In this document: in pieces, positions 1 through 40,877 of the stretch
Layout of the letters: every line of letters starts with the position of its first letter
How positions within the stretch are numbered: the first letter of the stretch is position 1
DNA from: a virus
Virus genome (UHGV): UHGV-1515682
DNA length: 40,877 nucleotides
Reading direction: 5' to 3' (one strand)
Program-made: the position numbers and the translations under genes
Notes under the pieces: model-generated
What the model was told of the DNA's origin: nothing
The model's database searches: none
What the model saw: the letters and a program-made list of their open reading frames with translations, nothing else

Positions 1-46
1 TTAACAGCTAACTCATAGCAACTCATTCCTATTCAGATACTAATTT

Positions 47-73
47 AACCCTCTGTTTTTACAGAGGGTTTTT
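47..73 (+). other. Candidate attL core / terminator-like hairpin (aaccctctgt-tttt-acagaggg + T-run)
   Basis: 8-bp stem ccctctgt/acagaggg followed by T-run; 25/27 identical to 40742-40768 at the other end of the phage gene block. Confidence 0.45.
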
Positions 74-135
74 GTTTTTATGTATTCATTTCTATTCACT
101 CTACACCATATTTTTTGGCGGTACAGGTGACGGTA

Positions 136-150
136 TTACCTTAAAGGTAT
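136..150. promoter_or_regulatory. Dyad operator-like site ttaccttaaaggtat upstream of integrase
   Basis: Matches recurring TTACC-N5-GGTAA motif (one mismatch); flanked by inverted copies of tgacggtat (128-136) and ataccgtca (159-167). Confidence 0.45.
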
Positions 151-192
151 ACTCTCATACCGTCATGAAAATGGTTTCTATACGGGTGAATT

Positions 193-1443
193 GTGCTTAC
201 CGATACAAAATTAAAGAACCTCAAGCCACAGGACAAACTGTACAAAGTTTCCGATCGTGACGGGCTGTATGTAGCTGTGCTTACGTCAGGTACGGTCTCG
301 TTTCGCTATGACTACCGTATCAACGGTCGCCGCGAAACACTGGTAATCGGGCAGTATGGGCGTGACGGTATCAGCCTGGCAGAAGCGCGAGAAGAACTGA
401 TTGCTGCAAAGAAGCTGCTTAAAGCAGGCCAGTCGCCGGCTGCGGCTAAACGTGACGGTATCAAAAAGATTCGTGGTGCCGAGACGTTTGCGGTACATAC
501 CGACAGTTATATGAAACACGTCATCCTGGCTGACAGTACCCGCGCAATGAAGCAGGCGGTGATCGACCGTGACATACTTCCGGTTCTTGGCAACAAAATG
601 ATGACTGAAATTACCACATCGATGGTTCGTGATTTGTGTGACCGGATTGTCGAACGCGGTGGTCGGGCAACAGCAGTACAGGCAAGGGAGATCATCAGCA
701 GCGTATACCGTCACGCCAATGACCGTGGTCATGGTTTGTTTAATCCTGCGGCTGACATTAAACCTTCGTCTATCGCCATATTTAAACCAAGAGAGCGAAC
801 ACTGACACCAGAAGAAATTGGCCTGTTCTTCCGCACGCTGGATGCCATTGGTGCTATGGGCACTATGAAAATGGCTTTAAAGCTGGTGCTTATCACTATG
901 GTTCGTAAAGGCGAATTCACCAACGCAACGTGGGATGAAATAGATTTTAAAAAATGGACATGGACAATTCCTTCAGACCGCATGAAGGGAAGCCGGGCGC
1001 ACGTTATTTACCTGCCTAAACAGGCTCAGGATATATTGGTCGGGTTGCAGATGTGCGCTGGTGGAAGTGAATATCTGGTTCCTGGTCGTTACAATTTCCG
1101 GAAGCCATTATCTAATGCCGCGTTGAACTCTCTGATCGACAGAACGGTGAAAATAATAAATGAAGATGGTGAGCATATTCAGGGCTTCACCGTACACGAT
1201 ATGCGCCGTACAGCCAGTACGTTGTTGCATGAGGCTGGTTATCCTTCAGACTGGATTGAAAAGGCTCTGGCACATGAGCAGAAAGGTGTGCGCGCCGTAT
1301 ATAACAAAGCGGAATACGCCAGACAGCGCGCCTACATGTTGCAGCAGTGGGCCGATATGATTGATTCCTGGATTAACGGGGAGCATACGGATCTGATTCC
1401 GTTCTCCCCGTCGAAGTTTGAGAAGTGGATGGCGGGGGAATAA
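193..1443 (+). CDS. int: Phage tyrosine integrase (site-specific recombinase), GTG start
   Basis: 416 aa ORF; C-terminal HDMRRTASTLL...YNKAEY region typical of tyrosine recombinase catalytic domain; N-terminal arm-binding-like domain; position at prophage edge. Confidence 0.9.
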   Translation: MLTDTKLKNLKPQDKLYKVSDRDGLYVAVLTSGTVSFRYDYRINGRRETLVIGQYGRDGISLAEAREELIAAKKLLKAGQSPAAAKRDGIKKIRGAETFAVHTDSYMKHVILADSTRAMKQAVIDRDILPVLGNKMMTEITTSMVRDLCDRIVERGGRATAVQAREIISSVYRHANDRGHGLFNPAADIKPSSIAIFKPRERTLTPEEIGLFFRTLDAIGAMGTMKMALKLVLITMVRKGEFTNATWDEIDFKKWTWTIPSDRMKGSRAHVIYLPKQAQDILVGLQMCAGGSEYLVPGRYNFRKPLSNAALNSLIDRTVKIINEDGEHIQGFTVHDMRRTASTLLHEAGYPSDWIEKALAHEQKGVRAVYNKAEYARQRAYMLQQWADMIDSWINGEHTDLIPFSPSKFEKWMAGE

Positions 1444-1446
1444 CGT

Positions 1447-1641
1447 TTAATAGTTCTGCTGATTTTCTTCCATCTCTGCTTCTGCTGCCAGTGATTCAAT
1501 TTTGTTTTCGAATATTGCTGACAGTGTTGCAAATTCAGCATCAGTGACAGCGGGAATTGGAACAAACCTGATCCCGCTGTGTGCAAGCATGTTTGCAGTT
1601 TCAAGGCATTTTCTTAAATCTGCTGGTGATGCCCTGTTCAT
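1447..1641 (-). CDS. Hypothetical small protein (64 aa) translationally coupled to methyltransferase
   Basis: ATG at 1641-1639 overlaps methyltransferase stop (ATGA); shorter version of ORF 1447..1761. Confidence 0.35.
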   Translation of the reverse strand: MNRASPADLRKCLETANMLAHSGIRFVPIPAVTDAEFATLSAIFENKIESLAAEAEMEENQQNY

Positions 1642-2288
1642 GCAGCACGCTCCCGCCCCTGGTTGTCTGTTGGTGACATCGGAGCATTGCTGAATGCATT
1701 TGTTAATCCGCCAATATCCAACGCGTATCCAGGGTGTAGTTGCACTGCCGGGTCTTCGCACTGATTACCCCAAACATCGAAGCCATGAGACGTCTGGCGG
1801 GCGAACAGTTCAATGCGAGAAACATCGCCTAATAATTGCACAAGTTTTTCACGAACGATATCTGGCTTTCTTGAATGCCCAAGCCGCGGTGCGATAAATG
1901 ACTGAACGATCCCTGCATTAATGCGCGTAGGTAGTTTTCCCTTTACCGCAAACAGGCAATCTTCACTATTGGCGCGAGTCATGTGTCCCATACCCATAAC
2001 CAGTTTATCTGGTTGTCGACTACCACATTTTATCCACGTGAAGCCCTTCATCGTCATCAGACGGAATCCCCAGGCTTCAACAACTTTTAGTGCTTCGAGT
2101 GGTTGTGTTGGCACCCACCACATGGCCAACAGACAGTTTTCATCGGCCAAATCCCACACAGGAAGGCGGCAGATATCCAGCACACTCATAACCGGATATT
2201 TAAAACCGGCACCGCGATTACCATCTGCGGCTTTGTCCCGGTATACCCAGGGTGGATCTGCATAGATTAGTGTGTATTTCTTAGTCAT
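1638..2288 (-). CDS. MT-A70 family N6-adenine DNA methyltransferase (orphan, no cognate nuclease seen)
   Basis: N-terminal LIYADPPW motif (DPPW catalytic motif) and overall MT-A70-like sequence; start taken at ATG 2288 (MTKKYTLIYADPPW). Confidence 0.8.
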   Translation of the reverse strand: MTKKYTLIYADPPWVYRDKAADGNRGAGFKYPVMSVLDICRLPVWDLADENCLLAMWWVPTQPLEALKVVEAWGFRLMTMKGFTWIKCGSRQPDKLVMGMGHMTRANSEDCLFAVKGKLPTRINAGIVQSFIAPRLGHSRKPDIVREKLVQLLGDVSRIELFARQTSHGFDVWGNQCEDPAVQLHPGYALDIGGLTNAFSNAPMSPTDNQGRERAA

Positions 2289-2580
2289 AAACCACCCCAC
2301 AACATCCTATGCCGCTATAGTCGCCACGGCGAAGTCCGTTACCTTTTGTGATACATTGGTCCCTGCGAACCGCGATCCTTGCACGTTCAACATCACCAGA
2401 AGCAACATCCATACACTGAAGCCAAAGGTGAGCGGCAATGCGGAATTGCCCTTTTTTCTCTCTTTCAATCGCGCGTTTTTCGATCTCTATCGCCGCAGGA
2501 GTAACGGCGACAATCTTTGACGGACTGCGCATTGAAACCTTATTCATGTGATATTTTTCAAGTCGGCTTAACTTTCTCAC
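2281..2580 (-). CDS. Hypothetical protein (99 aa), GTG start with GAGGG RBS
   Basis: ORF upstream of and overlapping methyltransferase start; no recognisable motif. Confidence 0.45.
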   Translation of the reverse strand: MRKLSRLEKYHMNKVSMRSPSKIVAVTPAAIEIEKRAIEREKKGQFRIAAHLWLQCMDVASGDVERARIAVRRDQCITKGNGLRRGDYSGIGCCGVVYD

Positions 2581-2689
2581 TTAATCCAACCCTCTCTGAA
2601 AATTAATGCCAGCAGATAAAGCCATGCTGAAACAGAGGCCAGGAATAAGTACCATCCTGACCATTTGCTCCAGTGCCTTAGCAGCGCAC

Positions 2690-2938
2690 TCATGCAGCGT
2701 TGCTCACGGGACGATATACACGTTGCTGAACAGGAGGTTTTTTACCCTGGAACTCTGCCGGGCTTGCTGCCTGACGTTCATCAAGCCAACGCTCAACTTC
2801 GTCACGGTTCCATGCGCAGCGTTTGTCAGTGATATACCAGCGTTTAGGAAATTCCCCTGCGCGCTCCATACGGTCGATAGTGCTCCATGACAGTGGCACC
2901 ACCGCCAGGAGTTCCTTCTTACCTAATGCACCTTTCAT
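2690..2938 (-). CDS. AlpA-like / excisionase-like HTH regulator
   Basis: 82 aa; LLAVVPLSWSTIDRMERAGEFPKRWYITDKRCAWNRDEVERWL resembles AlpA/Xis-type winged HTH; strong RBS; near integrase. Confidence 0.7.
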   Translation of the reverse strand: MKGALGKKELLAVVPLSWSTIDRMERAGEFPKRWYITDKRCAWNRDEVERWLDERQAASPAEFQGKKPPVQQRVYRPVSNAA

Positions 2939-2987
2939 AAATACCTCTCTTGGTTGCAGTGCGGCGCGTGTGGCGCCGCGGTGGTGG

Positions 2988-3869
2988 TTACATAGATGTT
3001 TCGTTTAATTCTTCCCGACGAACGCTGTAAACGTCGGTGGCTTTTGCCAGCAGTTCGTCATCATCTGAAAGTTTTTGTGCAATGTATTTGTAAGCCTTAT
3101 CCAGTTCGGAGACAGTGCTGTAATTCATCGCTGCGCTGGTAAAGGCCATCAGCATTTCTTCTGGATCACGGCTATCCGCTTTACGAGTTTGCTCATCAGG
3201 CTTTTTCACTGGTTTAGCGTTGATCAGACTGTTCATTCCCGCAGCAGTAGTTGTTTGCGGAGTAATGTCTCGCTCAACGCGCGGTGCCGTTTCCTGTAAT
3301 TCGTCAGGGGTGTAAACACCGAGAAGCACATCAGGAGCGTGCAGGCGAGCCCATCGTTTCGTGCAAAGATAGGCAAGCTGCTGGCGCGGATCCTGTTCCC
3401 ACAATGGAGAGTTACGCACTCCGGCTTGCGCCATACTGATGGTAAGCTCACGGGGTTCTGCTTCTCCTTTAAGAACTGCTGACACAGTTACCGTCAGATT
3501 CGGTGATTTATCTGTTTTGCCGTTAACATTCGACCAGTCACCGCTCCAGCGATAATTCAGGCGTGTCGCCAGCAGGCTGGAAGAGGATACGACCGCGTTT
3601 ACCAACTGTGCTTCGTAGCCTAACGTTCCGTTTACCACATGCGTTTTCTGCGCCACGGCGAAAGGGTTCATTCCCCACTGTGCCGCCTGCATGGTCACCG
3701 CCAGACAATCGGCAGGTTTGCCTTCAAGATGTTTCGGTACAGTCGCTTTGCTTTGTGACATCAACTCCGCGAAACGCACCAGTTGATTCATGCCCTCCGG
3801 GCTGAAGATTGCCGCAGCAGTACCTACAGTTGCACCTGGTTGTGATGTGATTGCGATATCATTGCTCAT
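2988..3869 (-). CDS. recT: RecT-like single-strand annealing protein
   Basis: 293 aa; SPLWEQDPRQQLAYLCTKRWARL segment resembles the conserved RecT C-terminal region; sits directly downstream of and coupled (ATGA) to a PD-(D/E)XK exonuclease as in recE-recT pairs. Confidence 0.6.
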   Translation of the reverse strand: MSNDIAITSQPGATVGTAAAIFSPEGMNQLVRFAELMSQSKATVPKHLEGKPADCLAVTMQAAQWGMNPFAVAQKTHVVNGTLGYEAQLVNAVVSSSSLLATRLNYRWSGDWSNVNGKTDKSPNLTVTVSAVLKGEAEPRELTISMAQAGVRNSPLWEQDPRQQLAYLCTKRWARLHAPDVLLGVYTPDELQETAPRVERDITPQTTTAAGMNSLINAKPVKKPDEQTRKADSRDPEEMLMAFTSAAMNYSTVSELDKAYKYIAQKLSDDDELLAKATDVYSVRREELNETSM

Positions 3870-4687
3870 ACGTACATATCCTGTTTACGTGCCCAGTCAG
3901 GGCGTTTAATAATTTCCACTCCGCCCCACTCATCGTTGATGCGGCATTCGTGATAGGTATTCAGATCCCGGCGGAACAGAGCGTGCCCGGCATCGACATC
4001 CTGCGCATCCAGCTCGAACACGCGTACCGGATACCGACCACAATCAATGCTTTCGCTCACGGCAAGAAAGAAAAAACCATGCGGCTGACCAGTAACCCTC
4101 ATTGCTCCTTCGCGGTACATTGCGTCCTGCACGTGGTAGCGGAATTCCTCGATGTGGCGTGCAAAACGGTCCATATCTGCAACCTTTTTCACGTCGACGA
4201 TCACGTTGTGCTCGTTCAGCCATTTATCTGGACGAATTCGGCACAACTCACCCGTCTCTTCATCGTTCCAGTACATTGATGCTTCGCAGTAACCAGGTGC
4301 TTCCAGCATCCAGCGTGCCGCCGGGTGAGCCATTGCGCTATCACGCATCAGCTCCAGTTTCCGCCACTGCTCGGCATCAAGTACCGTAATCCCCATATCC
4401 GCTACATCACGAAGAAATGCTTCTTCGTCAGCTTTACCTTGTTTCGTCCGACGATCGAATTTCGGTGAAACAATGAAGCGTTTGTCGAACTCTCCAGGCT
4501 CCAGAAGCAGACAGTGCAATGCGGTTCCCATATCCAGTGCAGACTTTTTCTCTTCGTCTTCTGGTGCTGCCTGAACCCATTTAAGAAGCGCCGGATTCTT
4601 GGCAACCATGTCCAGTTGCGACTTACTCACGCCGTCACCGGCGTGGTAGTCTTCGTTGCTGATGTCGAAATAAATTCCCGGTTTCAT
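3866..4687 (-). CDS. PD-(D/E)XK exonuclease (RecE-like/YqaJ-like recombination exonuclease)
   Basis: 273 aa; acidic/Lys motifs (IVDVKK) consistent with PD-(D/E)XK fold; operon partner of annealase. Confidence 0.6.
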   Translation of the reverse strand: MKPGIYFDISNEDYHAGDGVSKSQLDMVAKNPALLKWVQAAPEDEEKKSALDMGTALHCLLLEPGEFDKRFIVSPKFDRRTKQGKADEEAFLRDVADMGITVLDAEQWRKLELMRDSAMAHPAARWMLEAPGYCEASMYWNDEETGELCRIRPDKWLNEHNVIVDVKKVADMDRFARHIEEFRYHVQDAMYREGAMRVTGQPHGFFFLAVSESIDCGRYPVRVFELDAQDVDAGHALFRRDLNTYHECRINDEWGGVEIIKRPDWARKQDMYV

Positions 4688-4983
4688 GCCGCGTCCCTCT
4701 GTCCATCAAGCTGATCCGCCAGATCCCAGCGGGCGATAATTGCCATTGCCTCGCGCCGGTAGGCATCCATAAGTTCTTCGAACTCAGGGCTGTCTTTAGC
4801 TGCCTCCAGCACTTCCTGGCGAACTCCTTTGCCTGTTACAGCGTCAAAAGTTGAGGCCAGTTGATGAAGCCGGATGCTCTCGATCAGTTCAACTTGTCGG
4901 TCATATAACTGTTCTGACAGGCGGTAGTCCTTGTCGAATGCCAGCATGATTTTTTGAAGATTTTTCTGCTGATTAACGTTCAT
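4684..4983 (-). CDS. Hypothetical protein (99 aa)
   Basis: ATG at 4983 (MNVNQQKN) with GAGGTG RBS; ATGA coupling to exonuclease gene. Confidence 0.5.
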   Translation of the reverse strand: MNVNQQKNLQKIMLAFDKDYRLSEQLYDRQVELIESIRLHQLASTFDAVTGKGVRQEVLEAAKDSPEFEELMDAYRREAMAIIARWDLADQLDGQRDAA

Positions 4984-4990
4984 ACCCACC

Positions 4991-6025
4991 TCAATATTTG
5001 ATATACGCGTCCTGCACTTTGCCGCCAGCGATAGCAAACATTGCTTTCTGCGCGAATTCTTCGGGAATGCCTTGGGCTATCAGATCTGCGATTACTCTGC
5101 GGTTAACGGTACGGCGATGCTCTTTATCTGCAGCTCGGCGCGCTTCTTCGTCGGCGATACGCTTCTGTTCGTCAAGGCGGGCTTTTTCTGCCGCCTCTTG
5201 GCGTCGGCGTTCCTCGGCAACGGCTTCTTCTTTTTCGCGTCGTGCACGCTGCTCTGCTTCAATTCGCTGACGTTCTGCTACTTCAGCACGTGCTTTTTCT
5301 TCCGCCGCCAGGCGTGCCGCAGCCTCAATTTCAGCTTTCGCTTTTTGTTCAGCTTCGAGCCTGGCCTGTTCAGCAGCTTCCCGGCGGATATTCTCTTCTC
5401 GCTCAATGCGCGCTTTTTCCTCCGCTTCTTTGCGAAGTCGCTCCAGCTCAGCGGCTTCATGCTCGTGTTTTTGAGCTACTGCGAGTGATTCTTCCAGTTT
5501 CTGGATGGTTGAATCCTTGGCTACTCCAGCTTCTGCTGCGTACTCCTGCCAACTTTCATCAAGTGCTACTGATTTAGCCTCTTGAATTCGTTCCTGAATA
5601 TCAGATGATGGCAAGTAGTTTCCGGAGAGATCGATCACGTCAGCTAGTGCTCGCAAATTTGTCAGGCGTTGTTGCAGTGCTTCAGTGCGTAATTTCTCAG
5701 CATTTTCCCACTCGGTGAGTGGGCGGCGTACTTCATCACGAAGCCGATCGCATTCGGTTACGAAGCGTCGTAACTCTGCTTCAACTACTTTCGGCTGTTC
5801 TTTCAGGCGTTTCAGATAATCACGTCCTGGTTTTTCTACCGCTGTTTTACTTCTTGAAACCTTCGCAGCCAGAGATGCAATGCGCTTTCTGCCTTTGTCT
5901 GTGCTAATGTCAGGCACTTCATTAACACCTTCACGGATCTGCTCGAGAAACTTTTCCAGCCCTTTTTCAACGTAAATTCTTGGTGCCATGTCTGGTGTGA
6001 TTTCGATGATTGATAATTCACTCAT
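4991..6025 (-). CDS. Hypothetical protein with long Glu/Ala/Arg/Lys-rich coiled-coil segment
   Basis: 344 aa; ~120 aa of EAxRxxAEEKAR-type repeats between N- and C-terminal globular regions; DNA 5040-5500 correspondingly repetitive. Confidence 0.6.
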   Translation of the reverse strand: MSELSIIEITPDMAPRIYVEKGLEKFLEQIREGVNEVPDISTDKGRKRIASLAAKVSRSKTAVEKPGRDYLKRLKEQPKVVEAELRRFVTECDRLRDEVRRPLTEWENAEKLRTEALQQRLTNLRALADVIDLSGNYLPSSDIQERIQEAKSVALDESWQEYAAEAGVAKDSTIQKLEESLAVAQKHEHEAAELERLRKEAEEKARIEREENIRREAAEQARLEAEQKAKAEIEAAARLAAEEKARAEVAERQRIEAEQRARREKEEAVAEERRRQEAAEKARLDEQKRIADEEARRAADKEHRRTVNRRVIADLIAQGIPEEFAQKAMFAIAGGKVQDAYIKY

Positions 6026-6183
6026 TTGCTAACTTCCTCCCATATCTCGTTATCGTTGGCCACATCGCGAGCTTCTTTGCTGACGAAAGCCCACTTAATG
6101 CCTTCCTGTAAGGTGCTGAACTTCCAGCTCATGAATCCGCATGCAGTAACGCAGTACCAACCGTTGATGATTTTCCACTGCAT
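6021..6183 (-). CDS. Small hypothetical protein (53 aa), first gene of leftward early operon
   Basis: ATG 6183 preceded by GAGGT; stop overlaps next start (ATGA at 6022-6025); below 60-aa cutoff of ORF track. Confidence 0.4.
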
Positions 6184-6202
6184 AACTTGTTACCTCGGTC
6201 TG

Positions 6203-6217
6203 TTACCGTTGAGGTAA
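6203..6217. promoter_or_regulatory. Dyad operator-like site ttaccgttgaggtaa (OL-proximal)
   Basis: Perfect TTACC-N5-GGTAA; overlaps -10/+1 of predicted leftward promoter. Confidence 0.55.
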
Positions 6218-6245
6218 TAATTATGCTTATTTGGTTTGGTGTCAA
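6217..6245 (-). promoter_or_regulatory. Putative leftward early promoter (PL-like): TTGACA-17-AATTAT
   Basis: Minus-strand TTGACA (6245-6240) and AATTAT (6222-6217) with 17-nt spacer, flanked by two dyad sites 62 bp apart. Confidence 0.45.
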
Positions 6246-6264
6246 TAGATATGAGTTAAAAAAA

Positions 6265-6279
6265 TTACCCGTAAGGTAA
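6265..6279. promoter_or_regulatory. Dyad operator-like site ttacccgtaaggtaa (OL-distal)
   Basis: Perfect TTACC-N5-GGTAA upstream of putative PL -35. Confidence 0.55.
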
Positions 6280-6292
6280 TCTATCTGGCAAT

Positions 6293-6316
6293 AAAAAAGC
6301 CGCCATGAGGCGGCTT
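6293..6316 (-). terminator. Rho-independent terminator after repressor gene
   Basis: Minus-strand hairpin GCCGCC-TCAT-GGCGGC followed by T6 (A-run 6293-6298 on + strand). Confidence 0.6.
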
Positions 6317-6336
6317 ACTTGCTGAAAACTATAGTT

Positions 6337-6921
6337 TTATTGTTTGCTTTTTTCGTTCTGGTTGATGACAAATTCAATGTAACTTTCGATCTTTGCTTTC
6401 TCTGTTTCAGGTAACAATGCGTAGCGCGAGCGGTCATAGTTGATAGTTGCAGGGTCGTGCGGGTGAATCAGTAGTTCATATCCGTGACGCCCGAATGCAG
6501 ATGCAACATTCTCCAGGGTGGAAATGGAAACGCTGACCTCATTGTTTAACAGGCGGCTGATTGTCACCTGGGCTACGCCGGATGCGCGGTGAAGTTTTCC
6601 CTGTGTTGAAAGGTCGCGGCTTTCGCTCATCCAGCGTTCCAGGTTGTGAGCCGCCAGCTGGCCAATGTCGCTTGGGCCGACAGGCTGAAAACCTTCCTGA
6701 GAAAGCGAGCGATCGATATCAAGCCAGTTACGGGGTTTATTGGCGGCAGCTTCAATTTTTCGTGCAACCTGGTCGCCGATAACCTTCTTGCCAAGAGCCC
6801 AGCGGTTTACCAGATTTGCCTGAGTTCCAAGTTTTTCTGCCATCCGCGTCTGAACACCATTGAATTCACGGTCGATCAAGTCGTTGAGATTTTGCCTGCG
6901 GACGTCCTGGATACTTTTCAT
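6337..6921 (-). CDS. CI-like repressor with two HTH (XRE-type) regions and no recognisable S24 peptidase domain
   Basis: 194 aa; two XRE-like HTH stretches (…TRMAEKLGTQANLVNRWALGKK… and …ASGVAQVTISRLLNNEVSVSISTLENVA…); divergent from cro-like gene across an operator-rich intergenic region; no S24-like Ser/Lys motifs. Confidence 0.65.
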   Translation of the reverse strand: MKSIQDVRRQNLNDLIDREFNGVQTRMAEKLGTQANLVNRWALGKKVIGDQVARKIEAAANKPRNWLDIDRSLSQEGFQPVGPSDIGQLAAHNLERWMSESRDLSTQGKLHRASGVAQVTISRLLNNEVSVSISTLENVASAFGRHGYELLIHPHDPATINYDRSRYALLPETEKAKIESYIEFVINQNEKSKQ

Positions 6922-6976
6922 TTTCTGGAAAATCGCCTCATATATGAATCAGTAGATGATTCAATTTAAAGCAATA

Positions 6977-6991
6977 TTACCCAACAGGTAA
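6977..6991. promoter_or_regulatory. Dyad operator-like site ttacccaacaggtaa (OR region)
   Basis: Perfect TTACC-N5-GGTAA in repressor/cro intergenic region. Confidence 0.55.
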
Positions 6992-6993
6992 AT

Positions 6994-7008
6994 GCACCTC
7001 ATGGGTAA
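6994..7008. promoter_or_regulatory. Degenerate dyad site gcacctcatgggtaa (OR region)
   Basis: Half-site GGTAA with weak left half, 17 bp from site at 6977. Confidence 0.25.
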
Positions 7009-7021
7009 CTATCCTTGATTT

Positions 7022-7050
7022 TTGTTACCTTATGGGTGAATATTTATTAT
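7022..7050 (+). promoter_or_regulatory. Putative rightward early promoter (PR-like): TTGTTA-17-TATTAT
   Basis: -35 7022-7027, -10 7045-7050; dyad site 7025-7039 lies between the hexamers. Confidence 0.4.
7025..7039. promoter_or_regulatory. Dyad operator-like site ttaccttatgggtga (OR region)
   Basis: TTACC-N5-GGTGA (one mismatch), overlapping predicted PR spacer. Confidence 0.5.
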
Positions 7051-7075
7051 CTGAAATAAATATCAGGCAATAGCT

Positions 7076-7306
7076 ATGAGCGATAACGGACATTTCGATT
7101 TCAAAAAGCACTGGCTTGCACTTACTCCGGATGAGCGTGAAGCCTTCGCACAGGAAGCCGGAACGACGAGTCACTATATCCAGACTCACTTAACAGGTAA
7201 GCGCAAAATGCCAGGTAAAGTATTGATGAATGGGCTTTTTAAAGCCTGTAAAACAAGACAATGGCTGCGCTCAAAAGCAGAACTGGCATACTTCTTCTAC
7301 TCATGA
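7076..7306 (+). CDS. Cro-like small HTH regulator (YdaS/Cro-type)
   Basis: 76 aa; first rightward gene opposite repressor; HTH-like segment AFAQEAGTTSHYIQTHLTGKRKMPG. Confidence 0.55.
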   Translation: MSDNGHFDFKKHWLALTPDEREAFAQEAGTTSHYIQTHLTGKRKMPGKVLMNGLFKACKTRQWLRSKAELAYFFYS

Positions 7307-7327
7307 TATCCAGCTACAACCCTCTGT

Positions 7328-7351
7328 AGACCGCCACCCGGCGGTCTTTTC
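7328..7351 (+). terminator. Rho-independent terminator after cro-like gene
   Basis: agaccgcc-accc-ggcggtct hairpin followed by tttt. Confidence 0.65.
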
Positions 7352-7361
7352 ATATCTATTC

Positions 7362-7376
7362 GTACCTCAAAGGTAA
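7362..7376. promoter_or_regulatory. Dyad operator-like site gtacctcaaaggtaa
   Basis: GTACC-N5-GGTAA (one mismatch) just after cro terminator, upstream of replication genes. Confidence 0.45.
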
Positions 7377-7456
7377 TAAATAACCAAATCTGGTTGATAT
7401 TTTTTTTGTGTCAGCACAAAATAACCGTAATCCCAATACTAATAGCAGGGCTTACC

Positions 7457-7657
7457 ATGGAAATCATTACACGTATTGATGCCGCAAAGCGCGGACTTAA
7501 ACGCTACTACACCGGAAAAACATGTAAGCACGGACATGACAGTGAACGCTGGGTTTACAACGGACACTGTGTTGAGTGCACCATGGAATCAAACCGTCGT
7601 ATCAGGGCAGAGATTAAGCAGATCATGATTAATTCCTCCCCACAACATTCAAGCTGA
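7457..7657 (+). CDS. Hypothetical small zinc-binding protein (66 aa)
   Basis: C-x-H...C-x2-C ligand pattern (CKHGHDSERWVYNGHCVEC); start at internal ATG 7457. Confidence 0.45.
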   Translation: MEIITRIDAAKRGLKRYYTGKTCKHGHDSERWVYNGHCVECTMESNRRIRAEIKQIMINSSPQHSS

Positions 7658-7672
7658 TAGCGGAGATTAATC

Positions 7673-8464
7673 ATGAGCAGACATGCAACAGATTGGGCCT
7701 GGGAGACAGATCCAGGTAGCTCGTCATTAAAGCTCATACTGCTCTCGATGGCTGACAGAGCCGATGAATATAACCTCTGCTACCCCAGCATAGAACGCCT
7801 CGTTAAAGACACTTGCCTGAATAAAAAAACCGTGCAGGCCGGACTTATATCGCTCATGAAAATGGGGCTTATTTCAGATACCGGAGAGAGAAAGGGAGCG
7901 ACGAAAAGAGTGCGGGTTTTCTCTCTTAATATAACCAAAAACGGGAACATTAAAGGCAACCGGGAAGGGGGTAATGAACCCGAAAACGGTAATGTTACCG
8001 AAAACGGGAATATACCCAAAAACGGGATGTTGAATGATCCCAAAAACGGGATCCAGAACCAGTCATATAACCAGTCATTTAACCAAGAGAGGGAGAGCAG
8101 GACAAAAACCGGGGATTCTGTTCCTCATGACCCCGGCGCAAACAACGCCGTGATGAATAACTTTGTTCCTCCTGGTGGGATAGGGCAATTAGGAAAATTT
8201 GTCATGCATGAACAATGGCAGCCATCAGATGACTTTCTTCGGAAAAGCTCATTGCAGGGAATCTACCTGGACAGTCTGCCAACGGCACAGGAACTTGCAG
8301 AGTTCAGAATTTACTGGATGGCTGAGGGTAAGGCATACCATCAGGCACAGTGGGAGCAGAAGCTGGCAAGGCGGCTGCAGATTAGCAGACAGAAGCAATC
8401 AACATTACCTGATAACAACGTTCCGCACTGGAACAGCCCTGAAGCATGGGAGGATTTCTTGTGA
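7673..8464 (+). CDS. Replication initiator, lambda O-like, with iteron-encoded repetitive linker
   Basis: 263 aa; N-terminal winged-helix-like region resembling lambda O N-terminus; central NGN/KNG repeats encoded by DNA iterons; followed by P-like gene. Confidence 0.65.
   Translation: MSRHATDWAWETDPGSSSLKLILLSMADRADEYNLCYPSIERLVKDTCLNKKTVQAGLISLMKMGLISDTGERKGATKRVRVFSLNITKNGNIKGNREGGNEPENGNVTENGNIPKNGMLNDPKNGIQNQSYNQSFNQERESRTKTGDSVPHDPGANNAVMNNFVPPGGIGQLGKFVMHEQWQPSDDFLRKSSLQGIYLDSLPTAQELAEFRIYWMAEGKAYHQAQWEQKLARRLQISRQKQSTLPDNNVPHWNSPEAWEDFL
7935..8052. repeat. Origin-like iteron array (five copies of CC(C/G)AAAACGG(G/T)A) inside the O-like gene
   Basis: Copies at 7935, 7978, 7997, 8015, 8038 followed by two accagtcat repeats; same arrangement as ori-lambda inside gene O. 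Confidence 0.6.
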
Positions 8465-9246
8465 ACAACGTTTTTACCGCGATACAAAACCGTGACGGAG
8501 AAGCCCTTTCTCGCATGTCAGGTTATGAGCATCAGTACGTCAACAATGACAATGTGGTTAACATGTCAGCAGAGAGGCTTGTTGATGCCCTTTTCAAACA
8601 GCTGAAACAACTGTTTCCGGCGGCAGTGGTAACCAACCTGAAGACGCCAGAGCAGGAAGTAGCTGCAAAACAGCAGTGGATTGCTGCGTTTGCCGAAGGG
8701 GGGATCCGAACCCGTGAACAGGTTTCTGCTGGTATGCGCCACGCCCGCGCCAGTGAATCTCCGTTCTGGCCGTCGCCTGGGCAATTCATCAAGTGGTGTA
8801 AAGACAGCAAGATGGTTCTTGGCGTCACCATTGACGATGTGATGGCGGAGTTTCACCGGTACAGCAAGGAAAAAAGTTTATATCCTGGTGGTCCCGAAAG
8901 ATTCCCGTGGCGACATCCGGTTATGTACTGGGTCGTATGTGATACCCGCCGTGCAATGTATCAGCGCCAGCTTAGCGAGATTGAGGTTGAGAAACACGCG
9001 CGCAGGCTGCTCGATGATTGGGCGAAAAAGGTGGCTTCCGGACAGCAGATACCCGATCCGGTGATCAGCATACAGGCAAAGCCAGAACCCATGAGTACAC
9101 CTCCGGACACAGGGAGAGACGTTTACCATCCACCAGGGCGAAGTTTCGGGTGCATGCCTAACGCCGCCACCCTAGGGGGAATAACACCGGCGCAGTGGCT
9201 GATGGAGGAATACAGGCGGGGAAAGGCGGCAGGATTTATCAAGTAA
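8461..9246 (+). CDS. Replication protein P-like helicase loader
   Basis: Recalled similarity to lambda P (FPAAVVTNL…QQWIAAFAEGGIRTREQVSAGMRHARASESPFWPSPGQFIKWCKD); GTG 8461 with GGGAGG RBS preferred over ATG 8446. Confidence 0.65.
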   Translation: MNNVFTAIQNRDGEALSRMSGYEHQYVNNDNVVNMSAERLVDALFKQLKQLFPAAVVTNLKTPEQEVAAKQQWIAAFAEGGIRTREQVSAGMRHARASESPFWPSPGQFIKWCKDSKMVLGVTIDDVMAEFHRYSKEKSLYPGGPERFPWRHPVMYWVVCDTRRAMYQRQLSEIEVEKHARRLLDDWAKKVASGQQIPDPVISIQAKPEPMSTPPDTGRDVYHPPGRSFGCMPNAATLGGITPAQWLMEEYRRGKAAGFIK

Positions 9247-9251
9247 TACCA

Positions 9252-9270
9252 GCGCGATAGCGCATTTTTT
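9252..9270 (+). terminator. Possible terminator after P-like gene
   Basis: Short gcgc-gata-gcgc hairpin followed by T7. Confidence 0.4.
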
Positions 9271-9283
9271 TACGTCTCAATGA

Positions 9284-9298
9284 TTACCTGATGGGTAA
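9284..9298. promoter_or_regulatory. Dyad operator-like site ttacctgatgggtaa
   Basis: Perfect TTACC-N5-GGTAA; 62 bp upstream of site 9346. Confidence 0.5.
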
Positions 9299-9317
9299 TA
9301 AAATATCCTAAAATCTA

Positions 9318-9346
9318 TTGATTTCGTGTCTTATGTGGTTTTTAAT
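9318..9346 (+). promoter_or_regulatory. Putative promoter TTGATT-17-TTTAAT for nin-like operon
   Basis: -35 9318-9323, -10 9341-9346, bracketed by two dyad sites. Confidence 0.4.
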
Positions 9347-9360
9347 TACCTTAGAGGTAA
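9346..9360. promoter_or_regulatory. Dyad operator-like site ttaccttagaggtaa overlapping -10/RBS of gene at 9364
   Basis: Perfect TTACC-N5-GGTAA; right half doubles as GAGGT Shine-Dalgarno. Confidence 0.5.
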
Positions 9361-9363
9361 ATC

Positions 9364-9708
9364 ATGAGAAAACAGATACAGGCTCTTGGTCGACTCAAAA
9401 CAGGCCAGATGAACAAAACAGAATCTGCGTATTGCCAGCACCTTGAGCAGCGTAAACGTGCAGGGGAAATCGCCTGGTATCGATTCGAGGGTATCAAGCT
9501 GCGGTTAGCTGATAACACGTTCTATACGCCAGATTTTGCTGTGATGCTCGCCACCGGAGAGATGGAACTGCACGAAGTGAAAGGTTTCTGGACCGACGAC
9601 GCCAGGGTGAAAACCAAAGTCGCCGCAGATCAGTATCCGTTCCGAATCATCGGTGTAACGGTTAAACCAAAGAAAGCAGGTGGTGGCTGGAACATCGAAG
9701 AGTTCTGA
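9364..9708 (+). CDS. Hypothetical phage protein, possibly DUF1064-like
   Basis: 114 aa ORF with RBS; domain assignment from recalled family resemblance only. Confidence 0.45.
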   Translation: MRKQIQALGRLKTGQMNKTESAYCQHLEQRKRAGEIAWYRFEGIKLRLADNTFYTPDFAVMLATGEMELHEVKGFWTDDARVKTKVAADQYPFRIIGVTVKPKKAGGGWNIEEF

Positions 9709-9769
9709 ATCGACGATCTTTTTAGTTATCAATGTAATCAATAAGTTATGTGGATAAGCGAGGGTAAAG

Positions 9770-10213
9770 ATGGAAAGTAATATCAAAGGGTTAGTTTCCG
9801 CCTGGCATGAGATGGCTTCGGAACTGAAAGCAGAATGTGGTGCCGTTGATATGCGCAGTGTGGCAAAGCTGATCAGCGATTTGGCAACGCAACTGGAAGT
9901 GCAACTGGTGCGTGCTAATGCGCTGGCAGCGGAGAATGCGGGGCTAAAGGCGATATGTGATGACCGTCGCAGGTTCATCATGAATGGGGTGCAGATGGGT
10001 TATATCAAGGTGCCAGCAGCGGAAACAGATCCAGACCTTGAGACAATTCGCATTGCTATATCACCACAAAAGCCCATTCCAGCCACCGATGCTTTCCTGG
10101 CTGAAGTACGGGCGCAGGGCGTGGAGATGTTTGCGGAGTGTGCATACACGCTTGAACATCATGATCACGCAGTAGCCTTCGCCGCTGAGCTTCGCAAAGG
10201 AGGCAACCAGTGA
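9770..10213 (+). CDS. Hypothetical protein (147 aa)
   Basis: ORF with GAGGG RBS; no recognisable motif. Confidence 0.5.
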   Translation: MESNIKGLVSAWHEMASELKAECGAVDMRSVAKLISDLATQLEVQLVRANALAAENAGLKAICDDRRRFIMNGVQMGYIKVPAAETDPDLETIRIAISPQKPIPATDAFLAEVRAQGVEMFAECAYTLEHHDHAVAFAAELRKGGNQ

Positions 10214-10695
10214 GCGAAATTAATTACCAGGCACTGCGTGAGGTGGCGGAACGTGCAATTCCAGCAATGGAACGCCTGTTAATGTTGCCAGCTGATGATG
10301 ACTTGTTAAGTGAACAGGAACTTAAAGACTACGGTGTGGATATTGATGCGCTCAACGCCTTCAAATTTCTGACCGGACCAGAAACCGTGCTGGCACTGCT
10401 GGATGAACGGGAAAGAAACCTGCAATACATCAAAAGCCGCGATCAGGAGAACGAGGATATTGCGCTAACGGTAGGGAAGCTGCGCGTTGAGCTTGAAGCA
10501 GAAAAACAGCGGGCAAAAGTTCTATTTATGGAAAATGCTCGGCTTAAGTCAGGCATAGCCGGTCTGATACACCTCGGTATTCGATATGCAGATGTTGAGG
10601 TCATGAAAATTGCTGGAGATGCCCAGCTTTCTACCCCATGCACTGACAGCATCATAAACAGCATTGCAACAGGCATTCGCATCAAAGGAGAGTGA
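10210..10695 (+). CDS. Hypothetical protein, possibly Ead/Ea22-like
   Basis: 161 aa; GTG start with AGGAGG RBS; coiled-coil-rich; weak recalled resemblance to ead/Ea22 proteins. Confidence 0.4.
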   Translation: MSEINYQALREVAERAIPAMERLLMLPADDDLLSEQELKDYGVDIDALNAFKFLTGPETVLALLDERERNLQYIKSRDQENEDIALTVGKLRVELEAEKQRAKVLFMENARLKSGIAGLIHLGIRYADVEVMKIAGDAQLSTPCTDSIINSIATGIRIKGE

Positions 10696-10696
10696 T

Positions 10697-11212
10697 ATGG
10701 CGTTAACACACCACGAACTATGTCAGATTGCGTACAAGTTCCTTAAGCGCAACGGGTTCAAGGTTTGCTTTCATGACCGCTTTGTTGCTGTAACCAGTAC
10801 CGGAGAACAGCCAGATGCTATGGGATTCAGAAATTCAGCATCATGCCTGATAGAGGCGAAGTGTTCTCGTGCTGACTTGTTGGCAGATAGAAAAAAGCGT
10901 TTCCGTAAAAATCCCTCACTTGGCATGGGCGACTGGCGATTCTTTATTAGTGAGCCGGAAATTATTTCAGTTGAGGATTTACCTCCCGGCTGGGGATTAC
11001 TTCACGTTGTTAACGGAAGAGTACGGAAAGTACATGGGTGGCCCAAGGGTAATTGCTGTTGGGGTAATCCTGACGATAAGCCATTTACTGGAAATAAGCA
11101 GGTTGAATGCGATTACATGTTATCTGCATTAAGGCGCATGGAGTTGAGAGGGCACCTTAATGAAATATATGACGGTGTAATTGTTAATAAGAAAGAAGGA
11201 AATGCGGCATGA
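10697..11212 (+). CDS. Hypothetical protein with possible PD-(D/E)XK-like motif
   Basis: 171 aa; …EQPDAMGF…LIEAKCSRADL… resembles D…ExK nuclease signature; AGGAG RBS. Confidence 0.4.
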   Translation: MALTHHELCQIAYKFLKRNGFKVCFHDRFVAVTSTGEQPDAMGFRNSASCLIEAKCSRADLLADRKKRFRKNPSLGMGDWRFFISEPEIISVEDLPPGWGLLHVVNGRVRKVHGWPKGNCCWGNPDDKPFTGNKQVECDYMLSALRRMELRGHLNEIYDGVIVNKKEGNAA

Positions 11213-11805
11213 CCACTTTTACCGACAAAGAAATGATTAAAGAAATCAAAGAGCGCATAGGCAGCTTGGATGTGCGAGACAATATTGAGCGCCGGGCTTA
11301 TGAAATAGCATTAGCCTCGCTGGAAGCAGAACCGGTGGCATGGCTGCATTCAGACAATGGCTTGGGTATTCCAGCAATAACCAGAAGTAAAAACGTTGCT
11401 GACAGTTGGTTATCAAAGGGCTGGTATGTTCAGCCGCTATATATAGCCAAGCCAGTGCCGGTGGTGCCAGATGCTCGTCCGTCTTTAAATAATGGCATAG
11501 TCGGCTTTGATGAAGGCTGGAACGCCTGCCGCGCCACCATGCTTCATGGTGCCAAACCTGTAAGCCAGACTTACAAGTTGAACGAGCTATCGGGCAACTC
11601 TCCGGTAACTCCGGATGGTTGGATAAGCTGTAGTGAGCGAATGCCCCCTCAAGATGATTGGATTTTAATTTATTCAAAGCACGGCGAGTATATGGCAGGA
11701 CAGGTACAAGGGGAATACGTGGAGTTGAGCGACGGCACTTTATCGTGGTTAGGGAACGCCTTGTTCTGGATGCCGCTACCAGAACCGCCGCAGGAGGTGA
11801 AGTGA
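11209..11805 (+). CDS. Hypothetical protein with DUF551-like C-terminal domain
   Basis: 198 aa; C-terminal WISCSERMPPQDDWILIY…WMPLPEPP typical of the phage DUF551 domain. Confidence 0.5.
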   Translation: MTTFTDKEMIKEIKERIGSLDVRDNIERRAYEIALASLEAEPVAWLHSDNGLGIPAITRSKNVADSWLSKGWYVQPLYIAKPVPVVPDARPSLNNGIVGFDEGWNACRATMLHGAKPVSQTYKLNELSGNSPVTPDGWISCSERMPPQDDWILIYSKHGEYMAGQVQGEYVELSDGTLSWLGNALFWMPLPEPPQEVK

Positions 11806-12089
11806 TGGACTCCTTCGCGAAATATACGATTATTGACTGGATAGCATTCCTTCAGGTTTTGCTCATCTGGTTTTATATGGCTTACAGGAGTGGACAGTGG
11901 ATTGTCAGTGTAGCCTGTAGCAAGGGATGGCGTTGGTGGAACCGAAAGAATAAAAAAGCACTGGCATTGGATTCGTTTTACGAAGCATTCAATCTTAACA
12001 GCCTTCAGCCTGGTTCTGTCATTGTAGTCACCACTCAAAGCGGCATGACGATACAAATTCACAAGCCAAAGGAGGAAGGTCGTGGCTAA
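11805..12089 (+). CDS. Hypothetical small membrane protein
   Basis: 94 aa; hydrophobic segment IIDWIAFLQVLLIWFYMAY; ATGA coupling to upstream gene. Confidence 0.45.
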   Translation: MDSFAKYTIIDWIAFLQVLLIWFYMAYRSGQWIVSVACSKGWRWWNRKNKKALALDSFYEAFNLNSLQPGSVIVVTTQSGMTIQIHKPKEEGRG

Positions 12090-12363
12090 CCTTCAACTTG
12101 CCGTCAAAGGTGAATACTTCGATGCCATGATTCGTGGAGAGAAAACGGAAGAGTATCGTCTGTGTAATGACTACTGGAATAAACGCCTCGTTAATCGTAA
12201 GTATGACCGCCTGATTATCACAAAGGGATATCCGAAGCGCGACGATTCCAGCCGCAGAATTGATGTTCCGTATGACGGATATGAAATCAAGACAATCACA
12301 CATCCTCACTTCGGCGATAAACCGGTAAATGTGTTCGCGATAAAGGTAAATATTGATGGCTAA
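12082..12363 (+). CDS. Hypothetical protein, ASCH/PUA-like fold suspected
   Basis: 93 aa; N-terminal LAVKGEYFDAMIRGEKTEEYR pattern; GTG start with GGAGG RBS. Confidence 0.4.
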   Translation: MANLQLAVKGEYFDAMIRGEKTEEYRLCNDYWNKRLVNRKYDRLIITKGYPKRDDSSRRIDVPYDGYEIKTITHPHFGDKPVNVFAIKVNIDG

Positions 12364-12694
12364 ATCAGCAGCAGAGCGCAAAGCCGCTCAGAGAGCCAGA
12401 CAAGCTGCATCTGGTGTGCGTAAGCTGGAAATTGTGCTTGATGCTCAGGAAATTGAAATGCTGGAGCGTAACTGTGCCACGCGTCGCCCCGGGCGTGCGC
12501 CTTACGAATTTGGTGAGTATATAGCGTTACTGATCCGCCAGGATGATGCACGCGTGCGCGGGCGTATAAAATCGATCAGCAGAAAACGTTGCGGTAAGTG
12601 CGGCGAGAGAGTTCCAGTTAATTCATGCCCGTGTAATGGTGACTCGCAATGCTGGGTGACTAAAGGCTGGCATGAAACGAAATTAATAGTGTGA
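12356..12694 (+). CDS. Hypothetical zinc-ribbon protein at the Q-antiterminator position
   Basis: 112 aa; CGKCGERVPVNSCPCNGDSQC cysteine cluster; last early gene before a terminator and the terminase genes. Confidence 0.45.
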   Translation: MAKSAAERKAAQRARQAASGVRKLEIVLDAQEIEMLERNCATRRPGRAPYEFGEYIALLIRQDDARVRGRIKSISRKRCGKCGERVPVNSCPCNGDSQCWVTKGWHETKLIV

Positions 12695-12702
12695 CATGTC
12701 AC
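12691..12702. repeat. Perfect 12-bp palindrome GTGACATGTCAC (copy 1)
   Basis: Overlaps stop codon of 12356-12694; identical copy at 32686-32697; both followed by a terminator hairpin. Confidence 0.5.
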
Positions 12703-12742
12703 GAGTAGATTATGCATGATGAATTTGATGGTTTTGAATACT

Positions 12743-12768
12743 GCCGCCAACTATGGCGGCTTTATTTT
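12743..12768 (+). terminator. Rho-independent terminator upstream of terminase genes (tR'-like)
   Basis: gccgcc-aactat-ggcggc hairpin followed by tttatttt. Confidence 0.6.
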
Positions 12769-12811
12769 GCATGGTACTATTACCACAACGGTAACTATTA
12801 CCACGGTGGTT

Positions 12812-13408
12812 ATGATGCCTGCTGAACCTAAAACCTATAAACGCAAATCAACGCAATTTAAGCCGCTCACAGCAATGCAGGAGGCTTATTGCCAGTCATA
12901 CATCAAAACGCCTGAAAACCAGACTCAGGCAGCGATTAACGCAGGATTCTCCCCAAATACAGCGGCAGTTAAAGCCAGTGTCATGATGCGCGATGAACGC
13001 ATTCAAAAACGGATTGCCGAGTTGATGGAGGAGCGCAACAAACGAATGCGCGTCAGTGCTGATTACGTTCTCATGCGCCTGGTGGAGATCGACCAGATGG
13101 ACGTGATCGACATCCTCAACGACGATGGGAGCCTTAAGCCAATCCGCGAGTGGCCGAAAATCTGGCGCACTACGCTTAGTGGCTTTGATCTGTCATCGAC
13201 CATCATGAACATGAACGAGGATTCGATAGAGACAATCCTCAAAAAAATTAAATGGCCTGACAAGGTGAAGAACCTCGAACTGATTGGTAAGCATGTTGAT
13301 GTCAACGCGTTCAAAGAACGTCTGGATGTTAATGTGAATGTGACAATTGCTGATCGCATAGCAGCAGCCAGGAAGCGACTCAAAGAACGTCAGGATGGTA
13401 ATCAGTGA
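12812..13408 (+). CDS. Terminase small subunit
   Basis: ~198 aa; motif QEAYCQSYIKTPENQTQAAINAGFSPNTAAVKASVMMR typical of phage small terminase; immediately upstream of and overlapping large terminase; start at ATG 12812. Confidence 0.65.
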   Translation: MMPAEPKTYKRKSTQFKPLTAMQEAYCQSYIKTPENQTQAAINAGFSPNTAAVKASVMMRDERIQKRIAELMEERNKRMRVSADYVLMRLVEIDQMDVIDILNDDGSLKPIREWPKIWRTTLSGFDLSSTIMNMNEDSIETILKKIKWPDKVKNLELIGKHVDVNAFKERLDVNVNVTIADRIAAARKRLKERQDGNQ

Positions 13409-14880
13409 AAGATACAGCGTTATCTCCTGAAGAGCAGTTGATCGAGGATATTGCAGGGTTCACTCACGATCCGCTTGGTTATGCCCTCTATGCGTTCCCG
13501 TGGGGGGAAGAGGGGACTGAACTGGCACATGCCACCGGTCCACGTCAGTGGCAGGCCGATGCGTTCCGAGAGATACGTGATCACCTGCAGAATCCAGAGA
13601 CGCGCTATCAGCCGCTTATGCTGGCACGCGCTTCTGGTCACGGTATTGGTAAATCCGCATTCATCTCAATGCTGATCAACTGGGGCATGTCCACTTACGA
13701 GGATTGTAAGGTCGTGGTGACCGCCAACACCGACAACCAGCTACGAACGAAGACCTGGCCGGAAATTATCAAGTGGTCGAACCTTGCTATCACGAAAGAC
13801 TGGTTTACCTGTACCGCTACCGCGATGTACAGCAATGACCTAGGGCACGACAAGCGGTGGCGGGCTGACGCAATACCCTGGTCTGAGCACAACACCGAGG
13901 CATTCGCCGGACTACACAACGAGCGCAAACGCATCATCGTGGTGTTTGATGAAGCGTCGAACATTGCGGATCTGGTGTGGGAAGTTGCCGAGGGTGCGCT
14001 TACGGACGAAGACACTGAGATTATTTGGGTGGCGTTCGGAAACCCTACACGTAACACCGGGCGTTTTCGCGAATGTTTCCGCAAATATAAACACCGCTGG
14101 AAAACTGCGCAGATTGACAGCCGGACGGTGGAAGGCACTAACAAACAGCAGTTGCAGAAATGGGTTGATGACTACGGGGAAGACAGCGACTTCGTTAAAA
14201 TCCGTGTGCGCGGCATATTCCCTGATGCATCTGAATTGCAGTTTATCCCTACCGGTCTTACTGATGAGGCAATGAAACGGGTGGTAACCGCTGCGCAGGT
14301 TGCACATGCTCCGGTGATAATCGGCGTTGACCCGGCATACTCCGGCGTTGATGACGCTGTGATATACCTGCGGCAGGGGCTGCACAGTAAGGTGCTGTGG
14401 ACCGGCAACAAGACCACTGACGATCTGATTATGGCAAAGCGTATCGCTGACTTTGAAGACCAGTATCAGGCTGACGCGGTGTTCATCGACTTCGGTTACG
14501 GTACCGGGCTGAAGTCAATCGGTGACGGTTGGGGGCGCACATGGCAACTTGTTCCGTTCGGTGGCGCGTCTACTGACCCGCAGATGCTCAACAAGCGTGG
14601 GGAGATGTTCAACTCATGCAAGACATGGCTGAGGCTGGGCGGCATGCTGGATGACCAGGAAACAGCGGACGACCTGTCGGCGGCAGAGTACAAAGTTCGC
14701 GTGGACGGTAAAATCGTTATCGAACCGAAGGAAGATATCAAAGAGCGGCTTGGGCGTTCTCCTGGTAAAGGCGATGCGCTACTGCTGACGTTTGCGTTCC
14801 CTGTGTCGAAGCGTCTGCGAATTCCCGGGCAGCAGAACCAGCAAGGCAAGGCGCTTACCGAGTACGATCCATATGCTTAG
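13405..14880 (+). CDS. Terminase large subunit
   Basis: 491 aa; Walker A-like ASGHGIGKS, ATPase plus nuclease regions; GTGA overlap with small subunit. Confidence 0.9.
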   Translation: MKDTALSPEEQLIEDIAGFTHDPLGYALYAFPWGEEGTELAHATGPRQWQADAFREIRDHLQNPETRYQPLMLARASGHGIGKSAFISMLINWGMSTYEDCKVVVTANTDNQLRTKTWPEIIKWSNLAITKDWFTCTATAMYSNDLGHDKRWRADAIPWSEHNTEAFAGLHNERKRIIVVFDEASNIADLVWEVAEGALTDEDTEIIWVAFGNPTRNTGRFRECFRKYKHRWKTAQIDSRTVEGTNKQQLQKWVDDYGEDSDFVKIRVRGIFPDASELQFIPTGLTDEAMKRVVTAAQVAHAPVIIGVDPAYSGVDDAVIYLRQGLHSKVLWTGNKTTDDLIMAKRIADFEDQYQADAVFIDFGYGTGLKSIGDGWGRTWQLVPFGGASTDPQMLNKRGEMFNSCKTWLRLGGMLDDQETADDLSAAEYKVRVDGKIVIEPKEDIKERLGRSPGKGDALLLTFAFPVSKRLRIPGQQNQQGKALTEYDPYA

Positions 14881-15695
14881 TCTTTATTTTTATCATCGAA
14901 ACCTGATAATCCAGATAGAACACCAAAGTTATTAAAAACGTTTGGCTTACCAGATTTTAATCCGGATAAGTTGTGTTGCTCCAAAAAGTTGCTAATTGTT
15001 TGGCCGTTGCCAAGTGCAAGGCTTTTTATTTGAGATTTTTCAGGGTATTTGAGTTTGTATTCGTCGAAATCATTTTGGAGGGTCTTATATGCCTCATTCA
15101 TTCTTCCCAGAGTTTCCGATATCTCTTTTAATGAATGATTTAGAGCTGCTAACTGAGCACTGGCGGATCTCAATTCGTCATCTTTAGCTTTCAACTCGGC
15201 AGTCAATTCCCCCATACTATTCTTTGATCGAATAATCTCTTCTTTCATCTCTTGGATGTCTTTTTCCGCGCCAGTCTTAACTTTGTCGTATGTAACATCT
15301 TTTTTAGCCAATAACCTCTGCAGTCTGGTTTCACGCTGGATTTTTCTTGCCTTCAGGTGATTTTCGATTGAGTCATTATTATCAAGAGGCTTTGCTTGCC
15401 ATACGTTAATGATATTGTTTACCCATGGTAATAGGCAGCAGATAGCAATTACAGATAAGCATGGATAAAACATAACAGTTTTCCATGTGCTGTTATCTGA
15501 GATATATGAAATTTTATCTATTATGTTTGATTTGCTAAAAAATAGATAAAGAATTGATTTCCAGTTGAAGGCGCACCAGGACATAACAAAAGCACCAAGC
15601 ACAGGGTTTTTGGCTCGATTCACGGCAGTATTGGCAGTAGATAAAAACAGCTCTTTAAACGATTCAAACATGCTAATTACCTTGAAGTTTTTCAT
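14877..15695 (-). CDS. AT-rich cargo gene: membrane-anchored coiled-coil protein of unknown function
   Basis: 272 aa from ATG 15695 (MKNFKVISMF); two predicted TM helices then long coiled coil; opposite strand to flanking late genes; low GC. Confidence 0.6.
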   Translation of the reverse strand: MKNFKVISMFESFKELFLSTANTAVNRAKNPVLGAFVMSWCAFNWKSILYLFFSKSNIIDKISYISDNSTWKTVMFYPCLSVIAICCLLPWVNNIINVWQAKPLDNNDSIENHLKARKIQRETRLQRLLAKKDVTYDKVKTGAEKDIQEMKEEIIRSKNSMGELTAELKAKDDELRSASAQLAALNHSLKEISETLGRMNEAYKTLQNDFDEYKLKYPEKSQIKSLALGNGQTISNFLEQHNLSGLKSGKPNVFNNFGVLSGLSGFDDKNKD

Positions 15696-15699
15696 GATT

Positions 15700-15714
15700 A
15701 TACCTTTAAGGTAA
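15700..15714. promoter_or_regulatory. Dyad operator-like site atacctttaaggtaa adjacent to cargo gene start
   Basis: ATACC-N5-GGTAA (one mismatch) 5 bp upstream of ATG 15695. Confidence 0.45.
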
Positions 15715-15767
15715 TTTGCGGTCATCAAGCAAAAAAATGCCCGGCGAACCGGGCGAACTGGAAGCAA

Positions 15768-15790
15768 TGAGTTATGCCTTCCGTGGCTGT
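15768..15790 (-). terminator. Rho-independent terminator downstream of tRNA (minus strand)
   Basis: Minus-strand GCCCGG-TTCG-CCGGGC followed by T7 (A-run 15768-15774 on + strand). Confidence 0.55.
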
Positions 15791-15917
15791 ACGGGTTTAC
15801 AGCATGAAGTCATCGCAATGGCGTCCTGCTGTAAAAAGGGCGGTGATAGTCCTTCAAGGGAAACCATCACCGCCAAGCACCTGGAACTTCTGGCATCACG
15901 GTCCTTAGGCGTGATTC

Positions 15918-15994
15918 TGGCGTGGCATGCAGGATTCGAACCTGCGACCAACCGCTTAGAAGGCGGTTGCTCTGTCCAACTGAGCTAATGCCAC
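15918..15994 (-). tRNA. tRNA-Arg (anticodon UCU)
   Basis: Hand-folded cloverleaf: acceptor GTGGCAT/ATGCCAC, D-arm GCTC…GAGC, anticodon stem ACCGC/GCGGT with loop CTTCTAA, T-arm GCAGG-TTCGAAT-CCTGC, discriminator G, encoded CCA. Confidence 0.85.
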
Positions 15995-16315
15995 AACGCT
16001 GAGAGCACTTAGCCTGTTAAGGCGCCACACTTTGTCGCGGCTCCATAAATGCTCTCATCGTTGTACCCTCGTCTCTTCCGAGGCGTCACACCGAATCGCC
16101 GGGATGGTGAATCCCGTGCGCGGAATAAAACCGCTCGACTTGCACATTCCGGCTACCTGGTTCGTTTGCCCGAGCAAGGGAGGGTGCCCCTTAAACGGAT
16201 CCAGACCGCTATCGGCGCATGTGCCATACGCCGTACTGCTCAAAATAAAAGCTCACTCCACCTGTTTAATTTAACGACAAGCCAGTCAGGTTAGTAACCA
16301 GAATGAGCTCTTTAG

Positions 16316-16330
16316 TTACCTGAAAGGTAA
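16316..16330. promoter_or_regulatory. Dyad operator-like site ttacctgaaaggtaa upstream of head gene operon
   Basis: Perfect TTACC-N5-GGTAA; same sequence as site 35925. Confidence 0.5.
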
Positions 16331-16420
16331 TAATTCACGCGTTAAATGTCAACTTTCTACGATAAATAAATCATATGTGGTTAAATTGGTAATAATTTAA
16401 TTGCGTACGGAGTCATTGAT

Positions 16421-16627
16421 ATGTGCATGGGTAGCTCACCATCAGTGCCTGCAACACCAGAAGTTCAGGCAGCACCACAGGAGCAGGATGCCGCCGTTGT
16501 TGATGCCCGCGACGAAGAAACACGTCGCCGTCGCGCTGCTGCTGGTCGTAGTTCTACGCTGCTTACCGGTTCTCAGGGCGACACATCAACCGCTAATACC
16601 AGCGGTAAAACGCTGCTTGGTCAGTAA
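16421..16627 (+). CDS. Hypothetical small protein preceding portal
   Basis: 68 aa; ACGGAG RBS identical in context to the portal RBS. Confidence 0.45.
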   Translation: MCMGSSPSVPATPEVQAAPQEQDAAVVDARDEETRRRRAAAGRSSTLLTGSQGDTSTANTSGKTLLGQ

Positions 16628-16641
16628 CCGGAGTCATTGAA

Positions 16642-18321
16642 ATGGCGGAAACAACTAAAGAGCGATTGAACAAACAGTTCGCACAACTTGAAAGCGAGCG
16701 TCAGTCGTTCGAGCCGCACTGGCGCGAGTTGAGTGATTACATCAACCCGCGTGGTTCCCGCTTTCTGACTTCTGAGGTCAACCGTAACGATCGACGCAAT
16801 ACACGCATTATTGATTCGACCGGGACTATGGCGGCGCGAACTCTCGCCAGCGGCATGATGTCAGGCATCACAAGCCCCGCGCGTCCGTGGTTTCGCCTGG
16901 CTACGCCAGATCCTGAAATGATGGATTATGGCCCTGTTAAGTTGTGGCTTGAGGCGGTGCAGAACCGCATGAACGATATGTTCAATAAGTCGAATCTCTA
17001 CCAGTCTCTTCCGCAGTTATACGGAAGCCTCGGCACATACAGCACCGGTGCAATGGCGGTACTGGAGGATGACGAGGACATCATTCGCACAATGCCATTC
17101 CCGATAGGCAGTTACTACCTGGCTAACTCACCTCGTGGCAGTGTGGACACCTGTTTTCGCAAGTTCTCTATGACTGTTCGTCAGCTTGTTCAGGAGTTCG
17201 GGCTAAATAACGTCAGCGAATCCGTAAAAAGCATGTGGGAAAGCGGCACCTACGAGAAGTGGATTGAAGTGATGCATTCGGTTTACCCGAACATTGACCG
17301 CGATACATCGAAGCTGGATAGCAAGAACAAGCCATTCAAATCGGTTTATTACGAGGTTGGTGGCGATAACGACAAGTTGTTGCGTGAGTCCGGATTCGAT
17401 GAGTTTCCAATTATGGCTCCGCGCTGGGAAGTTAACGGCGAAGATGTTTATGGATCATCATGCCCGGGTATGCTGGCGCTTGGACCTGTTAAGGCATTGC
17501 AGCTTCTCCAGAAGCGCAAGTCGCAGTTGATTGATAAAGCCACCAATCCGCCGATGGTTGCTCCGACTTCCCTCAAGAATCAGCGCGCCTCCCTTCTTCC
17601 TGGCGACATCACGTATATCGATCAGATTACTGGTCAGGATGGTTTCAGGCCTGCTTATCTGGTTAACCCCAGTACAGCAGATCTGGTAGCAGACATTCAG
17701 GACACTCGCCAAATCATTAACAGCGCCTACTTTGTCGATCTGTTCATGATGTTGCAGAACATCAATACCCGCTCGATGCCTGTTGAAGCAGTGATCGAAA
17801 TGAAAGAAGAAAAGCTTCTGATGTTGGGGCCGGTTCTGGAGCGTCTGAACGACGAATGTCTTAATCCTCTCATTGACCGCGCTTTCTCGATGATGGTGCG
17901 TAAAAACATGCTGCCGCCACCGCCTGACGCGATGGAAGGCATGCCCCTGAAGGTCGAATACATTTCCGTCATGGCTCAGGCGCAGAAGTCTATCGGCCTG
18001 TCCAGTCTGGCGTCTACGGTCAACTTCATTGGTCAACTTGCGCAAGCGAAACCAGAAGCTCTCGACAAACTCAACGTTGATCAGGCGATCGATGCATTCG
18101 CTGATATGTCCGGAGTGTCTCCAACCGTCATTGTTCCGCAGGAACAGGTTGAGCAGGCTCGCCAGCAACGGGCACAGCAGCAACAGCAGCAACAAATGAT
18201 GGCGATGGGAATGGCGGCGGCACAGGGCGCCAAGACGCTAAGCGAAGCTAAAACTTCGGATCCGAGTGTTTTGTCAGCTATGGCGAATGCAGTTAGTGGT
18301 CAGGGTGGGCAATCACAATGA
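16642..18321 (+). CDS. Portal (head-to-tail connector) protein
   Basis: 559 aa; size and position ahead of scaffold/capsid; C-terminal Gln/Ala-rich tail. Confidence 0.65.
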   Translation: MAETTKERLNKQFAQLESERQSFEPHWRELSDYINPRGSRFLTSEVNRNDRRNTRIIDSTGTMAARTLASGMMSGITSPARPWFRLATPDPEMMDYGPVKLWLEAVQNRMNDMFNKSNLYQSLPQLYGSLGTYSTGAMAVLEDDEDIIRTMPFPIGSYYLANSPRGSVDTCFRKFSMTVRQLVQEFGLNNVSESVKSMWESGTYEKWIEVMHSVYPNIDRDTSKLDSKNKPFKSVYYEVGGDNDKLLRESGFDEFPIMAPRWEVNGEDVYGSSCPGMLALGPVKALQLLQKRKSQLIDKATNPPMVAPTSLKNQRASLLPGDITYIDQITGQDGFRPAYLVNPSTADLVADIQDTRQIINSAYFVDLFMMLQNINTRSMPVEAVIEMKEEKLLMLGPVLERLNDECLNPLIDRAFSMMVRKNMLPPPPDAMEGMPLKVEYISVMAQAQKSIGLSSLASTVNFIGQLAQAKPEALDKLNVDQAIDAFADMSGVSPTVIVPQEQVEQARQQRAQQQQQQQMMAMGMAAAQGAKTLSEAKTSDPSVLSAMANAVSGQGGQSQ

Positions 18322-18614
18322 CAGATTACGAAGATGATCAACTGAAAGAAGAAAACGCCCGTAAGCAACGTGACATGGCACAGCGTGAAATTGATGACAT
18401 TCGCTTTGTCATGAGCAGTGAACAGGGGCGTCGCGTTGTCTGGTCGGTGCTGGAGAAAGGCCGTGTGTTTTCCGCTATCTCACCGATGGACGCTATGGCA
18501 ATGGCATTTAATGAGGGGCAACGCAATCTGGCGCTGGAACTGTTTCAGCGCGTTATGGCGCATTGCCCTGAACAGTATTTGAAGATGGCCAAAGAGGCCA
18601 GTGAACAGGAGTGA
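18318..18614 (+). CDS. Hypothetical head-module protein
   Basis: 98 aa; ATGA coupling to portal. Confidence 0.5.
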   Translation: MTDYEDDQLKEENARKQRDMAQREIDDIRFVMSSEQGRRVVWSVLEKGRVFSAISPMDAMAMAFNEGQRNLALELFQRVMAHCPEQYLKMAKEASEQE

Positions 18615-18616
18615 TC

Positions 18617-19312
18617 ATGAATTTATTTGAGCGTTTGCTGTATCGCCGTCTTTGCAATGAGCAACCAGTCGATGGTGGAGCAGCTCCGGCTGCGTCAGAA
18701 CCGTCAGCGCCTGCAGGTGATAACCCTGCTCCAGTTGGTGATCCATCACAATCGGAAGGTGATAAGCCACAACCTGTTGCTGATGGCGATAAACCTGCTG
18801 ATGACAAAAAGCCTGAAAACGATAAGCAGGATGAAAAAAAGGACGGCGATAAACCAGAGGGTGCGCCTGAGAAGTACGAGTTTCAGGCTGCCGAAGGCGT
18901 AGAGCTGGATACAGAAGCGTTGAAGGAATTCGAGCCGGTGGCGCGAGAACTTAACCTGACCAACGAGCAAGCGCAAAAGCTGGTTGATGCTTATCCGAAG
19001 ATTCTGGCAGGTGTGCAGCAGCGCCAGGCAGAAGCCTGGCAGAAAACAACCGAGCAGTGGGCTGCTGATGTAAAAGCTGACAAAGAAATCGGTGGCGACA
19101 AGTTGATTTCTAACCTTAGCGCCGCACAGCGTGCGCTTGACCAGTTCGGGACACCTGAACTCAAAGAATATCTGAACACCACCGGGCTGGGTAATCACCC
19201 TGATCTGGTCAAAACGTTCGTGAAAATCGGAAAGGCGATGTCTGAAGATGGCATGGTCACCGGTGGTAATGAAGGCCAGCGTAGTGCGGCCGAAGTGCTC
19301 TATGGCAAATAA
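18617..19312 (+). CDS. Putative scaffolding protein
   Basis: 231 aa; acidic low-complexity N-terminus and helical C-terminus; between portal and capsid; AGGAG RBS. Confidence 0.5.
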   Translation: MNLFERLLYRRLCNEQPVDGGAAPAASEPSAPAGDNPAPVGDPSQSEGDKPQPVADGDKPADDKKPENDKQDEKKDGDKPEGAPEKYEFQAAEGVELDTEALKEFEPVARELNLTNEQAQKLVDAYPKILAGVQQRQAEAWQKTTEQWAADVKADKEIGGDKLISNLSAAQRALDQFGTPELKEYLNTTGLGNHPDLVKTFVKIGKAMSEDGMVTGGNEGQRSAAEVLYGK

Positions 19313-19320
19313 GAGAGGAA

Positions 19321-20313
19321 ATGACAATGGCTGTTAAAGGCTTAACTGCGCTAACGCTGGCTGACTGGGGTAAGCGCGTCGATCCAAACGGGAAAGTCGA
19401 TAAGATTATCGAGCTTCTCGGTCAAACTAACCCGATCCTTCAGGATATGCCTTTTGTCGAAGGGAACCTTCCTACCGGACACCGAACCACCATTCGTTCT
19501 GGTTTACCTTCAGCTACCTGGCGTTTGCTGAACTATGGCGTACAGCCAAGCAAATCAACCACAGTGCAGGTAACCGATTACGTTGGCATGCTGGAAACCT
19601 ATGCTGAAGTCGATAAGTCACTGGCTGATCTGAACGGCAATACCGCCGAATTCCGCCTGTCTGAAGACCGCGCATTTATTGAAGCGATGAATCAGCAGAT
19701 GGCGCAGACGCTGTTTTATGGTGATTCCAGCGTTAACCCTCAGCAGTTTATGGGACTGTCCTCCCGCTATTCCAGCCTGTCTGCAGGTAATGCTCAGAAC
19801 ATCATTGATGCTGGTGGCACGGGTACAGATAACACCTCAATCTGGTTAGTGGTGTGGGGCGAAAACACAGTGCATGGCATCTTCCCGAAAGGGCAGAAGG
19901 CTGGCATTCAGATGGAAGATAAAGGCCAGGTGACACTGGAAGATGCTAATGGCGGCAAGTACGAAGGCTACCGTACCCATTACAAATGGGACAACGGACT
20001 TGCTCTGCGTGACTGGCGTTATGTTGTTCGCATTGCAAACATCGATGTCAGCAATCTTTCAGAACCTTCCTCTGCCGCAAATATTGCGAAGTTGATGGTT
20101 AAAGCACTGCATCGCATTCCAAATCGTGGCATGGGTCGCCCGGTGTTCTACATGAACCGCACTGTAGGCCAGGCTCTTGATCTGCAATCTCTGGAGAAAA
20201 CATCTCTGGCGATCAGCGTAAAAGAGACAGAAGGCGAGTGGTGGACTTCATTCCGTGGTGTACCAATCCGTGAAACTGATGCGCTTCTGGAAACAGAAGC
20301 CCGCGTGGTGTAA
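19321..20313 (+). CDS. Major capsid protein
   Basis: 330 aa; position after scaffold, strong RBS, followed by terminator region. Confidence 0.65.
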   Translation: MTMAVKGLTALTLADWGKRVDPNGKVDKIIELLGQTNPILQDMPFVEGNLPTGHRTTIRSGLPSATWRLLNYGVQPSKSTTVQVTDYVGMLETYAEVDKSLADLNGNTAEFRLSEDRAFIEAMNQQMAQTLFYGDSSVNPQQFMGLSSRYSSLSAGNAQNIIDAGGTGTDNTSIWLVVWGENTVHGIFPKGQKAGIQMEDKGQVTLEDANGGKYEGYRTHYKWDNGLALRDWRYVVRIANIDVSNLSEPSSAANIAKLMVKALHRIPNRGMGRPVFYMNRTVGQALDLQSLEKTSLAISVKETEGEWWTSFRGVPIRETDALLETEARVV

Positions 20314-20364
20314 CGCCTGTTATTAACCTGTGGGTCGTAACAGACCCACTAATGGAGAAAGAAG

Positions 20365-20802
20365 ATGATCACCGACAAACTGTTGATGTTCTCCGAAGCT
20401 CAGGCGGTTACGAATACCGCGGCTTCTACTGACGTAATCGATCTCGGTCCAATTGATGGAAACCGTCGCGATATCGGTGTGGGTTACCCGCTTGAGTTTT
20501 GGGTGCTGGTTAACGAAGCCGCCACGGCAAGTGGTGAGGCAACTGTAAACATCCAGTTGCAGACGAGTGAGAATAACAGCTCTTGGACCACTATTTATGA
20601 TAGTGGTGCGTTGGCAAAGGCCACCCTGACAGCAGGTAAGCGAGTTGTTTCTGCAAAGGTGCCAGCCGGTGTTCAGCGATATCTGCGTGTTAACTACTCC
20701 GTCGCAACTGGCCCACTAACGGCCGGCAAATTCACTGCGGGTATCAGTCTGGATGTTGATGCCAATACGCCGTACCCGATCCGCTCAAAAGTAACTGGTT
20801 AA
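20365..20802 (+). CDS. Putative capsid decoration/accessory protein
   Basis: 145 aa; immediately after capsid gene. Confidence 0.4.
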   Translation: MITDKLLMFSEAQAVTNTAASTDVIDLGPIDGNRRDIGVGYPLEFWVLVNEAATASGEATVNIQLQTSENNSSWTTIYDSGALAKATLTAGKRVVSAKVPAGVQRYLRVNYSVATGPLTAGKFTAGISLDVDANTPYPIRSKVTG

Positions 20803-20812
20803 GGTGATATCG

Positions 20813-21148
20813 ATGTCAGGTGAGAAACCAAGATACCGCGTTCTGCGCCTCTCTCATATCCATAACACTCTGTGGCCGGAGGGGGCAGAAATCGAATACG
20901 AAGGTGAGCCTGGTAGCGCACTGGAACCTGTTAACGATGCAGCCAGACAGGCAAAAGCAAAAGTTGCAGGAAAGGTGTCAATGGCAGCAACCAGCACCAA
21001 AATCATCAACGATGTGTCAGATGATGGTGAACTGGATAAGCTCTGTGAAGAGTACGAATTGCTCTTTAACGAGAAGCCACACCATAACGCCAAAGCCGAA
21101 ACGCTACGCGAGAAGATCGCAGATAAGCGTAAAGAACTGGGCGTGTAA
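20813..21148 (+). CDS. Hypothetical virion-module protein
   Basis: 111 aa; AAGGTG RBS; followed by strong terminator. Confidence 0.45.
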   Translation: MSGEKPRYRVLRLSHIHNTLWPEGAEIEYEGEPGSALEPVNDAARQAKAKVAGKVSMAATSTKIINDVSDDGELDKLCEEYELLFNEKPHHNAKAETLREKIADKRKELGV

Positions 21149-21164
21149 GCCTCGCGAATCAGAC

Positions 21165-21186
21165 AAGGGGCTTCGGCCCCTTTATT
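21165..21186 (+). terminator. Rho-independent terminator after capsid block
   Basis: aaggggc-ttcg-gcccctt hairpin followed by T-rich tract. Confidence 0.65.
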
Positions 21187-21204
21187 GCAGGAGTATAGAA
21201 ACTT

Positions 21205-21810
21205 ATGGCCTCTGTAGTAGAGATCTGCAATCGTGCGCTGTCCAATATTGGCAACAGCCGCAGCATTAACAGCCTGACGGAAGCCAGCAAGGAAGCGGGG
21301 GAATGTTCGCTGCACTTTGAGGCCTGCCGTGATGCTGTGCTTTCTGATTTTGACTGGAACTTTGCTACCAAACGCGTGGCGCTTGCAGATACGAGCAATC
21401 CACCACCTGACTGGGAATATGCGTACCAGTACCCGTCAGATTGTCTGCGCATTACTGAAATTATGCTTCCTGGTGTACGCAATCCAACAGCAGCAATGCG
21501 CGTTCAGTACGAAGTTGGTGCAGACACCAACGGAACAGGAAAGTTGATCTACACAGACCAGCCTCAGGCATGGCTCAAGTATGTCTCTCGCGTTACAGAT
21601 GTGAACATGTTTGATGCCATTTTTATGGAGGCGTTGGCCTGGCGTCTTGCGGCAGCTATTAACATGGCGCTGACTGGGAATGCAGACCTCGGTACGTTTG
21701 CCCTCAATATGTACAATCGCGTGATTCTTAGTGCTGGCTCGCATAGCCAGAATGAATCACAGGAACCACAGCCACCGGTTGACGAGTTTACCATTGCGAG
21801 GTTGTCCTGA
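21205..21810 (+). CDS. Tail tubular protein A-like (T7 gp11-like)
   Basis: 201 aa; size and N-terminal pattern resemble podovirus tail tubular protein A; precedes ~820-aa protein. Confidence 0.45.
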   Translation: MASVVEICNRALSNIGNSRSINSLTEASKEAGECSLHFEACRDAVLSDFDWNFATKRVALADTSNPPPDWEYAYQYPSDCLRITEIMLPGVRNPTAAMRVQYEVGADTNGTGKLIYTDQPQAWLKYVSRVTDVNMFDAIFMEALAWRLAAAINMALTGNADLGTFALNMYNRVILSAGSHSQNESQEPQPPVDEFTIARLS

Positions 21811-24281
21811 TGGCTATCAGTTGGATCCAGCCCAGCTTTGCTGGTGGTGAGATTGGACCGTCGTTGTACGGACGTATCGACATGGCGAAGTACCAGGTGG
21901 CATTGCGCAAGTGCGATAACTTTATCGTGCGGCAGTATGGCGGCGTTGAGAATCGACCTGGTACGCGTTTTGTCGGTGCCGCCAAATATCCAAATCGGAA
22001 ATGCCGCCTGATCCCGTTCCAGTTCTCGACGGTTCAGACTTATGCTCTGGAGTTCGGACACCAGTACATGCGCGTTATCAAAGATGGTGCGTTGGTGCTG
22101 AACAGCAGCAATGTTATTTATGAAATTTCCACGCCATATACTGAAGCCGATCTGTTCCGAATTAAATTCACGCAAAGCGCAGACGTGCTTACGCTGGTTC
22201 ATCCGGCATACCCGCCGAAAGAGTTGCGCCGCTATGCGCATGACAACTGGCAACTGGTTGATGTGGTAACGAAGAACGGGCCATTTGAAGATATCAATAT
22301 TGACGAGTCAGTGACGGTTTATGCCAGCGCCAGCACCGGGACAATTACGCTAACGGCAAGCGCCTCTATTTTTGGCGCGGAGCAGGTAGGCAAATTGTTC
22401 TATCTGGAACAGCCTGCAGTGGATTCTGTGCCGGTATGGGAAACCAGTAAGAGTACGTCGATTGGCGATATTCGCCGAGCAGACAGTAACTACTATCGCG
22501 CCGTTAAAGCAGGCAAAACAGGTACTTTGCGCCCTTCGCATACAGAAGGCACATCATGGGATGGCTGGGGCGGATCCGGTGATGATGATACTGGCATTGA
22601 GTGGGAATATCTGCACAGTGGTTTTGGCATTGCCCGTATCACTGCTGCAAATGGAACTACTGCAACTGCCGAGGTGATTTCCTATATCCCTTCGCAGGTA
22701 GTTGGCGAGGATAATGCCAGCTATAAATGGGCTAAATATGCCTGGAACAGTGTTAATGGTTATCCTGGCACTGTTGTTTATTATCAACAACGTCTTTACT
22801 TCGCCGCATCGACTGCGTTTCCTCAGACTATCTGGGCCAGCCGTACCGGGGATTATAAGGATTTTGGCAAAAGCAATCCTACGCAGGATGACGACAGAAT
22901 TATCTACACCTATGCCGGGCGTCAGGTTAATGAGATCCGTCACCTGATTGATGTTGGTTCGCTGGTGGCGCTGACTTCCGGAGGTGAGTACGTCATCACT
23001 GGCGACCAGAACAAAGTGCTTACCCCATCATCATTTGCATTCAGCTCTCAGGGATCAAATGGCTCGAGCAATGTCCCACCAATTGCCGTGGCGAATATTG
23101 CTCTGTTCGTCCAGGAGAAAGGCAGTGTTGTCCGTGATCTGGCCTACTCATTCGATGTTGACGGCTATCAGGGGAACGACCTGACCATCCTTGCCAATCA
23201 TCTTTTTCAGAAGCACAGTATTGTTGACTGGTGCTTCTCTATTGTCCCTTACTCCAGCGCCTTCTGCATTCGTGATGACGGTAAATTACTGGTGATGACC
23301 TATTTGCGTGATCAGCAGGTTTTTGCATGGGCACCACAATCCAGTACCGGAAAATATGAAAGCACATGCAGTATCAGCGAAGGAAATGAAGATGCGGTGT
23401 ATTTCGTCGTTAACCGAACCGTTAACGGGCAAACAGTGAGATACATCGAGCGACTGTCCAGCCGTTTATTTACCAGCGATGAAGATGCTTTCTTTGTTGA
23501 TTCTGGCCTTAGCTATGATGGAAGAAATACGTCTGACAGAACGATGACCATCACTGGTGGTTCTGGTGAATGGGATTACCGCGCGGAATATACAATCAGT
23601 ATTTCTGGTGGTGCGTACTTCACCAGTAGTGATGTCGGCGCGCAACTACAGTTCCCTTATGCCGGAACTGATCCTGGTACTGGCGATGAAGTGTCAAAAG
23701 AATTACGTTGCGACATTATTTCTGTAACCAGCAATACCGCTGTAGTGGTTCGTGCTAACAGGAACGTCCCGCCATCCCTCAGGAATGTGGCCACCACGAA
23801 CTGGCAGATGGCGCGCCGGACATTTGGAGGCCTGTCTCATCTTGAAGGCCAGACCGTAAACATTCTCTCTGATGCGAACGTGGAACCACAGAAAGTGGTT
23901 TCCGGAGGTGCCGTCACGCTGGAATCACCGGGGGCTGTAGTGCACATCGGCCTGCCAATAACTGCTGAATTCGAAACACTGGATATCAACATTAACGGAC
24001 AGGAAACGCTGCTGGACAAAAAACAGGTGATCCCCTCCGTTACTCTGGTTGTGAATGCCAGTCGCGGCATCTGGGCGACTACGCCCGGCGGTAAATGGTA
24101 CGAATATCCACAGCGTGAATTCGAGTTCTACGATGATCCTGTTGATGATGCTACCGGAAAAGTAGAAGTGAAACTGGACAGTAACTGGGGCAAAAACGGA
24201 CGTGTAAAAATCCGTCAGCTTGATCCGTTGCCGCTGTCTGTTCTTGCCGTTATTCCTCGCCTTACTGTTGGGGGATTCTGA
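21810..24281 (+). CDS. Tail tubular protein B-like (T7 gp12-like)
   Basis: 823 aa; position and size; ATGA coupling. Confidence 0.5.
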   Translation: MAISWIQPSFAGGEIGPSLYGRIDMAKYQVALRKCDNFIVRQYGGVENRPGTRFVGAAKYPNRKCRLIPFQFSTVQTYALEFGHQYMRVIKDGALVLNSSNVIYEISTPYTEADLFRIKFTQSADVLTLVHPAYPPKELRRYAHDNWQLVDVVTKNGPFEDINIDESVTVYASASTGTITLTASASIFGAEQVGKLFYLEQPAVDSVPVWETSKSTSIGDIRRADSNYYRAVKAGKTGTLRPSHTEGTSWDGWGGSGDDDTGIEWEYLHSGFGIARITAANGTTATAEVISYIPSQVVGEDNASYKWAKYAWNSVNGYPGTVVYYQQRLYFAASTAFPQTIWASRTGDYKDFGKSNPTQDDDRIIYTYAGRQVNEIRHLIDVGSLVALTSGGEYVITGDQNKVLTPSSFAFSSQGSNGSSNVPPIAVANIALFVQEKGSVVRDLAYSFDVDGYQGNDLTILANHLFQKHSIVDWCFSIVPYSSAFCIRDDGKLLVMTYLRDQQVFAWAPQSSTGKYESTCSISEGNEDAVYFVVNRTVNGQTVRYIERLSSRLFTSDEDAFFVDSGLSYDGRNTSDRTMTITGGSGEWDYRAEYTISISGGAYFTSSDVGAQLQFPYAGTDPGTGDEVSKELRCDIISVTSNTAVVVRANRNVPPSLRNVATTNWQMARRTFGGLSHLEGQTVNILSDANVEPQKVVSGGAVTLESPGAVVHIGLPITAEFETLDININGQETLLDKKQVIPSVTLVVNASRGIWATTPGGKWYEYPQREFEFYDDPVDDATGKVEVKLDSNWGKNGRVKIRQLDPLPLSVLAVIPRLTVGGF

Positions 24282-24745
24282 TGATCGACGTTCAAATTAT
24301 TCCCGCTACCGAAGAGCATCTTCAGATGATTTTGCCGGATGTTCGTCAGGCTGATATTGACGAACTGTATGCGGTATCGCTGATGACTACCGAAGATGCG
24401 CTGCGTGTTGGTCTGCGTACTGCGACTATGGCCTGGTCAGGATTTGCGAACGGAGAACTGGTAACCATGTTTGGCGTATCTCCGGCGTCAATGATCGGTG
24501 GCAATGGTACGCCCTGGCTGGTAGGAACCAGCCGTATTGAAAAATATCAGAAGACATTTCTTCGCCACTGCCGCCCTGTATTGCAGCAGATGCTGGCAGT
24601 TTATCCGCGCCTGGAAAACTACGTCGACGAGCGAAACCATGTTGCCAAAGCATGGCTGCACTGGCTTGGATTCAGGCTTGAAGAAGCCGCGCCTTATGGT
24701 GCTCTTGGTCTTAATTTCCACAGATTTCACATGGAGAGAAAATAA
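24281..24745 (+). CDS. Hypothetical virion protein
   Basis: 154 aa; coupled within tail gene string. Confidence 0.5.
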   Translation: MIDVQIIPATEEHLQMILPDVRQADIDELYAVSLMTTEDALRVGLRTATMAWSGFANGELVTMFGVSPASMIGGNGTPWLVGTSRIEKYQKTFLRHCRPVLQQMLAVYPRLENYVDERNHVAKAWLHWLGFRLEEAAPYGALGLNFHRFHMERK

Positions 24746-25284
24746 TGTGTAACCCAGCCATCGCTTTGGTTGCCGTCACAGTGGCATCCACAGCCGCGTC
24801 AATGTACAGCCAGAGCAAGCAGGCAAAATACCAGTCAGCCATAGCTGATCGGAATGCTGAAATTGCTGAAGCTCAGGCACAGGATTCAATCAATCGTGGG
24901 AATATTGAAGCGGATCAGCGTCGTCGTGAAATGCGTCAACGCTCAGGCACTGCGGCGGCCACTATGGGGGCTACCGGTGCGGAATTAAGTAGCGGAACAG
25001 CTCTTGACGTTTTTGCGGATAATGCTCAGTTCGGCACTCTTGATGCGTTAACGACAGTGAATAATGCTCAGCGTGAGGCATATGGGTATCAGGTTCAGGG
25101 AATGAATGCTCAGGCACAGGGGGCTGCTGCTCAGTCGGCTGCTAAATCATCGATGACCAGCACTTTGTTAACGGCACCACTAAAAGCATACGGTGCATAC
25201 CAGATGGGCGGCGGAACGTGGAGCCCGTTCTCTCAGAAGGCTGCGCCGATTTCTGCTGCTGTTGGCACTCCAACCGGTCGATAA
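24745..25284 (+). CDS. Putative internal virion protein (gp14-like position)
   Basis: 179 aa; N-terminal hydrophobic segment, Ala/Gln-rich. Confidence 0.45.
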   Translation: MCNPAIALVAVTVASTAASMYSQSKQAKYQSAIADRNAEIAEAQAQDSINRGNIEADQRRREMRQRSGTAAATMGATGAELSSGTALDVFADNAQFGTLDALTTVNNAQREAYGYQVQGMNAQAQGAAAQSAAKSSMTSTLLTAPLKAYGAYQMGGGTWSPFSQKAAPISAAVGTPTGR

Positions 25285-25296
25285 GGGGATAATAAG

Positions 25297-27810
25297 ATGC
25301 CAGTTGTACCAACAACATCGGGCCGTCAGGTTCAGAGCAGAGGGATTTCGACGCAGGGATTCTCATCGTTTCAGACACCAAATGTCGGTGATGTACTTGG
25401 CGATGTTGCAGAGCAATATGCAGGTATTATTGCGCAGGCAAAACAGCGTGCGAATGTTGCTATGGCTCAGGATGCTTCTCTTAGCTTAAGCCAGATAAGC
25501 AGCGATCTGCTGAATAACCCTGAAACAGGTTTGCTTAACCTGAAAGGGAAAAATGCTATTGGAAAAGGTCAGGAGTATACGCAGCAGTTTGATGCTCAGG
25601 TCGAACAACTGGCTATGTCGCTGCCGGATGAACAGGCTCGTAATGCTTTCATGCAGCAGGCGCAGCAGCAGCGCATTCAGTTCACTACGCAGGCCGGGCG
25701 GCACGAGATAGGGCAAATAAATGCCTACGAAGAAGGCCAGTTTCAGGCTACGCTGCTGAACAATGGTAAAAATGCCGCAGCATTGTATGGCGACAACGCC
25801 GCATACGTATTGGCTAATAAGCAAACTTTCCAGCAAATTGAGGATTACGGCATTGCACATGGCTGGAGTGACGAGCAAATCCAGGCCAAGAAAATCGAGT
25901 TTAAAGAAGCAACAGCAAAAGCAACTGCTCAAAATGCTATTGGAGCAAACTATCTTCAGGTAAGACAGCAAAACGGCGAGTTAAGCGATACTGCTGCTGG
26001 TTCTCGCCGTGCTGTAGCAGATAGTGGCTCTTCCGATCGTACCCGCGGTATACGCAACAATAACCCCGGCAATCTTGAATACAGCAAAACTAATCCGTGG
26101 GTTGGGCAGACTGGTGATGATGGTCGCTTTGCCAAATTCGAAACCCCTGAACACGGTATTCGTGCATTAGGGCGGAACCTGATGTCGTATCAGCGGCAGG
26201 GTATTGATACCGTCAGCGAGATAATTAATCGCTGGGCACCGCCTACTGATAAAAATGACACTATGTCGTATATCAAAGCAGTGTGCGAACAACTTGGCGT
26301 TTCTGCTGATGAGCCTCTCGATGCATCAAATCCTGATACCCTGAAGGCGCTTTGTGCAGCCATTATCCATCATGAAAACGGTAGCCAGCCATACAGTGAT
26401 CAGCAGTTAACTGCAGGTGTTAGTGCTGCGCTGGGGCTTTCTCAGCTACCGACAAAAAATAAACGTTATACCGGTGTAGCCTGGTTCGATGCTTTAAGTG
26501 AATCAGATCAGGCCAGCGTGTTGCGACAGACTGATGCACTAGCCAGACAACAGCAGGCTGAATATAAAACGATGCTCGACAGCCGGGTTCGCGATGCGAC
26601 GGCTGCGTATATGCGTGGCATTGAATTTCCTAACCCACCTGGTGAGGATGATTTTATTGCAGCTTATGGAGTCAGAGAAGGAAACCTGCGATATACCGAG
26701 TTTAAGAATACGCAGATCGCCGGACAGTATATAGGCTCTTTCCGCAACATGCCGACAAGCAGCATTACAGCATATGTTGAGCAATTACGCCCGGATACTG
26801 GTGATACAGGGGAGGGGTATGCGGCACGCGCAACTCTTTATGACAACGTTGTTTCGGCTGCAAATCAGGTGATAAAGCAGCGGCAGTCGGATCCTGTGCA
26901 GTTCTCTCTTGCCTCCGGACAGGCAAAGCCTATCGACATGAGCAATAAGGATAACTTTGGACAGAGCGTTGCCTTGCGTGCCGCTCAGGTCAGTGACCTT
27001 GCTAAGTCATATGGCACTCCACTGACGTTCTTTTCCAAAGACGAGGCCAATCAGATCGGTGTTTTCTTTCGTGATGCTCCAGTTTCCCAACAGGCAGCAT
27101 ATCTCGATACCATCAGGCAGAGCACTGGTGGTGGGCAGGTGTATATGTCAGCACTACAGCAGATCAGTGCCAACGCTCCATCTGCTGCCGTTGCCGGGAT
27201 ACTGATGGATAAGCCTGGTGGTATTTTGGCAGAAAAAAACTGGTTTAATCCAGATGTTTCCGTGTCTCCTGAAACCGCTGCGCAGACAATTCTTGCTGGC
27301 GCGGCGGCTCGTAAAGGTACTGATGATGCGAAAGGTATTCCGATGCCTAAAGATGCTGATCTTCGCCTTGAGTTTTCTGACATGGTGAAGAATGCATTTG
27401 CTGGTGACGCTCAGGGCGCATCAATGGCATACGAGATCGCAAAGGATTATTACGCTGGTGTGATGGCGAAAAAAGGCGTGGTATCAGGCGAAATTGACAA
27501 TGATGTCTGGAAACAGGCTGTTAACGTAGCTACAGGTGGCGTGCATGACTATAACGGAATGGGGAATGTCCTTTTGCCGTGGGGAATGTCTGCAGAGCAA
27601 TTCGATAAGCAGGTTAATCAGGCTTGGAATGAACAAGTTGTCGGCTCCGGGATAAAAACACCGCCTGGTCAGTATGGTTTGCAAAGTTACGGCGATAGTC
27701 AGTACCTGGTGAAACTTGGTACTGGTTATCTGCTGAAAGATGATGGTTCTCCCGTTGTTCTTAATCTGACACAGAAGCGTCAGAGATTCTCCGGAGATAT
27801 TCCGCAATGA
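25297..27810 (+). CDS. Large internal virion/ejection protein
   Basis: 837 aa; first of three large proteins before tailspike; central GIRNNNPGNLEY region of uncertain assignment. Confidence 0.55.
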   Translation: MPVVPTTSGRQVQSRGISTQGFSSFQTPNVGDVLGDVAEQYAGIIAQAKQRANVAMAQDASLSLSQISSDLLNNPETGLLNLKGKNAIGKGQEYTQQFDAQVEQLAMSLPDEQARNAFMQQAQQQRIQFTTQAGRHEIGQINAYEEGQFQATLLNNGKNAAALYGDNAAYVLANKQTFQQIEDYGIAHGWSDEQIQAKKIEFKEATAKATAQNAIGANYLQVRQQNGELSDTAAGSRRAVADSGSSDRTRGIRNNNPGNLEYSKTNPWVGQTGDDGRFAKFETPEHGIRALGRNLMSYQRQGIDTVSEIINRWAPPTDKNDTMSYIKAVCEQLGVSADEPLDASNPDTLKALCAAIIHHENGSQPYSDQQLTAGVSAALGLSQLPTKNKRYTGVAWFDALSESDQASVLRQTDALARQQQAEYKTMLDSRVRDATAAYMRGIEFPNPPGEDDFIAAYGVREGNLRYTEFKNTQIAGQYIGSFRNMPTSSITAYVEQLRPDTGDTGEGYAARATLYDNVVSAANQVIKQRQSDPVQFSLASGQAKPIDMSNKDNFGQSVALRAAQVSDLAKSYGTPLTFFSKDEANQIGVFFRDAPVSQQAAYLDTIRQSTGGGQVYMSALQQISANAPSAAVAGILMDKPGGILAEKNWFNPDVSVSPETAAQTILAGAAARKGTDDAKGIPMPKDADLRLEFSDMVKNAFAGDAQGASMAYEIAKDYYAGVMAKKGVVSGEIDNDVWKQAVNVATGGVHDYNGMGNVLLPWGMSAEQFDKQVNQAWNEQVVGSGIKTPPGQYGLQSYGDSQYLVKLGTGYLLKDDGSPVVLNLTQKRQRFSGDIPQ

Positions 27811-29609
27811 GTTACTTTGGCCTTAATCCAGTAAACCAGAATCAGCAGCTTGACGAAGCAGCATCAAATCCAGCTGGCTTTAACAGCGATGTTGGTTTTT
27901 TCGACAATGCTGTAGGAGCGGCATTGTCTGGTTTGTACTCCGGGCTGGTGGCAAAGCCAGATCAGTTGCTATGGGCAGGGATGGATAAAATCGTATCCCC
28001 GATTGCTCAGTTTGTTAACGAAAACACCTCGATCAATGACACTTCAGTTTCATACATTGCTGAGCAGAGAAAACTAGCAGAGCAGCAGGTTAAGCGGCTG
28101 ACGCCTGATGCCGCGACAACCGGAACCGCCGGGCAGGTCCTTTATGGGTTGTTCGATATGGGCGGGCAGGCTGTTGTCGGTACAACGCTCGGTGGTCCGG
28201 TCGGAGGTGCTGCGGCGGTAACTTCTCTACAGGGTTTTTCTGAGTTTGAACGGCTTACAGCACAGGGTGTTGATTTCAGGACGGCGCAGGAAGCGGGATT
28301 AGTGCAGGGTATTACTGCTGGTGCCGGAACACTGATCCCTATGAGCCTCGGGTTACGTGCTGGTGGTGCGCTGGCGGAAGGTGTGGCGGCTCAGCTTGCG
28401 CGGACGGGTGAAAGTTCAGTGCGACGCGCCGCAGCAACAGCAGTACGTGCAACGCCAGATATTGCCTATGCCGCAGGTACAAATATTGCGTTCGGTATGG
28501 CACAGCGTGGGCTTACTGCAAAAACGCTTCGTGATGGTGGCTATAGCGAAATGGCTAACCAGTATGATGTGTTGGATCGACAGGCAATTGCTATTGATGC
28601 TGTTCTTGGGGTGGCGTTTGGTGGTGTCGGCAGATTTATTAACTCTCGCGGCGAGTCTACAAGCGCACCAAATTTTTCACCAGTTGATATCGATGCTGCA
28701 CTGGCGGCGAATGCCGCTCATCATGCTGAAATTGATATTGCTCCCGGCGTGCCGATCAACGTGCTTTCGCGTAATTCGCACATTCAGGCTCTGCGAAAAG
28801 CCATGTCTGATGTTAGCCAGGGGAGACCTGTAGACGTTGCCAGCATTGTTGAGTCTGCATCTTTCAGTGAAATTCCTGGACGCAAGAGTCTGCTGTCTCA
28901 GGCAGTTAATGAGGCTCTGTCATCTGTAGATGATGGAGTAACGGCGCGCGCTATAGAAAATCGGTTGCTTGAAGAACAGGCCGCGCAGCTTTTGCCGCGT
29001 GGCGATAGACAGGTTTACCAGTCTGAAATCGCTAATAGCCAACGAATTATTGAAAATCTCACTGAACAGCGCGCACAAATTCTTGCAGAAGATCCAGCCG
29101 GTAGCGGTAAGGCTTTATCTCGTGCTCGATCAGATAAACAGGCCAGACTTCGCGATATTGACCAACGAATCCGGCAGGCACAAGAACGCCTGGAATTTTC
29201 TCGTAACGCGTTGGCACCGCATGAGCCTGGCGGTCAGTTTTTTGAAGCTCGAGCAGAACTGGCTCGGAGACAGCAGGCAGAAAGTGAACTTAATGCTCAG
29301 GCTGTTTCATTCTATAAAACAGCAGAGGTCAGGACGCCAGACGAAGTAGCTCCTTTTGAGCCTGATAAAATATTGCAACAGGCAGAACAAAAAATGATGT
29401 CAGATCAGGCAGGAGATATTGATTTGCGCATAGCTGAAGACTCGCTGCTTGAATCACCTGACATGATAATCACCGTGCTGGATGATGATGGTAATCCACA
29501 ATCGCGCAGTGCGCGTGAAGCACTGGATGAAGCGAACAGGGAAAGTGAGCAGGCAATACAGGATTCCAGCCTGTTTGATGTCGCTGTGGCGTGTTTCTTG
29601 AGAGGTTAA
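27807..29609 (+). CDS. Large internal virion/ejection protein
   Basis: 600 aa; Gly/Ala-rich N-terminal half; ATGA coupling. Confidence 0.55.
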   Translation: MSYFGLNPVNQNQQLDEAASNPAGFNSDVGFFDNAVGAALSGLYSGLVAKPDQLLWAGMDKIVSPIAQFVNENTSINDTSVSYIAEQRKLAEQQVKRLTPDAATTGTAGQVLYGLFDMGGQAVVGTTLGGPVGGAAAVTSLQGFSEFERLTAQGVDFRTAQEAGLVQGITAGAGTLIPMSLGLRAGGALAEGVAAQLARTGESSVRRAAATAVRATPDIAYAAGTNIAFGMAQRGLTAKTLRDGGYSEMANQYDVLDRQAIAIDAVLGVAFGGVGRFINSRGESTSAPNFSPVDIDAALAANAAHHAEIDIAPGVPINVLSRNSHIQALRKAMSDVSQGRPVDVASIVESASFSEIPGRKSLLSQAVNEALSSVDDGVTARAIENRLLEEQAAQLLPRGDRQVYQSEIANSQRIIENLTEQRAQILAEDPAGSGKALSRARSDKQARLRDIDQRIRQAQERLEFSRNALAPHEPGGQFFEARAELARRQQAESELNAQAVSFYKTAEVRTPDEVAPFEPDKILQQAEQKMMSDQAGDIDLRIAEDSLLESPDMIITVLDDDGNPQSRSAREALDEANRESEQAIQDSSLFDVAVACFLRG

Positions 29610-29614
29610 ATTAA

Positions 29615-32089
29615 ATGAGACAGGAATGTATACAAGCGGTTCAGCAGGCGGCGCAGCGCATGTTAACGGCGCGAGAAATACAGAACATTGAAGACCGCAT
29701 TTATCGAAATATGCGCTCCATTGCTCGTGATGACCCTATGTCGTGGCGACAACTTTCCGAATCAGAGCGGCTATATCGAGCAGCACAATTGGCATCTGAA
29801 GAATTACAGCGAGAAGCGGCATTAAAGAAACGTCGTGTGGCTCTCACTATAGCCGCGCGTCAGAGATTGGATAAATTTATCAATAGCTATCAAGGGGCTG
29901 ATGGGAAACTTGGCGCTCTTAACCGTACTATAGCTTTTAATGCAGACGGTAAATCTAATTTCCTCTCTGTTGAATCCAGAACAAAAGCCACCCGTGATTA
30001 TGCATTGAGTCAATTGCAGGAGGCATTCGAAGCAGTTGATCCTCGCTTTTTTGGTCTGTTTGAAGATGAAGCGGGCGTACGTGACCTGGTATATGAAATG
30101 CGGGGGCAAAATACTGGCAATGCTAAAGCAAGAAACGGTGCTAAGGCGTGGAGAGAAGTTACAGAGCTGCTGCGCCGCCGGTTTAATGATGCTGGTGGGG
30201 ACATTGGCTATCTCGAAAACTGGGGGATCCCTCAACATCATTCTATGGAAAAGGTTGGGGCAGTATCAAAGGATAAGTGGGTTAGCGATGTTATAGGTAA
30301 GCTGGATCGCAAATATTATATCCGAGCCGATGGACAACTGATGAACGATGCCGAGTTGTCTTCATTTCTTGGAGAGGCTTATAACACGATCGCTACTGGT
30401 GGGCTGAATAAGCTTACTGATACCGGAATGCGAATTTCCGGCGCACGTGCTAACCGTGGTAATGCATCACGACAGATACATTTCAAAGATGCAGATTCCT
30501 ATCTGCAATATCAGCAACTTTATGGCGATCGCTCTCTATGGGAAATCATGGTCGGTCACCTGGAAGGTATCAGTAAAGATATTGCACTGGTGGAAACATA
30601 TGGCCCAAACCCCGATCATGTTTTCCGCTCTCTTCTTGATCAGGTGAAGGCAGAAACGGCAACAGCTAACCCGAGTAAAACCGGTAAAGTCGAGCGGCTG
30701 GCGAACAACACAGAGAATCTGTACAACTTTATTTCCGGAAAGACACAGCCTGTAGCGAATCCGCACATCGCGCGATGGTCTGACAATATCCGCAACTGGC
30801 TGGTTGCCAGCAGACTCGGATCCGCGTTGCTGTCATCGTTCTCTGATCTTGGAACCATGTATCTGTCTGCGAAGGTTACCAACCTTCCAATGAACCAGTT
30901 ATTCCGCAACCAGCTTGAAGCTATGGACCCAACGAACCGTACAGAACTTGCGCGGGCGCGCCGCGCTGGTCTGGCGATGGAATCTCTACTTGGCAGCGTT
31001 AACCGCTGGGCGATGGATAATATGGGGCCGTCAGTGTCTCGTTGGGCGGCAACGGCGGTAATGCGTGCCAGTGGGCTTACAGCATGGTCAGATGCGCACA
31101 AGCGCGCCTATGGCGTAACCATGATGGGAAGCCTGGGAGAAGTAGTGTCACGGACACCAGACCTTCGTAGCCTCGATGACTCTGATTTTCGTATCCTGAA
31201 AAGCAAAGGGATTACTGACATAGACTGGAGCGTATGGAAGCTGGCGAAACAGGAGGACTGGGGGAACGGTAATAATACGATGCTGACACCGGAAAGCATT
31301 ATGCGTATCCCTGATTCAGCAGTTAAACATCTTGGTGAGCCTGAACGCGTGAAATTTGAGGCAATGCGTAAACTGCTCGGTGCCGTAACTGAAGAAGTTG
31401 ATATGGCTGTTATTACACCGGGAGCACGTGAGCAACTGATAACCGGTTCTGGTATTCAGCGTGGAACATGGAAAGGTGAATTAACGAGAAGTGTTTTCCT
31501 GTTTAAATCGTTCCCTATCTCGGTTGTTATGCGTCACTGGTCACGCGCTATGGGTATGCCGTCTGCTGGTGGGCGTGCGGCATATATTGCGACGTTTATT
31601 GCCAGTACGACCATTCTTGGCGCTTTGTCGCAGCAACTTAACGACCTTGCGTCTGGTCGTAATCCTCGAGAGATGACAGGAGAAGATGCCGCAAAATTCT
31701 GGCTTGGTGCTCTACTGAAAGGTGGTGGTCTTGGCCTTTACGGTGACTTTTTATTGTCAGATCACACTAGGTACGGAAGCGGCGCGCTGGCGTCGATGCT
31801 TGGCCCGGTAGCTGGTCTGGTTGATGACGTAGTGAAGATTGCTCAGGGCATACCGTTAAATGCTGTGGAAGGGAAGAGTGAGCAGACTGGTGGTGATCTG
31901 GTGAAGCTGGGGAAAGGTTTGATGCCTGGTGCGAATCTCTGGTACTTGAAGGCGGCTCTCGATCACATGATCTTTAACCAGATGCAGGAGTATTTTTCAC
32001 CAGGCTATTTGCGTAAAATGGAGCAACGTTCGAAGAAAGAGTTTAACCAGACATACTGGTGGCGACCACAGGATGTCACTCCGCAATAA
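29615..32089 (+). CDS. Large internal virion/ejection protein
   Basis: 824 aa; C-terminal Gly-rich hydrophobic region. Confidence 0.55.
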   Translation: MRQECIQAVQQAAQRMLTAREIQNIEDRIYRNMRSIARDDPMSWRQLSESERLYRAAQLASEELQREAALKKRRVALTIAARQRLDKFINSYQGADGKLGALNRTIAFNADGKSNFLSVESRTKATRDYALSQLQEAFEAVDPRFFGLFEDEAGVRDLVYEMRGQNTGNAKARNGAKAWREVTELLRRRFNDAGGDIGYLENWGIPQHHSMEKVGAVSKDKWVSDVIGKLDRKYYIRADGQLMNDAELSSFLGEAYNTIATGGLNKLTDTGMRISGARANRGNASRQIHFKDADSYLQYQQLYGDRSLWEIMVGHLEGISKDIALVETYGPNPDHVFRSLLDQVKAETATANPSKTGKVERLANNTENLYNFISGKTQPVANPHIARWSDNIRNWLVASRLGSALLSSFSDLGTMYLSAKVTNLPMNQLFRNQLEAMDPTNRTELARARRAGLAMESLLGSVNRWAMDNMGPSVSRWAATAVMRASGLTAWSDAHKRAYGVTMMGSLGEVVSRTPDLRSLDDSDFRILKSKGITDIDWSVWKLAKQEDWGNGNNTMLTPESIMRIPDSAVKHLGEPERVKFEAMRKLLGAVTEEVDMAVITPGAREQLITGSGIQRGTWKGELTRSVFLFKSFPISVVMRHWSRAMGMPSAGGRAAYIATFIASTTILGALSQQLNDLASGRNPREMTGEDAAKFWLGALLKGGGLGLYGDFLLSDHTRYGSGALASMLGPVAGLVDDVVKIAQGIPLNAVEGKSEQTGGDLVKLGKGLMPGANLWYLKAALDHMIFNQMQEYFSPGYLRKMEQRSKKEFNQTYWWRPQDVTPQ

Positions 32090-32097
32090 AAGGAGAT

Positions 32098-32232
32098 ATG
32101 ATGGTTCAAATAACTTTTATTGTACTAATATGTGCAGCGTTTTTATGCTATTCATACATTTTGATAAAAATGGGTTTCAATTGGAATCTCTGTTGCGTGC
32201 AGCGGCATGGTTCGGCTTTGTAGTATTCGGAA
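32098..32232 (+). CDS. Small hydrophobic peptide (44 aa)
   Basis: ATG 32098/32101 preceded by AGGAG; hydrophobic product; AT-rich; below ORF-track cutoff. Confidence 0.3.
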
Positions 32233-32308
32233 TTGTATTGTTCGGAAGAATAATAAAATAACTAGTTAATTTGTGGATTGGTGCTGTTTTTCCATGATAG
32301 GGGTAATT

Positions 32309-32689
32309 ATGAGAAAAGTATTTTTGATTTTTGGATTTATGCTTCTCGTTGGATGCCAGTCAGCTGCACAGTTTGAAAGAAATATGCTTACGTGGCGCGG
32401 GCAGAGTATAGACGCAATGGTTCAGCAGTGGGGGTATCCTCAGGGAGAGCTTACATCTCCAGATGGAAACAGAGTGTATGTTTACTCAAGCTCTGGTAGT
32501 TATAACGTACCACAAACCACAACGTATAATACTACGTCTAATCTAATTGGTAATACTATATATTCAAACACATACGCAACAACTGATGGCGGTTATACAC
32601 TCCATTTCAGTTGCTCTGTTTACGTTGAGTTTGGTGCTGATAAGATTATTAAAAATGTTACATGGCGCGGTAATAATTGCGTTGCGTGA
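32309..32689 (+). CDS. Cargo lipoprotein
   Basis: 126 aa; signal peptide with lipobox (MRKVFLIFGFMLLVGC); AT-rich; Ser/Thr/Asn/Tyr-rich mature region. Confidence 0.6.
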   Translation: MRKVFLIFGFMLLVGCQSAAQFERNMLTWRGQSIDAMVQQWGYPQGELTSPDGNRVYVYSSSGSYNVPQTTTYNTTSNLIGNTIYSNTYATTDGGYTLHFSCSVYVEFGADKIIKNVTWRGNNCVA

Positions 32690-32697
32690 CATGTCAC
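32686..32697. repeat. Perfect 12-bp palindrome GTGACATGTCAC (copy 2)
   Basis: Overlaps stop codon of lipoprotein gene; immediately followed by terminator. Confidence 0.5.
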
Positions 32698-32722
32698 AGG
32701 CCGCTTTCGCGGCCTTGTTTTT
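32698..32722 (+). terminator. Rho-independent terminator after lipoprotein gene
   Basis: aggccgc-tttc-gcggcct hairpin followed by tgttttt. Confidence 0.65.
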
Positions 32723-32882
32723 AACGAATGCCACCGCCACCCGGGCGGGAATCCGCAGAACGCCCACCGCAGCGGGAGCCGTCAGCGGCAGTATCGCTGT
32801 CGTGCTGACAACGACCGGCAAAGGCCTGAGTTGAAGCTACCAGAGACAACAAAACGAACAGTGCAGCAAATGCTTTTTTCAT
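32721..32882 (-). CDS. Possible small secreted peptide (53 aa)
   Basis: Internal ATG gives MKKAFAALFVLLSLVASTQAFA signal-peptide-like N-terminus; mature part low-complexity and GC-rich, so may be spurious. Confidence 0.25.
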   Translation of the reverse strand: MKKAFAALFVLLSLVASTQAFAGRCQHDSDTAADGSRCGGRSADSRPGGGGIR

Positions 32883-32943
32883 TGTGACATTTCCATCTAT
32901 AAGCCACCTCAATGTGGCGTCAATGAGTGTAGCACTGACTTTT

Positions 32944-32966
32944 GTTTCGTCCACAAAAAAGCCCGC
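32944..32966 (-). terminator. Rho-independent terminator after 32981-33613 gene
   Basis: Minus-strand AGAAGCCCGC-AGCG-CGGGCTT followed by T6. Confidence 0.6.
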
Positions 32967-32980
32967 GCTGCGGGCTTCTA

Positions 32981-33613
32981 TTAATGCAGTTTATCTTTGC
33001 TTATAACCAGTAGTCTGTGGGTATGCACATCTTTATCACTGCCCCAACAGAAATCAGCCCACTGGCTATAGAAATCATCCCATGATGTCATGAAGCTAAG
33101 AGGTCTATCTTCTTCAGAGCCATCTGAAACGTATACATTATATCCTGGGGTGTTTATAGCCCAAGAAATCATTCTTTCCCAGAATCTTCTCCCATCGATT
33201 GTTTGTTGCTCATCAGATACAACGATCGCATATTGCTCTAGGAAGAACTGAAAAAAAATCTGAGGCAAACCATGAACAGCACGGTCATGAATAACATTAG
33301 GCGTACGCCATACCATGATCTGCGTACATGTTCTTTTGGCTTCGACGATATCTTCCCGAAAGATTAACTTAACCGCATACACCGTTTCTGGAGTATCGCT
33401 GGTAGTAATCATTCTGTAATGATCGCCATTACAAGATTTTACAAGGCGATAACCATAAGGTGTTGTGAATCCCGGAAGAACGAAGTCAACCACACCTTTC
33501 GCTAAGTAGCTTTCGGTGTGACTAGTGTTCTTCTCAGACATGTTCAGTTTTCTATCGAAATCTGCTTCTGGGATAATGTATGGCATCGCTTTTCTTGTTG
33601 TATTTGTTCTCAT
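32981..33613 (-). CDS. Cargo protein of unknown function (210 aa)
   Basis: AT-rich ORF with own terminator and operator-like site 60 bp upstream; no recognisable motif. Confidence 0.55.
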   Translation of the reverse strand: MRTNTTRKAMPYIIPEADFDRKLNMSEKNTSHTESYLAKGVVDFVLPGFTTPYGYRLVKSCNGDHYRMITTSDTPETVYAVKLIFREDIVEAKRTCTQIMVWRTPNVIHDRAVHGLPQIFFQFFLEQYAIVVSDEQQTIDGRRFWERMISWAINTPGYNVYVSDGSEEDRPLSFMTSWDDFYSQWADFCWGSDKDVHTHRLLVISKDKLH

Positions 33614-33672
33614 TTCGTCCTCCCATGTTTGGCTACAGGACGCGTTTTGAAGGGAAGATTAAAAATGCTTTC

Positions 33673-33687
33673 TTACCCTTGAGGTAA
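33673..33687. promoter_or_regulatory. Dyad operator-like site ttacccttgaggtaa
   Basis: Perfect TTACC-N5-GGTAA upstream of 33613 gene start. Confidence 0.5.
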
Positions 33688-33758
33688 TAGTACGCTATTC
33701 ACCCCAAGTCTGCAATCTGTACAGAATTATTTAAAGGTACGTCCCTGTGCCGCCGCCG

Positions 33759-34445
33759 TCAGAAGAACCCTGCCTTGTCGTTGATGTACTCCGCGTGCGT
33801 CTGGATATCACGCAGGCATTTGCTCACACCAACGATGTAACAGAACATGGTGGTCAGCTCCGCCGCCGCGCCCGATACGTCGTGCCCGTCTTCCTGTAAC
33901 TGGTTCAGCAGATTCATCAGCAGTGAGTTCTCCGTCAGGCCGAGAACACCAGACGGCGAATGAATCAGGCTACGGTAGCCTGGCTTCAGTGGGGCACTGT
34001 AGGTTTTGTTCTCTATCTTCATCGCCTGCATTACTGCTGACGCCGTGGCGTTGGCTACCTGGTCGGCAACCATCTTTATGCGTTCTTCCTGCGGGAGCGA
34101 GTTTTTAATGTAACTTCCGGTGCGGCGGATCTGAGGAAGAACCTCACCTGTAACCCATTTACGAAAGCGGTATGGGATAGTGCCTGGTGTCACCGCATCG
34201 CGGCAGCGGAGGATCAGTGTGTAGAGGCCTGACTCGTTGATAATATTGGTTTCGCCTTGACGGCCTAAGTTAAATTTAGCCCTTTCATCATCATCAAGAG
34301 ATTTTATTGACATAGTGGGGTTTGTCAGTTGAAGAGCTTTAATAACGTCTTTGGCAACAAACCAAGGATTTCCATCAATAACAATGGCTCGAATGGTTGC
34401 TTCTGATTCAAAATGAAAAACAGATGGGGTTACGTTAGCAGTCAT
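33759..34445 (-). CDS. Bro-N domain antirepressor-like protein
   Basis: 228 aa from ATG 34445; N-terminal Bro-N signature (FHFESEATIRAIVIDGNPWFVAKDV…GLYTLILR…RFRKWVTGEVLPQIRRTGSY); C-terminal ~70 aa homologous to the product of 35591-35848. Confidence 0.75.
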   Translation of the reverse strand: MTANVTPSVFHFESEATIRAIVIDGNPWFVAKDVIKALQLTNPTMSIKSLDDDERAKFNLGRQGETNIINESGLYTLILRCRDAVTPGTIPYRFRKWVTGEVLPQIRRTGSYIKNSLPQEERIKMVADQVANATASAVMQAMKIENKTYSAPLKPGYRSLIHSPSGVLGLTENSLLMNLLNQLQEDGHDVSGAAAELTTMFCYIVGVSKCLRDIQTHAEYINDKAGFF

Positions 34446-34721
34446 AGTGATCACCTTTGTAGTTAGGTTAATCACCACTACCGACGCCAATCGGTTGGTG
34501 GTGAACTGTGCAGGGTTGGCGTAACCGGCTACAAAGGACCCGGCGCACCTTTCGGTGCCCCCACACAGCCCACCATAGAATAGGTGCGCTTTACACATAA
34601 AAAAACCGCTTATGCGGCATATGTGCCTCTGTAGTAATCCGGGACGCCAATCCCGGCACTGGATTTTGCCAGTGCCCGATTACTATGGCACAAGAGGAGT
34701 GCGATGTAAATTTACCGTAAA

Positions 34722-34736
34722 GGTAATGATAAGCGC
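34722..34736. promoter_or_regulatory. Dyad operator-like site ttaccgtaaaggtaa
   Basis: Perfect TTACC-N5-GGTAA in divergent region between ant and 34840 gene. Confidence 0.5.
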
Positions 34737-34804
34737 GAAGAAACATTAAAATCAACCGTATTTGGTTGATTGCGTTTAACGCTTGATCACCTGAAAGCAA
34801 GATA

Positions 34805-34819
34805 TTACCTTTAAGGTAA
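34805..34819. promoter_or_regulatory. Dyad operator-like site ttacctttaaggtaa
   Basis: Perfect TTACC-N5-GGTAA 21 bp upstream of ATG 34840. Confidence 0.5.
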
Positions 34820-34839
34820 TGTTATTGTGAGGAAAAGCA

Positions 34840-35568
34840 ATGGAAGTTTTCTGGATAGTTGTTGGTGTGGTTGCGGTGATTATTTACGTTATCAACCAGA
34901 ACAAGACTAAGATCTCTGATCGTACGGTCGTTAATCATAACAAAACGATAAAGACCGAAGATGGGGAGATAACGATTAATCGTACACAGGTGATAGAACA
35001 CACCTCTACTCAGTTTCAAAAAACTGGAGGTAATGCGCCTAATATTTCCGCACCTCCTGCTTATGATAGTGCGGTAATCCAGACATATTATAAACAGCAG
35101 GAGTTAGCAAAAGAGAGGCAACTGATTCAGCCAAAGCCGTTTACAGCTGAGATTCCACCTGGAGTGTCAACGCGTCCGGCATATCATGGAAGATTCCCTG
35201 GTGATGACATATCGTCTCAGTCATCTAAAAAAGCACCTCAGGCAATATCAGAGCCAGCAAGAATACCTTCTGTATCGCCGCCAAAAGAAGAATCAGCTAA
35301 CAGAGTTTCAAGTGGTAGCAAGCAGTGCTTGCGATGCAGAATAAACCTTCCATATGAAAAATTCAGGAAATCGTCAAAAAATCCAGATGGATTGACTAAA
35401 TGGTGTGCAAGGTGTCTCGATGGCCCAAAGAATACACGCCATATGAAGTGGTGCCCAATTTGTAATGTCCGCAGAAAACGAACCAGCTTTTACCCTAATA
35501 ATCAAAATGCGGACGGCTTAATGGCATGGTGCAAAACGTGCTGGGATGAGCACAAAGCGAAACGATAG
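34840..35568 (+). CDS. Membrane-anchored protein with two C-terminal zinc-ribbon-like repeats
   Basis: 242 aa; N-terminal TM helix; repeated C-x2-C…DG…W-C-x2-C units. Confidence 0.55.
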   Translation: MEVFWIVVGVVAVIIYVINQNKTKISDRTVVNHNKTIKTEDGEITINRTQVIEHTSTQFQKTGGNAPNISAPPAYDSAVIQTYYKQQELAKERQLIQPKPFTAEIPPGVSTRPAYHGRFPGDDISSQSSKKAPQAISEPARIPSVSPPKEESANRVSSGSKQCLRCRINLPYEKFRKSSKNPDGLTKWCARCLDGPKNTRHMKWCPICNVRRKRTSFYPNNQNADGLMAWCKTCWDEHKAKR

Positions 35569-35584
35569 GCCGCTCTTGCGGCCT
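35567..35584. terminator. Hairpin between convergent genes
   Basis: aggccgc-tctt-gcggcct stem-loop overlapping stop of 34840-35568. Confidence 0.45.
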
Positions 35585-35590
35585 TTAAAT

Positions 35591-35848
35591 TTACCGGGTT
35601 TGTTTTCGTAATTGTTCGGCACAATAGTCGAGATGTGTTTGCAGATCCCGCATAGACATCTGTGAGCTGGTGACGTAGTTAATCAGTGCAGTCAGTTCGG
35701 CAAGTGGGCCATCGACATTAAATCCATCCTTATCGAGATCCCGGAGTAATTTCATCAAGTGCGATCCCTCCACCAGTGACCTGACGCCTCCCGGCGTGTG
35801 AATCCTTTCGGTAAATCCGTCTTCCAGTGGATAGTGATACTGCTGCAT
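35591..35848 (-). CDS. Small antirepressor-like protein behind a LexA box
   Basis: 85 aa from ATG 35848 (MQQYHYPLEDGF…) with GGAGAAG RBS; homologous to C-terminal domain of Bro-N protein; near-consensus LexA box 20 bp upstream. Confidence 0.6.
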   Translation of the reverse strand: MQQYHYPLEDGFTERIHTPGGVRSLVEGSHLMKLLRDLDKDGFNVDGPLAELTALINYVTSSQMSMRDLQTHLDYCAEQLRKQTR

Positions 35849-35867
35849 CTTATCTTCTCCATGCAAT

Positions 35868-35887
35868 AACTGTATGTTTATACAGTA
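35868..35887. promoter_or_regulatory. LexA (SOS) box AACTGTATGTTTATACAGTA
   Basis: CTGT-N8-ACAG with AT-rich spacer, 17/20 to TACTGTATATATATACAGTA; overlaps TATAAA -10-like hexamer on minus strand. Confidence 0.65.
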
Positions 35888-35924
35888 ACAAATAATTTGT
35901 TTGCTATCCAGCACGTTTTGCAAA

Positions 35925-35939
35925 TTACCTGAAAGGTAA
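35925..35939. promoter_or_regulatory. Dyad operator-like site ttacctgaaaggtaa
   Basis: Perfect TTACC-N5-GGTAA upstream of LexA box. Confidence 0.5.
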
Positions 35940-36043
35940 TATCTATTCGTATTTACAGCATTTCTATCCATATGTGGTTTTTCAGGTAATAGAATAACCA
36001 GATATGCGGCGCAACGGGTGCTGCGACTATCTGGAGATTTAAC

Positions 36044-38695
36044 ATGACGGTCTCAACCGAAGTTGACCACAACGAATACACTGGTAACGGAGCTACGACA
36101 TCATTTCCGTATACCTTCCGTATTTTCAAAAAATCCGACCTGGTTGTTCAGGTGTCTGACCTGAACGGGAACGTAACAGAATTGGTTCTGGATACTGACT
36201 ACACAGTAACCAATGCTGGAGGATATAATGGCGGTAATGTAATTCTGTCGAAGGCGTTGGCTAACGGTTATCATATTTCTATATCACGAGAACTCCCGGT
36301 TACGCAGGATACTGATTTGCGTAATCAGGGTAAGTTCTTCGCTGAGGTACATGAAGACGCGTTCGATAAACTGACAATGCTTATTCAAAAGTGTTTTTCA
36401 TGGATGAGGTTAGCACTTATAAAACCAAGCATTCTGGCTAACTATTATGATGCAAAAAATAATAAGATATCAAATCTAGCAAATGCCACTGACAGAAACG
36501 ATGCTGTCAATAAAGGTTATGTTGATGATCTTTTTACTGGAGGTGTAACGCCTACACCTAACAGCGCTAAAAACGATATTTTTACAAATCACCAAAGAAA
36601 GATTGTAGCTACGATGCCGCTTCTTTTTCCTGAATATGATGCGATTATGGCTGCTAACCCGTCAGCAACTTATATGTATCCTCAAGGATTCTGCGTTAGC
36701 GAAGATTTGATATACATCACTTATCCATTTGAGCCTAAACAGACGAATAATGTCGTCGCAGTATTTAACATATCTGGTATTTATCAAGGTTATTTCTATG
36801 TTCAGGCTGGCGGCCCAGGCTTCGCTGCTGAAGGAATCGTGGTTACGTCAGACTATGGCCCCAAAAAAATGTTTGTTGGTCACACAAACGGAATACTGCG
36901 TGAATTTAATATGGAGGGGGCATTATACGGAAGCAATCTGCCTCTTGTACAAAACCATGATGTTGGATTATTCAACCAGTTCAGCTACAGAAGAGGTATA
37001 TGGCTCGTTGAGCAGAATGCGCCAGAAGTAGGACAGAAAATCACAAGAACTGTACTTGCAGTGTTCGACAGTGGTTTCAATCGCCTGTCAACTATAACGC
37101 TGCCGTTACATGATGTTGGGTATGTAACTAAAAGCACCTCACCTTATGCGCCTTATTTCAACAAGCGTCAGGGTATTGCGGTAGGTGATAACTACTTTGT
37201 CTGTGGCTATGGCGGCTTCATAGCTGATGGGGCAGGAAGCGCAGGATATAACGAATATCAGGGCAGCAAAGTTTTTAACCCTGACGGTACAAAGCGAACT
37301 GAATCAATGCTTCATCCTCAGGCCATGATGGATTTAATGAAAGCCGCAGGATTGAACGTCACTCGCATAGAAAATGAAGGCGTTTGTGTTTCTCAGGATG
37401 GAAAATCCATTTATTCACTTTACATTCATCAGGAAAGAACTGGCTCTGAACCTTACAATTCAGGTTTGGTTATTTTCGAAGATTTCTCCACTGATAAAGA
37501 TGCTATCGATTTTACACCTGCATCCAGGCTTTACCGCGGATTTGATATCGATCACGCGAGCATTGGGGTATATCCCCGTAGTGCGAAGGGGATTGTTAAC
37601 CCTGTAGATGGTACGTTGTTCACTAACATGACTGAAATTCTTCGCTATATGCAGGAGATGAGTCAGAAGGCATTTAATTTTTACACAGGGACTGTCAGCA
37701 TTGCTGATATATCTGGCGTGGCAATCCCTTCCAGCACATATGTTGAAATACTGAATGCGAATAATCAGACTTTTATAGTCAACTATTATTCATCTGATAG
37801 TGGTATTAGTTATTTGGTTGCAACTAATCCTTCTGGTGACTTTGTATTTGTGCGCCAGCGACCGGCACAGTGGGCATCTAACTTAACCATTCAGCAAAAC
37901 GCAGATCCTGATACAAACCAATTAAACCGCATCACTGCATCATCATATGCCGGTGCAACTACAAACTCTCAGAAAATATTGGTCCTTGACCAGCAGGCTA
38001 CAGCTAGCGCAAATAGCTTGGTATTGGGCGGTAGTTCTTCTGTGTTTAGGTCTGCCACCACGGTGGATATTGCATGCAACAGCGACCCGACAGCATTGGG
38101 AGGAACCATACGCTGGCGGTTTTATGATACAGGTCTTCGCCCGTTTGCTGACAATACCTATAATTTTGGTCAGGCATCGTTTCGTATTAAAGACGCCTAC
38201 TTTGCAAATGCCCCAACCGTTTCATCAGATGCCACGCTGAAAACCAATCCCGAGGCAATATCAGATTTAAGTGAAATGCTTTCTTCTGATAGAGACAGCA
38301 TTCTTGATGCCTGGGGCGATATTTCTGTTGTGGCGTATCGATGGCTCGACGCTATATCCATGAAGGGCGATGGTGCCAGATGGCATTTTGGCGTCATGGC
38401 TCAGCAGGTAAGGGATGTATTCTTGGCGCACGGAATTGATGGAACCAGATTTGGCCTTCTTTGCTATGACGAGTGGGACGATATTTTTGAGCCGGTAATC
38501 GCGACTAAAGAGATTACCGATACGTCTGGTGAGTTGGTCACCGTCGAATATGACACCGGAGAACAGAGGCTGGTTAAAAAAGCGGGTAGTTCATGGGGTA
38601 TACGGCCTGACCAGTGCGCTTGGCTTGAGGCTGCATATCAGCGCCGTCGATGCGATCGTATTGAAGAGCGACTCGAACTATTGGAATCAAAATAA
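36044..38695 (+). CDS. Tailspike/tail fibre with C-terminal intramolecular chaperone (S74-like) domain
   Basis: 883 aa; conserved tail-fibre N-terminus; C-terminal SDATLKTN…HFGVMAQQV…GLLCYDEWDD resembles the autoproteolytic chaperone domain; GGAG RBS. Confidence 0.75.
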   Translation: MTVSTEVDHNEYTGNGATTSFPYTFRIFKKSDLVVQVSDLNGNVTELVLDTDYTVTNAGGYNGGNVILSKALANGYHISISRELPVTQDTDLRNQGKFFAEVHEDAFDKLTMLIQKCFSWMRLALIKPSILANYYDAKNNKISNLANATDRNDAVNKGYVDDLFTGGVTPTPNSAKNDIFTNHQRKIVATMPLLFPEYDAIMAANPSATYMYPQGFCVSEDLIYITYPFEPKQTNNVVAVFNISGIYQGYFYVQAGGPGFAAEGIVVTSDYGPKKMFVGHTNGILREFNMEGALYGSNLPLVQNHDVGLFNQFSYRRGIWLVEQNAPEVGQKITRTVLAVFDSGFNRLSTITLPLHDVGYVTKSTSPYAPYFNKRQGIAVGDNYFVCGYGGFIADGAGSAGYNEYQGSKVFNPDGTKRTESMLHPQAMMDLMKAAGLNVTRIENEGVCVSQDGKSIYSLYIHQERTGSEPYNSGLVIFEDFSTDKDAIDFTPASRLYRGFDIDHASIGVYPRSAKGIVNPVDGTLFTNMTEILRYMQEMSQKAFNFYTGTVSIADISGVAIPSSTYVEILNANNQTFIVNYYSSDSGISYLVATNPSGDFVFVRQRPAQWASNLTIQQNADPDTNQLNRITASSYAGATTNSQKILVLDQQATASANSLVLGGSSSVFRSATTVDIACNSDPTALGGTIRWRFYDTGLRPFADNTYNFGQASFRIKDAYFANAPTVSSDATLKTNPEAISDLSEMLSSDRDSILDAWGDISVVAYRWLDAISMKGDGARWHFGVMAQQVRDVFLAHGIDGTRFGLLCYDEWDDIFEPVIATKEITDTSGELVTVEYDTGEQRLVKKAGSSWGIRPDQCAWLEAAYQRRRCDRIEERLELLESK

Positions 38696-38792
38696 GACCA
38701 AATTTAGGTAATTATTATCCGTAAATGGTTTATTGTGTATGATGGACCTCATCTTCTAAGGGGGTTTTTATGCACAATAAACGGTGGTTACC

Positions 38793-39194
38793 ATGAATGG
38801 CACGGTTACGGCGGATTCACTGAATCAAGGGTTAAGCTTGGGTGCGCTGGCCTCTGTCGTCTACGGCGTTCCGCCAGAGGTGGCTCTCGGTGCTCTGGCT
38901 GGTGCGGTAATATTTGTTACCTCTGCTGTAGAGTATCCTGTTCGTCGTCGTGTACTCTTGTCGATACTCAGCTTTCTTTGTGGTCTTCTCTTTTACAAAC
39001 CAACAACATCAATTCTTATCGGAATAGCCAGCATGATACCTACCATCACGCAGGACTCTTTCGAGAAAGGGATCGTTTTCTCTGCTGGCGCATTCGTGTC
39101 AGCAATTGTCGCAGTGCGAATTGGTATATGGCTCTATCACCGTTCTGATAATCCACGCCAGTTAATTCCTGGGAGAAAAGGCGATGGTAACTAA
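38793..39194 (+). CDS. Holin-like membrane protein
   Basis: 133 aa with several hydrophobic helices; first gene of lysis cassette. Confidence 0.5.
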   Translation: MNGTVTADSLNQGLSLGALASVVYGVPPEVALGALAGAVIFVTSAVEYPVRRRVLLSILSFLCGLLFYKPTTSILIGIASMIPTITQDSFEKGIVFSAGAFVSAIVAVRIGIWLYHRSDNPRQLIPGRKGDGN

Positions 39195-39492
39195 TGAGCT
39201 TGTTTTGCTTATCACCAATGCAATTATTTGTACTGGCATAGCAATTCGCGTTGTCACATTCCGGCGTAACGGCTCTCAACATCGAAGATGGGGAGGGTGG
39301 CTTGCTTATTTCCTTATTGTTGCTGCGGCCAGTATTCCTGTTCGTGTCGCCTATGCAATCTGGTTACGTACGCCAATGGCTGTGGATTTATCTGAGGTCA
39401 TTATCAACGCTGTCATGCTTGCCGCGGTTATTAAAACACGCGGTAACGTTGTTCAGATTTTCAAAACATCGAGGTCTAAACATGGAGATTAA
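39184..39492 (+). CDS. Second holin/antiholin-like membrane protein
   Basis: 102 aa; TM segments; overlaps neighbours on both sides. Confidence 0.45.
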
Positions 39493-40111
39493 ACAATTCC
39501 AGCGAGCTGCTGGTATTAGCGAGGCTCTGGCCGCACGCTGGTTCTCGCATATAACTTCTGCGATGAAAGAGTTTGGTATCAGAAAACCCGAAGATCAGGC
39601 AATGTTTATTGCTCAGGTCGGGCATGAGTCTGGTGGCTTCACCAGGTTGCAGGAGAATTTCAATTACAGCGTCACCGGACTGGCTAACTTCGTTCGTGCC
39701 GGTCGTCTTACTCAGGGACAGGCTAACGCATTGGGTCGTCGTGCAGGCGAGCCACCATTGCCACCTGAGCGCCAGCGTGCGATTGCCAATCTGGTGTACA
39801 GCAAACGCATGGGGAACAATGCCTCTGGTGATGGCTGGAATTACCGTGGCCGCGGACTTATCCAGATTACCGGTTTGAATAACTATCGTGATTGCGGAAA
39901 CGGCCTGAAAGTGGACCTGCTGGAGAATCCTGAACTGTTGGTGCAGGACGAATACGCGGCTCGTAGCGCGGCGTGGTTCTTCTCCAGCAAAGGTTGCATG
40001 AAGTATACCGGCGATATTGCACGTGTAACTCTGATTATCAATGGTGGCAGGAATGGCATCGACGACCGGCGCGTGCGGTACATCACTGCCAGTAAGGTGC
40101 TGGCGGTATGA
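39482..40111 (+). CDS. Endolysin, glycoside hydrolase family 19-like
   Basis: 209 aa; [12 protein letters not shown] and [16 protein letters not shown] motifs typical of GH19 lysozyme/chitinase-type endolysins. Confidence 0.75.
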
Positions 40112-40590
40112 TCTGGGCATTCGCAAAAGCATACTGGAAACAGTTGGTTGTCATGGCGATGCTTGCTGTTCTGGTCATATCAGGAGTTGTTGCCTGGAAT
40201 GTGCACGGCAGTCGTCAGTACGACGCTGGGTATGCACAGGCGAAAGAAGACCGCAAAACCGAAGATGAGAGAGTTCGTCAGCACTACGAACAGGAGAAAT
40301 CGATCAATGAACGTGAAGCGCAGCAGAGGATCGACCAGGCGCGCAATGATGCTCTTGATGCTGCCGCTCGCGCTGGCCGGTTGCAGCAACAGCTCGTTGC
40401 CATCCGTGAGCAGCTCAGGCACTATAACGCCATTGTCGGCGCTGGGTCGTCAGCCGCAGACACCGGAGTTTTGCTTGCCGACGTGTTCAGCAAATCTCTC
40501 GAGAGAAATAGACAACTGGCAGAGTATGCTGACCGGGCAGCCGAAGCCGGAAGAGTCTGCGAAAAACAGTACGACACCCTGACCAGATAG
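40108..40590 (+). CDS. Rz-like i-spanin
   Basis: 160 aa; N-terminal TM helix then coiled-coil periplasmic domain; ATGA coupling to endolysin. Confidence 0.65.
40346..40582 (+). CDS. Rz1-like o-spanin embedded in +1 frame of Rz
   Basis: Lipobox [13 protein letters not shown] followed by Pro/Ser-rich short mature peptide; entirely within Rz-like gene. Confidence 0.55.
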   Translation: MMLLMLPLALAGCSNSSLPSVSSSGTITPLSALGRQPQTPEFCLPTCSANLSREIDNWQSMLTGQPKPEESAKNSTTP

Positions 40591-40741
40591 CATGGCATTT
40601 TTCATGGTACTGATTTCCGGTGACGGTATATAAAACGGTACGAGAAAAATTCATCTTTGGAAAAATGTTATCACTCAATTGGTTATGTGTGTCGTAAATA
40701 ATTGAGTGGGAATGATTTGACCCTGCACTATGAATGAACAA

Positions 40742-40768
40742 AACCCTCTGTTACTACAGAGGGTTTTT
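40742..40768 (+). other. Candidate attR core / terminator hairpin (aaccctctgt-tact-acagaggg + T-run)
   Basis: 25/27 identical to 47-73; follows last phage gene. Confidence 0.45.
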
Positions 40769-40877
40769 TGTGCACAGAAAACCCCCAGCTAGGCTGGGGG
40801 TTCCGGAAAGCTTTCAGCTTTGAGCCAGTTATTAAAACCCCTTTTGATTTGTTAAAACACCTTGCGGTCTGGCAACT

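Follow-up and report, generated by a model that had tools for sequence, protein, structure and literature searches.

The 40,877-nt stretch of DNA analysed here (virus genome UHGV-1515682; hereafter the window) carries a prophage of the phiV10/epsilon15 type (genus Uetakevirus), inserted at a 17-bp site, already published, where the Escherichia coli guaA gene ends, a reading to which we assign a probability of about 93%. Measured from core to core, the prophage is 40,715 bp long, and the preliminary description of a prophage of approximately 40.7 kb is borne out by junctions at both ends and by an integrase gene beside the left junction. The structural region (window positions 13001-38000) is 96.7% identical to phiV10 across 77% of its 25 kb, and the DNA extending from Rz through attP to int is 95-96% identical to the corresponding phiV10 region. 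Phages phiV10 and vB_EcoP_ZX5, Uetakevirus members found at the guaA 3' end, possess an identical 17-bp core at the same host locus, and their 44-nt spacer, hairpin, arm-motif positions and integrase are all as in the window. There is no essential difference between them and the window prophage, although their genomes are smaller (39.1-39.6 kb versus 40.7 kb), the accessory and early regions differ in part (77% coverage), and the window strain has an IS200C element beside attR. The attP region of epsilon15 (GenBank AY150271.2) has the same core and approximately 84% DNA identity to the window. The left junction is shared by 545 of the 5426 complete E. coli genomes. The whole system, comprising core, integrase, predicted arm sites and terminator, is already on record for phiV10, epsilon15 and ZX5.

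The point at which host DNA gives way to phage DNA was established by comparing an empty E. coli site (M7424), phages phiV10 and epsilon15, the left junction of a lysogen (ECCNB12-2) and the window. The switch occurs at ATTGAGTGGGAATGATT, which comprises the last four guaA codons and the stop codon, plus the two bases that follow. In this four-way comparison attB (M7424) is arranged B-core-B', attP (phiV10, epsilon15) P-core-P', attL (ECCNB12-2, and the window from position 1) B-core-P', and attR (the window) P-core-B'; sequence identity among the four is limited to the 17-mer. The attR core, a phage-borne copy of the guaA 3' end at 40701-40717 (+ strand), equals the published core of ZX5, phiV10 and epsilon15. 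At the opposite end, the last two bases (TT) of the attL core occupy positions 1-2 (+), while the other 15 (ATTGAGTGGGAATGA, encoding guaA I-E-W-E-stop) belong immediately left of the window, giving an attL copy at -14 to 2. This outer part was deduced from near-identical lysogens, in which the attL core is complete; in ECCNB12-2, which is 99.8% identical over positions 1-400, the guaA coding sequence ends one base before the equivalent of window position 1. The true repeat was invisible in the window because the latter is cut inside the real attL core. The same 17-mer was given as both attP and attB of ZX5 by PCR and Sanger sequencing, and phiV10 and epsilon15 are credited with an identical core (PMC9782041). 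Integration took place by Campbell-type recombination between the attP core and the identical guaA 3' end, catalysed by the prophage's own arm-binding tyrosine integrase, and the guaA reading frame is restored by the phage copy of the core.

Two hairpin sequences, AACCCTCTGTTTTTACAGAGGGTTTTT at 47-73 and AACCCTCTGTTACTACAGAGGGTTTTT at 40742-40768, match at 25 of 27 positions, the differences being two loop bases only. By our own arithmetic, approximately 1.5e-4 such 27-mer pairs (two or fewer mismatches) would be expected by chance in 40.9 kb. The preliminary description took these hairpins for the att core, with strand exchange inside them and insertion into a host terminator. They are indeed direct repeats near both ends, and a composite in which the arms are joined at the hairpin can be aligned over its whole length to phage genomes with 95-96% identity. 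This composite is, however, 20 nt off the real attP (1195 versus 1215 nt), which is the 44-nt phage spacer minus the 24-nt host spacer. The left spacer (3-46, +), running from the core to the phage hairpin, is phage-derived P'-arm sequence, identical to phiV10 attP and unrelated to its host equivalent. The spacer between core and hairpin at the right (TGACCCTGCACTATGAATGAACAA, 40718-40741, +) is host DNA, namely the native 24 nt from the guaA stop codon to the terminator, and is identical to the empty M7424 site. Since the 24 nt to the left of the right hairpin are host and the 44 nt to the left of the left hairpin are phage, the switch lies upstream of both, by 24 nt in attR and 44 nt in attL. 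In addition, each hairpin retains its own loop type at every locus seen, integration also occurs in hosts with an unrelated guaA terminator (GCCCGC type), and the published core is the 17-mer rather than the hairpin (PMC9782041). Strand exchange within the hairpins is thus extremely improbable: comparison with the uninfected E. coli site puts the junctions at the 17-mer and not where a hairpin core would place them, and the phage sits in the end of the guaA coding sequence instead of in a host terminator.

Both hairpins do resemble terminators, as originally noticed. Each folds into a 10-bp stem followed by a T-run (-15.9 kcal/mol at the left, -18.2 kcal/mol at the right; z-scores of -5.4 and -4.7, respectively), and 0 of 200 shuffled sequences folded as well. 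The left hairpin (47-73, +) is phage-borne and was recovered by both the terminator scan and folding, being a GC-rich stem-loop with a T-run on the same strand downstream of a gene end. The annotations of phiV10 and epsilon15 list it as a rho-independent terminator; in epsilon15 it occupies the same place with one stem base changed to produce a G-U pair. It is conserved in phages of four host genera, namely those of E. coli, Salmonella, Klebsiella and Enterobacter. Its place in the free phage genome is after the lysis genes, and integration brings it to 44 nt beyond the guaA stop codon. The right hairpin (40742-40768, +) is host DNA, the native guaA terminator hairpin of E. coli, and is present in 5406 of the 5426 E. 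coli genomes. It was missed by the consensus terminator scan, where we suspect greedy stem extension into the A/T runs, and was recognized by its fold (10-bp stem plus TTTTTT). The loop separates the two origins: approximately 80 host copies have TACT (TATT in one variant), and all phage copies have TTTT or a variant of it, never TACT. From their structure we infer termination activity for both. In the lysogen, guaBA transcription most likely stops at the phage hairpin, which would also protect int from read-through. The native guaA terminator has been displaced by 40.7 kb to its present location behind the phage Rz gene.

Directly after the T-run of the native terminator is the left end of IS200C (40770-40877, +), identified through a match to Rfam STnc490 at 40780-40877 (102 bits; gathering score 56). 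The M7424 annotation places the IS200C tnpA gene at this same junction; the window ends before reaching it. A further hairpin at 40780-40801 belongs to this element. In E. coli 118UI, guaA, prophage, hairpin and IS200C are arranged likewise, with only approximately 39.05 kb between guaA and the hairpin.

With a second hairpin and IS200C adjoining the right-hand copy, the 27-nt sequence could be viewed as a dispersed host repeat, either REP/BIME-like or IS-associated, that happens to lie near both ends. Together with its spacer, however, the host hairpin occupies a median of one place per genome, and a maximum of three, in the 5406 of 5426 E. coli genomes that carry it, always chromosomal with the exception of one place. 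The terminator/IS200C junction is found in only 141 of the 5426 genomes, and IS-free flanks keep the hairpin. The chance of such a coincidence is accordingly negligible, and the caveat in the preliminary description that the hairpin might be a common host repeat falls away with its single-copy status. As 25/27 direct repeats flanking the prophage, the pair might instead act as a secondary recombination substrate, through homologous or slipped deletion, and so offer an alternative route of prophage loss. A scar of hairpin-to-hairpin deletion, in which the phage spacer and hairpin would run into the host flank (IS200C present or absent), was found at 0 places at a coverage of at least 80% in the 5426 E. 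coli genomes, and hybrid loops were not seen at the loci compared, which makes this route highly unlikely.

The motif GGTGACGGTAT occurs exactly at 126-136 and 40619-40629. Allowing one mismatch, there are seven copies compared with 0.40 expected, a number reached by 0 of 100 shuffled sequences; the additional near-copies are at 361, 451 and 705 (minus strand) inside int, and at 13636 and 26207. The P'-arm putative arm-type repeat at 126-136 (+), with the 10-mer GTGACGGTAT at 127-136, recurs in all but one of 26 distinct P' arms (25 of 26) and has the same offset, +141 from the core start, as a protein_bind feature labelled 'integrase' in epsilon15. Two putative arm-type copies inside int, at 361-371 and 451-461 (both +, CGTGACGGTAT), correspond to epsilon15 annotated sites at +376 and +466, and the P-arm repeat at 40619-40629 (+), 81 nt upstream of the core, to another integrase-binding annotation of that phage. 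Epsilon15 has four GTGACGGTAT 'integrase' sites, all predicted annotations, at the same offsets as the window, and the earlier suggestion that the repeat is a putative arm-type site agrees with their identical sequence. An inverted imperfect copy, ATACCGTCAT at 157-166 (-), and an inverted copy inside int at 705-715 (-) are each found in 16 of 26 distinct P' arms. The first of these had already been noticed but placed at 159-167; ATACCGTCA is at 157-165, two bases to the left.

The positions of these repeats are strongly conserved. Every one of the 68 distinct P arms carries its motif at -81, as do the five named phages, and the P'-arm motifs at +124, +359 and +449 from the core end recur in approximately 25 of 26 distinct P' arms and at the same positions in the five named phages; phages of E. 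coli, Salmonella, Enterobacter and Klebsiella all keep these positions. When 11-nt windows of the 5' part of int are ranked by conservation, the copies at 361 and 451 fall in the top 4%, with third-position conservation judged from 25 related sequences only, and their conservation may be partly at the protein level, as they also encode Arg-Asp-Gly-Ile. Judged by sequence, the motif is likely to be an arm-type site bound by the integrase N-terminal domain, for which GTGACGGTAT at -81, +141, +376 and +466 from the core start, together with the inverted copies, would provide the binding positions.

The integrase itself (193-1443, +) is a tyrosine recombinase with an arm-binding N-terminal domain. 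It belongs to phrog_1 and contains Arm-DNA-bind_3 (PF13356), Phage_int_M (PF22022) and Phage_integrase (PF00589) domains, that is, arm-binding (P4-type), core-binding and catalytic domains, all above the Pfam cut-offs. Recombination activity was reported for the ZX5 integrase, which is 98% similar to that of the window (PMC9782041). An 82 amino acid product encoded at 2690-2938 (-) matches phrog_66, 'excisionase and transcriptional regulator' (E-value 2e-16), and is a candidate excisionase or HTH regulator, the former role being suggested by this match. At the other end, the last phage gene before attR (40108-40590, +) specifies an Rz-like spanin (Pfam DUF2514; Rz-like in phiV10 and epsilon15). 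In attP sites of the lambda type, a core is accompanied by arm-type sites recognized by the N-terminal domain of the integrase, and IHF and Xis assist. The window resembles these in its arm-binding integrase domain, in a motif present in both arms and both orientations, and in the candidate excisionase nearby. Unlike lambda, its integrase has an arm-binding domain of the P4 type (Arm-DNA-bind_3), transcription of int runs away from attP, the int coding sequence itself contains two of the motif copies, and the arm sites are predicted ones. A search of both arms with the strict IHF consensus WATCARNNNNTTR gave no match, again in contrast to lambda; the IHF features of epsilon15 are predictions.

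Some phages and islands, such as P4, P22 and HP1 at tRNA genes, integrate into the 3' end of a gene and bring a replacement 3' end with them. As with these elements, the core of the window prophage duplicates the end of its target gene, which stays intact, and a phage-borne terminator replaces the displaced host one. The target here is, by contrast, a protein-coding gene, and the homology is discontinuous, consisting of the 17-bp core, an unrelated spacer and a 25/27 hairpin, with the hairpin likeness restricted to E. coli. To examine the flank in other hosts, genome contigs were searched with the 15-mer ATTGAGTGGGAATGA; the end of guaA proved to be conserved into unrelated phyla, and among the matches listed the useful ones were Raoultella, Citrobacter, Tatumella, Enterobacillus and one Enterobacteriaceae MAG. 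The phage hairpin matches the host guaA terminator in E. coli only. Because of the Citrobacter and Raoultella evidence and the non-E. coli host flanks in IMG/VR, the guaA terminator native to the epsilon15 host probably belongs to the unrelated GCCCGC type. No match was obtained when a GCCCGC-type host flank was searched against the phage collection.

How the phage and E. coli terminators came to resemble one another may be explained in two ways. They may have converged, two unrelated intrinsic terminators sharing a stem by chance: terminators are under common constraints (a GC-rich stem and a T-run), the core-to-hairpin spacers are unrelated and of different lengths (44 versus 24 nt), and the phage stems showed no compensatory changes. 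Set against this, ten identical stem pairs with flanking AA and a T-run have a chance, by our estimate, of approximately 1e-5 to 1e-6, the same 17-bp core is upstream of both hairpins, and a likeness to the tail of the Citrobacter-type host terminator is also seen in the phage tail TTTTTGTTTTTATGT. We regard convergence as rather unlikely. Alternatively, and we advance this tentatively, the Uetakevirus attP terminator could be a captured or commonly descended copy of the Escherichia-type guaA terminator.

For the delimitation of prophages, these results carry a caution, in that direct repeats near the ends need not be att sites; here it is the 17-bp core spanning the guaA stop codon, and not the hairpin pair, that marks the true boundaries. 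If capture or common descent of the terminator were correct, its retention in phages of Salmonella, Klebsiella and Enterobacter would reflect the need to substitute for whichever terminator integration displaces, so that guaBA transcription ends and int is insulated, and the discontinuous homology would be left over from an older and longer att homology or from aberrant excision. The E. coli-specific likeness between the phage and guaA terminators is possibly undescribed, and would be a minor point on the evolution of the attP module.

The right arm of the window was joined to its left arm at the hairpin, and the resulting composite was aligned to free phage genomes. It aligned over its full length with free Uetakevirus genomes, at 94–96% identity to phiV10, EC.W1-9, O157 typing phages 9 and 10 and vB_EcoP_ZX5, and at 84–85% to epsilon15 and SPN1S, while phiV10 matched the structural half of the window at 96.7% identity with 77% of the length covered. 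Because of these two matches the window, as judged by alignment, is a prophage of the phiV10/epsilon15 type, which bears out the prophage proposed in the preliminary description. It encodes a tyrosine integrase with an arm-binding domain (193–1443; Pfam Arm-DNA-bind_3, Phage_int_M, Phage_integrase) and a candidate excisionase (2690–2938, minus strand; phrog_66). A prophage-borne tRNA-Arg (anticodon TCT; 15918–15994, minus strand) sits between the genes for terminase and portal, and O157 typing phages 9 and 10 also have an annotated tRNA-Arg (TCT). On the same strand, at 34494–34675, a C4 antisense RNA (79.5 bits) adjoins isrK (76.8 bits), a pairing typical of P1/P7-type antirepressor immunity regions.

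The left (47–73, plus strand, AACCCTCTGTTTTTACAGAGGGTTTTT) and right (40742–40768, plus strand, AACCCTCTGTTACTACAGAGGGTTTTT) hairpins are identical at 25 of 27 positions, the sole differences being two loop bases, exactly as first described. In both, a T-run follows a 10-bp stem (-15.9 kcal/mol, left; -18.2 kcal/mol, right), and none of 200 shuffles folded as well as either. These hairpins had been proposed as the core sites of attL and attR. We lined up four sequences, namely the empty site of E. coli M7424 (order guaA, hairpin, IS200C, yfgI), the attP of phiV10 and epsilon15, the attL of lysogen ECCNB12-2 (99.8% identical to window 1–400), and the right end of the window. The only sequence common to host and phage was the 17-mer ATTGAGTGGGAATGATT, which takes in the four final codons of guaA (I-E-W-E) together with the stop codon and two further bases. 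It lies upstream of both hairpins, and the switch between host and phage DNA occurs here, not at the hairpins.

The attR core occupies 40701–40717, with phage DNA up to the core and host DNA from 40718, where a native 24-nt host spacer (TGACCCTGCACTATGAATGAACAA) precedes the right hairpin. In ECCNB12-2, guaA ends one base before the position matching window 1; the window therefore opens on the final two bases of the attL core, followed by a 44-nt phage spacer (3–46) identical to that of phiV10 and then by the phage hairpin. From core to core the prophage measures 40,715 bp. The first sign of a misplaced join was that the aligned stretch measured 1215 nt in the phage records versus 1195 nt in the composite, a 20-nt discrepancy which arises from the unequal phage and host spacers. 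A published study of vB_EcoP_ZX5 gives this 17-mer as the core of both attP and attB, which it confirmed by PCR and Sanger sequencing, and names it as the attP of phiV10 and epsilon15 too (PMC9782041); the att system is one already described for these three phages. Exact copies of the 15-mer ATTGAGTGGGAATGA, which specifies the GuaA C-terminus and stop codon, occur in genomes of many unrelated phyla (genome-contig loci L005–L124), including cyanobacteria, Firmicutes, Bacteroidota and archaea, the location at the guaA end being established for Enterobacterales loci only. The full 17-mer was present in 24 of 121 among the ATTGAGTGGGAATGA matches listed, of which there are at least 121 in genome contigs.

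That both hairpins resemble terminators agrees with their sequences. The left one is phage DNA, which the phiV10 and epsilon15 records both annotate as a rho-independent terminator after Rz/Rz1, and the right one is, by sequence and position, E. coli's own guaA terminator; in IS-free genomes it is placed between guaA and yfgI, which are convergent. The possibility that the host hairpin is a common dispersed repeat was rejected, since 5406 of 5426 complete E. coli genomes carry this hairpin with its spacer, with a median of one place per genome and a maximum of three. Once integrated, the phage hairpin sits 44 nt past the restored guaA stop codon, and int starts 120 nt beyond it. In the lysogen, it would most likely end guaBA transcription and keep it out of int; the displaced host terminator now comes after the phage lysis genes.

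Scanning IMG/VR with the 17-mer gave 119 junction or attP loci. The host-side loop was TACT throughout, with one exception (a TATT variant), and the phage-side loop was TTTT or a variant thereof (TTTG; one extra T in locus L239; AATT in BUCT554); no hybrid host/phage loops were found among these 119 loci. The phage hairpin of locus L240 keeps identical stems around an AAAA loop, which looks like a flipped TTTT. At several attR loci the phage arm is joined to hosts with an unrelated guaA terminator (AAGCCCGCGTAACTGCGGGCTTTTTT), a type that follows guaA in Citrobacter sp., Raoultella terrigena and Tatumella; a matching attB hairpin is therefore unnecessary for integration. No hairpin-to-hairpin deletion scar was present in the 5426 E. 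coli genomes, searched with and without IS200C. At the attR locus L233, which has an E. coli-type flank, TGACCCTGCACTATGAATGAA is followed by another hairpin (CCTCCGGCATAGCCGGAGG) in place of the usual guaA terminator, and this may be another insertion or replacement.

The extreme right of the window (40780–40877) matches Rfam STnc490 (102 bits), and in M7424 the IS200C transposase gene comes next at the equivalent place. Comparison with IS-free flanks set the start of IS200C at 40770, directly after the six Ts of the terminator. This junction occurs in 141 of the 5426 genomes, whether the prophage is present or absent, and the GC-rich hairpin at 40780–40801 is part of IS200C rather than of the att site.

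The proposed arm-type motif GGTGACGGTAT is present exactly at 126–136 and 40619–40629, as reported; its inverted copy, ATACCGTCA, is at 157–165, two bases left of its earlier placement. With one mismatch allowed there are seven copies versus 0.40 expected, a number reached by none of 100 shuffles. Epsilon15 (GenBank AY150271.2) carries four "integrase" protein_bind features, each GTGACGGTAT, at -81, +141, +376 and +466 from the core start. The arm-type reading agrees with this purely predicted annotation of putative sites, because the window motif sits at exactly these offsets (40620–29, 127–136, 362–371 and 452–461). Inverted copies lie at 157–166 and 705–715. All 68 distinct P arms have the -81 copy, and about 25 of the 26 distinct P' arms have the three downstream copies, with the same positions in phiV10, epsilon15, SPN1S, BUCT554 (Enterobacter) and BUCT711 (Klebsiella). 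Two copies fall within int, encoding Arg-Asp-Gly-Ile, and rank in the top 4% of 11-nt windows for conservation over the gene's first 540 nt across 25 related sequences, third codon positions included; this is suggestive only.

The window also contains 16 copies of the palindrome TTACC-N5-GGTAA (up to one mismatch) versus 0.65 expected, and none of 100 shuffles reached 16. They are located at 136–150, 6203, 6265, 6977, 7025, 7362, 9284, 9346, 12780, 12798, 15700, 16316, 33673, 34712, 34805 and 35925, several being paired 18–93 nt apart. Just ahead of int, one lies between the two arm-type sites, and a repressor-like gene is found at 6337–6921 (minus strand). The palindrome resembles an operator for a phage regulator. 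At 126–166, a long imperfect inverted repeat is made up of direct and inverted arm-type copies flanking the palindrome TTACC-N5-GGTAT. Epsilon15 has an RNase III site annotated over the equivalent stretch; a structured int leader is an equally good reading.

The phage hairpin is kept across Uetakevirus attP modules in every host genus seen. The spacers between core and hairpin are unrelated in phage and host, and the phage T-run tail (TTTTTGTTTTTATGT) resembles that of the Citrobacter-type terminator. Common descent of the phage and E. coli guaA hairpins looks more likely than convergence, and the phage copy could have come from capture of a host terminator or be the leftover of a longer att homology. 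That E. coli alone, among the hosts seen, has a guaA terminator matching the phage hairpin is one point perhaps not previously on record.

Follow-up and report, generated by a model that had tools for sequence, protein, structure and literature searches.

Dispersed TTACC-N5-GGTAA palindromes in a phiV10/epsilon15-type prophage as candidate operators of the lysogeny repressor

The repressor region and the antirepressor gene

The window is the whole stretch of DNA analysed here, 40,877 nucleotides of virus genome UHGV-1515682. It is a prophage of the phiV10/epsilon15 type (Uetakevirus), belonging to the phiV10 lineage, from E. coli. Scattered over it is a 15-bp palindrome with the symmetric consensus aTTACC(t)nnn(a)GGTAAt. 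The sites around the repressor gene, and the genes that are probably involved in reading or releasing them, are listed below. All promoters given here and further on are consensus predictions.

6203-6217: OL proximal operator, exact; covers the leftward early promoter at the end of its -10 and at +1
6217-6245, minus strand (read 6245 to 6217): predicted promoter PL, TTGACA-17-AATTAT, between the two OL sites
6265-6279: OL distal operator, exact; centre near -62 relative to the PL start, with 62 bp separating it from 6203
6337-6921, minus strand: rep, SPC32H-type repressor (PDB 5D50_A, E 3.5e-42, residues 1-190 of 194)
6977-6991: OR site 1, rep-proximal, exact; over the predicted leftward rep promoter region
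6994-7008: OR site 2, degenerate (GCACCTCATGGGTAA), two mismatches; 17 bp from site 1
7025-7039: OR site 3, one mismatch; falls in the spacer of a rightward promoter
7076-7306, plus strand: small Cro-like regulator, oriented away from rep; matches phrog_35 (transcriptional repressor) at E 5.6e-13
35591-35848, minus strand: ant, small SPC32H-type antirepressor (PDB 5D50_E, E 1.4e-46)
35870-35885: perfect LexA box CTGTATGTTTATACAG, 21 nt upstream of ant

By homology, Rep consists of three parts: an HTH domain at the N terminus that binds DNA, an HTH-like domain in the middle for dimerisation, and a C-terminal segment for tetramerisation. Its Pfam matches are HTH_3, HTH_26 and YdaS-type only, and the same search finds no S24 peptidase (autocleavage) domain in it. 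Alignment gives 42-59% identity with the Rep proteins of relatives, and 42% with that of epsilon15. The N-terminal helix NL(V/I)(N/S)RW, which is the recognition helix, is essentially invariant across the aligned proteins.

SPC32H Rep is reported as a tetramer that binds palindromic sites (PMC9638917), with its DNA-binding domain N-terminal and its tetramerisation domain C-terminal (PMC9986798). The aromatic positions of the tetramer interface, as described in the latter paper, are retained in the window's Rep as Y/F plus an invariant F. The regulator was earlier proposed to be dimeric, which does not agree with the tetrameric binding described for this homologue in both papers.

The operator triplet 6977, 6994 and 7025 lies between rep and the divergent Cro-like gene. 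The degenerate middle copy is real: at its position there is a perfect site in epsilon15, in SPC32H and in a Citrobacter werkmanii prophage (L093), while its GCACC/GAACC left half recurs in related loci L004-L006. The rightward promoter at OR site 3 has either the conserved TTGATT at 7013-7018 or TTGTTA-17-TATTAT at 7022-7050. On the other side of rep, at PL, CTATTGACA and the spacing are conserved in epsilon15 and in the related prophage loci L004 and L006, and the proximal OL operator has a footprint in five lineages.

The ant gene adjoins the tailspike gene, and the placement of its LexA box fits control by LexA.

Proposed operators across the window

The remaining sites are as follows.

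136-150: operator variant TTACCTTAAAGGTAT, one mismatch; upstream of int (193-1443)
7362-7376: operator after the cro terminator (7328-7347), one mismatch
9284-9298: distal operator of the post-replication promoter module, exact
9318-9346, plus strand: predicted promoter TTGATT-17-TTTAAT, read from sequence; conserved in epsilon15, phiV10 and L006
9346-9360: proximal operator over -10/+1 of the post-replication module, exact
12780-12794: tandem operator 1, exact; follows terminator 12743-12760 and precedes the terS start (12815)
12798-12812: tandem operator 2, one mismatch; 18 bp from tandem operator 1; overlaps the ribosome-binding site of terS
15700-15714: operator of accessory gene 14877-15695, one mismatch; in the spacer/-10 of leftward ATGACC-17-TATAAT (15725 to 15697)
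16316-16330: operator, exact; separates the tRNA-Arg unit (leftward) from the head operon (rightward)
33673-33687: operator preceding gene 32981-33613, exact; abuts the -10 of leftward TTGCAG-17-TACTAT (33715 to 33687), a promoter read from sequence
34712-34726: operator over -10/+1 of leftward TTGATT-18-TATCAT (34755 to 34726), exact
34805-34819: operator of gene 34840-35568, exact; 93 bp from 34712
35925-35939: operator in the divergent ant/tailspike control region, exact

An exact search for TTACC-N5-GGTAA finds 11 copies (6203, 6265, 6977, 9284, 9346, 12780, 16316, 33673, 34712, 34805 and 35925), against 0.01 expected from shuffled sequence; none of 100 shuffles reaches 11. Allowing at most one mismatch adds five (136, 7025, 7362, 12798 and 15700), and the resulting 16 compare with 0.65 expected. 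As a control, 200 kb of E. coli K-12 holds a single exact copy and 9 with one mismatch. Of these ten, nine lie within genes, and the exact one is in a coding region. The density in the window is about 50 times that of K-12 DNA. The two-mismatch class numbers 28 in the window and is background, since K-12 DNA yields some 21 per 40.9 kb. The half-sites are somewhat common 5-mers within the window.

Once gene starts are corrected, 16 of 16 copies are non-coding, in a window of which only some 6-10% is non-coding. This includes the tandem pair 12780/12798, which is intergenic because it follows a terminator and precedes the true terS start at 12815. The palindrome is thus a genuine repeat and not chance.

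A sequence-only reading had reported the dyad at 14 or more positions, all intergenic. The repeat and its placement stand, and none of the copies is coding; the motif is also rare in both host and shuffled DNA. The list itself needs some repair: '34722' should read 34712, the copies at 136, 7025, 7362 and 15700 are one-mismatch variants rather than the same sequence, and the tandem pair had been overlooked.

That several sites overlap -10/+1 regions holds as well, on the predicted promoters. The -10 abuts or falls inside the operator at 6203, 9346, 33673, 34712, 16316 and 34805. At 9346, promoter and operator share one base, the T that ends the -10 and opens the operator; the AGGTAA of this operator doubles as the Shine-Dalgarno of gene 9364-9708. 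At 16316, a conserved promoter reading leftward (TTGACA, 16352 to 16347, 17-nt spacer) has the half-site TACCTT as its -10. TTGATC (34783-34788) lies 16 nt upstream of 34805, and therefore the TACCTT within that operator can serve as a -10. The predicted promoter at 34712 would drive an isrK-like RNA, a C4 RNA and a gene with Bro-N/Ant domains.

Two further operators, 7025 and 15700, sit within a promoter spacer. The right end of operator 136 is overlapped by a -10-like TATACT (148-153), and this variant is found at the equivalent place in epsilon15, phiV10, SPC32H and loci L004, L006, L092 and L093. At the terS tandem sites, consensus prediction finds no evident sigma-70 promoter.

Four sites precede the nearest predicted start by about 60 bp: 7362 (relative to TTGATA-17-CAAAAT, 7394-7422), 9284, 6265, and 35925 (relative to tailspike). 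Given that distance, repression from these would need cooperation with another site.

The same word occurs at equivalent positions in epsilon15, SPC32H, phiV10 and five other lineages. The relatives sharing positions include prophages of Serratia, Raoultella, Citrobacter and Pseudocitrobacter, and the motif accompanies this phage family in at least six host genera. In the RefSeq record of epsilon15, 7 sites carry the label 'protein_bind: repressor', and all 7 are motif matches; the counterparts of 12780, 16316 and 35925 are among the sites annotated there as repressor-binding. In the phylogenetic footprints, the two sites and the -35 and -10 between them stay in register, with divergence in the flanks. 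Core columns are 8 times less variable than other intergenic columns (7 of 80 variable, versus 158 of 494).

Two pairs, 6203/6265 and 9284/9346, had been described as exactly 62 bp apart. This spacing is correct, and also conserved: among 80 related loci it is found 153 times, versus 3 times for 61 or 63 bp, and it is present in 7 diverged lineages. A reverse scan for the 62-bp pair returns at least 120 viral stretches, all from this phage family among the matches listed. That the spacing is kept across diverged relatives suggests cooperative binding or looping by tetrameric Rep. A 62-bp loop is tight, and the enclosed promoter partly dictates that spacing.

What reads the palindrome

The preferred reading, to which a probability of roughly 85% is assigned, is that the dyads are operators of the lysogeny repressor Rep, through which it would silence almost every phage operon until released by Ant. 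As had been claimed, the sites look like protein operators spread over early, accessory and late operons. Of the regulators, the repressor at 6337-6921 is the strongest candidate for binding them, given its homology to SPC32H Rep and the repressor-site annotation in epsilon15.

Rep would act as a non-cleavable SPC32H-type protein with two HTH-type domains, tetrameric on palindromic DNA like its homologue. In the lysogen it would occupy some 17 sites, mostly in the -10/+1 region or spacer of sigma-70-type promoters. It would directly shut the leftward early operon (PL), the rightward early operon (PR) and the post-replication operon, and also int, the tRNA-Arg unit, several accessory genes and the Bro-N/Ant module. 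Repression of the terminase, head and tailspike units is probable. At PL and the post-replication promoter, cooperative binding would be permitted by a second, upstream site at a distance of exactly 62 bp, or about six helical turns. Such a pair may be held by one tetramer or by two interacting ones, probably with a small loop around the promoter. Induction would follow the homologue: DNA damage would remove LexA from the ant promoter, and Ant would then take Rep tetramers apart, releasing all operons together.

Some copies may instead be stoperator-like roadblocks or insulators behind terminators, chiefly 12780/12798 but also 7362 and 9284. This is unlikely. There are indeed copies directly behind rho-independent terminators (7328-7347 and 12743-12760), and no convincing sigma-70 promoter shows up at terS. 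However, the sites are palindromic, intergenic and absent inside operons, and both 9284 and 7362 are followed at a fixed distance by a conserved -35 box. A roadblock role would in any case add to Rep binding rather than supplant it.

It is less probable still that the main binder is another phage regulator: the Cro-like protein (7076-7306), the phrog_536 regulator (12353-12694) or a PerC-like protein, acting at the sites near -60 as an activator or a lytic-phase repressor. Cro-type proteins usually share operators with the repressor, and several sites lie near -60, the classical class I activator position. The Cro-like gene accompanies the motif pair almost as often as rep does (82 versus 87 of 117 loci), so co-occurrence cannot separate the two as binders. 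What speaks for Rep is that -10/+1 is covered at six promoters, late and accessory ones included, where a lytic-phase binder would be counter-productive. In addition, the epsilon15 annotation is of repressor sites, the invariant recognition helix of Rep parallels the invariant motif, and the Rep homologue is documented on palindromic DNA (PMC9638917).

An action of the motif as RNA, either as a small hairpin or as part of a ribosome-binding site, had also been suggested, and is very improbable. Every copy can fold as a 5-9 bp hairpin (-3.3 to -7.2 kcal/mol), but any palindrome yields such hairpins. The right half does stand at Shine-Dalgarno distance from a start codon at 9346, 15700 and 12798, but this describes only 2-3 of 17 copies, and many others are upstream of predicted starts or between divergent promoters. 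The stem sequence is invariant: with 42 exact copies, 21 of 24 single mismatches break a pair uncompensated. The only 3 compensated doubles are all at non-syntenic positions, and 2 of these fall within genes of the window. A comparison with Rfam gives no matching family for the sites.

A host transcription factor site, or a chance or compositional repeat, is scarcely credible: nothing specific favours it beyond the half-site frequency, while the K-12 and shuffled counts and the motif's travel with the phage family across host genera oppose it.

Comparison with known systems

Phage P1 has one repressor, C1, that directly holds many scattered operons, an immI-type antirepressor module included, and a member of the C4 antisense RNA family is found downstream of operator 34712 in the window. 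In P1, C1 binds as a monomer to operators that are asymmetric 17-mers. A P1-type system is rejected here, since the window's sites are palindromic and its repressor is of the unrelated HTH_3/SPC32H type, with a tetrameric homologue. The likeness to P1 C1 drawn earlier survives as a functional analogy and nothing beyond that.

The stoperators of cluster A mycobacteriophages (L5) are likewise many copies of one repressor site across a genome. They are asymmetric 13-mers inside transcribed regions, which block elongation in an orientation-dependent way. The window's sites are symmetric, 16 of 16 intergenic, and mostly overlap promoter elements; the stoperator class is rejected and the earlier comparison with it falls away.

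In Streptomyces phage phiC31, the CIRs are inverted repeats of about 17 bp to which the phage repressor binds in many intergenic promoter regions. The predicted arrangement in the window is similar, although repressor family, host and motif are unrelated.

The dispersed sites had been contrasted with a simple OL/OR switch, but a three-site OR and a two-site OL are both present, and the other sites are additional. As in lambda, the divergent rep and cro genes enclose three operators, of which one falls in the PR spacer and another covers the presumed rep promoter; PL has two or three operators. Unlike lambda CI, Rep lacks the S24 autocleavage domain and would be induced through an antirepressor. 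The window also differs in its additional operators at int, late and accessory operons, and in pairs that are 62 bp apart around a promoter rather than adjacent.

The closest match is the Rep/Ant switch of SPC32H. Both proteins in the window are full-length homologues, there is a LexA box at ant, and the identical word is at equivalent positions in SPC32H and epsilon15. The database records compared carry no annotation of the 62-bp pairing, the int site or the three OR sites. What differs from these two phages is the presence of extra operators at lineage-specific accessory genes (15700, 33673, 34712 and 34805), a degenerate OR site 2, and the lack of a full site before the lysis genes. Window sites at PL, in the post-replication module and ahead of terS, the head operon and tailspike correspond to annotated repressor positions of epsilon15. 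The regulatory layout is clear, but its kind is already known from the arrangement annotated in that phage.

The prophage, its repressor and a dispersed dyad

The DNA is a podovirus prophage of the phiV10/epsilon15 type, genus Uetakevirus. This type, and the placement of the attachment core, also agree with PMC9782041. The parts that matter here are:

193-1443: int
6337-6921, minus strand: rep, matching SPC32H Rep (PDB 5D50 chain A, residues 1-190, E 3.5e-42)
35591-35848, minus strand: ant, matching the SPC32H antirepressor (5D50 chain E, E 1.4e-46)
35870-35885: perfect LexA box CTGTATGTTTATACAG, preceding ant
40701-40717: attachment core ATTGAGTGGGAATGATT, a single occurrence near the right end

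Rep has helix-turn-helix domains, and no S24 peptidase domain was found in 6337-6921. As PMC9638917 and PMC9986798 describe it, SPC32H Rep has an N-terminal DNA-binding, a middle dimerisation and a C-terminal tetramerisation domain. The tetramer binds palindromic sites through the DNA-binding domains of different dimers, and is disassembled by tetrameric Ant. PMC9986798 calls its mode of repression poorly characterised.

A match to the host STnc490 Hfq-binding sRNA (40780-40877) follows the attachment core and is cut by the end of the window. Given this match and the position of the core, the window starts just inside attL and extends about 160 bp past attR.

The dyad TTACC-N5-GGTAA, the predicted Rep site, occurs exactly 11 times in the window, where dinucleotide-preserving shuffles give 0.01. 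With at most one mismatch there are 16 copies against 0.65. A 200 kb sample of E. coli K-12 holds one exact and nine one-mismatch copies, nine of these ten within genes. The exact motif thus has a density in the window about 50 times that of host DNA. The sequence-only reading had proposed both comparisons, and by both the motif is enriched. A host factor or a compositional artefact is rejected, since the K-12 sample holds background only.

Copies with two mismatches number 28, against about 10 in shuffles. Taking this excess for weak extra sites is likewise rejected: the K-12 sample has 105 of them, or about 21 per window length. At equal density in host DNA, they are codon-composition background.

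All 16 copies with at most one mismatch are intergenic once gene starts are corrected against annotated relatives, and only some 6-10% of the window is non-coding. The corrections put the start of terS at 12815, 3' of the terminator at 12743-12760, and ant at 35591-35848; ORF 34591-34800, which is without family support, is discounted. The phiV10 RefSeq record (NC_007804.2) has terS at 41-715, equal to window 12734-13408, a start that would place a rho-independent terminator and the two Rep sites within the gene. The start in epsilon15 and phiv142-3, equal to 12815, is more plausible.

The folded consensus of the sites is aTTACC(t)nnn(a)GGTAAt. The list of copies first made from the sequence was essentially right, apart from three corrections. 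A copy placed at 34722 is at 34712, those at 136, 7025, 7362 and 15700 are one-mismatch variants and not identical copies, and the tandem pair 12780/12798 had been overlooked.

Conservation among relatives

The same word is over-represented, at matching positions, in epsilon15 (15 copies, one mismatch allowed), phiV10 (14) and SPC32H (18). It is likewise over-represented and keeps its positions in a metagenomic phage and in prophages of Serratia, Raoultella, Pseudocitrobacter and Citrobacter werkmanii. The Rep proteins of these lineages share only 42-59% identity with that of the window; in an alignment, the N-terminal helix-turn-helix including NL(V/I)(N/S)RW is nearly invariant. The hosts of the Rep family are Escherichia, Salmonella, Serratia, Raoultella, Citrobacter and Pseudocitrobacter.

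For this group of phages, the idea of scattered repressor sites has already been recorded. The epsilon15 RefSeq entry has seven 'protein_bind, repressor, lysogeny' features, and 7 of 7 coincide with the motif. Three of them precede terS, the head operon and the tail fibre gene, three are at PL, the leftward early promoter, and one follows the replication genes.

To measure selection, a comparison was made of the distinct haplotypes that about 82 related phages have at four intergenic regions. The ten conserved positions per site differ from the window in 0.7% of cases, against 6.0% for other intergenic columns. Variable columns make up 7 of 80 in the cores and 158 of 494 elsewhere between genes.

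Some spacings between sites recur across lineages, namely 62, 48, 17/18, 75/76 and 93 bp. Among 80 close relatives, 62 bp is seen 153 times, and 61 or 63 bp three times. Both 62 and 93 bp come close to a whole number of helical turns. The enclosed promoter accounts for some of the 62-bp distance; the constant 19 bp from the upstream site to the -35 suggests that the two sites are themselves constrained.

In a reverse scan, viral contigs yielded at least 120 stretches with a pair of dyads at 62-bp spacing, where chance gives essentially none. Of 117 newly fetched stretches, 87 have a Rep homologue. The remaining 30 have the dyad pair no more than about 3 kb from one end, and nearly all of these have recognisable PL or post-replication modules. 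Searching viral contigs for Rep itself gave only loci that are 99-100% identical, and a genome scan gave two loci.

Predicted promoters at the sites

The sites, named by their start coordinates, relate to predicted promoters as follows:

6217-6245, minus strand: PL, TTGACA-17-AATTAT ending on the first base of site 6203, with site 6265 62 bp upstream
9318-9346, plus strand: post-replication module, in the order site 9284, 19 bp, TTGATT, 17 bp, TTTAAT, the last T of which begins site 9346
34712: TTGATT-18-TATCAT, the -10 ending on the first base of the site
33673: TTGCAG-17-TACTAT, the -10 again ending on the first base of the site
16324-16352, minus strand: TTGACA-17-TACCTT at site 16316, conserved in all lineages
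15994-15918, minus strand: tRNA-Arg(tct), downstream of the preceding promoter
34805: TTGATC, 16 nt, then the site, a geometry as at 16316, before gene 34840-35568
7025: site in the spacer of the rightward early promoter
15700: site in the spacer/-10 of ATGACC-17-TATAAT
136: site overlapping the -10-like TATACT ahead of int, with the same single mismatch in all lineages
rep-cro interval: three sites, spacings 17 and 31 bp

PL and the post-replication module have an identical register. Every lineage has a TTGACA box on the minus strand exactly 16 nt from site 16316, so that the half-site TACCTT can serve as the -10 of a leftward promoter. ORF 15737-15988 (phrog_4647, phiV10 p04-like) is antisense to the tRNA and probably not a gene. 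The middle rep-cro site is degenerate in the E. coli lineage and perfect in epsilon15, SPC32H and C. werkmanii.

No convincing sigma-70 promoter was found at the tandem terS sites. As a minor alternative, these two may act on transcription that has read through the terminator upstream of them.

A longer inverted repeat, GACGGTA...TACCGTC (121-165), encloses site 136 within the attachment-site arm beside int. The epsilon15 equivalent carries annotated integrase-binding and RNase III sites, so Rep occupancy at 136 might also affect recombination.

A second conserved intergenic word, ATATGTGGTT(T/A), is found at 9331-9341, 16373-16383 and 35970-35980, with a degenerate copy at about 38721-38731, and in epsilon15 at 2989, 24752 and 35954. 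It comes 45-57 bp after Rep sites where the post-replication, head, tailspike and lysis operons begin, and a -10-like word follows within 0-7 nt. It can be read either as an extended -10 of the TRTGn type (TGTGg+TTAAAT) or as a late-activator site.

The window prophage has no O-antigen modification module between tailspike and lysis genes. At 38696-38734 only the half-site GGTAA (about 38707-38711) is left before the lysis genes; at the equivalent place, ahead of the lysis promoter, epsilon15, phiV10 and SPC32H have a Rep site that is either full or has one mismatch.

Two Rfam RNAs lie between a predicted Rep-controlled promoter (34755 to 34726) and a Bro-N gene (33759-34598):

34599-34675, minus strand: isrK-like RNA
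34494-34580, minus strand: C4 antisense RNA

The C-terminal 80 residues of the Bro-N product are 41% identical to the small Ant, and the annotated start of its ORF is probably too far upstream. Together, 34494-34755 and the gene are a P1 immI-like secondary antirepressor module under a predicted Rep operator.

The binder, and known systems

The best reading is that Rep would directly repress genome-wide, at operators that overlap promoters. Phased pairs of sites may be occupied cooperatively by a Rep tetramer, with putative looping that would add to repression. Release would come via LexA-controlled Ant.

The Cro-like protein (7076-7306), or another regulator, might bind the dyads in place of Rep. 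Co-occurrence of genes does not separate the two proteins, and since every lineage found, down to 42% Rep identity, uses the same operator word, repressor/operator co-variation cannot prove Rep to be the binder. The sites however cover the -10/+1 of late and accessory promoters, which fits such a regulator poorly.

An RNA hairpin is rejected. Folds are weak (-3.3 to -7.2 kcal/mol), no more than the palindrome gives; the stem does not vary in sequence, pairing is lost in 21 of 24 single changes, and syntenic sites show no compensated double changes and no covariation. The AGGTAA of site 9346 doubles as the Shine-Dalgarno sequence of gene 9364, but as a general role a ribosome-binding element is rejected, because only two or three sites fit (9346, 15700, 12798).

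Repression by Rep may also be taken further. Micro-loops or bridges made by the tetramer around each promoter could be obligatory. Immunity groups could also arise from Ant-Rep pairing or from subtle inner-position preferences, and not from operator-repressor divergence. This further reading is rather unlikely; its basis is the one word kept to 42% Rep identity and the rigid 62-bp (and 17/18-bp) spacings. In lambdoid phages, immunity groups are set by operator-repressor divergence. A hint of inner-position preferences is seen at exact sites: A occupies half-site position 6 in 1 of 22 cases in the window, 9 of 22 in epsilon15, 9 of 22 in SPC32H and 7 of 18 in C. werkmanii. These three lineages also depart from the window where the Rep recognition helix begins (TQA versus RSQ). 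Both may amount to a difference in fine specificity or immunity.

The prophage type is common, its immunity region being found in 562 of 5426 complete E. coli genomes. Typing and reporter phages for O157 are based on this phage type, as are serotype-converting Salmonella phages. A full operator map bears on how a non-cleavable repressor and a LexA-controlled antirepressor switch an entire genome. It indicates which accessory genes are silent in lysogens, and provides exact targets for inducible or locked-lytic engineered derivatives. With the conserved 62-bp pairs, short-loop repression by a tetramer of known structure can be studied in a simple and testable setting.

The complete 17-site map for the phiV10 lineage, the promoter registers, and the rigid 62-bp pairs together with the family-wide invariance of the operator word are in no annotated record or open-access paper found, and a full-text search of open papers did not yield the operator sequence; the primary papers may already have all of these. 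These points are of modest interest and can be tested directly.

Systems of this kind are known and have been annotated in part, and this is no new kind of regulation. Judged by its sequence, the locus belongs to the SPC32H/epsilon15 Rep-Ant system and has every defining feature that can be tested in this way. The P1 C1 and phiC31 repressors likewise serve many scattered operons with one protein, but the window is not of those families. The earlier idea of one regulator acting at many promoters largely stands; its likeness to mycobacteriophage stoperators does not, as the sites are symmetric and intergenic. Of lambda, the OR/OL core is kept, and the autocleavable CI is absent.

Follow-up and report, generated by a model that had tools for sequence, protein, structure and literature searches.

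A solitary MT-A70 methyltransferase gene and its small neighbours at the integrase end of a phiV10-like prophage

When a methyltransferase gene lies between two small genes whose starts and stops overlap its own, is this a three-gene system or one gene among passing neighbours, and what does the enzyme modify? The question is raised by positions 1447–2580 of UHGV-1515682, a virus genome of 40,877 nucleotides that was analysed whole and is called the window here. To judge from its sequence, the window is an entire phiV10/epsilon15-like podovirus prophage of Escherichia coli; in a near-identical genome the prophage sits immediately downstream of guaA. A first-pass annotation had placed an orphan MT-A70 adenine methyltransferase in this interval, in a coupled three-gene cassette, and all three open reading frames (ORFs) are indeed found there, on the minus strand. 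The block is present in 539 of 5426 complete E. coli genomes (~10%), and all three proteins are already in public databases. There is nothing new in the presence of the block, and the methyltransferase is an ordinary, already catalogued lone gene.

The methyltransferase gene (1638–2288, minus strand) encodes 216 residues. Residues 5–176 cover profile positions 1–172 of 172 in Pfam PF05063 (MT-A70), with E=1.3e-22 and 80.9 bits against a cut-off of 23.9. In PHROGs the match is to phrog_359, “DNA methyltransferase” (E=8e-119), and the best PADLOC model is MTase_II, named “Type II methyltransferase” (E=3e-76); NCBIfam has no model matching either this protein or the DUF1382 protein described below. 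Catalytic motif IV, the DPPW already recognised in the first-pass annotation, occupies residues 11–14 (2247–2258, minus strand; GATCCACCCTGG translated), and the motif order is permuted, with DPPW at the N-terminus, before the SAM-binding region. The nearest PDB structures by sequence are Tetrahymena MTA1 (7f4r, E=1e-14) and METTL3 (E=2e-6); the MTA1 alignment sets DPPW on DPPW and continues through the C-terminal ...RKP...ELFAR region. The protein is thus a predicted N6-adenine methyltransferase; SAM-dependent N6-adenine methyl transfer has been demonstrated for homologues only (PMC10810198). Two other identities were considered and rejected: M.EcoGI and M.EcoGII, the non-specific prophage enzymes, are 349-residue DPPY proteins, and M.EcoGIX is plasmid-borne and single-strand-specific.

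Public collections contain the methyltransferase sequence exactly (WP_201352284.1). Compared with diverged homologues, the methyltransferase and PerC genes have dN/dS of ~0.06–0.09, ratios that are approximate because dS is saturated. Such values indicate purifying selection on both genes and, together with the exact proteins in public collections, show that the three ORFs are real genes and not chance ORFs.

The flanking genes had been described as unknown; both in fact belong to named families. Upstream is a PerC-family gene (2281–2580, minus strand), which encodes 99 residues from a GTG at 2580 or 83 residues from the ATG at 2532 that PGAP calls. The first 16 residues are conserved in 27 homologues, so we favour the GTG start. 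The family assignment comes from Pfam PF06069 (E=6e-7; 30.1 bits, gathering cut-off 22.6) and from phrog_868, “transcriptional activator,” which matches residues 1–99 of 99 (E=6e-62). NCBI names the identical protein “PerC family transcriptional regulator,” and the sole NCBIfam match, to ANR_neg_reg, is sub-threshold. The AF2 model (mean pLDDT 72.6) has a three-helix core and an N-terminal helix, with no classical DNA-binding motif; a fold search against PDB gave no significant match, the best (E 0.33) being to MIT/TPR-like three-helix modules. Downstream is the DUF1382 gene (1447–1641, minus strand), encoding a 64-residue homologue of lambda Orf63. It matches Pfam PF07131 with E=1.8e-30 (105.2 bits, cut-off 27) and PDB 8DSB, lambda Orf63 itself, with E=8.5e-13 and 49% identity over 61 residues; it is 51% identical to gp4 of phage phiPA8.

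How far does the string of overlapping genes extend? The DUF1382 start and methyltransferase stop overlap in ATGA (1638–1641), and the methyltransferase start and PerC stop overlap in ATGACTAA (2281–2288), so the overlaps reported on both sides of the methyltransferase are confirmed. The PerC GTG in turn overlaps, in GTGA (2577–2580), the stop of a 38-residue predicted membrane protein (2577–2693, minus strand; phrog_17484, E=2.6e-27), and this ORF overlaps by 4 nt (2690–2693) the gene for an 82-residue AlpA/excisionase-like helix-turn-helix protein (2690–2938, minus strand; Pfam Phage_AlpA, E=3e-5; phrog_66, “excisionase and transcriptional regulator,” E=2e-16). This makes a string of five genes or more, and a limit of three is arbitrary. 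Further upstream in the same leftward operon, also on the minus strand, are genes for a RecT recombinase (2988–3869; Pfam RecT, E=1e-31, and PHROGs) and a PD-(D/E)XK exonuclease (3866–4687; Pfam DUF3799, E=1e-22, and PHROGs).

A consensus scan finds a pL-like sigma-70 promoter candidate, TTGACA-17-AATTAT with 10 of 12 matches, at 6217–6245 on the minus strand, just downstream of a repressor-like gene and its terminator (6297–6316). From this candidate to position 1447 there is no minus-strand terminator-like site. Immediately before the PerC and methyltransferase genes the scan, a crude one, shows nothing promoter-like, and the nearest such site on the minus strand is 4 kb upstream. We infer that 6217–6245 functions as a promoter under control of the repressor. 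The early-left operon is ~4.6 kb long, with the methyltransferase, PerC-like, and DUF1382 genes at its far end. Convergent on it is the tyrosine integrase gene (193–1443, plus strand; Pfam Arm-DNA-bind_3, Phage_int_M, and Phage_integrase), whose stop is 3 nt from that of the DUF1382 gene.

Are the small genes constant companions of the methyltransferase? Among 45 diverse loci its neighbours fall into 24 unrelated clusters upstream and 26 downstream. Overlaps of 1–11 nt with the methyltransferase gene are found for 36 of 39 upstream and 32 of 42 downstream neighbours; start/stop overlap is therefore generic in such operons. Related prophages have other genes between PerC and the methyltransferase (two in Tyrion and SPC32H), the DUF1382 gene is upstream of the methyltransferase in L213, L214, and L217, some phages carry a phosphatase gene in place of DUF1382, and some distant relatives have a DndB-like or ParB-like gene directly upstream. 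Given the many neighbour clusters, the intervening genes, and the upstream position of DUF1382 in some prophages, the three genes do not form a conserved cassette. A constant partnership with DUF1382 was rejected too: of the 45 surveyed loci, only the window and those of Stx phages have this gene after the methyltransferase. No covariation of the methyltransferase C-terminal tail with the type of upstream gene was seen either: phiPA8 and phage 06-3462 have this tail in common but different upstream genes, and the tails of PerC-associated methyltransferases are unrelated.

It is worthwhile looking at what else occupies the same position. Fifteen loci have the same RecT-AlpA-PerC-...-int backbone, and in these prophages the slot always contains a lone methyltransferase, drawn from four families: MT-A70 in nine, phage Dam (PF05869) in three, N6_N4_Mtase (PF01555) in two, and a C5+Dam fusion in one. 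Phage Dam, C5+Dam, and N6_N4_Mtase are classical DNA methyltransferase families. The integrase gene follows the slot, either directly or after one or two small ORFs. Pfam, PADLOC, and PHROGs, run on its window-specific ORFs, revealed no restriction endonuclease in the 40.9-kb window, a ~98% identical prophage has none in its PGAP annotation over the part aligned to the window, and none of the 15 loci has an endonuclease-like ORF. The status of the gene as a solitary (orphan) methyltransferase is therefore supported. Such a lone slot fits a phage DNA-modification or anti-restriction role. The earlier suggestion of an anti-restriction or regulatory function stands to that extent; it had left out of account the rRNA activity of the closest studied homologue.

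That homologue is gp5 of the Stx2a phage phiPA8, also named M.EcoPA8orf6770P (PMC10810198). Residues 1–187 of the window enzyme are 82.9% identical to it, with no gaps, and in a global alignment the last ~30 residues, from about residue 180, are unrelated to the phiPA8 tail. The published activity of phiPA8 gp5 on DNA, including DNA with unmethylated GATC, is weak; with the upstream protein PNB-2 it consumes >13-fold more SAM on RNA, with 16S rRNA and 30S subunits preferred (PMC10810198). It binds the product of its upstream coupled gene in a 1:1 complex, is reported to methylate 16S rRNA with its partner and to raise spontaneous prophage induction, and loses the phenotype when DPPW is changed to APPA (PMC10810198). 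For M.EcoGV of E. coli O104:H4, PMC6602927 gives a PacBio-determined site of GATC, and PMC10810198 describes weak expression in its host. O104:H4 C227-11 carries the phiPA8-type block at 99.1% identity, and there are two copies in 95NR1 and one in 95JB1. The same copy numbers are given for M.EcoGV homologues in these papers, and because they agree, M.EcoGV is probably the MT-A70 enzyme of phiPA8 type. The published activities of phiPA8 gp5 and M.EcoGV conflict, GATC DNA versus 16S rRNA, and the activity of the phiV10-type enzyme would have to be read from them by homology.

On balance, we lean towards a solitary phage MT-A70 DNA adenine methyltransferase, probably GATC-specific, encoded in an early-left operon where its neighbours are separate accessory genes. 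The varied neighbours in 45 loci and the slot exchange in 15 prophages are what lead us there. The enzyme, of the beta class of MT-A70, would fill a “methyltransferase slot” beside the integrase end of a phiV10/epsilon15-like prophage. Its gene would be second-to-last in an operon of unknown genes, exonuclease, RecT, AlpA/Xis-like, 38-residue ORF, PerC-like, methyltransferase, and Orf63-like genes, with transcription probably beginning at the pL-like promoter near 6217–6245. The enzyme would then be made upon infection or induction, and not in stable lysogens. Its most likely substrate is DNA and its recognition site probably GATC, by analogy with the Stx-phage orthologue M.EcoGV. A likely role is full adenine methylation of rapidly replicating phage DNA, which might guard against methylation-sensitive restriction or host processes acting on under-methylated GATC. 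The PerC-like and Orf63-like genes would be accessory genes of a variable region equivalent to lambda exo-xis, not subunits of a three-gene system.

In favour of this reading are the Pfam, PHROG, and PADLOC family matches, the PDB relatives with aligned DPPW, the signs of purifying selection, the phiV10-like context beside guaA, and an upstream promoter-like site with no terminator before 1447. To these can be added the lack of an endonuclease, the exchange with classical DNA methyltransferase families, the 82.9% identity to phiPA8 gp5, and the GATC site reported for M.EcoGV. Against it, phiPA8 gp5 is weak on DNA and prefers 16S rRNA or 30S subunits with PNB-2 (PMC10810198), specificity is argued from a homologue to which the last ~30 residues are unrelated, slot exchange is indirect evidence, host Dam would make GATC methylation superfluous in E. 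coli, and repressor control of the promoter is itself a supposition. The GATC count of the prophage, 149 observed versus 158–203 expected, says nothing either way.

The first-pass annotation had proposed that no new methylated motif in lysogens would count against its claim. An absent motif would refute nothing, since the gene sits at the tail of an operon that a pL-like promoter feeds and so is probably not expressed in lysogens, and any methylation at GATC, the site reported for M.EcoGV, would be hidden there by that of host Dam.

The biochemistry of phiPA8 gp5 suggests another reading, which we regard as unlikely: a partner-dependent 16S rRNA m6A methyltransferase, expressed at a low level in lysogens, that tunes translation and spontaneous induction, with the PerC-like or Orf63-like protein as adaptor in place of PNB-2. 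Besides the identity in the catalytic domain and the properties of the phiPA8 complex, it can appeal to the second subunit that MT-A70 enzymes often need (PMC10810198) and to the coupled small gene that precedes the window methyltransferase. The DUF1382 gene, moreover, is conserved downstream in both phage types and, to judge from the reverse primer, which matches L004 1634–1655, was included in the published expression constructs. However, PNB-2 is absent from the window, and the idea that the PerC-like protein is a diverged PNB-2 was rejected (no blastp match; hhalign probability 0.2%). The C-terminal ~27 residues of phiPA8 gp5 proposed for PNB-2 binding (PMC10810198) are replaced in the window enzyme. 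In same-backbone prophages the PerC gene is also upstream of Dam, C5, and N6_N4 methyltransferases, often with genes between, and the phiPA8 work did not identify the modified rRNA base (PMC10810198). Could the enzyme instead be an epigenetic regulator in the lysogen, whose methylation of prophage or host DNA sites alters expression or the lysis-lysogeny switch? Orphan methyltransferases can regulate epigenetically, as Dam and CcrM do. The shift in spontaneous induction caused by the phiPA8 homologue would be explained equally well by DNA methylation, and a stationary-phase promoter for gp6-gp5 is given in PMC10810198 from unpublished RNA-seq. Nevertheless, this is distinctly unlikely: the nearest minus-strand promoter-like site lies 4 kb before the PerC and methyltransferase genes, the phiPA8-like terminator and separate promoter are not seen in this stretch of the window, and expression of M.EcoGV is reported as weak.

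A dedicated module of PerC-like regulator or adaptor, methyltransferase, and Orf63-like factor is very improbable. The overlapping stops and starts speak for it, as do the PerC-domain genes directly upstream of the methyltransferase in 5 of 39 diverse loci (in some cases with a fused winged helix) and the MT-A70 gene ≤2.5 kb downstream in 19 of 22 non-phiV10 PerC-like loci in IMG/VR, a survey biased by its seeds, which were methyltransferase-linked PerC sequences. But overlap is generic in these operons, gene order varies and phosphatase can replace DUF1382, and lambda has Orf63 with no such methyltransferase. Least credible is a leftover of a restriction-modification system, its endonuclease lost or encoded elsewhere, for all that the top PADLOC model is a type II one and restriction-modification methyltransferases are among the prokaryotic relatives of MT-A70 (PMC4738411). 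Neither the window nor the same-backbone loci have an endonuclease-like ORF, and small ORFs or the integrase gene always follow the slot.

As it stands, the gene carries little weight, being a catalogued accessory of a prophage common in E. coli. Its clade, however, has been reported both as a GATC DNA methyltransferase (M.EcoGV) and as a partner-dependent 16S rRNA methyltransferase by which Shiga-toxin phage induction is raised (phiPA8 gp5). The phiV10-type enzyme is a natural comparison, with the reported partner missing and the slot filled by classical DNA methyltransferases in sister prophages, and so bears on whether the clade acts on DNA by default. There is a slim chance that the phiV10-type enzyme, in ~10% of complete E. 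coli genomes, is ribosome-modifying with an exchanged targeting subunit, a PerC-type three-helix protein or Orf63-like dimer for PNB-2; the recurring linkage of PerC-domain and methyltransferase genes in unrelated lambdoid prophages hints at this. If true, phage rRNA methyltransferases would form a family whose adaptors can be swapped, and PerC-domain proteins would gain a role as methyltransferase partners.

How does the locus compare with known systems? The block of phiV10 (NC_007804) and TL-2011b, with its “putative adenine methylase,” carries all three genes, ordered as in the window, at 97.9–98.1% DNA identity, annotated as DNA methyltransferase, transcriptional activator, and DUF1382 family protein; there is essentially no difference, and the window is another copy of a published phage type. 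The Dam (PF05869), N6_N4_Mtase (PF01555), and C5+Dam enzymes of sister prophages likewise stand between a PerC-like gene and int on this prophage backbone. They are unrelated or only distantly related to MT-A70; the equivalence is one of position and may extend to function. phiPA8 gp5 shares the MT-A70 fold and the TLIYADPPW motif at the N-terminus and is also solitary, encoded towards the int end of its temperate phage, with a coupled small gene before it and a DUF1382 gene after. The upstream gene differs, being PNB-2 (winged helix) in phiPA8 and PerC-family in the window, as does the carrier, a Stx-converting member of the Sepvirinae versus a phiV10-like Uetakevirus type. phiPA8 also has a terminator just upstream of gp6 and a reported promoter for gp6-gp5, neither found in the window.

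The eukaryotic MT-A70 enzymes Tetrahymena MTA1/AMT1 and human METTL3 have a DPPW and a C-terminal SAM-binding region that align with the prophage protein; they are heteromers acting on ApT DNA or mRNA, whereas the prophage enzyme is a bare catalytic domain of ~190 residues with a short tail. With the PerC/Pch family (EPEC PerC; EHEC PchA-E) the PerC-like protein has in common the PF06069 core, small size, prophage-borne gene, and helical character, the core being matched by residues 35–80 only. Unlike those regulators, it is encoded by a conserved backbone gene of Uetakevirus-like prophages, and a role as ler/LEE activator is putative. The LEE is absent from the window. In lambda no methyltransferase adjoins Orf63, and the dimeric fold and pro-lytic effect of Orf63 are shown for lambda and Stx phages, whereas the prophage protein is known from sequence. 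The lambda gene nevertheless has the same kind of place, in the exo-xis region between recombination genes and int on the early-left transcript (PMC10869804).

The methyltransferase gene (1638-2288, minus strand; 216 aa) is an intact member of the MT-A70 family, as the first-pass annotation had proposed, with a match to the whole Pfam domain (E=1.3e-22; 80.9 bits against a cut-off of 23.9) and a DPPW motif encoded at 2247-2258 on the same strand. It also matches PHROG 359 "DNA methyltransferase" (E=8e-119) and the PADLOC Type II methyltransferase model (E=3e-76), and its closest solved structures are Tetrahymena MTA1 (E=1e-14) and human METTL3 (E=2e-6), with the DPPW motif aligned. Both this gene and the PerC-like gene upstream are under purifying selection (dN/dS of 0.06-0.09 against diverged homologues, with dS saturated and the ratios approximate). 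The enzyme is solitary, again as proposed: a search throughout the window found no restriction endonuclease. At its C-terminus, a 242-aa ORF of unknown function (34840-35568, plus strand; phrog_6762) weakly resembles endonuclease VII, HNH, and Lar-like restriction-alleviation zinc-ribbon motifs. This ORF, some 32.5 kb away from the methyltransferase gene, does not look cognate. The phiV10-type C-terminal tail (residues ~180-216, window 1638-1750) carries NAPMSPTDNQG, and a Kluyvera locus (L091) has a similar motif, NAPLAPTDNQG, in an independent small ORF that follows a shorter methyltransferase. The tail may have originated by fusion with a downstream gene.

Three minus-strand ORFs fill 1447-2580, and the overlaps described for them are real: ATGA (1638-1641) is common to the methyltransferase stop and the start of the downstream gene, and ATGACTAA (2281-2288) to the PerC-like stop and the methyltransferase start. 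They do not end there, however. A 38-aa membrane ORF (2577-2693) has its stop codon overlapped by the PerC-like GTG and itself overlaps an AlpA/Xis-like gene (2690-2938), and RecT, a PD-(D/E)XK exonuclease, and two unknown genes lie further upstream in the same leftward string. The sole strong promoter-like site on the minus strand (6245-6217, TTGACA-17-AATTAT) lies just beyond a repressor-like gene with its terminator; from there to 1447 the minus strand showed no terminator-like site, and the operon converges head-on with the integrase gene, the stop codons being 3 nt apart. Taken together, these features place the three genes at the distal end of the early-left operon, the counterpart of the lambda exo-xis region. 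The candidate promoter would be repressed in lysogens. In the 49-nt gap between the RecT and AlpA/Xis-like genes there is a perfect 7-bp GC hairpin (GCGGCGC-CACAC-GCGCCGC, 2961-2979, minus-strand transcript), which, lacking a T run, does not qualify as a classical terminator and may have a role in RNA stability or processing.

The flanking ORFs, first described as unknown, belong to named families. The upstream protein (2281-2580, minus strand) belongs to the PerC family (PF06069, E=6e-7, above the gathering score), with a full-length match to phrog_868 "transcriptional activator." Its first 16 residues are conserved across 27 homologues, and we therefore favor the 99-aa reading from the GTG at 2580 over the 83-aa PGAP call. 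Its AF2 model (mean pLDDT 72.6) has an N-terminal helix followed by a three-helix core and gave no significant match in the PDB, the nearest, non-significant ones being MIT/TPR-like peptide-binding modules. The downstream protein (1447-1641, minus strand) is a DUF1382 member (E=1.8e-30) that matches the structure of lambda Orf63 (PDB 8DSB; E=8.5e-13, 49% identity over 61 residues), a dimeric early exo-xis-region protein with pro-lytic effects (PMC10869804).

What did not hold was the cassette as a unit. Among 45 diverse loci encoding relatives of the methyltransferase (58-100% identical), its start is overlapped by 1-11 nt by the upstream ORF at 36 of 39 loci and its stop, to the same extent, by the downstream ORF at 32 of 42, so overlap is generic in these operons. 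BLAST sorts the neighbors into 24 unrelated clusters upstream and 26 downstream, including DUF1317, a DndB-like protein, a small winged-helix protein, YbcO, and RusA-like proteins; DUF1382 follows the methyltransferase only in the window and in Stx-phage loci. Fifteen loci share the same backbone (RecT, AlpA, 38-aa ORF, PerC, variable genes, methyltransferase, small ORFs, int, guaA). All 15 have a lone methyltransferase ahead of int, but its family differs: MT-A70 in nine, phage Dam (PF05869) in three, N6_N4_Mtase (PF01555) in two, and a C5 + Dam fusion in one, a same-position exchange with classical DNA methyltransferases. As variable genes also separate PerC from the methyltransferase, and DUF1382 at times lies upstream of the latter, PerC is a backbone gene and the methyltransferase is exchangeable cargo of a "DNA methyltransferase slot." The order in the window is one permutation among several.

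The three-gene block is also already known and ordinary. Of 5426 complete E. coli genomes, 539 carry it, with the annotations MT-A70, PerC, and DUF1382; all three proteins match existing database entries exactly (e.g., WP_201352284.1), and the 1134-bp blocks of phiV10 and TL-2011b are 97.9-98.1% identical to it.

PerC and methyltransferase genes are also linked in unrelated lambdoid prophages (L107, L109, L110, L111, L129-L150). Of 39 diverse loci, five encode a PerC domain in the coupled upstream gene: by itself in the window, L110, and L111, and behind a fused N-terminal winged helix in L107 and L109. A C-terminal Y-S/A-G-I/V motif is conserved in all five proteins. An IMG/VR search, biased in that it was seeded with methyltransferase-linked PerC sequences, gave 22 non-phiV10 PerC loci, 19 with MT-A70 within 2.5 kb downstream (identity to the window's enzyme down to 38%), usually in the order Rep, winged-helix-PerC, ParB-HTH protein, MT-A70. 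In L130, PerC directly precedes a 720-aa C5+Dam fusion instead. We regard this linkage as a lead, not a finding; conservation of gene order among phages could account for it.

The window consists of an entire phiV10/epsilon15-like podovirus prophage, integrated directly downstream of guaA. It is collinear with a prophage annotated in E. coli TUM13773, to which it is about 98% identical along most of the alignment. One terminator-like hairpin (AACCCTCTGTT...ACAGAGGGTT plus T run) is present at both ends of the prophage (47-70 and 40742-40768), probably a duplicated guaA terminator/att region; past the right-hand copy lies the host sRNA STnc490 (Rfam; 40780-40877, truncated where the window stops). 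Between the terminase and portal genes the phage carries a tRNA-Arg (anticodon TCT; 15918-15994, minus strand). At 34494-34675 (minus strand), Rfam reports C4 antisense RNA (79.5 bits) and isrK (76.8 bits), located at the start of an anti-repressor gene (Ant/Bro-N, 33759-34598) and immediately upstream of it; these matches look like a P1/P7-type antisense immunity element.

On balance, we favor a solitary DNA N6-adenine methyltransferase, probably GATC-specific, which would be made from the early-left operon upon infection or induction and would act on, and so perhaps protect, replicating phage DNA. The first-pass annotation's choice of an anti-restriction or regulatory orphan stands in part. 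The methylation sequencing of lysogen versus cured strain suggested earlier would probably be blind to the enzyme, as the gene is likely silent in lysogens and host Dam masks GATC methylation. An epigenetic regulator active in lysogens is improbable. A dedicated three-gene module, which the overlaps had suggested, is more doubtful still given the varied neighbors, and a restriction-modification remnant is scarcely credible.

The main rival, which we consider unlikely, is a partner-dependent rRNA methyltransferase. It is based on the sole biochemistry available for the clade, that of the Stx2a-phage homologue phiPA8 gp5 (M.EcoPA8orf6770P; Gong, Chakraborty and Koudelka, PMC10810198). Alone, gp5 has weak, non-specific activity; it binds PNB-2, encoded by the coupled gene upstream of it, in a 1:1 complex whose SAM consumption is >13-fold better on RNA than on DNA and which shows a preference for 16S rRNA/30S. 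The phiPA8 enzyme increased spontaneous induction and virulence, and a DPPW-to-APPA mutant was without effect; the authors did not identify the base modified, and they suggest that the last 27 residues of gp5 may bind PNB-2. The published reverse primer matches the 3' end of gp3 (L004, the phiPA8 locus, 1634-1655), so the "holoenzyme" constructs also included gp3 and the DUF1382/Orf63 homologue gp4. Against this rival, both the defining partner and the tail are missing: PNB-2 is absent from the window, and no similarity to it was detected in the PerC-like protein.

For the DNA methyltransferase that we prefer, the comparison with known enzymes is as follows. Residues 1-187 are 82.9% identical to gp5 without gaps, whereas the tails are unrelated from about residue 180; DUF1382 lies downstream in both (51% identity). 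M.EcoGV, a homologue over-expressed alone, methylated GATC in DNA, a site assigned by PacBio sequencing, according to Fang et al. 2012 as cited in PMC10810198 and by Forde et al. (PMC6602927). O104:H4 C227-11 has the phiPA8-type block at 99.1% identity; strain 95NR1 holds two copies of it and 95JB1 one, the copy numbers that Forde et al. list for M.EcoGV homologues, which ties M.EcoGV to the MT-A70 type of the window. Beyond that, the window's enzyme is of interest only in offering a natural test of this clade's disputed substrate, set between a gp5/PNB-2 complex reported to prefer RNA and an M.EcoGV reported to methylate DNA.

Follow-up and report, generated by a model that had tools for sequence, protein, structure and literature searches.

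PHROG 1376, a large phage protein family with a charged helical tract, as a possible accessory part of SSAP/exonuclease recombination modules

Phage exonuclease/annealase pairs drive recombineering, and accessory proteins such as Gam and SSB set their performance in a given host. In lambda, Gam is encoded upstream of the exonuclease/annealase pair. In Firmicutes phages, accessory genes of the Mu-Gam-like, Sipho_Gp157 (PF05565), DUF1351 (PF07083) and DUF2483 families lie within Erf, Sak4, RecT and Red-beta modules or immediately upstream of them, and the genes at that position were argued to be functionally analogous (PMC8093625). Oenococcus phage phi9805, for example, has the gene order DUF1351-Sak4-SSB. 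Here we describe a 344-aa protein that is encoded in the same slot in a 40,877-nt virus genome (UHGV-1515682, hereafter the window).

The ORF listing places the 344-aa ORF, a member of PHROG 1376, on the minus strand at 4991..6025 with the stop codon included (ATG at 6025-6023, TGA at 4993-4991), and GGGAGGAAG is found 8 nt 5' of its start codon. The sequence-only reading had put this gene at the head of the recombination operon. We found that a 53-aa ORF (6022..6183, minus strand; phrog_898) comes before it as the operon's first gene, and that the stop of this ORF overlaps the start of the 344-aa ORF (ATGA). Downstream, a 99-aa acidic ORF (4684..4983, minus strand; phrog_856, E 4e-55) begins 7 nt past the stop, across the junction TGA-GGTGGGT-ATG. 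It is followed by a RecE-like PD-(D/E)XK exonuclease gene (3866..4687, minus strand; PF12684 E 1e-22, phrog_412 E 6e-127), whose start overlaps the 99-aa ORF stop (ATGA), and by the gene for a RecT single-strand annealing protein (2988..3869, minus strand; PF03837 E 1e-31), whose start overlaps the exonuclease stop (ATGA). The exonuclease is of the short form, at 273 aa. Thus, the exonuclease and annealase genes do lie downstream on the same strand, as had been read from the sequence, and the gene forms part of the early-left recombination operon; its supposed direct contact with the exonuclease gene is broken by the 99-aa ORF. Successive genes among the five of the operon, from the 53-aa ORF to RecT, either overlap by 4 nt or are 7 nt apart, with translational coupling across all of them. 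A consensus scan matched TTGACA-17-AATTAT at 6217..6245 on the minus strand (10/12 matches), downstream of the repressor gene's terminator (6297-6316); since the scan returned as many sites in total as expected from shuffled sequence, this site is only a candidate operon promoter.

The 344-aa gene is a real, conserved phage gene. Its product matches phrog_1376 over its full length (E 2.3e-122; residues 2-344 against positions 5-362 of the 362-position profile), and 4,963 representatives of 50%-identity clusters show similarity to its N-terminal 190 aa at E<=1e-3. It is 99% identical to Orf45 ("hypothetical") of the epsilon15-like Uetakevirus Escherichia phage phiv142-3. The family spans phages of Gamma-, Beta- and Alphaproteobacteria, and the gene occurs in only 27 of 72,556 plasmid records, 26 of them non-mobilizable and most of the listed ones phage-sized. 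PHROG 1376 is a very large, phage-restricted family, which has no Pfam model, assigned function or solved relative. The protein had no match in Pfam or PADLOC and only a compositional TolA match in NCBIfam, and 108 relatives scanned against Pfam had just scattered single low-complexity matches. The PDB yielded nothing, whether searched with the sequence or with an N-domain profile, and a BFVD fold search returned solely uncharacterised phage proteins. A literature search on PHROG 1376, Sf6 gp33 and TolA with Erf/RecT found no functional study. The function had been called unknown from the sequence, and every library searched (PHROG, Pfam, NCBIfam, PADLOC, PDB) bears this out.

The protein has three parts, a core, a charged tract and a C-terminal module, and nearly every full-length representative shows this architecture. 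An acidic N-terminal cap (residues 1-35; 5921..6025, minus strand) with two short helices in the AlphaFold2 model (H11-17, H24-33) shows 31% mean identity to relatives, and the pI of residues 1-40 is 4.3. The conserved basic helical core (residues 36-115; 5681..5920, minus strand) has the highest mean identity of all regions, 58%, and a pI of 10.0 for residues 41-115. It carries the motif VPDxxTxKGRxxxASxAxxVxxSK...G...K...D.L....RxPLTxxE, in which K60 and P102 are invariant across relatives and D39, T42, G45, R46, S51, A53, G67, K75, D93, R100 and E107 are at least 94% conserved. The variable middle (residues 116-185; 5471..5680, minus strand; 27% mean identity) comprises the end of a long helix, a small subdomain and the start of the rod helix (modelled helices H140-152 and H157 onward); in a close subfamily, it is swapped for a different, shorter sequence. 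The length over which the N-terminal domain aligns hardly changes across the family. The first 190 or so residues of the protein had been taken for a globular domain, which the AlphaFold2 model contradicts: rather than a compact globule, it is all-helical (pLDDT 95) and includes an 84-residue helix. The models as a whole are confident (pLDDT 95 and 90) and helical throughout. The short C-terminal domain seen after the tract is indeed present, as a helix-loop-helix module ending in I-K-Y (residues 306-344; 4994..5110, minus strand; pLDDT 93-97). The family consensus of this module, about 45 aa long, is xRxADKxHRxxINxxALxALxxxGxxExxAKxxxxxIAxGxxxxVxIxY, and Y344 and I342 are conserved at 91% and 88%.

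Between the variable middle and this module lies the Glu/Ala/Arg/Lys tract, a predicted charged helical rod (residues 186-305; 5111..5470, minus strand). It consists of 26% E, 24% A, 21% R and 7% K, 78% in all, against 35-42% in the flanking parts, and its net charge is close to zero. Opposite-charge pairs at i/i+3 and i/i+4 number 0.50 per residue versus 0.31 in shuffled sequence (family medians 0.35 versus 0.23). No Gly or Pro occurs between residues 168 and 318, and the median Gly/Pro-free run across the family is 161 aa. The stretch of about 120 aa of nearly pure E/A/R/K described earlier is thus confirmed, but not its heptad-like character: we found no 3.5-residue peak in 100 family tracts (power 0.85, equal to background). 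LIVMFWY make up only 10-12% of the tract, and a weak periodicity peak at 3.65-3.7 appears only when Ala is counted. A canonical heptad coiled coil was therefore rejected on its few hydrophobics and the lack of a 3.5-residue signal.

The DNA of the tract had also been described as visibly repetitive. Tandem Repeats Finder detected no tandem repeat inside it, so a slippage-prone repeat tract was rejected; the sole direct repeats are three 56-nt copies with 61-73% identity. The repetitive look is codon and composition bias. The suggestion that the tract might vary in length between relatives held when homologues were compared: family-wide, the tract ranges from 61 to 201 aa. Proteins of one close subfamily are commonly 308, 319 or 330 aa long, in steps of 11 aa; such a step is about three helical turns, and the stepping is clear in that subfamily only. 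AlphaFold2 predicts the tract as helical apart from residues 242-248 (pLDDT<50), where it is folded back into a spectrin-like three-helix bundle, so a straight-rod geometry is not established. A fixed bundle as the conserved architecture also appears doubtful, because tract length varies as noted while the N-terminal length is nearly constant, and the middle of the tract shows no excess of turn-forming residues.

We then compared the neighbourhoods of 80 loci, which represent the closest relatives and are not mutually independent. An SSAP gene was found no more than four genes downstream in 74 of the 77 IMG/VR viral loci (RecT 64, ERF 5, Rad52-like 4, AAA_24/Sak4-like 1). Other partners at related loci are DUF3799 or YqaJ exonucleases and SSB. 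Elsewhere, Bet-like genes occur near family members. Distant members with 33-37% identity (P0247, P0266, P0183, P0257, P0213) keep the recombination-gene neighbourhood, and in P0266 the family gene is embedded between ERF and YqaJ. The same neighbourhood was found in Pseudomonas phages JBD44 and Ab31, in Acinetobacter phage TCUAN1 and in Yersinia, Shewanella and Vibrio phages. The two exceptions still lie among DNA-metabolism genes. The recombination-gene neighbourhood persists even where recombinase family, exonuclease family and phage type are all different. Because the early-operon gene order of temperate phages is inherited as a block, this synteny overstates functional coupling. At 10 of the 77 loci, the slot directly between the family gene and the recombinase is taken by a lambda Gam homologue (L062, L067) or, in 8 of them, by a Gam-like protein of cluster c14 (hhalign 94.7%). 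In phage Sf6, the homologue gp33 coexists with Abc2, kil and cIII.

These neighbours bear on what the protein might do. Since the gene is nearly always beside phage recombination genes, its product is probably a helper of recombination systems and not a host-killing or anti-RecBCD protein. One alternative makes it a functional counterpart of lambda Gam, of Mu Gam or of Gp157, which would inhibit a host nuclease (RecBCD, SbcCD or another) or protect DNA ends and thereby preserve linear phage DNA and recombination intermediates. We regard this as quite improbable, although its position upstream of the SSAP is the one that the Firmicutes accessory genes occupy, as ORF8 does upstream of Sak4 in Streptococcus phage O1205, neither Gam nor Abc2 was recognised in the window, and the Ab31 operon gains from an added RecBCD inhibitor (PMC6438905). 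A nuclease inhibitor would be expected to exclude Gam and Abc2 mutually, yet the family gene co-occurs with Gam or Gam-like genes at the 10 loci above and with Abc2 in Sf6. The gene is thus no stand-in for known RecBCD inhibitors; the sequence-only suggestion of an anti-RecBCD function fails on this point, and a Gam-like role of this kind is unlikely. Furthermore, homology is not detectable (hhalign 0.4% for Gp157 of O1205 and 3.3% for a shallow, 6-sequence alignment of DUF1351; no Pfam match, the lambda Gam and Mu Gam models included), and the protein is near-zero in net charge or basic, unlike an acidic DNA mimic. The small acidic ORF next to it suits the Gam slot better: this 99-aa ORF sits where Gam or Gam-like proteins are encoded at other loci, and appears to be the better Gam candidate of the two.

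A host-takeover or counter-defence role that is mechanistically unrelated to recombination is also doubtful. The protein might then block an immune system that detects recombinases, SSB or DNA ends, or modulate cell division or the nucleoid, and the synteny would be mere conserved early-operon layout. The family gene does stand among the accessory genes ral, cIII and kil in lambdoid relatives (Sf6, a Yersinia phage), inhibitors and decoys are often long helical rods, and recombineering with the Ab31 operon works without the family protein. However, PADLOC gave no match, and counter-defence genes are usually patchy and fast-evolving, whereas the core motif is strongly conserved across phages of three proteobacterial classes. 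The recombination-gene neighbours are also kept through changes of recombinase, exonuclease and phage type. A kil-type function, as had been proposed, is not borne out either, since the gene associates with several unrelated families of recombinases and the Sf6 homologue coexists with kil and cIII. The names that submitters gave to many database records point in yet another direction ("TolA protein", "cell envelope biogenesis protein", "colicin import membrane protein"), as does a weak NCBIfam match to TolA (PRK09510, E 0.0015). The chance of a TolA-like cell-envelope protein is nevertheless negligible. The match reaches 17.7 bits where the curated cut-off is 213, and it aligns only residues 155-301; being confined to this E/A/K-rich stretch, it is compositional. 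No membrane anchor was found (on the Kyte-Doolittle scale, residues 315-333 have the highest mean of any 19-residue stretch, 0.73, with nothing comparable N-terminally), nor was the TolA C-terminal domain in Pfam scans of the query and 108 relatives. TolA family membership was rejected on the score, the missing anchor and the absent domain.

We tentatively favour a different possibility, namely that the PHROG 1376 protein is an accessory part of phage SSAP/exonuclease (Red- or RecET-type) recombination-replication modules, acting as a rod-like adaptor. We infer this function from gene neighbourhood and predicted shape. In such an adaptor, the rod would be rigid, the putative nucleic-acid-binding basic head would contact a DNA end or ss/ds junction, or else an acidic partner, and the C-terminal module, with its sub-threshold likeness to RuvA's RuvB-binding domain III, would dock a protein partner. 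The charged helix would space head and tail by up to ~22 nm if straight and by about half of that if folded back. The recombinases are unrelated to one another while the head and tail motifs are conserved, which makes a shared substrate or host factor a likelier target than the recombinase itself. The Bet-Exo-SSB (BAS) operon of Ab31 recombines without its family member, Orf39 (PMC6438905), so the family protein is dispensable for the core reaction. It might assist or protect recombination-dependent replication without substituting for Gam and without being needed for the basic annealing reaction.

A more specific version of this adaptor reading, which we consider rather unlikely, would make the protein an overlooked fourth Red/RecET component in Proteobacteria: a rigid rod of ~20 nm, with its basic head on a DNA end or ss/ds junction and its C-terminal module docking a conserved host factor (SSB, clamp or helicase), which couples annealing to replication or holds two DNA ends. 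If this is true, adding the family protein to exo/SSAP pairs, such as Orf39 to the Ab31 BAS operon, should raise dsDNA or linear-linear recombineering. The family, with about 5,000 clusters, stands beside at least four unrelated recombinase families in phages of Escherichia, Klebsiella, Pseudomonas, Acinetobacter, Vibrio and others, and its protein is absent from operons tested so far, e.g. Ab31 BAS. A role in end handling or replication coupling would promise better genome engineering in non-model Proteobacteria, and would also account for a conserved, ignored part of phage recombination modules. If there is no such role, the family would offer a clean case of a "TolA" annotation spreading from composition alone.

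Compared with known systems, the tract resembles ER/K single alpha-helix (SAH) domains and TolA domain II. Dominance of E, R, K and A, few hydrophobics, no heptad signal, enriched opposite-charge pairs and a long Gly/Pro-free run are common to all of them, and by the SAH sequence features of composition, charge pairs and a Gly/Pro-free stretch (residues 168-318) the tract conforms. It differs from a classical ER/K SAH in its high Ala content (24%) and in the AlphaFold2 fold-back instead of one straight helix. The C-terminal module shares the motif a-L-x-a-L-v-x-x-G-h-s-x-x-x-A-x-x-v-v-x-x-I with RuvA domain III and UBA domains. In a PDB profile search with this module, RuvA domain III chains took 5 of the 10 top matches, at E 0.14-0.7, which is below significance; among 52 members scanned, RuvA_C came up in 3 (best E 0.012) and UBA_7 in 2, all sub-threshold. 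Those domains have three helices, whereas the module is modelled with two helices and an extended tail ending in I-x-Y. The 344-aa protein has no Walker A/B head, unlike SMC/Rad50/SbcC-type ATPases.

Lambda Gam has the same operon place, but is an acidic protein of ~100-138 aa with an unrelated sequence, far from the 344 aa and near-zero or basic charge seen here. DUF1351, at ~300 aa, is closer in size, and the Firmicutes accessory families are likewise helix-rich. The hhalign comparison with DUF1351 (an alignment of 6 sequences) covered 10 columns around the invariant Pro, and hmmscan gave no match. PHROG 1376 differs from these families in belonging to phages of Proteobacteria and in combining a long E/A/R/K rod with an I-x-Y module, which is not known among them. 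The N-terminal region of RecE (residues 1-587) was rejected as a homologue (hhalign probability 0.15%, BLASTP E 0.76). Fu et al. reportedly showed in 2012 that linear-linear recombination needs the N-terminal ~590 residues of full-length RecE. Like the PHROG 1376 protein, this region is extra non-nuclease protein mass that is encoded together with a RecE-type nuclease domain and RecT.

We found a single minus-strand ORF running from 6025 to 4991, with an ATG start and a TGA stop, that encodes 344 aa; GGGAGGAAG is located 8 nt 5' of its start. Escherichia phage phiv142-3, an epsilon15-like Uetakevirus, is a close match to the window, and its Orf45 ("hypothetical protein") is the 99% identical counterpart of the 344-aa protein. 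On the minus strand, the repressor gene (6337-6921) comes first, and a terminator-like hairpin (6316-6297) separates it from a promoter-like sequence pattern (TTGACA-17-AATTAT, 6245-6217). Downstream of this site lies the operon's first gene, a 53-aa Trp/Cys-rich ORF (6022-6183, phrog_898), whose stop codon shares an ATGA with the start codon of the 344-aa ORF (4991-6025, phrog_1376). A 99-aa acidic ORF with a pI of ~5 (4684-4983, phrog_856) is located between the 344-aa gene and a RecE-like PD-(D/E)XK exonuclease (3866-4687; PF12684, phrog_412), followed by RecT (2988-3869; PF03837), all on the minus strand. ATGA overlaps join the five genes from the 53-aa ORF to RecT, save one 7-nt spacer, and they therefore form one translationally coupled unit.

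Three further features were observed in this region. The stretch at 6187-6220, which lies between the first ORF and the -10 of the promoter-like site, forms an imperfect palindrome (TTGTTACCTC...GAGGTAATAA) whose stem has 13 pairs; it may serve as a repressor operator or as a hairpin in the 5' UTR. The 194-aa repressor (6337-6921, minus strand) has weak HTH-family matches at two separate spots (residues 24-71 and 106-148), which suggests a tandem-HTH type rather than a CI type with a peptidase domain. At the position of the phiv142-3 replication genes, a 263-aa ORF (7673-8464, plus strand) contains an Asn/Gly-rich low-complexity stretch (NGNIKGNREGGNEPENGNVTENGNIPKNG).

The 344-aa protein matches phrog_1376, a family of unknown function, from end to end (E 2e-122). 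It had no match in Pfam, PADLOC or the PDB, and a Pfam scan of 108 relatives together with profile searches of the PDB found nothing. The family is real, conserved and phage-restricted. When residues 1-190 were used as the query of an exhaustive HMMER search, 4,963 cluster representatives passed E<=1e-3 and 2,749 of them also passed E<=1e-10; the hosts are Gamma-, Beta- and some Alphaproteobacteria. Only 27 of 72,556 plasmid records carry the gene; 26 of the 27 are non-mobilizable, and most of the listed ones are phage-sized.

Most full-length representatives (300-390 aa) share one architecture, with conserved ends, a basic head and a tail, on either side of a charged helical tract that varies. 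The basic core (residues 36-115) has a mean identity of 58%, and its residues 41-115 have a pI of 10.0. No variation occurs at K60 or P102, and D39, T42, G45, R46, S51, A53, G67, K75, D93, R100 and E107 are conserved at >=94%. Conservation is low in the middle region between core and tract, and the family tracts are composed of E/A/R/K/Q. The ~45-aa C-terminal module has the consensus D-K-x-H-R-x-x-I-N...G-h-s-E-x-x-A-K...I-A-x-G...V-x-I-x-Y and ends in tyrosine (or Phe). This motif looks like RuvA domain III. When a profile of 52 modules was compared with the PDB, RuvA domain III chains made up 5 of the 10 top matches (E 0.14-0.7), while RuvA_C was matched by 3/52 modules (best E 0.012) and UBA_7 by 2/52. 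We treat this likeness, which stays below significance, as a lead and not as a result.

The sequence-only reading had described a globular N-terminus followed by heptad-like E/A/R/K repeats in repetitive DNA. The composition was borne out, as residues 186-305 are 78% E/A/R/K compared with 35-42% elsewhere in the protein. The DNA is biased in composition and not repetitive: Tandem Repeats Finder shows no array within the tract, where the sole direct repeats are three copies of 56 nt at 61-73% identity. Nor was a heptad pattern found in 100 family tracts, whose hydrophobic periodicity lacks a 3.5-residue peak. These tracts show a weak peak at 3.65-3.7, only when Ala is counted, and bulky hydrophobics account for 10-12% of residues. 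Opposite-charge pairs at i/i+3 and i/i+4 are enriched, at 0.35 per residue in family tracts (0.23 when shuffled) and 0.50 in the 344-aa protein (0.31 when shuffled). In AlphaFold2's prediction for residues 1-190 (pLDDT 95), the N-terminus is all-helical and not globular, and includes an 84-residue helix.

AlphaFold2 also bends the tract back on itself at residues 242-248 (pLDDT<50). We distrust this fold-back because Gly and Pro are absent from residues 168-318, because family tracts hold only 0.37 Gly/Pro per 100 residues, almost all near the edges, and because tract length varies three-fold among relatives (61-201 aa, median about 140), as the earlier reading had thought possible, while the N-terminal domain keeps a near-constant aligned length. 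The sequences fit a continuous charged helix of ~150 residues, which would span roughly 22 nm if straight and could be a single alpha-helix or an oligomer partner. Proteins of one close subfamily are most often 308, 319 or 330 aa long, and their alignment shows 11-aa and 33-aa blocks. Among pairs at least 80% identical, distinct inserted segments are most commonly 11 aa, then 43, 30, 3 and 22 aa. Since 11 residues make about three helical turns, such steps would preserve the rotational phase between head and tail; this is suggestive only, and does not hold in all subfamilies.

The family is persistently linked to recombination and replication genes. For the 80 closest IMG/VR loci, downstream ORFs were clustered and cluster representatives identified with Pfam. 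In 74 of the 77 usable loci a single-strand annealing protein (SSAP) is encoded on the same strand no more than four genes downstream, a count to be read with the caution that early-operon gene order is inherited en bloc and the 80 loci are mutually related. These SSAPs are RecT (64), ERF (5), Rad52-like (4) and AAA_24/Sak4-like (1), and the accompanying genes encode DUF3799 or YqaJ exonucleases and SSB. In one locus (L054, 7814-9313), the place where RecT is expected, 3' of the DUF3799 exonuclease, is taken by a 499-aa ORF carrying a Mu-transposase C-terminal domain.

Distant members (33-37% identity), checked independently of this sample, showed the same pattern. The family gene precedes a small ORF and a DUF3799 exonuclease (P0247), ERF and YqaJ (P0183), YqaJ and SSB (P0257) or ERF (P0213), or stands between ERF and YqaJ (P0266). 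Two contexts have no recognisable SSAP, yet lie amid DNA-metabolism genes, one with an RNase_T exonuclease and endonuclease V and the other with a split DnaE-type polymerase. At L103 (4580-8080), the gene of a distant member has no recombinase behind it; in its place come a PHP-domain ORF, a DNA methylase and DnaE-type polymerase fragments that resemble a split DNA polymerase III alpha.

The neighbourhood persists even when the family of the recombinase or of the nuclease, or the type of phage, changes. The family gene is followed by Erf and an exonuclease in Pseudomonas JBD44 (gp65), by Bet, Exo and SSB in Pseudomonas phage Ab31 (Orf39; L098, 3495-4559), by Bet in Acinetobacter TCUAN1, by cIII, a small ORF, Erf and an OB-fold protein in a Yersinia phage, and by a RecE-like exonuclease and RecT in Shewanella 1/41. 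In Vibrio PS15B.3 (L094), an HNH endonuclease gene (3314-3979) splits the RecE-like exonuclease and Bet-like annealase pair downstream of the family gene. The N-terminal region of RecE itself proved unrelated to the 344-aa protein.

This position had earlier suggested an anti-RecBCD or kil-type function. In Sf6, the family member gp33 lies upstream of cIII, kil and Erf. The anti-RecBCD proposal was not borne out by the family gene's neighbours. By tblastn, lambda Gam homologues lie immediately 3' of the family gene at L062 (5968-6246, E 4e-13) and L067 (5935-6204, E 1e-12), a 97-aa protein (cluster c14; hhalign to Gam, 94.7%) fills the same place in eight further loci, and Sf6 carries Abc2 alongside gp33. 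The family therefore coexists with known RecBCD inhibitors, and we regard a nuclease inhibitor as improbable. The place between family gene and recombinase is a "Gam slot", occupied in the window by the 99-aa ORF (4684-4983, minus strand). This ORF matches cluster c11 by hhalign (94.5%), has no detectable kinship to Gam (2.3%), and is a candidate new nuclease inhibitor. In Firmicutes phages, Mu-Gam-like, Gp157, DUF2483 or DUF1351 genes lie upstream of Erf and Sak4 and were argued to be analogous (PMC8093625); homology to Gp157 (0.4%) or to DUF1351 (3.3%, in a shallow alignment) was not detected.

A host-takeover or counter-defence protein unrelated to recombination would suit an early operon position; set beside the constant recombination neighbourhood, we consider it unlikely. 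The sole NCBIfam match, TolA, scored 17.7 bits where the cut-off is 213, which refutes family membership, and a TolA-like role deserves practically no credence. We favour an accessory of the DNA recombination/replication module, which is somewhat probable. Its specific mechanism, a rod-shaped adaptor, is possible and rather doubtful, and role and mechanism combined are held tentatively. The basic head would bind DNA or else an acidic partner; docking of a protein would fall to the C-terminal tail. The target would more likely be a common substrate or host factor than the recombinase, because head and tail motifs stay constant beside recombinases that are unrelated to one another.

Databases already listed the gene, annotated as a hypothetical protein and assigned to a PHROG without a known function. 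What is new is the finding that a large Pfam-less family accompanies SSAP modules almost constantly in Proteobacteria phages, together with the family's rod-plus-two-ends anatomy and its distinction from Gam-type inhibitors. The function we propose is open to direct testing in recombineering assays. Recombineering in Pseudomonas works with Ab31 Orf38-Orf37-Orf36 (Bet, Exo, SSB) in the absence of Orf39 (PMC6438905). Orf39, which ends 8 nt upstream of Orf38, is a family member, and the family protein is therefore dispensable for the core reaction. Left out of the published Ab31 BAS system, Orf39 offers a ready-made test case.

What the first reader, a model, noticed from the sequence alone, without database searches (positions are those of the whole stretch)
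6337..6921. Repressor with tandem HTH regions and no peptidase domain
The protein at the cI position contains two XRE-like helix-turn-helix stretches in one 194-aa polypeptide and lacks the Ser/Lys S24 motifs of LexA-like repressors. A single chain carrying two DNA-binding units might read one dyad site as a monomer, or bridge two sites such as the 62-bp-spaced pairs.
Basis: inference. Interest (0 to 1): 0.5.

Follow-up and report, generated by a model that had tools for sequence, protein, structure and literature searches.

The report
Known phiV10/SPC32H-type Rep repressor
This gene is the already described prophage repressor of phiV10/epsilon15-like phages: it does carry two helix-turn-helix-fold domains and no self-cleaving peptidase. 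In its crystallised Salmonella homologue the second domain is a dimerisation module, and the repressor is switched off by a LexA-controlled antirepressor that is also encoded in this window.

Summary
ORF 6337..6921 (-) encodes 194 aa with two XRE/HTH-fold domains (about 1-72 and 89-155), a roughly 40-aa C-terminal tail, and no S24 peptidase.

It is not new. The window is a phiV10-like Uetakevirus. The protein is 99.5-100% identical to phiV10 p40, whose GenBank note already says "two helix-turn-helix motifs". It is also 99.5% identical to vB_EcoP_ZX5 ORF21, a repressor tested by overexpression. It aligns end to end (E 3.5e-42) with Salmonella phage SPC32H Rep, which has crystal structures 5D50 and 5D4Z.

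In SPC32H Rep the N-terminal domain binds DNA, the middle HTH-fold domain dimerises, and the C-terminal segment tetramerises and binds the antirepressor Ant. Induction works through LexA-controlled Ant, not RecA cleavage. The window holds the whole system:
- Ant at 35591..35848 (-), 87% identical to SPC32H Ant.
- A perfect LexA box at 35870-35885.
- 16 symmetric TTACC-N5-GGTAA operator-like sites against 0.65 expected.

The symmetric sites and the invariant N-terminal recognition helix argue against one chain reading a dyad with two unlike HTHs. Two sites are probably bridged, but by a tetramer. Novelty: already known. Interest is low.

The parts
6337..6921 (-). rep: prophage repressor, 194 aa plus stop
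   Evidence: ORF. 99.5-100% identical to the phiV10, ZX5 and HEMP4 repressors. Matches PDB 5d50_A (SPC32H Rep) at E 3.5e-42 over residues 1-190.
6706..6921 (-). Rep residues 1-72: N-terminal HTH domain, inferred DNA-binding domain
   Evidence: YdaS_toxin and HTH_3 matches, both below cut-off. phrog_5736 and phrog_12107 repressor families. Net charge +5. Helix 3 NLVNRW is unchanged in the window, SPC32H and BUCT711 Reps. Called the DBD in SPC32H Rep (PMC9986798).
6457..6657 (-). Rep residues 89-155: second, XRE-fold (HTH_3) domain, inferred dimerisation domain (MDD of SPC32H Rep)
   Evidence: HTH_3 26.8 bits, above the cut-off. AF2 pLDDT 90.8. Foldseek TM 0.88 at 1.5 A to 5d4z_H, plus SinR, C.AhdI and DdrO DNA-binding domains. 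Net charge 0.
6340..6456 (-). Rep residues 156-194: C-terminal segment, inferred tetramerisation and Ant-binding element (CAD/TetDloop of SPC32H Rep)
   Evidence: 54% identical to SPC32H Rep, against 33% for the middle domain. No Pfam family. Role taken from PMC9986798.
6977..7039 (.). Three operator-like palindromes in the rep/cro gap (6977-6991, 6994-7008, 7025-7039). The last overlaps a rightward promoter-like site at 7022-7050.
   Evidence: Motif search, sequence, promoter scan. SPC32H and BUCT711 have the same 17-bp tandem, and SPC32H also has the third site 30 bp further on, against 31 bp here.
7076..7306 (+). cro-like divergent gene, 76 aa
   Evidence: phrog_35 transcriptional repressor, E 5.6e-13. 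76% identical to SPC32H_042.
6203..6279 (.). Operator-like pair 62 bp apart (6203-6217 and 6265-6279), bracketing a leftward promoter-like site (6245 to 6217)
   Evidence: Pairs at 62-63 bp are also present in SPC32H and BUCT711.
9284..9360 (.). Second operator-like pair 62 bp apart (9284-9298 and 9346-9360)
   Evidence: both sites are intergenic.
35591..35848 (-). ant: small antirepressor, 85 aa
   Evidence: 87% identical to SPC32H Ant. Matches PDB 5d50_E at E 1.4e-46. phrog_450.
35870..35885 (.). LexA box CTGTATGTTTATACAG, 22 bp upstream of the ant start codon
   Evidence: Conserved at the same place in SPC32H.
35925..35939 (.). Operator-like palindrome upstream of ant
   Evidence: conserved in SPC32H.

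Best explanation
The gene encodes the lysogeny repressor (Rep) of a phiV10/epsilon15-type podophage and is a member of the family whose structure was solved for Salmonella phage SPC32H.

It has three parts:
- An N-terminal HTH domain that reads the symmetric ATTACC-N5-GGTAAT operators.
- A middle domain that keeps the XRE/HTH_3 fold and sequence signature but serves as a dimerisation module.
- A short C-terminal segment that joins two dimers into a tetramer and is the docking site for the antirepressor.

The tetramer presents two pairs of N-terminal domains, so it can hold two palindromes at once. These could be the 17/31-bp cluster over the rep/cro promoters or the 62-bp pairs that bracket other promoters.

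There is no S24 peptidase, so the SOS signal enters indirectly. LexA represses ant. After DNA damage Ant is made, binds Rep, splits the tetramer into dimers and releases the DNA.

Shown here: the domain anatomy, the homology, the presence of Ant with a LexA box, and the enriched symmetric sites. Taken from papers on relatives: repressor activity, tetramer binding and Ant action. Inferred: which sites are bound and how they are paired.
For: - Full-length match to SPC32H Rep 5d50_A, E 3.5e-42 over residues 1-190. Foldseek top hits are 5d50 and 5d4z.
- The near-identical ZX5 ORF21 (99.5%) abolished free phage and cut lysis-gene transcripts by more than 99.9% when overexpressed (PMC9782041).
- Domain roles and tetramer binding come from PMC9986798 and PMC9638917.
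- The window has an Ant homologue 87% identical to SPC32H Ant, matching 5d50_E at E 1.4e-46. A perfect LexA box lies 22 bp upstream and is conserved in SPC32H.
- There is no S24 match.
- TTACC-N5-GGTAA occurs 16 times against 0.65 expected. The sites are almost all intergenic and symmetric.
- The same motif and spacings occur in SPC32H and BUCT711. The N-terminal helix 3 is invariant across these phages, while the middle-domain helix varies.
- Net charge is +5 for the N-terminal domain and 0 for the middle domain.
Against: - No binding or oligomer data exist for this exact protein. The primary SPC32H papers (PMC4983836, PMC3807360) could not be read here, so domain roles rest on two citing papers and on my memory of the abstract.
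- By sequence, the stronger HTH signature is in the middle domain, so a DNA contact by that domain is not excluded.
- Identity to SPC32H Rep is only 43% overall and 33% in the middle domain.
- That TTACC-N5-GGTAA is the Rep operator, rather than a site for Cro or another factor, is inferred.
Confidence: 0.85

Rival explanations
1. One reading: one polypeptide uses its two HTH units as two reading heads, so a monomer occupies one dyad, or one chain bridges two sites.
For: Two real XRE-fold domains sit in one chain, joined by a low-confidence, poorly conserved linker. The middle domain passes Pfam's HTH_3 cut-off.
Against: - The sites are twofold symmetric, whereas the two domains are unrelated in sequence and have different recognition helices.
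- The middle-domain helix changes between phages that keep the same half-site.
- The middle domain has net charge 0.
- The homologue binds DNA as a tetramer through its N-terminal domains, and its middle domain is a dimerisation domain.
Confidence: 0.03
2. The protein is Rep-like, but the middle XRE-fold domain has a dual role. It dimerises and also makes auxiliary DNA contacts, for example to the spacer, to flanking DNA or to looped DNA, adding affinity or setting the preferred 62-bp pairing.
For: The HTH_3 and HTH_26 signatures are above cut-off. Q118 and R123 at recognition-helix positions are nearly invariant or invariant in 49 relatives. The fold is about 1.3-1.8 A from true DNA-binding domains.
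Against: The domain is neutral in charge. Papers describe it only as a dimerisation domain. Q118 is Pro in SPC32H Rep.
Confidence: 0.1
3. The protein is an ordinary XRE regulator or antitoxin-like protein, as annotated 'VapI antidote' in phage BP9, and not the immunity repressor.
For: One GenBank record uses that name (H4). There are weak HigA and HipB NCBIfam matches, far below their cut-offs.
Against: It sits at the cI position opposite a cro-like gene. It is homologous to the experimentally defined SPC32H and epsilon15 repressors. ZX5 ORF21 overexpression blocks lytic growth. No toxin gene lies next to it.
Confidence: 0.02

Closest known systems
Rep of Salmonella phage SPC32H (PDB 5D50 Rep-Ant complex, 5D4Z Rep 92-198; Kim et al. 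PNAS 2016; Kim and Ryu J Virol 2013), and the near-identical epsilon15, SPN1S and SPC32N repressors
   Same: - Same length and three-part layout, alignable end to end.
- Same genomic position opposite a 76%-identical cro-like gene.
- Same TTACC-N5-GGTAA sites, and 62-bp pairs.
- Same small Ant (87% identical) with a conserved LexA box.
- No S24 domain in either.
   Different: Only 43% identical overall: 53% in the N-terminal domain, 33% in the middle domain and 54% in the C-terminal segment. The operator spacers are less A/T-rich here than in SPC32H. The window also carries a second, Bro-N-fused Ant-like protein; whether SPC32H has one was not checked.
phiV10 p40 (AAZ95929.1) and vB_EcoP_ZX5 ORF21
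   Same: 99.5% identical. The phiV10 record already notes 'two helix-turn-helix motifs (PF01381)'. ZX5 ORF21 was shown to block the lytic cycle when overexpressed.
   Different: Essentially nothing; one residue differs.
Lambda CI, 434 and P22 C2 repressors and LexA (HTH plus S24 autopeptidase)
   Same: An N-terminal XRE-type HTH reads palindromic operators at a divergent promoter region, and higher-order oligomers link separate operators.
   Different: There is no S24 domain. Oligomerisation is by an HTH-fold domain plus a short C-terminal element. Inactivation is reversible, by an antirepressor, rather than by RecA-stimulated self-cleavage.
Rco of Bacillus plasmid pLS20 (DBD plus TetDloop, p53-like tetramerisation domain)
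   Same: According to PMC9986798, both have an N-terminal XRE DBD and a C-terminal tetramerisation element, loop or bridge DNA, and are controlled by an antirepressor.
   Different: Rco lacks the middle HTH-fold dimerisation domain. No sequence relationship was tested here.
SinR/SinI of Bacillus subtilis
   Same: The XRE HTH domain is structurally close to the middle domain (3qq6, 1.3 A). SinR is a tetrameric repressor inactivated by a small protein antagonist.
   Different: SinR has a single HTH domain that binds DNA, and its oligomerisation domain is unrelated.

Membership tests
SPC32H/epsilon15-type Rep repressor (Rep-Ant-LexA switch) | Full-length sequence homology to Rep covering all three regions | tested here: met
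   phmmer against PDB: 5d50_A at E 3.5e-42, residues 1-190 aligned to 2-197. tblastn gives 43% identity over 99% of the query.
SPC32H/epsilon15-type Rep repressor (Rep-Ant-LexA switch) | N-terminal HTH DNA-binding domain | tested here: met
   Cro-like and HTH_3 matches at residues 21-67, below cut-off. Repressor PHROGs over residues 1-76. 53% identical to the Rep N-terminal domain, with an invariant NLVNRW helix. DNA binding itself was not testable.
SPC32H/epsilon15-type Rep repressor (Rep-Ant-LexA switch) | Middle domain with the fold seen in 5D4Z (dimerisation domain) | tested here: met
   The AF2 model of residues 83-160 against 5d4z_H gives TM 0.88 at 1.5 A. Dimerisation is not testable with these tools.
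SPC32H/epsilon15-type Rep repressor (Rep-Ant-LexA switch) | C-terminal tetramerisation and Ant-binding segment; tetrameric DNA-binding form | not testable with these tools
   The segment is 54% identical. The full-length model gives TM 0.77 to 5d4z_H, a chain covering Rep 92-198. The oligomeric state needs experiment or multimer modelling.
SPC32H/epsilon15-type Rep repressor (Rep-Ant-LexA switch) | Cognate small antirepressor Ant in the same genome | tested here: met
   35591..35848 (-), 87% identical to SPC32H Ant; 5d50_E at E 1.4e-46.
SPC32H/epsilon15-type Rep repressor (Rep-Ant-LexA switch) | LexA box at the ant promoter | tested here: met
   CTGTATGTTTATACAG at 35870-35885, conserved in SPC32H.
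SPC32H/epsilon15-type Rep repressor (Rep-Ant-LexA switch) | Not cleaved in the SOS response; no autopeptidase | tested here: met
   No Peptidase_S24 match at E<=10, and no family for the last 42 residues. Absence of cleavage in vivo was not testable.
SPC32H/epsilon15-type Rep repressor (Rep-Ant-LexA switch) | Represses the lytic genes | not testable with these tools
   Reported for the 99.5%-identical ZX5 ORF21 (PMC9782041).
LexA / lambda CI-type autocleavable repressors (HTH + Peptidase_S24) | C-terminal S24 serine-lysine peptidase domain | tested here: not met
   No S24 match. Only about 40 residues follow the second domain, and the model is all-helical.
Pfam HTH_3 / XRE family | Score above Pfam's gathering cut-off | tested here: met
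   Whole protein 38.5 bits (cut-off 23). Middle domain alone 26.8 bits, N-half alone 16 bits, which is below the cut-off.

The most novel reading that the evidence does not exclude
The middle XRE-fold domain may not be merely a fossil HTH reused for dimerisation. It may still touch DNA. Each Rep tetramer would then carry eight HTH units, four specific and four auxiliary, and the auxiliary contacts would help set the conserved 62-bp pairing of operators around promoters.
Probability: 0.1. Interest if true: 0.45.

Novelty: already known. Interest (0 to 1): 0.15.

Why it matters
It matters little as a discovery. The protein, its two HTH motifs, its lack of a peptidase domain and its induction route are all on record for phiV10, ZX5 and SPC32H.

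The follow-up has two practical uses. It corrects the mechanistic guess: the working unit is a tetramer with one DNA-reading domain per chain, plus an antirepressor. It also shows that this window carries the complete Rep-Ant-LexA switch with a genome-wide set of operator-like palindromes.

Two small open questions remain. Why does a dimerisation domain keep such a clean HTH_3 signature? And what do the conserved 62-bp site pairs do?

Tried and rejected
- Tandem duplication of one HTH: BLASTP of the N-half against the C-half found no alignment, so it is not a recent duplication.
- Cryptic S24 domain: Pfam at E<=10 on the whole protein and on the last 42 residues found nothing.
- Toxin-antitoxin reading (the YdaS, HigA, HipB and VapI names): the scores are far below the cut-offs, and there is no partner toxin gene. 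Rejected.
- Primary SPC32H and epsilon15 papers (PMC4983836, PMC3807360, PMC2698709, and the DOI): none is held in the library. I relied on two citing papers and on my memory of the abstracts.
- Literature search for phiV10 operators: nothing beyond the ZX5 paper.
- Word-indexed homologue search: it returned only 86 enterobacterial clusters at 52-98% identity and missed the 43% epsilon15 group. I did not use the exhaustive representative search because the family assignment was already clear.
- Full-length AF2 model: moderate quality (pLDDT 75.7, linker below 50), and the relative domain placement is meaningless. I therefore remodelled the middle domain alone.

Full report
**The observation**

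The ORF at 6337..6921 on the minus strand is real: ATG start, 194 aa. It diverges from a 76-aa cro-like gene at 7076..7306 (phrog_35, E 5.6e-13) across a 154-bp gap. A hairpin-plus-T terminator follows it at 6297-6316.

Pfam finds HTH_3 on the whole protein at E 1.2e-9 with two matched stretches. It also finds the Cro-like YdaS_toxin model over residues 21-61. No Peptidase_S24 match appears even at E<=10.

I then scanned the parts separately:
- N-half: YdaS_toxin 20.5 bits and HTH_3 16 bits, both below the gathering cut-offs.
- Middle part: HTH_3 26.8 bits (cut-off 23) and HTH_26 26.2 bits (cut-off 22).
- Last 42 residues: no match.

BLASTP finds no similarity between the two halves.

The full-length AlphaFold2 model is all-helical, with mean pLDDT 75.7 and a disordered linker at residues 65-82. 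A model of residues 83-160 alone is confident, with pLDDT 90.8 and five helices. It superposes on SPC32H Rep 5d4z_H (TM 0.88, 1.5 A). It also superposes on true XRE DNA-binding domains: SinR 3qq6 at 1.3 A, C.AhdI at 1.4 A, DdrO and P22 C2.

**What the window is, and whether this is new**

The region is 97-98% identical to phiV10, TL-2011b, ZX5, PAS61, phiv142-3 and HEMP4. The first 25 kb match the same Uetakevirus phages at about 98%.

The protein is 99.5-100% identical to their repressors. It is 43-45% identical to those of epsilon15, SPN1S, SPC32H and Klebsiella Uetakeviruses.

ZX5 ORF21 is 99.5% identical to the window protein. Overexpressing it removed free phage and reduced endolysin and holin transcripts by 99.99% and 99.97% (PMC9782041).

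**A solved homologue**

phmmer against the PDB gives 5d50_A, the SPC32H Rep in the Rep-Ant complex, at E 3.5e-42 over residues 1-190. It also gives 5d4z, Rep 92-198. Foldseek puts the same entries first.

I could not open the primary papers. Two citing papers describe the system:
- PMC9986798 says Rep has an N-terminal DBD, a middle dimerisation domain (MDD) and a C-terminal "CAD"/TetDloop. The last makes tetramers and binds the antirepressor Ant.
- PMC9638917 says Rep binds DNA as a tetramer and the dimeric form binds only weakly. The pairs of DNA-binding domains that read a palindrome come from different dimers. The Ant tetramer binds two Rep dimers and breaks the tetramer.

From my own memory of the abstract of Kim and Ryu 2013, Rep is not cleaved in the SOS response and ant is repressed by LexA.

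**The rest of the switch is in the window**

A tblastn with SPC32H Ant finds 35591..35848 (-), 85 aa and 87% identical. It matches 5d50_E at E 1.4e-46.

A perfect LexA box, CTGTATGTTTATACAG, lies at 35870-35885, 22 bp upstream of the ant start. The box and a neighbouring ATTACC-N5-GGTAAT site are both conserved in the SPC32H ant upstream region.

A second protein at 33759..34598 (-), 279 aa, joins a Bro-N domain to an Ant-like C-terminus.

**Operators**

TTACC-N5-GGTAA with at most one mismatch occurs 16 times against 0.65 expected. A seventeenth site with two mismatches lies at 6994. Nearly all sites are intergenic.

- Three sites sit in the rep/cro gap at 6977, 6994 and 7025. The last overlaps a rightward promoter-like site.
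- Two pairs are exactly 62 bp apart, at 6203/6265 and 9284/9346. The first pair brackets a leftward promoter-like site.
- The motif is symmetric. Its matrix correlates at 0.95 with its reverse complement, and mismatches are 4 in the left halves against 3 in the right.

SPC32H has 18 such sites against 0.66 expected, and Klebsiella phage BUCT711 has 13. Both have the 17-bp tandem in the rep/cro gap and the 62-63-bp pairs.

Across the window, SPC32H and BUCT711 Reps, N-terminal helix 3 (NLVNRW) does not change. The corresponding middle-domain helix does change: QVTISRLL, PATVNRIM, QATVNRIL.

The N-terminal domain has net charge +5 and the middle domain 0. Among 49 relatives the N-terminal domain is the best-conserved part.

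That these palindromes are Rep's operators is an inference. I recall that the epsilon15 and phiV10 literature proposed the same motif, but I could not check this.

**Mechanism**

The best-supported reading is as follows.
- The N-terminal HTH reads the symmetric half-sites.
- The middle XRE-fold domain dimerises.
- The C-terminal segment makes the tetramer and binds Ant.
- The tetramer's two pairs of N-terminal domains hold two palindromes at once.
- DNA damage removes LexA from the ant promoter, and Ant dismantles the tetramer.

A monomer reading one dyad with two unlike HTHs does not fit the symmetric sites, the unrelated recognition helices, or the tetramer described for the homologue. Bridging of two sites is likely, but by the tetramer.

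A residual possibility of about 0.1 is that the middle domain, whose HTH_3 signature is oddly the stronger of the two, still contacts DNA.

**Verdict**

The feature is already known: the same protein is annotated and tested in sister phages, and the family has been crystallised. Interest is low.

Noticed in passing
window 136, 6203, 6265, 6977, 6994, 7025, 7362, 9284, 9346, 12780, 12798, 15700, 16316, 33673, 34712, 34805, 35925: ATTACC-N5-GGTAAT palindromes occur genome-wide, 16 against 0.65 expected, almost all intergenic. Two exact 62-bp pairs are among them. The same motif, 62-63-bp pairs and the 17-bp tandem in the rep/cro gap occur in SPC32H (L001) and Klebsiella phage BUCT711 (L003), although their Reps are only 43-45% identical. 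This raises the question of what sets immunity specificity.
   Followed up: partly
window 35591..35848 (-) compared with 6337..6921 (-): Ant is 87% identical to SPC32H Ant while its partner Rep is only 43% identical (54% in the C-terminal Ant-binding segment). The two interacting partners have diverged very unevenly.
   Followed up: partly
window 33759..34598 (-): A 279-aa ORF joins a Bro-N domain (PF02498, E 7.8e-20) to a C-terminal Ant-like domain (phrog_450; 38% identical to SPC32H Ant). Two TTACC-N5-GGTAA sites (34712, 34805) lie upstream, and no CTG-N10-CAG (LexA-type) match lies there. It is a possible second antirepressor under different control, of the Bro-N type like the ORF4 tested in the ZX5 paper.
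   Followed up: partly
window 4991..6025 (-): A 344-aa ORF has a long, highly charged Ala/Glu/Arg/Lys-rich region. It matches phrog_1376 (unknown function, E 2e-122) and no Pfam family. It lies between rep and the recE/recT-like genes, where the phiV10 record lists only two small genes.
   Followed up: partly
window 6457..6657 (-) (Rep residues 89-155): The domain that papers call a dimerisation domain scores above Pfam's HTH_3 and HTH_26 cut-offs. The accepted DNA-binding N-terminal domain scores below them.
   Followed up: partly
window 7051-7066: CTGAAATAAATATCAG, a CTG-N10-CAG sequence, lies just upstream of the cro-like start codon. It is only a weak LexA-box look-alike and I saw no counterpart in the SPC32H rep/cro gap.
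   Followed up: no

Follow-up and report, generated by a model that had tools for sequence, protein, structure and literature searches.

The window, by which we mean the whole 40,877-base stretch of viral DNA that was analyzed, carries a replication initiator gene followed directly by a gene for a lambda P-like helicase loader (Table 1). Upstream of the pair lie a divergent repressor gene encoding two helix-turn-helix motifs (6337-6921, minus strand), a cro-like gene (7076-7306) and a small open reading frame (ORF), and the order repressor (minus strand), cro-like gene, small ORF, initiator and P-like gene is that of a lambdoid early right region. The region is 96 to 98.5% identical to phiV10, phiv142-3, PAS61 and other Uetakevirus (epsilon15-like) phages of E. 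coli. Judged by its sequence, the window is a phiV10-like (Uetakevirus) genome. An initial annotation of this DNA had proposed that the initiator gene contains the iterons of a replication origin and that the downstream protein resembles lambda P. The latter resemblance was confirmed by the Pfam family Phage_lambda_P (E = 1.5e-56) and by BLASTP (31% identity over 203 aa, E = 5e-36).

Table 1. Coordinates of the initiator locus in the window
Feature	Position	Strand	Description
Replication initiator gene, 263 aa	7673..8464	+	N-terminal HTH_36, repeat-encoded linker, DnaT-like C-terminal domain
HTH_36 helix-turn-helix and following strand or wing (aa 18 to ~86)	7724..7930	+	Presumed iteron-binding domain
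Iteron 1	7935..7946	+	CCAAAAACGGGA
Degenerate iteron-like copy	7960..7973	+	CCGGGAAGGGGGTA; between iterons 1 and 2 (45-nt gap); recognized by eye, weak evidence
Iteron 2	7979..7992	+	CCCGAAAACGGTAA; 13 nt identical to phi80 gp15-binding site 4
Iteron 3	7996..8010	+	TACCGAAAACGGGAA; 14/15 positions as in phi80 site 2
Iteron 4	8015..8028	+	CCCAAAAACGGGAT
Iteron 5	8036..8053	+	GATCCCAAAAACGGGATC; perfect 6-bp dyad arms around an A-tract; two GATC sites
Three tandem 12-mers	8055..8092	+	AGAACCAGTCAT, ATAACCAGTCAT, TTAACCAAGAGA(GG); AACCAGTCAT type; directly after the last iteron
Second degenerate iteron copy	8083..8094	+	Overlaps the last 12-mer unit
DnaT C-terminal-like domain (aa 172-257)	8186..8443	+	phmmer against the PDB
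Lambda P-like helicase-loader gene	8461..9246	+	GTG start overlapping the initiator stop codon, as in phiV10; alternative in-frame ATG at 8446

The domain content of the initiator was analyzed using Pfam and the PDB. Pfam assigned aa 18-67 to HTH_36 (E = 1.7e-10) and aa 176-244 to the DnaT DNA-binding domain (E = 1.1e-15). A phmmer search of the PDB returned 6aep, 9zbt, 4ou6 and 2ru8 (E = 7e-21 to 2e-19), with aa 172-257 aligned to residues 85-170 of DnaT, and identity to the solved DnaT structures of E. coli and Salmonella is about 50% over this segment. The only part conserved throughout the family is aa 18 to ~86, in which a DTGERKG motif and an RV motif are nearly invariant. The gene had been called O-like in the initial annotation. 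This description held for the architecture and for a remote similarity given below, but not for the domains: the protein has HTH_36 and a DnaT C-terminal domain, and Pfam found no match in it to Phage_rep_O (PF04492), the family that matched the reference proteins lambda O (6e-36) and phi80 gp15 (6e-25). No match of the initiator to Rep_3 or related plasmid Rep families was found at E <= 0.01. A sub-threshold RP-C match in one homologue was the only trace of plasmid Rep families. We also considered the protein as an orthologue of E. coli DnaT (primosomal protein I) and rejected this assignment, as the PDB matches cover only aa 172-257 and aa 1-90 are of the HTH_36 type. The protein homologue search returned only near-identical E. 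coli variants and gave a shallow alignment; a single-sequence AlphaFold2 model of the initiator, with a mean pLDDT of 37, was set aside.

A scan of all 40,877 bases for CC[A/C/G]AAAACGG[G/T]A gave five exact matches, all on the plus strand, at 7935, 7980, 7998, 8016 and 8040. In first-order Markov simulations of the window, 0.03 matches per window were expected by chance on both strands, and more than one match within any 120 nt never occurred. The five repeats that had been placed within the ORF at 7673-8464 are thus real, and the pattern scan found no second cluster elsewhere in the window. Some details had to be revised. The position of copy 1 was correct, but those of copies 2 to 5 were off by 1 to 2 nt. 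All five copies of the proposed consensus are present, but its third position, given as C or G, was imprecise because three copies read CCAAAAACGGGA (CCCAAAAACGGGA if begun one base earlier); the five copies fit CC[A/G]AAAACGG[G/T]A.

The five iterons span 117 nt on one strand with start-to-start distances of 45, 18, 18 and 24 nt, and with their flanks they form units of about 21 nt, (T/G)AAT..CC.AAAACGG.A. Two degenerate copies extend the block to 7935-8094; the phiV10 counterpart of the copy at 7960-7973 is CCGAGAGGGGG, which matched the relaxed pattern. The dyad of iteron 5 reads GATCCC-AAAAAC-GGGATC, and most relatives carry this 24-bp unit in duplicate. A search of 7400-9400 gave neither DnaA boxes nor IHF consensus sites. 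In a full-text literature search for the iteron strings, the only sequence coincidence was a papillomavirus E2 site, ACCGAAAACGGT, which was taken as chance.

All five iterons are read in a single frame. They encode TKNGN, PENGN, TENGN, PKNGM and PKNGI (xKNGx or xENGx) within aa 88-127, that is, after the HTH_36 domain (18-67, conserved to ~86) and before the DnaT-like domain (172-257), in agreement with the proposal that they encode a repetitive NGN/KNG linker. Because the copies share one frame, DNA-level and peptide-level selection are inseparable from the window alone. The repeats could accordingly be read as a slippage-prone, low-complexity peptide linker rich in N, G and K between the two domains, with no role for the DNA. 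The common frame and the similar peptides of the window copies agree with such a linker, and the protein consensus of the family also has PKNG and QNxSxEP.

The number of iterons was compared among close relatives of the window, whose initiator genes are 93 to 99% identical in the phiV10 group. Among 80 near-identical viral contigs the count varied from 3 to 9, with a mode of 6 (58 contigs), and the exact layout of the window was found in 6. Most aligned relatives have a sixth iteron through the 24-bp duplication, and phiV10 has a third AACCAGTCAT (AACCAGTCATAT) unit. In this comparison of iteron number and of spacing, the latter suggested by the initial annotation, the differences amount to whole repeat units. 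Such drift among near-identical phages is what any tandem repeat would show and is thus also compatible with a peptide linker. Iteron number likewise differs among lambdoid phages, with six in Stx phages versus four in lambda (PMC7466680). SPN1S and TL-2011b have kept the DnaT-like C-domain together with an unrelated N-domain, and a P gene segment of TL-2011b is 98% identical; no comparable repeat array was found in these two phages, a negative control that says nothing on their own origins. In the phiV10-group records the initiator is named 'putative primosomal protein', 'primosomal protein', 'primosomal protein I', 'DnaT' or 'replication initiation protein', and the annotated records that we examined carry no origin or repeat annotation at this locus. 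Full-text literature searches found no published experiment on phiV10-group origins and no description of this origin.

The peptide linker was further weighed using distant members of the family. With the N-terminal 90 aa as the query, 567 clusters at 50% identity were obtained with E <= 1e-10 and 3,775 with E <= 1e-3, and in all matches the HTH_36-type domain stands at the protein N terminus. We surveyed 80 loci from genomes of different species (Vibrio, Pseudoalteromonas, Acinetobacter, Marinomonas, Providencia, Edwardsiella, Desulfovibrionaceae, Burkholderiaceae, Sphingomonadales and others), with N-domains 40 to 87% identical to that of the window. The repeats had been predicted to occur in homologous initiator genes, and at least three core copies were present in 61 of the 80 loci; this and the other survey counts are not phylogenetically independent because Acinetobacter is over-represented in the sample. 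A de novo search of the 420 nt after the domain found one 11-mer repeated 3 to 10 times in most loci, versus 1 to 2 times in the controls (3 in one locus), and the recurrent 11-mers are variants of (ACAGT)CCCAAAAACGG. In the 370 nt that follow the domain, the core CCNANANNGG reached a density of 10.1 per kb on the coding strand, compared with 0.83 on the opposite strand and 0.15 elsewhere in the loci, which is a 67-fold, strand-specific enrichment just after the N-domain over the 80 loci. The dominant spacings between cores were 24, 17 and 18 nt.

The reading frames of these copies bear directly on the peptide linker. In 50 of the 61 loci the core falls in more than one frame (two or three) and encodes different peptides; in the PPompW prophages and in Edwardsiella phage GF-2, one copy of CCCAAAAACGG is read as TQKR and another, of identical sequence, as PKNG. 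It is the DNA that is conserved, not the peptide, because the frame varies in this way. Furthermore, the flanks of the core are complementary beyond expectation (for example, 183 observed versus 113 expected for the pair -2/13), and the flank pairs shift in step between lineages, as in GTACC..GGTAC, GTCCC..GGGAC and ACACCC..GGGTGT. Conservation that is frame-independent, strand-specific and dyad-symmetric fits a protein-binding DNA site, and a peptide repeat cannot explain it. The near-identity of the window iterons to the gp15-binding sites of phi80, despite no detectable similarity between the protein sequences, also stands against a linker without a DNA role. We consider such a linker extremely improbable.

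If the repeats are binding sites for the initiator, the N-domain would be the part that binds them. Among 118 family representatives, HTH_36 was found in all 118, the DnaT domain in 17 and the Phg_2220_C domain of lambda O in 2, and the remaining C-domains are unannotated. The gene after the initiator encodes a DnaB-like helicase in AP22 and P in GF-2. The C-domain is exchanged, but the iterons stay with the N-domain, as would be expected if the N-domain is the binding partner, as in lambda O.

We then analyzed the DNA that follows the iterons. The initial annotation had listed two 'accagtcat' repeats, and these are indeed found as AACCAGTCATAT at 8057 and AACCAGTCATTT at 8069 with a period of 12. 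TRF reported 2.4 copies of a 12-nt repeat, with a third, degenerate unit at 8079-8092. The 40-mer at 8051-8090 lies at the 93rd percentile of low duplex stability in the window, which is not extreme, and the 40-mer at 7921-7960 lies at the 95th; with these two local minima, the iteron block is therefore flanked by low-stability segments. The AT content is 56% at 8053-8095 and 56 to 58% around the iterons, far less striking than in lambda, and a scan of AT content and stability found no strongly AT-rich unwinding tract of the lambda type beside the window iterons. Across the array the top strand has 43% A versus 15% T. The segment 8055-8092 is a candidate unwinding or helicase-loading zone.

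A similar array follows the iterons in the distant loci. After the last iteron, at least two GAAYC pentamers 9 to 14 nt apart were found in 59 of 72 unique loci, and at least three in 44; the control DNA contained no such arrays. The spacing was 12 nt in 53 cases, 13 in 42, 11 in 6 and 10 in 2. The period is not bound to multiples of three, and the array is therefore a DNA element as well. An A-rich run such as AAAAATAAAAA often lies 3' of it. The AACCAGTCAT 12-mers of the window are the local version of this family-wide GAAYC 12/13-mer array. The unwinding elements of oriC carry 13-mers, and the position and the 12/13-nt period of the GAAYC array recall them by analogy. Taken together, the survey suggests a rule by which origins of this family may be recognized: CCNAAAANGG repeats that begin directly behind an HTH_36 domain and lead into GAAYC 12/13-mers.

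The least stable DNA nearby lies elsewhere, in the intergenic region 9247-9363 after the P-like gene. This region is 67% AT, holds the least stable 40-mers of 7000-9400 and contains two dyads, ATTACC-N5/6-GGTAA. It could be the true origin, and the intragenic repeats would then be auxiliary or vestigial. However, the dyads belong to a TTACC-N5-GGTAA family of 11 copies, and they look operator-like because the family is dispersed over the whole genome and flanks the repressor gene on both sides. The region has no iteron-core matches, and in phiV10 a terminator is annotated there and the next operon begins. We regard an origin at 9247-9363 as very unlikely.

It was also considered that the repeats are bound by the initiator mainly for regulation, as in autorepression, a transcriptional roadblock or copy control by handcuffing, and that initiation takes place elsewhere. 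Plasmid iterons also act in copy control (PMC4980987, PMC5397158), and the lack of a strongly AT-rich tract beside the window repeats would agree with such a role. On the other hand, the same arrangement is the origin in lambda and phi80 (PMC7466680), the 12/13-mer array after the last iteron resembles an unwinding or loading zone in 59 of the 72 unique loci and is absent from the controls, and the window has no second iteron cluster. A purely regulatory function is improbable in our view. Regulation alone and an origin at 9247-9363 both leave the conserved architecture of iterons and 12/13-mers unexplained.

Related modules were also found in circular records. Two circular 'plasmids' of 41,027 bp from duck E. 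coli are complete phiV10-like genomes with six canonical iterons and the degenerate copy. A smaller circular E. coli record of 8,461 bp, pZ1323HEC0067-2, encodes an N-domain 49% identical to that of the window. Beside cro, ydaT, P and a dicA-like repressor, it carries an HTH_36-DnaT gene whose four iterons fall in two frames, and the PLSDB gene tables, which are incomplete, list no other replication gene. This record may be a lambda-dv-type replicon of a related module, perhaps self-replicating, although the evidence is weak and it may be an assembly artefact.

From these observations, a phiV10-like temperate podophage is likely to have its vegetative (theta-type) replication origin at this locus, organized as in lambda. 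In the mechanism that we propose for this origin, transcription from the early rightward promoter would provide the initiator and P. The winged-helix (HTH_36) N-domains would bind the five (to seven) dyad iterons, probably as dimers, through CC-N6-GG cores around an A-tract. The resulting assembly would be an O-some-like complex on A-tract-containing DNA, which may destabilize the adjacent low-stability 12-mer segment at 8055-8092. The DnaT-like C-domains would then engage the exposed single strand, and the P-like protein encoded by the neighboring gene would deliver the host DnaB helicase.

For the phiV10 group, whose member phiV10 serves as a reporter and typing phage for O157, the analysis gives a likely location of the origin, which public records lack while mislabelling the initiator as 'primosomal protein DnaT'. 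The combination of CCNAAAANGG with GAAYC 12/13-mers may serve as a simple origin finder for hundreds of prophage lineages. The iteron of phi80 and lambda becomes linked to a much larger group of HTH_36 initiators, with at least 567 clusters at 50% identity in Gamma-, Beta- and Alphaproteobacteria and Desulfovibrio. The natural fusion of an origin-binding domain to the domain by which DnaT forms filaments on single-stranded DNA also offers a way to probe DnaT-type marking of helicase-loading sites.

One of the closest known designs is the lambda origin. In lambda, codons 117-145 of O contain four annotated 18-bp iterons, ATCCCTCAAAACGAGGGA; the Phage_rep_O domain (22-115) immediately precedes them, and an AT-rich tract follows. 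Like the proposed origin of the window, that of lambda lies midway along the initiator gene; in both, inverted arms enclose the A-rich center of the iterons, and the top strand is A-rich. The early rightward operon has the same order of repressor, cro, (cII), O and P, and the P proteins are homologous at 31% identity (PMC7466680). The initial annotation had compared the arrangement with ori-lambda inside gene O, and the comparison was borne out, as the N-terminal DNA-binding domain is immediately followed by the repeats and a P-like gene lies downstream. The lambda iterons differ in their length of 18 bp, their longer arms and the pronounced AT-rich unwinding tract, and the C-terminal domain of O is Phg_2220_C (PMC5509034), whereas that of the window protein is DnaT-like.

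The similarity to phi80 extends to the iteron sequence itself. Gene 15 of phi80 contains four annotated gp15-binding sites, TTCCCGAAAACGGGAA and variants including TTCCCGAAAACGGTA, at codons 122-147, and the P-like gene 14 lies downstream of it. Both phages have four to five direct repeats in the initiator gene, right after the winged-helix domain and about two helical turns apart, and a translationally coupled gene for a P-type loader downstream. The core is nearly identical, as seen by comparing TTCCCGAAAACGGGAA with CCCGAAAACGGTAA, TACCGAAAACGGGAA and GATCCCAAAAACGGGATC of the window, and iteron 2 of the window (CCCGAAAACGGTA) equals phi80 site 4 over 13 nt. However, gp15 is a Phage_rep_O protein with a lambda-type C terminus, unlike the HTH_36 and DnaT C-terminal domains of the window protein. 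Where the window has the 12-mer AACCAGTCAT repeats, phi80 and lambda have an AT-rich tract after the iterons, together with a conserved GAGAATTCTG-CGAATCCTCTGAC segment. By eye, a possible counterpart of the lambda and phi80 GAGAATTCTG..TCCTCTGAC segment at 8108-8131 of the window agrees at about 16 of 24 positions if a gap is allowed, and it was rejected as too weak a match.

At the protein level, BLASTP found no similarity between the window initiator and phi80 gp15 (E = 22), and hhalign against lambda O alone, with a profile of 5 sequences, gave no significant match (probability 4.5%). When a 118-member profile was aligned with lambda O and gp15, a weak match was obtained (probability 24.8%, E = 7.9e-4). 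It is co-linear over the winged helix, pairs aa 18-86 with residues 34-118 of lambda O, and in both proteins stops just short of the segment that the iterons encode. HHpred had assigned the N terminus of lambda O to an HTH_36-type domain (Brezellec et al. 2017, PMC5509034). It is conceivable, though doubtful, that both parts of a broader reading are true: that the HTH_36 initiators share one ancestral initiator-iteron system with lambda O and phi80 gp15, and that the DnaT C-terminal fusion acts as a 'phage DnaA'. If so, a recognition code of CC-N6-GG with an A-tract plus GAAYC would have changed very little, even as the proteins lost any similarity that BLAST can recognize. Iteron-bound N-domains would then position the DnaT-like C-domains, and a filament of these on one strand of the 12/13-mer array would mark where the P-like loader deposits DnaB.

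Two further systems resemble the locus in part. The DopC/DopE pair of Cellvibrionales and Oceanospirillales consists of an HTH_36 plus DnaT-C protein and a P-like protein and is described as a pair of domesticated phage O/P genes (PMC5509034). The window has the same two-gene architecture, an HTH_36 plus DnaT-C gene followed by a lambda-P-like gene. DopC and DopE are chromosomal and domesticated, with no iterons reported in the gene (PMC5509034), whereas the window holds the phage form with the iteron array intact. In E. coli DnaT, the C-terminal three-helix domain that binds single-stranded DNA is the part about 50% identical to the window protein, and a helicase-loader gene comes next, as in dnaT-dnaC. 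On single-stranded DNA, this domain of DnaT assembles into a filament by which a helicase-loading site is marked (PMC13377028). The difference lies at the other end of the protein: the names 'primosomal protein I' and 'DnaT' are misleading because the N-terminal domain of DnaT is absent from the window protein and is replaced by HTH_36 and the iterons.

Compared with these systems, the locus is an unannotated case of the known design in which the origin lies in the initiator gene, here in a different initiator family (HTH_36 plus DnaT-C, not Phage_rep_O), with iterons whose sequence is closest to that of phi80. It departs from the textbook case in two respects: the iteron core and the GAAYC array are conserved throughout the family, and the initiator is fused to a DnaT domain.

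An initiator/P module was also found in two small records. One is a circular E. coli record of 8,461 bp (L175, NZ_CP148379.1, the entire record), and the other is a linear Klebsiella record of 8,600 bp (L174, NZ_CP130688.1). Both contain only the repressor/cro/ydaT/HTH_36-DnaT/P module together with defence or IS genes, and each has 4-5 iterons within the initiator gene. The two records could be natural lambda-dv-like replicons, or else assembly artefacts.

The module is also present in two further public records. In Escherichia phage BP9, which is filed as a Vequintavirus of 138 kb, the phiV10-type initiator/P module is 98.5% identical, and the record may reflect a chimeric assembly or contamination. 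In the YDC107_2 record, the iteron A-runs show single-base length changes and the initiator and P genes are both broken into fragments, which looks like the result of homopolymer sequencing errors. Databases name the initiator gene (7673-8464) "primosomal protein I" or "DnaT", with one JGI entry as "pyocin large subunit-like". These names mirror only the C-terminal 85 amino acids and ignore the N-terminal predicted origin-binding domain.

A further repeat, the palindromic 15-mer TTACC-N5-GGTAA, occurs 11 times in the window against 0.12 expected, and no shuffle contained more than one copy. The palindrome differs from the iterons in its core, which is CC-N5-GG rather than CC-N6-GG. The copies look like dispersed operators of the phage repressor or of another dimeric regulator.

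Coordinates of the palindrome copies and of the compared loci
Feature	Record	Position	Location
TTACC-N5-GGTAA	Window	6203, 6265	Close downstream of the repressor gene 3' end (6337)
TTACC-N5-GGTAA	Window	6977	Between the repressor and cro-like genes
TTACC-N5-GGTAA	Window	9284, 9346	Intergenic region past the P-like gene
TTACC-N5-GGTAA	Window	12780, 16316, 33673, 34712, 34805, 35925	Elsewhere
phiV10-type module, phage BP9	L004, PP488543.1	134437-137010	Close to the right end
phiV10-type module, YDC107_2	L003, CP025713.1	14199-16798	
GF-2/lambda/phi80 comparison regions	L008; L172; L173	1860-1960; 650-700; 8770-8810	

Within the iterons, ACCGAAAACGG(T/G) at 7980-8009 of the window is also the consensus papillomavirus E2 binding site. 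The E2 site has the form ACCG-N4-CGGT with an A-tract as the spacer (PMC10095481). The match is presumably a coincidence, or else the two sequences converged towards a dimer site whose A-tract can bend.

Edwardsiella phage GF-2 has the HTH_36 N-terminal domain and CCCAAAATTGGG iterons followed by a lambda/phi80-type continuation, and the DNA segment GAGAATTCTG(A/G)CGAATCCTC is common to GF-2, lambda and phi80 in almost exact form, immediately to the right of the origin in each. This pattern suggests that recombination breakpoints lie within the origin.

Follow-up and report, generated by a model that had tools for sequence, protein, structure and literature searches.

The window, meaning the whole 40,877-nucleotide stretch of DNA analysed (UHGV-1515682), is a Uetakevirus (epsilon15-like) temperate podovirus or prophage, and its 11000-14000 region was 94-98% identical to Escherichia phages TL-2011b, vB_EcoP_PAS61, vB_EcoP_ZX5 and phiV10 and to O157 typing phages. 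The ORF list placed the integrase at the left end, followed by the leftward early operon, the repressor gene (6337-6921, minus strand) and the rightward early genes, and then by terS, terL, portal, head, tail, tailspike and lysis genes. The gene under study, referred to here as the regulator gene (12356-12694, plus strand; ATG at 12356, TGA at 12692-12694), encodes a protein of 112 amino acids. It is clearly coding: the PHROG 536 profile ('transcriptional regulator') was matched over its full length by residues 1-111 (E 1.6e-54), and 726 homologues, forming 154 clusters at 50% identity, were found at E<=1e-3 in a collection of 5.8 billion proteins. The start of the gene is overlapped by 8 nt (ATGGCTAA) by the stop of the preceding ORF (12082-12363, plus strand).

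Downstream, the early unit is ended by a strong predicted intrinsic terminator, T1 (12743-12768, plus strand), consisting of the hairpin GCCGCC-AACT-ATGGCGGC and the tail TTTATTTTG. The stem (12743-12760) has 7 pairs, 6 of them G-C, and a 4-nt loop, and begins about 48 nt after the regulator stop codon. In epsilon15 the annotation lists the corresponding hairpin as a rho-independent terminator, and a T1 equivalent was kept 5' of terS in related loci. The first late genes 3' of T1 are terS (12812/12815-13408, plus strand; Pfam Terminase_2, E 1.6e-29; PHROG 51) and terL (13405-14880, plus strand), so named in phages 97-98% identical to the window. The regulator gene is thus real and occupies the position described in the initial annotation, as the last early gene directly upstream of a terminator and the packaging genes. 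The intergenic segment 12695-12811 matched no RNA family in Rfam. Its RNA structure z-score of -4.2 was due to a long stem that is unconserved in epsilon15.

The regulator family (PHROG 536), which is labelled 'transcriptional regulator' in RefSeq also, is widespread but uncharacterised and is of an RHH-plus-zinc type. Full-length tblastn comparisons gave 78% identity to epsilon15 gp49 (locus L006) and 34% to N15 gp46 (locus L003); phiKO2 Gp45 is a further member. The family extends over Uetakevirus, N15-type telomere phages, P2-like Yersinia phages and Vibrio phages, and the named hosts of its members are Enterobacterales, Vibrio or Aeromonas without exception. In Uetakevirus-type and Vibrio phages the gene is the last cistron of its unit, and in N15-type phages the last but one. 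A scan of IMG/VR returned only phages 88-100% identical and added no diversity. Three longer members (P0243, P0259 and P0156) were set aside as apparent gene-calling fusions with decayed neighbours that offer no functional clue. Literature searches on the GTGAC-N2-GTCAC motif discussed below, on gp46/gp49 and on phage MatP-like proteins found no characterisation or experiment. A 'gp46' was detected in the lysogen proteome of the telomere phage NAR688 (PMC12042878), but its ambiguous numbering does not tie it to the regulator family.

The structure of the regulator was predicted with AlphaFold2 from an alignment of 56 family sequences (mean pLDDT 89). The N-terminal half of the model contained a basic helix (residues 5-19), an RHH strand (22-28) and helix A (30-42), and the C-terminal half a long helix B (52-74), a four-cysteine knuckle (C79, C82, C91/93 and C99) and a terminal helix (100-108). 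The strand-helix-helix (beta-alpha-alpha) order is the topology of the RHH superfamily. Within the alignment, R13 of the basic helix was invariant and R8 nearly so. The cysteine cluster that had been noted in the initial annotation, C79-x2-C82-x8-C91-x-C93-x5-C99, was also borne out by the 56 sequences, with C79, C82 and C99 invariant and the fourth cysteine at 91-93. The regulator is accordingly modelled as an RHH domain that follows a basic helix and precedes a long helix and a four-cysteine zinc module. It is probably a nucleic-acid-binding regulator, and the best reading is a small site-specific DNA-binding protein of the dimer type, both dimerization and binding being predicted.

Database matches were faint. 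No significant Pfam, NCBIfam or PADLOC family was found for the regulator itself, phmmer returned no match among PDB sequences, and Foldseek searches of PDB and BFVD yielded nothing beyond one RHH protein and one fragment from the regulator's own family. Among the relatives, Pfam matches to RHH_5 (E 0.013) and RepB (E 0.028) were seen in two members each and to RHH_1 (E 0.071) in one, and the regulator gave a faint NCBIfam match to the model of YbfE, a 'LexA regulated protein' (E 0.052). When the family profile was compared with PDB sequences, the three best matches were to YbiI and TraR (E 0.02-0.03) over the C-terminal half, with CxxCG..(I/L)P and G...C lining up. The resemblance to DksA/TraR C4 zinc fingers (F TraR, E. 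coli YbiI) comprises the long helix, the Cys4 knuckle and the C-terminal helix. In contrast, the cysteines follow the pattern C-x2-C-x8-C-x7-C, against C-x2-C-x17-C-x2-C in the DksA/TraR finger, the counterpart of the channel-inserting helix of TraR is part of the RHH core in the modelled regulator, and zf-dskA_traR was not among the reported Pfam matches of family members. With statistics that are borderline, this similarity of the C-terminal half is treated as a lead.

An RHH protein encoded by a gene overlapping its upstream neighbour by 8 nt might be an antitoxin paired with the product of ORF 12082-12363. This is extremely improbable, since close relatives have different genes in the upstream position (DUF2591 in TL-2011b, NinX in ZX5, gp48 in epsilon15 and gp45.1 in N15), the ORF itself gave only a faint Pfam match to ASCH, PADLOC recognised no system, and the C-terminal part of the regulator is modelled as a zinc module and not as a toxin-binding tail.

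A perfect 12-bp palindrome, GTGACATGTCAC (site A, 12691-12702), overlaps the TGA stop codon of the regulator gene, lies 40 nt before T1 and is kept in relatives. The second of the two perfect copies in the window (site C, 32686-32697) overlaps the TGA of the lipoprotein-like ORF (32309-32689) with which the structural operon ends. Perfect copies of the consensus GTGAC-NN-GTCAC (12 bp with a 2-nt spacer) numbered 47 in 418 kb of related loci, compared with about 0.4 expected (length/4^10); lambda contains none. Three are present in epsilon15 (39612, 2142 and 19517), the one at 19517 coinciding with the gp18 stop and corresponding to site C. Three are likewise present in Vibrio phage K253 and in each of N15 and phiKO2, whose copies occupy equivalent positions.

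The palindrome was linked to the regulator gene itself. About 24 of 27 loci from prophages of other species, whose proteins were 50-81% identical to the regulator, had it at the stop codon or just past it, as did epsilon15, N15 and phiKO2. This association persisted across differing downstream modules, namely the terminator and terS, LexA-box morons inserted before the terminator (L008, L009, L013, L014 and L016), xis-int (Pantoea and Serratia loci) and N15 gene 47. In Xenorhabdus the palindrome is located 4-10 nt past the stop codon, and coding constraint therefore cannot explain it. A dyad-symmetric 12-mer is the expected target of a dimeric RHH protein, and it is quite probable that this candidate site is what the regulator binds.

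In epsilon15-type phages the palindromes coincide with transcription-unit 3' ends and precede intrinsic terminators. Site C is directly abutted by T3 (32698-32722, plus strand; stem 32698-32715), a predicted hairpin of sequence AGGCCGC-TTTC-GCGGCCT followed by TGTTTTT. A further site, site B, is present in relatives and absent from the window; it lies near terL between the stop codon of a minus-strand moron and the moron's own terminator, at a distance of 2-4 nt. Sites B and C adjoin their terminators at 0-4 nt, and the distance from site A to the terminator varied from 12 to 41 nt across loci. At least 10 different hairpins were found 0-41 nt past the palindrome, always on its downstream side with respect to incoming transcription. 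As these hairpins are unrelated, the pairing of palindrome and terminator does not reflect one inherited cassette. Where a moron had been inserted between the two, the T1 equivalent was still kept 5' of terS. The three genome loci with no palindrome after the gene (L019, L022 and L033) lacked a terminator there as well.

The pairing had exceptions in both directions. Strong plus-strand terminators at 7328 and 35567 in the window have no palindrome beside them, and in N15, phiKO2 and Pantoea prophages a gene directly follows the palindrome with no terminator. Of the N15 and phiKO2 sites, one directly precedes the ribosome-binding site of gene 47, one is internal to repA and one separates the repA operon from the immA antirepressor region; two sites in Vibrio phage K253 lie 19 nt 5' of start codons, that of terS included. 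The N15, phiKO2 and Vibrio sites are in transcribed DNA and not 5' of promoters.

A small cysteine-containing protein encoded at this position recalls the Q antiterminators (lambda Q, Q82, Q21 and N15 gp40). These are likewise small proteins from the end of the early unit, encoded directly 5' of the terminator that precedes the late genes, and share a cysteine/zinc element and a DNA site beside their own gene (probable for the regulator). A divergent Q-type protein would bind DNA at a late promoter, load onto sigma-paused RNA polymerase and render it resistant to the first terminator and to later ones. For such a protein, the cysteine cluster as in lambda Q would be fitting, and a weak sigma70-like match, GTGACA-18-CATGAT, does overlap the palindrome. 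However, sigma70-like matches around site A, sense and antisense, were at chance level (2 found, 2.7 expected) and were unconserved in L014 or L028, and the site lacks the late promoter, QBE and pause module of the Q architecture. At site C there is no room for a promoter before the terminator, and additional copies of the palindrome occur at other operon ends, unlike the site of a Q protein.

Comparisons of the proteins were equally negative. No Q family was matched in Pfam scans of the regulator or its 56 relatives, hhalign gave probabilities of 0.3% against lambda Q and 0.1% against the Q-like N15 gp40, and Q structures were absent from the fold-search matches. Furthermore, N15 (gp40) and phiKO2 (Gp38) carry a Q-like gene alongside the regulator homologue, with its own late promoter and terminator annotated several kb away. 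Identity as a Q-type antiterminator is consequently very improbable. By sequence, profile and predicted fold the regulator is unrelated to these proteins, and the label 'Q-like antiterminator' is unfit for transfer to the family. The initial annotation had itself reported no similarity to known Q proteins, which the scans and hhalign probabilities (<1%) confirmed; what holds of its proposal is a small zinc-cysteine protein, probably nucleic-acid-binding, and what falls is the Q-like identity.

A comparable distinction applies to the late activators of P2 and P4 (Ogr/Delta), which are also small Cys4 phage proteins and, like the regulator as proposed, late-gene switches. The regulator has no Pfam match and a cysteine pattern other than the C-x2-C-x22-C-x4-C of Ogr. 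In the Yersinia P2-like phage vB_YenM_42.18 a member of the family ends the early operon, and a textbook Ogr (gp53) of that pattern is encoded after gene D. The coexistence of homologues with Q or Ogr argues against a dedicated late activator, as does the presence, in some prophages, of xis-int instead of late genes 3' of the regulator gene. No regulator of the Q, N or Ogr type is annotated in epsilon15 or TL-2011b.

The region between T1 and terS contains a putative promoter/operator (12772-12813, plus strand) composed of an extended -10 element, TGgTACTAT (12772-12780), overlapped by two sites resembling ATTACC-N5-GGTAAT (12779-12795 and 12797-12813). The direct repeats ACTATTACCAC were considered as a separate element and rejected, as they are parts of these operator-like sites. 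The window contains 17 such motifs against 1.15 expected; they lie on either side of the repressor gene and ahead of most units, those of the portal and tailspike among them. The epsilon15 annotation assigns the motif, at corresponding places including 5' of terS, to binding of the 'repressor'. From these motifs, the late units appear to have putative promoters directly under repressor control. Because the terS region lies 3' of T1, late expression need not pass T1 or depend on the regulator.

Another possibility is that the palindromes are operators or activator sites for nearby promoters such as the putative one of terS, those of the LexA-box morons in relatives, or N15 Pa, their location at operon ends being incidental. 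In L008, L009 and L013 the palindrome does end 6 nt 5' of the TTGACT -35 element of the LexA-box promoter, and in N15 a TTGACG hexamer resembling a -35 element, ahead of the immA region, lies about 24 nt 3' of one site; the family label 'transcriptional regulator' would suit this model too. Regulation at the promoter nevertheless seems unlikely. Site A and the putative terS -10 are variably spaced (about -74 in epsilon15, about -90 in the window and more than 300 nt where morons intervene), and a terminator lies between the two. Sites B and C have no downstream promoter, the Vibrio sites 19 nt from start codons and the N15 site abutting the ribosome-binding site leave no room for one, and the portal and tailspike units lack the palindrome.

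The epsilon15-like podoviruses, a group that includes O157 typing phages and serotype-converting Salmonella phages, have no annotated Q, N or Ogr homologue, and for their late-gene control the locus offers a testable pair in the PHROG 536 protein and the 12-bp palindrome that marks operon ends by terminators. The arrangement of gene, site and terminators suggests, with a probability of roughly 65%, that the regulator acts on transcription across unit boundaries. In the model that we favour, the regulator would accumulate as the last product of the early unit and bind the boundary palindromes in transcribed DNA, site A before T1 and site C abutting T3. Once bound, it would alter the amount of transcription that crosses the adjacent intrinsic terminator. 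Opening of this gate would permit site-specific read-through of T1 into terS-terL, thereby adding transcription from upstream to the output of the repressor-controlled terS promoter. The candidate site GTGACATGTCAC between the gene and T1 suits a regulator of this kind, which, unlike Q, would act at a site where late promoter, QBE and sigma-dependent pause are all missing.

Read-through is the effect that we tentatively prefer to a roadblock or insulation, at somewhat less than even odds. Strong terminators are the regular partners of the palindrome, and the palindrome vanishes where the terminator does, as would be predicted for a protein that opens a gate and not for an insulator. In addition, a regulator that is the last cistron before its own gate would constitute a simple timer. 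It is plausible that the regulator may serve as the late switch of epsilon15-like phages through a read-through gate.

Several observations count against read-through. The portal, tailspike and terS units have promoter/operator-like regions of their own, and read-through is thus not required for late expression. At sites B and C, where a minus-strand moron converges on terL and where genes are convergent, respectively, read-through would yield antisense RNA only. The palindromes placed directly before a gene with no terminator in N15, phiKO2 and Pantoea prophages, and the terminators at 7328 and 35567 with no palindrome, also do not conform to it, and the 12-41 nt spread between site A and the terminator argues against a strict geometry.

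The behaviour of known RHH proteins is a further difficulty. The regulator shares with the RHH repressors (P22 Arc and Mnt, CopG, omega, ParG and E. coli YbfE) the beta-alpha-alpha fold, an N-terminal basic arm and a short palindromic target, the last as a candidate. It differs from them in carrying an added C-terminal four-cysteine module and in having candidate sites that lie away from promoters, within the transcribed 3' ends of units. RHH proteins are overwhelmingly repressors, and none is known to be an antiterminator; this habit counts against read-through.

The same habit would favour the opposite effect, in which the palindrome-bound protein would halt elongating RNA polymerase where units end. 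Termination would be strengthened, synthesis of the regulator itself would be kept in check through the site over its stop codon, and neighbouring modules, among them terS, the convergent morons and the N15 immA antirepressor operon, would be shielded from read-through. Such a roadblock, insulator or autoregulator would be consistent with sites in transcribed DNA away from promoters, with the location of sites B and C between convergent genes, and with the late units having promoters and operators of their own. It would also account for one N15/phiKO2 site between the repA and antirepressor operons, where no terminator is present, and for another inside repA. Yet after most sites a roadblock would be redundant with a strong intrinsic terminator, and the loci without a terminator are also without the palindrome, the reverse of what an insulator predicts. 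A lone dimer site of 12 bp, moreover, usually impedes polymerase only weakly. A blocking role is thus possible but on balance unlikely. Were the regulator to close terminators, it would represent a dedicated operon insulator; were it to open them, as we favour, the mechanism of antitermination would be distinct from those of N, Q, put RNA and RfaH.

The read-through model can be given a more specific form, which is offered as a doubtful but explicit proposal. An RHH-zinc protein bound at a matS-like 12-bp palindrome would exert terminator-proximal, DNA-site-directed antitermination on passing or pausing polymerase, with no nut or put RNA, late promoter or sigma-dependent pause. The TraR-like zinc module would possibly contact the polymerase, and the protein and its site may descend from MatP-matS or mimic it.

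The last suggestion derives from the palindrome itself. The matS consensus of the E. coli Ter macrodomain is GTGACRNYGTCAC (PMC6907758). With one central base removed from matS the phage palindrome is obtained, the GTGAC and GTCAC arms being identical. This raises the question of cross-talk with host chromosome organisation, and of whether the palindromes are matS-like sites that serve to bridge or condense DNA, or to interfere with MukBEF or the divisome, instead of acting in transcription. MatP is, as predicted for the regulator, an RHH-based dimeric DNA binder, and Enterobacterales, Vibrio and Aeromonas, the hosts of the regulator family, are the groups carrying MatP. The number of sites, only two to three per genome, would also be compatible with a DNA organiser.

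Other findings did not favour a MatP-like function, which we regard as rather improbable. The phage sites are of 12 bp with a 2-nt spacer, compared with 13 bp for matS, and no 13-bp matS-type site was found in the window, N15, epsilon15 or the Yersinia phage. The phage sites are at operon ends, consistently in transcribed DNA before terminators, suggesting an interplay with transcription. The regulator, with 112 residues and a single N-terminal helix, has the zinc module in place of the four-helix bundle and C-terminal coiled coil of MatP, and MatP was missing from the family-profile matches among PDB sequences. Homology was not demonstrable by hhalign against E. coli MatP (probability 0.55%, E 0.1). 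Kinship with MatP is therefore an unproven lead from sequence comparison, and the features found do not place the regulator in the MatP family. The hhalign alignment did set MatP residues 101-139 on helices A and B in register, with R22-K23 opposite MatP R90-K91. The two proteins also share a basic segment placed about 10 residues N-terminal to the RHH strand and an R-K dipeptide leading into that strand.

The inverted repeat ATTACC-N5-GGTAAT, an operator-like site, occurs 17 times in the window (135-39152), against 1.15 copies expected; examples lie at 6202, 6264, 6976, 9283, 9345, 12779, 12797, 16315, 34804 and 35924. Most transcription units, both early and late, have a copy directly ahead, which often overlaps a -10-like hexamer, and the equivalent sites in epsilon15 are annotated as repressor operators. 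This pattern suggests genome-wide, P1-like multi-operator control. The rightward early region seems to be divided into short units under separate control, since a strong terminator (7328-7347, +) directly 3′ of the cro-like gene (7076-7306) precedes an operator-like site at 7361.

Rfam identified the C4 antisense RNA with a score of 79.5 bits and isrK with 76.8 bits in the window at 34494-34675 (-), immediately 5′ of a BRO/antirepressor-like ORF (33759-34598, -) and overlapping its start. Together, the RNAs and the ORF form a predicted immI-type antirepressor control module, resembling those of P1/P7 and N15 immA. A match to the Hfq-binding sRNA STnc490 (102 bits; 40780-40877, +) was interrupted by the end of the window and probably marks a prophage/host junction. 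The ORF at 34840-35568 (+) encodes 242 aa; its product has a membrane helix at the N-terminus and three C-x2-C pairs in the C-terminal part. A perfect operator-like site (34804) lies ahead of this ORF, and a strong terminator (35567-35584) comes after it.

The RNA of the region between the regulator gene and terS (12695-12815) folded far more stably than shuffled sequences (z -4.2). The terminator is enclosed by one stem, and in a second hairpin the terS ribosome-binding site GGUGG is predicted to pair with CCAC. The stem enclosing the terminator was not conserved in epsilon15.

An inserted lipoprotein-like moron (32309-32689, +), with a signal peptide ending in LLVGC, separates the gp18-like ORF from site C, the downstream copy of the palindrome GTGAC-NN-GTCAC. 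In epsilon15, gp18 itself terminates within the palindrome; therefore the same TGA within the palindrome serves as the stop of different genes. In loci of relatives carrying homologues of the regulator (L008, L009, L013, L014 and L016), LexA boxes (TACTGT-N8-ACAGTA) with a TTGACT -35 element lie about 20-200 nt past the regulator gene, and these putative promoters would drive morons inserted downstream of the palindrome and ahead of the terS terminator. Phage Chlobot, an annotated relative, has a UmuD-like gene at this position.

In Yersinia phage vB_YenM_42.18 (L040; region 7960-8318), the RefSeq start of the family member gp15 (CDS 8073-8318) is placed too late; a full-length homologue that begins MTTASDRKRAQRQRD is encoded in this frame from about 100 nt upstream. 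Between terL and the portal operon of the window lies a tRNA-Arg gene (anticodon TCT; 15918-15994, -), adjoined by a 296-aa coiled-coil/membrane ORF (14877-15767, -) overlapping the stop codon of terL.
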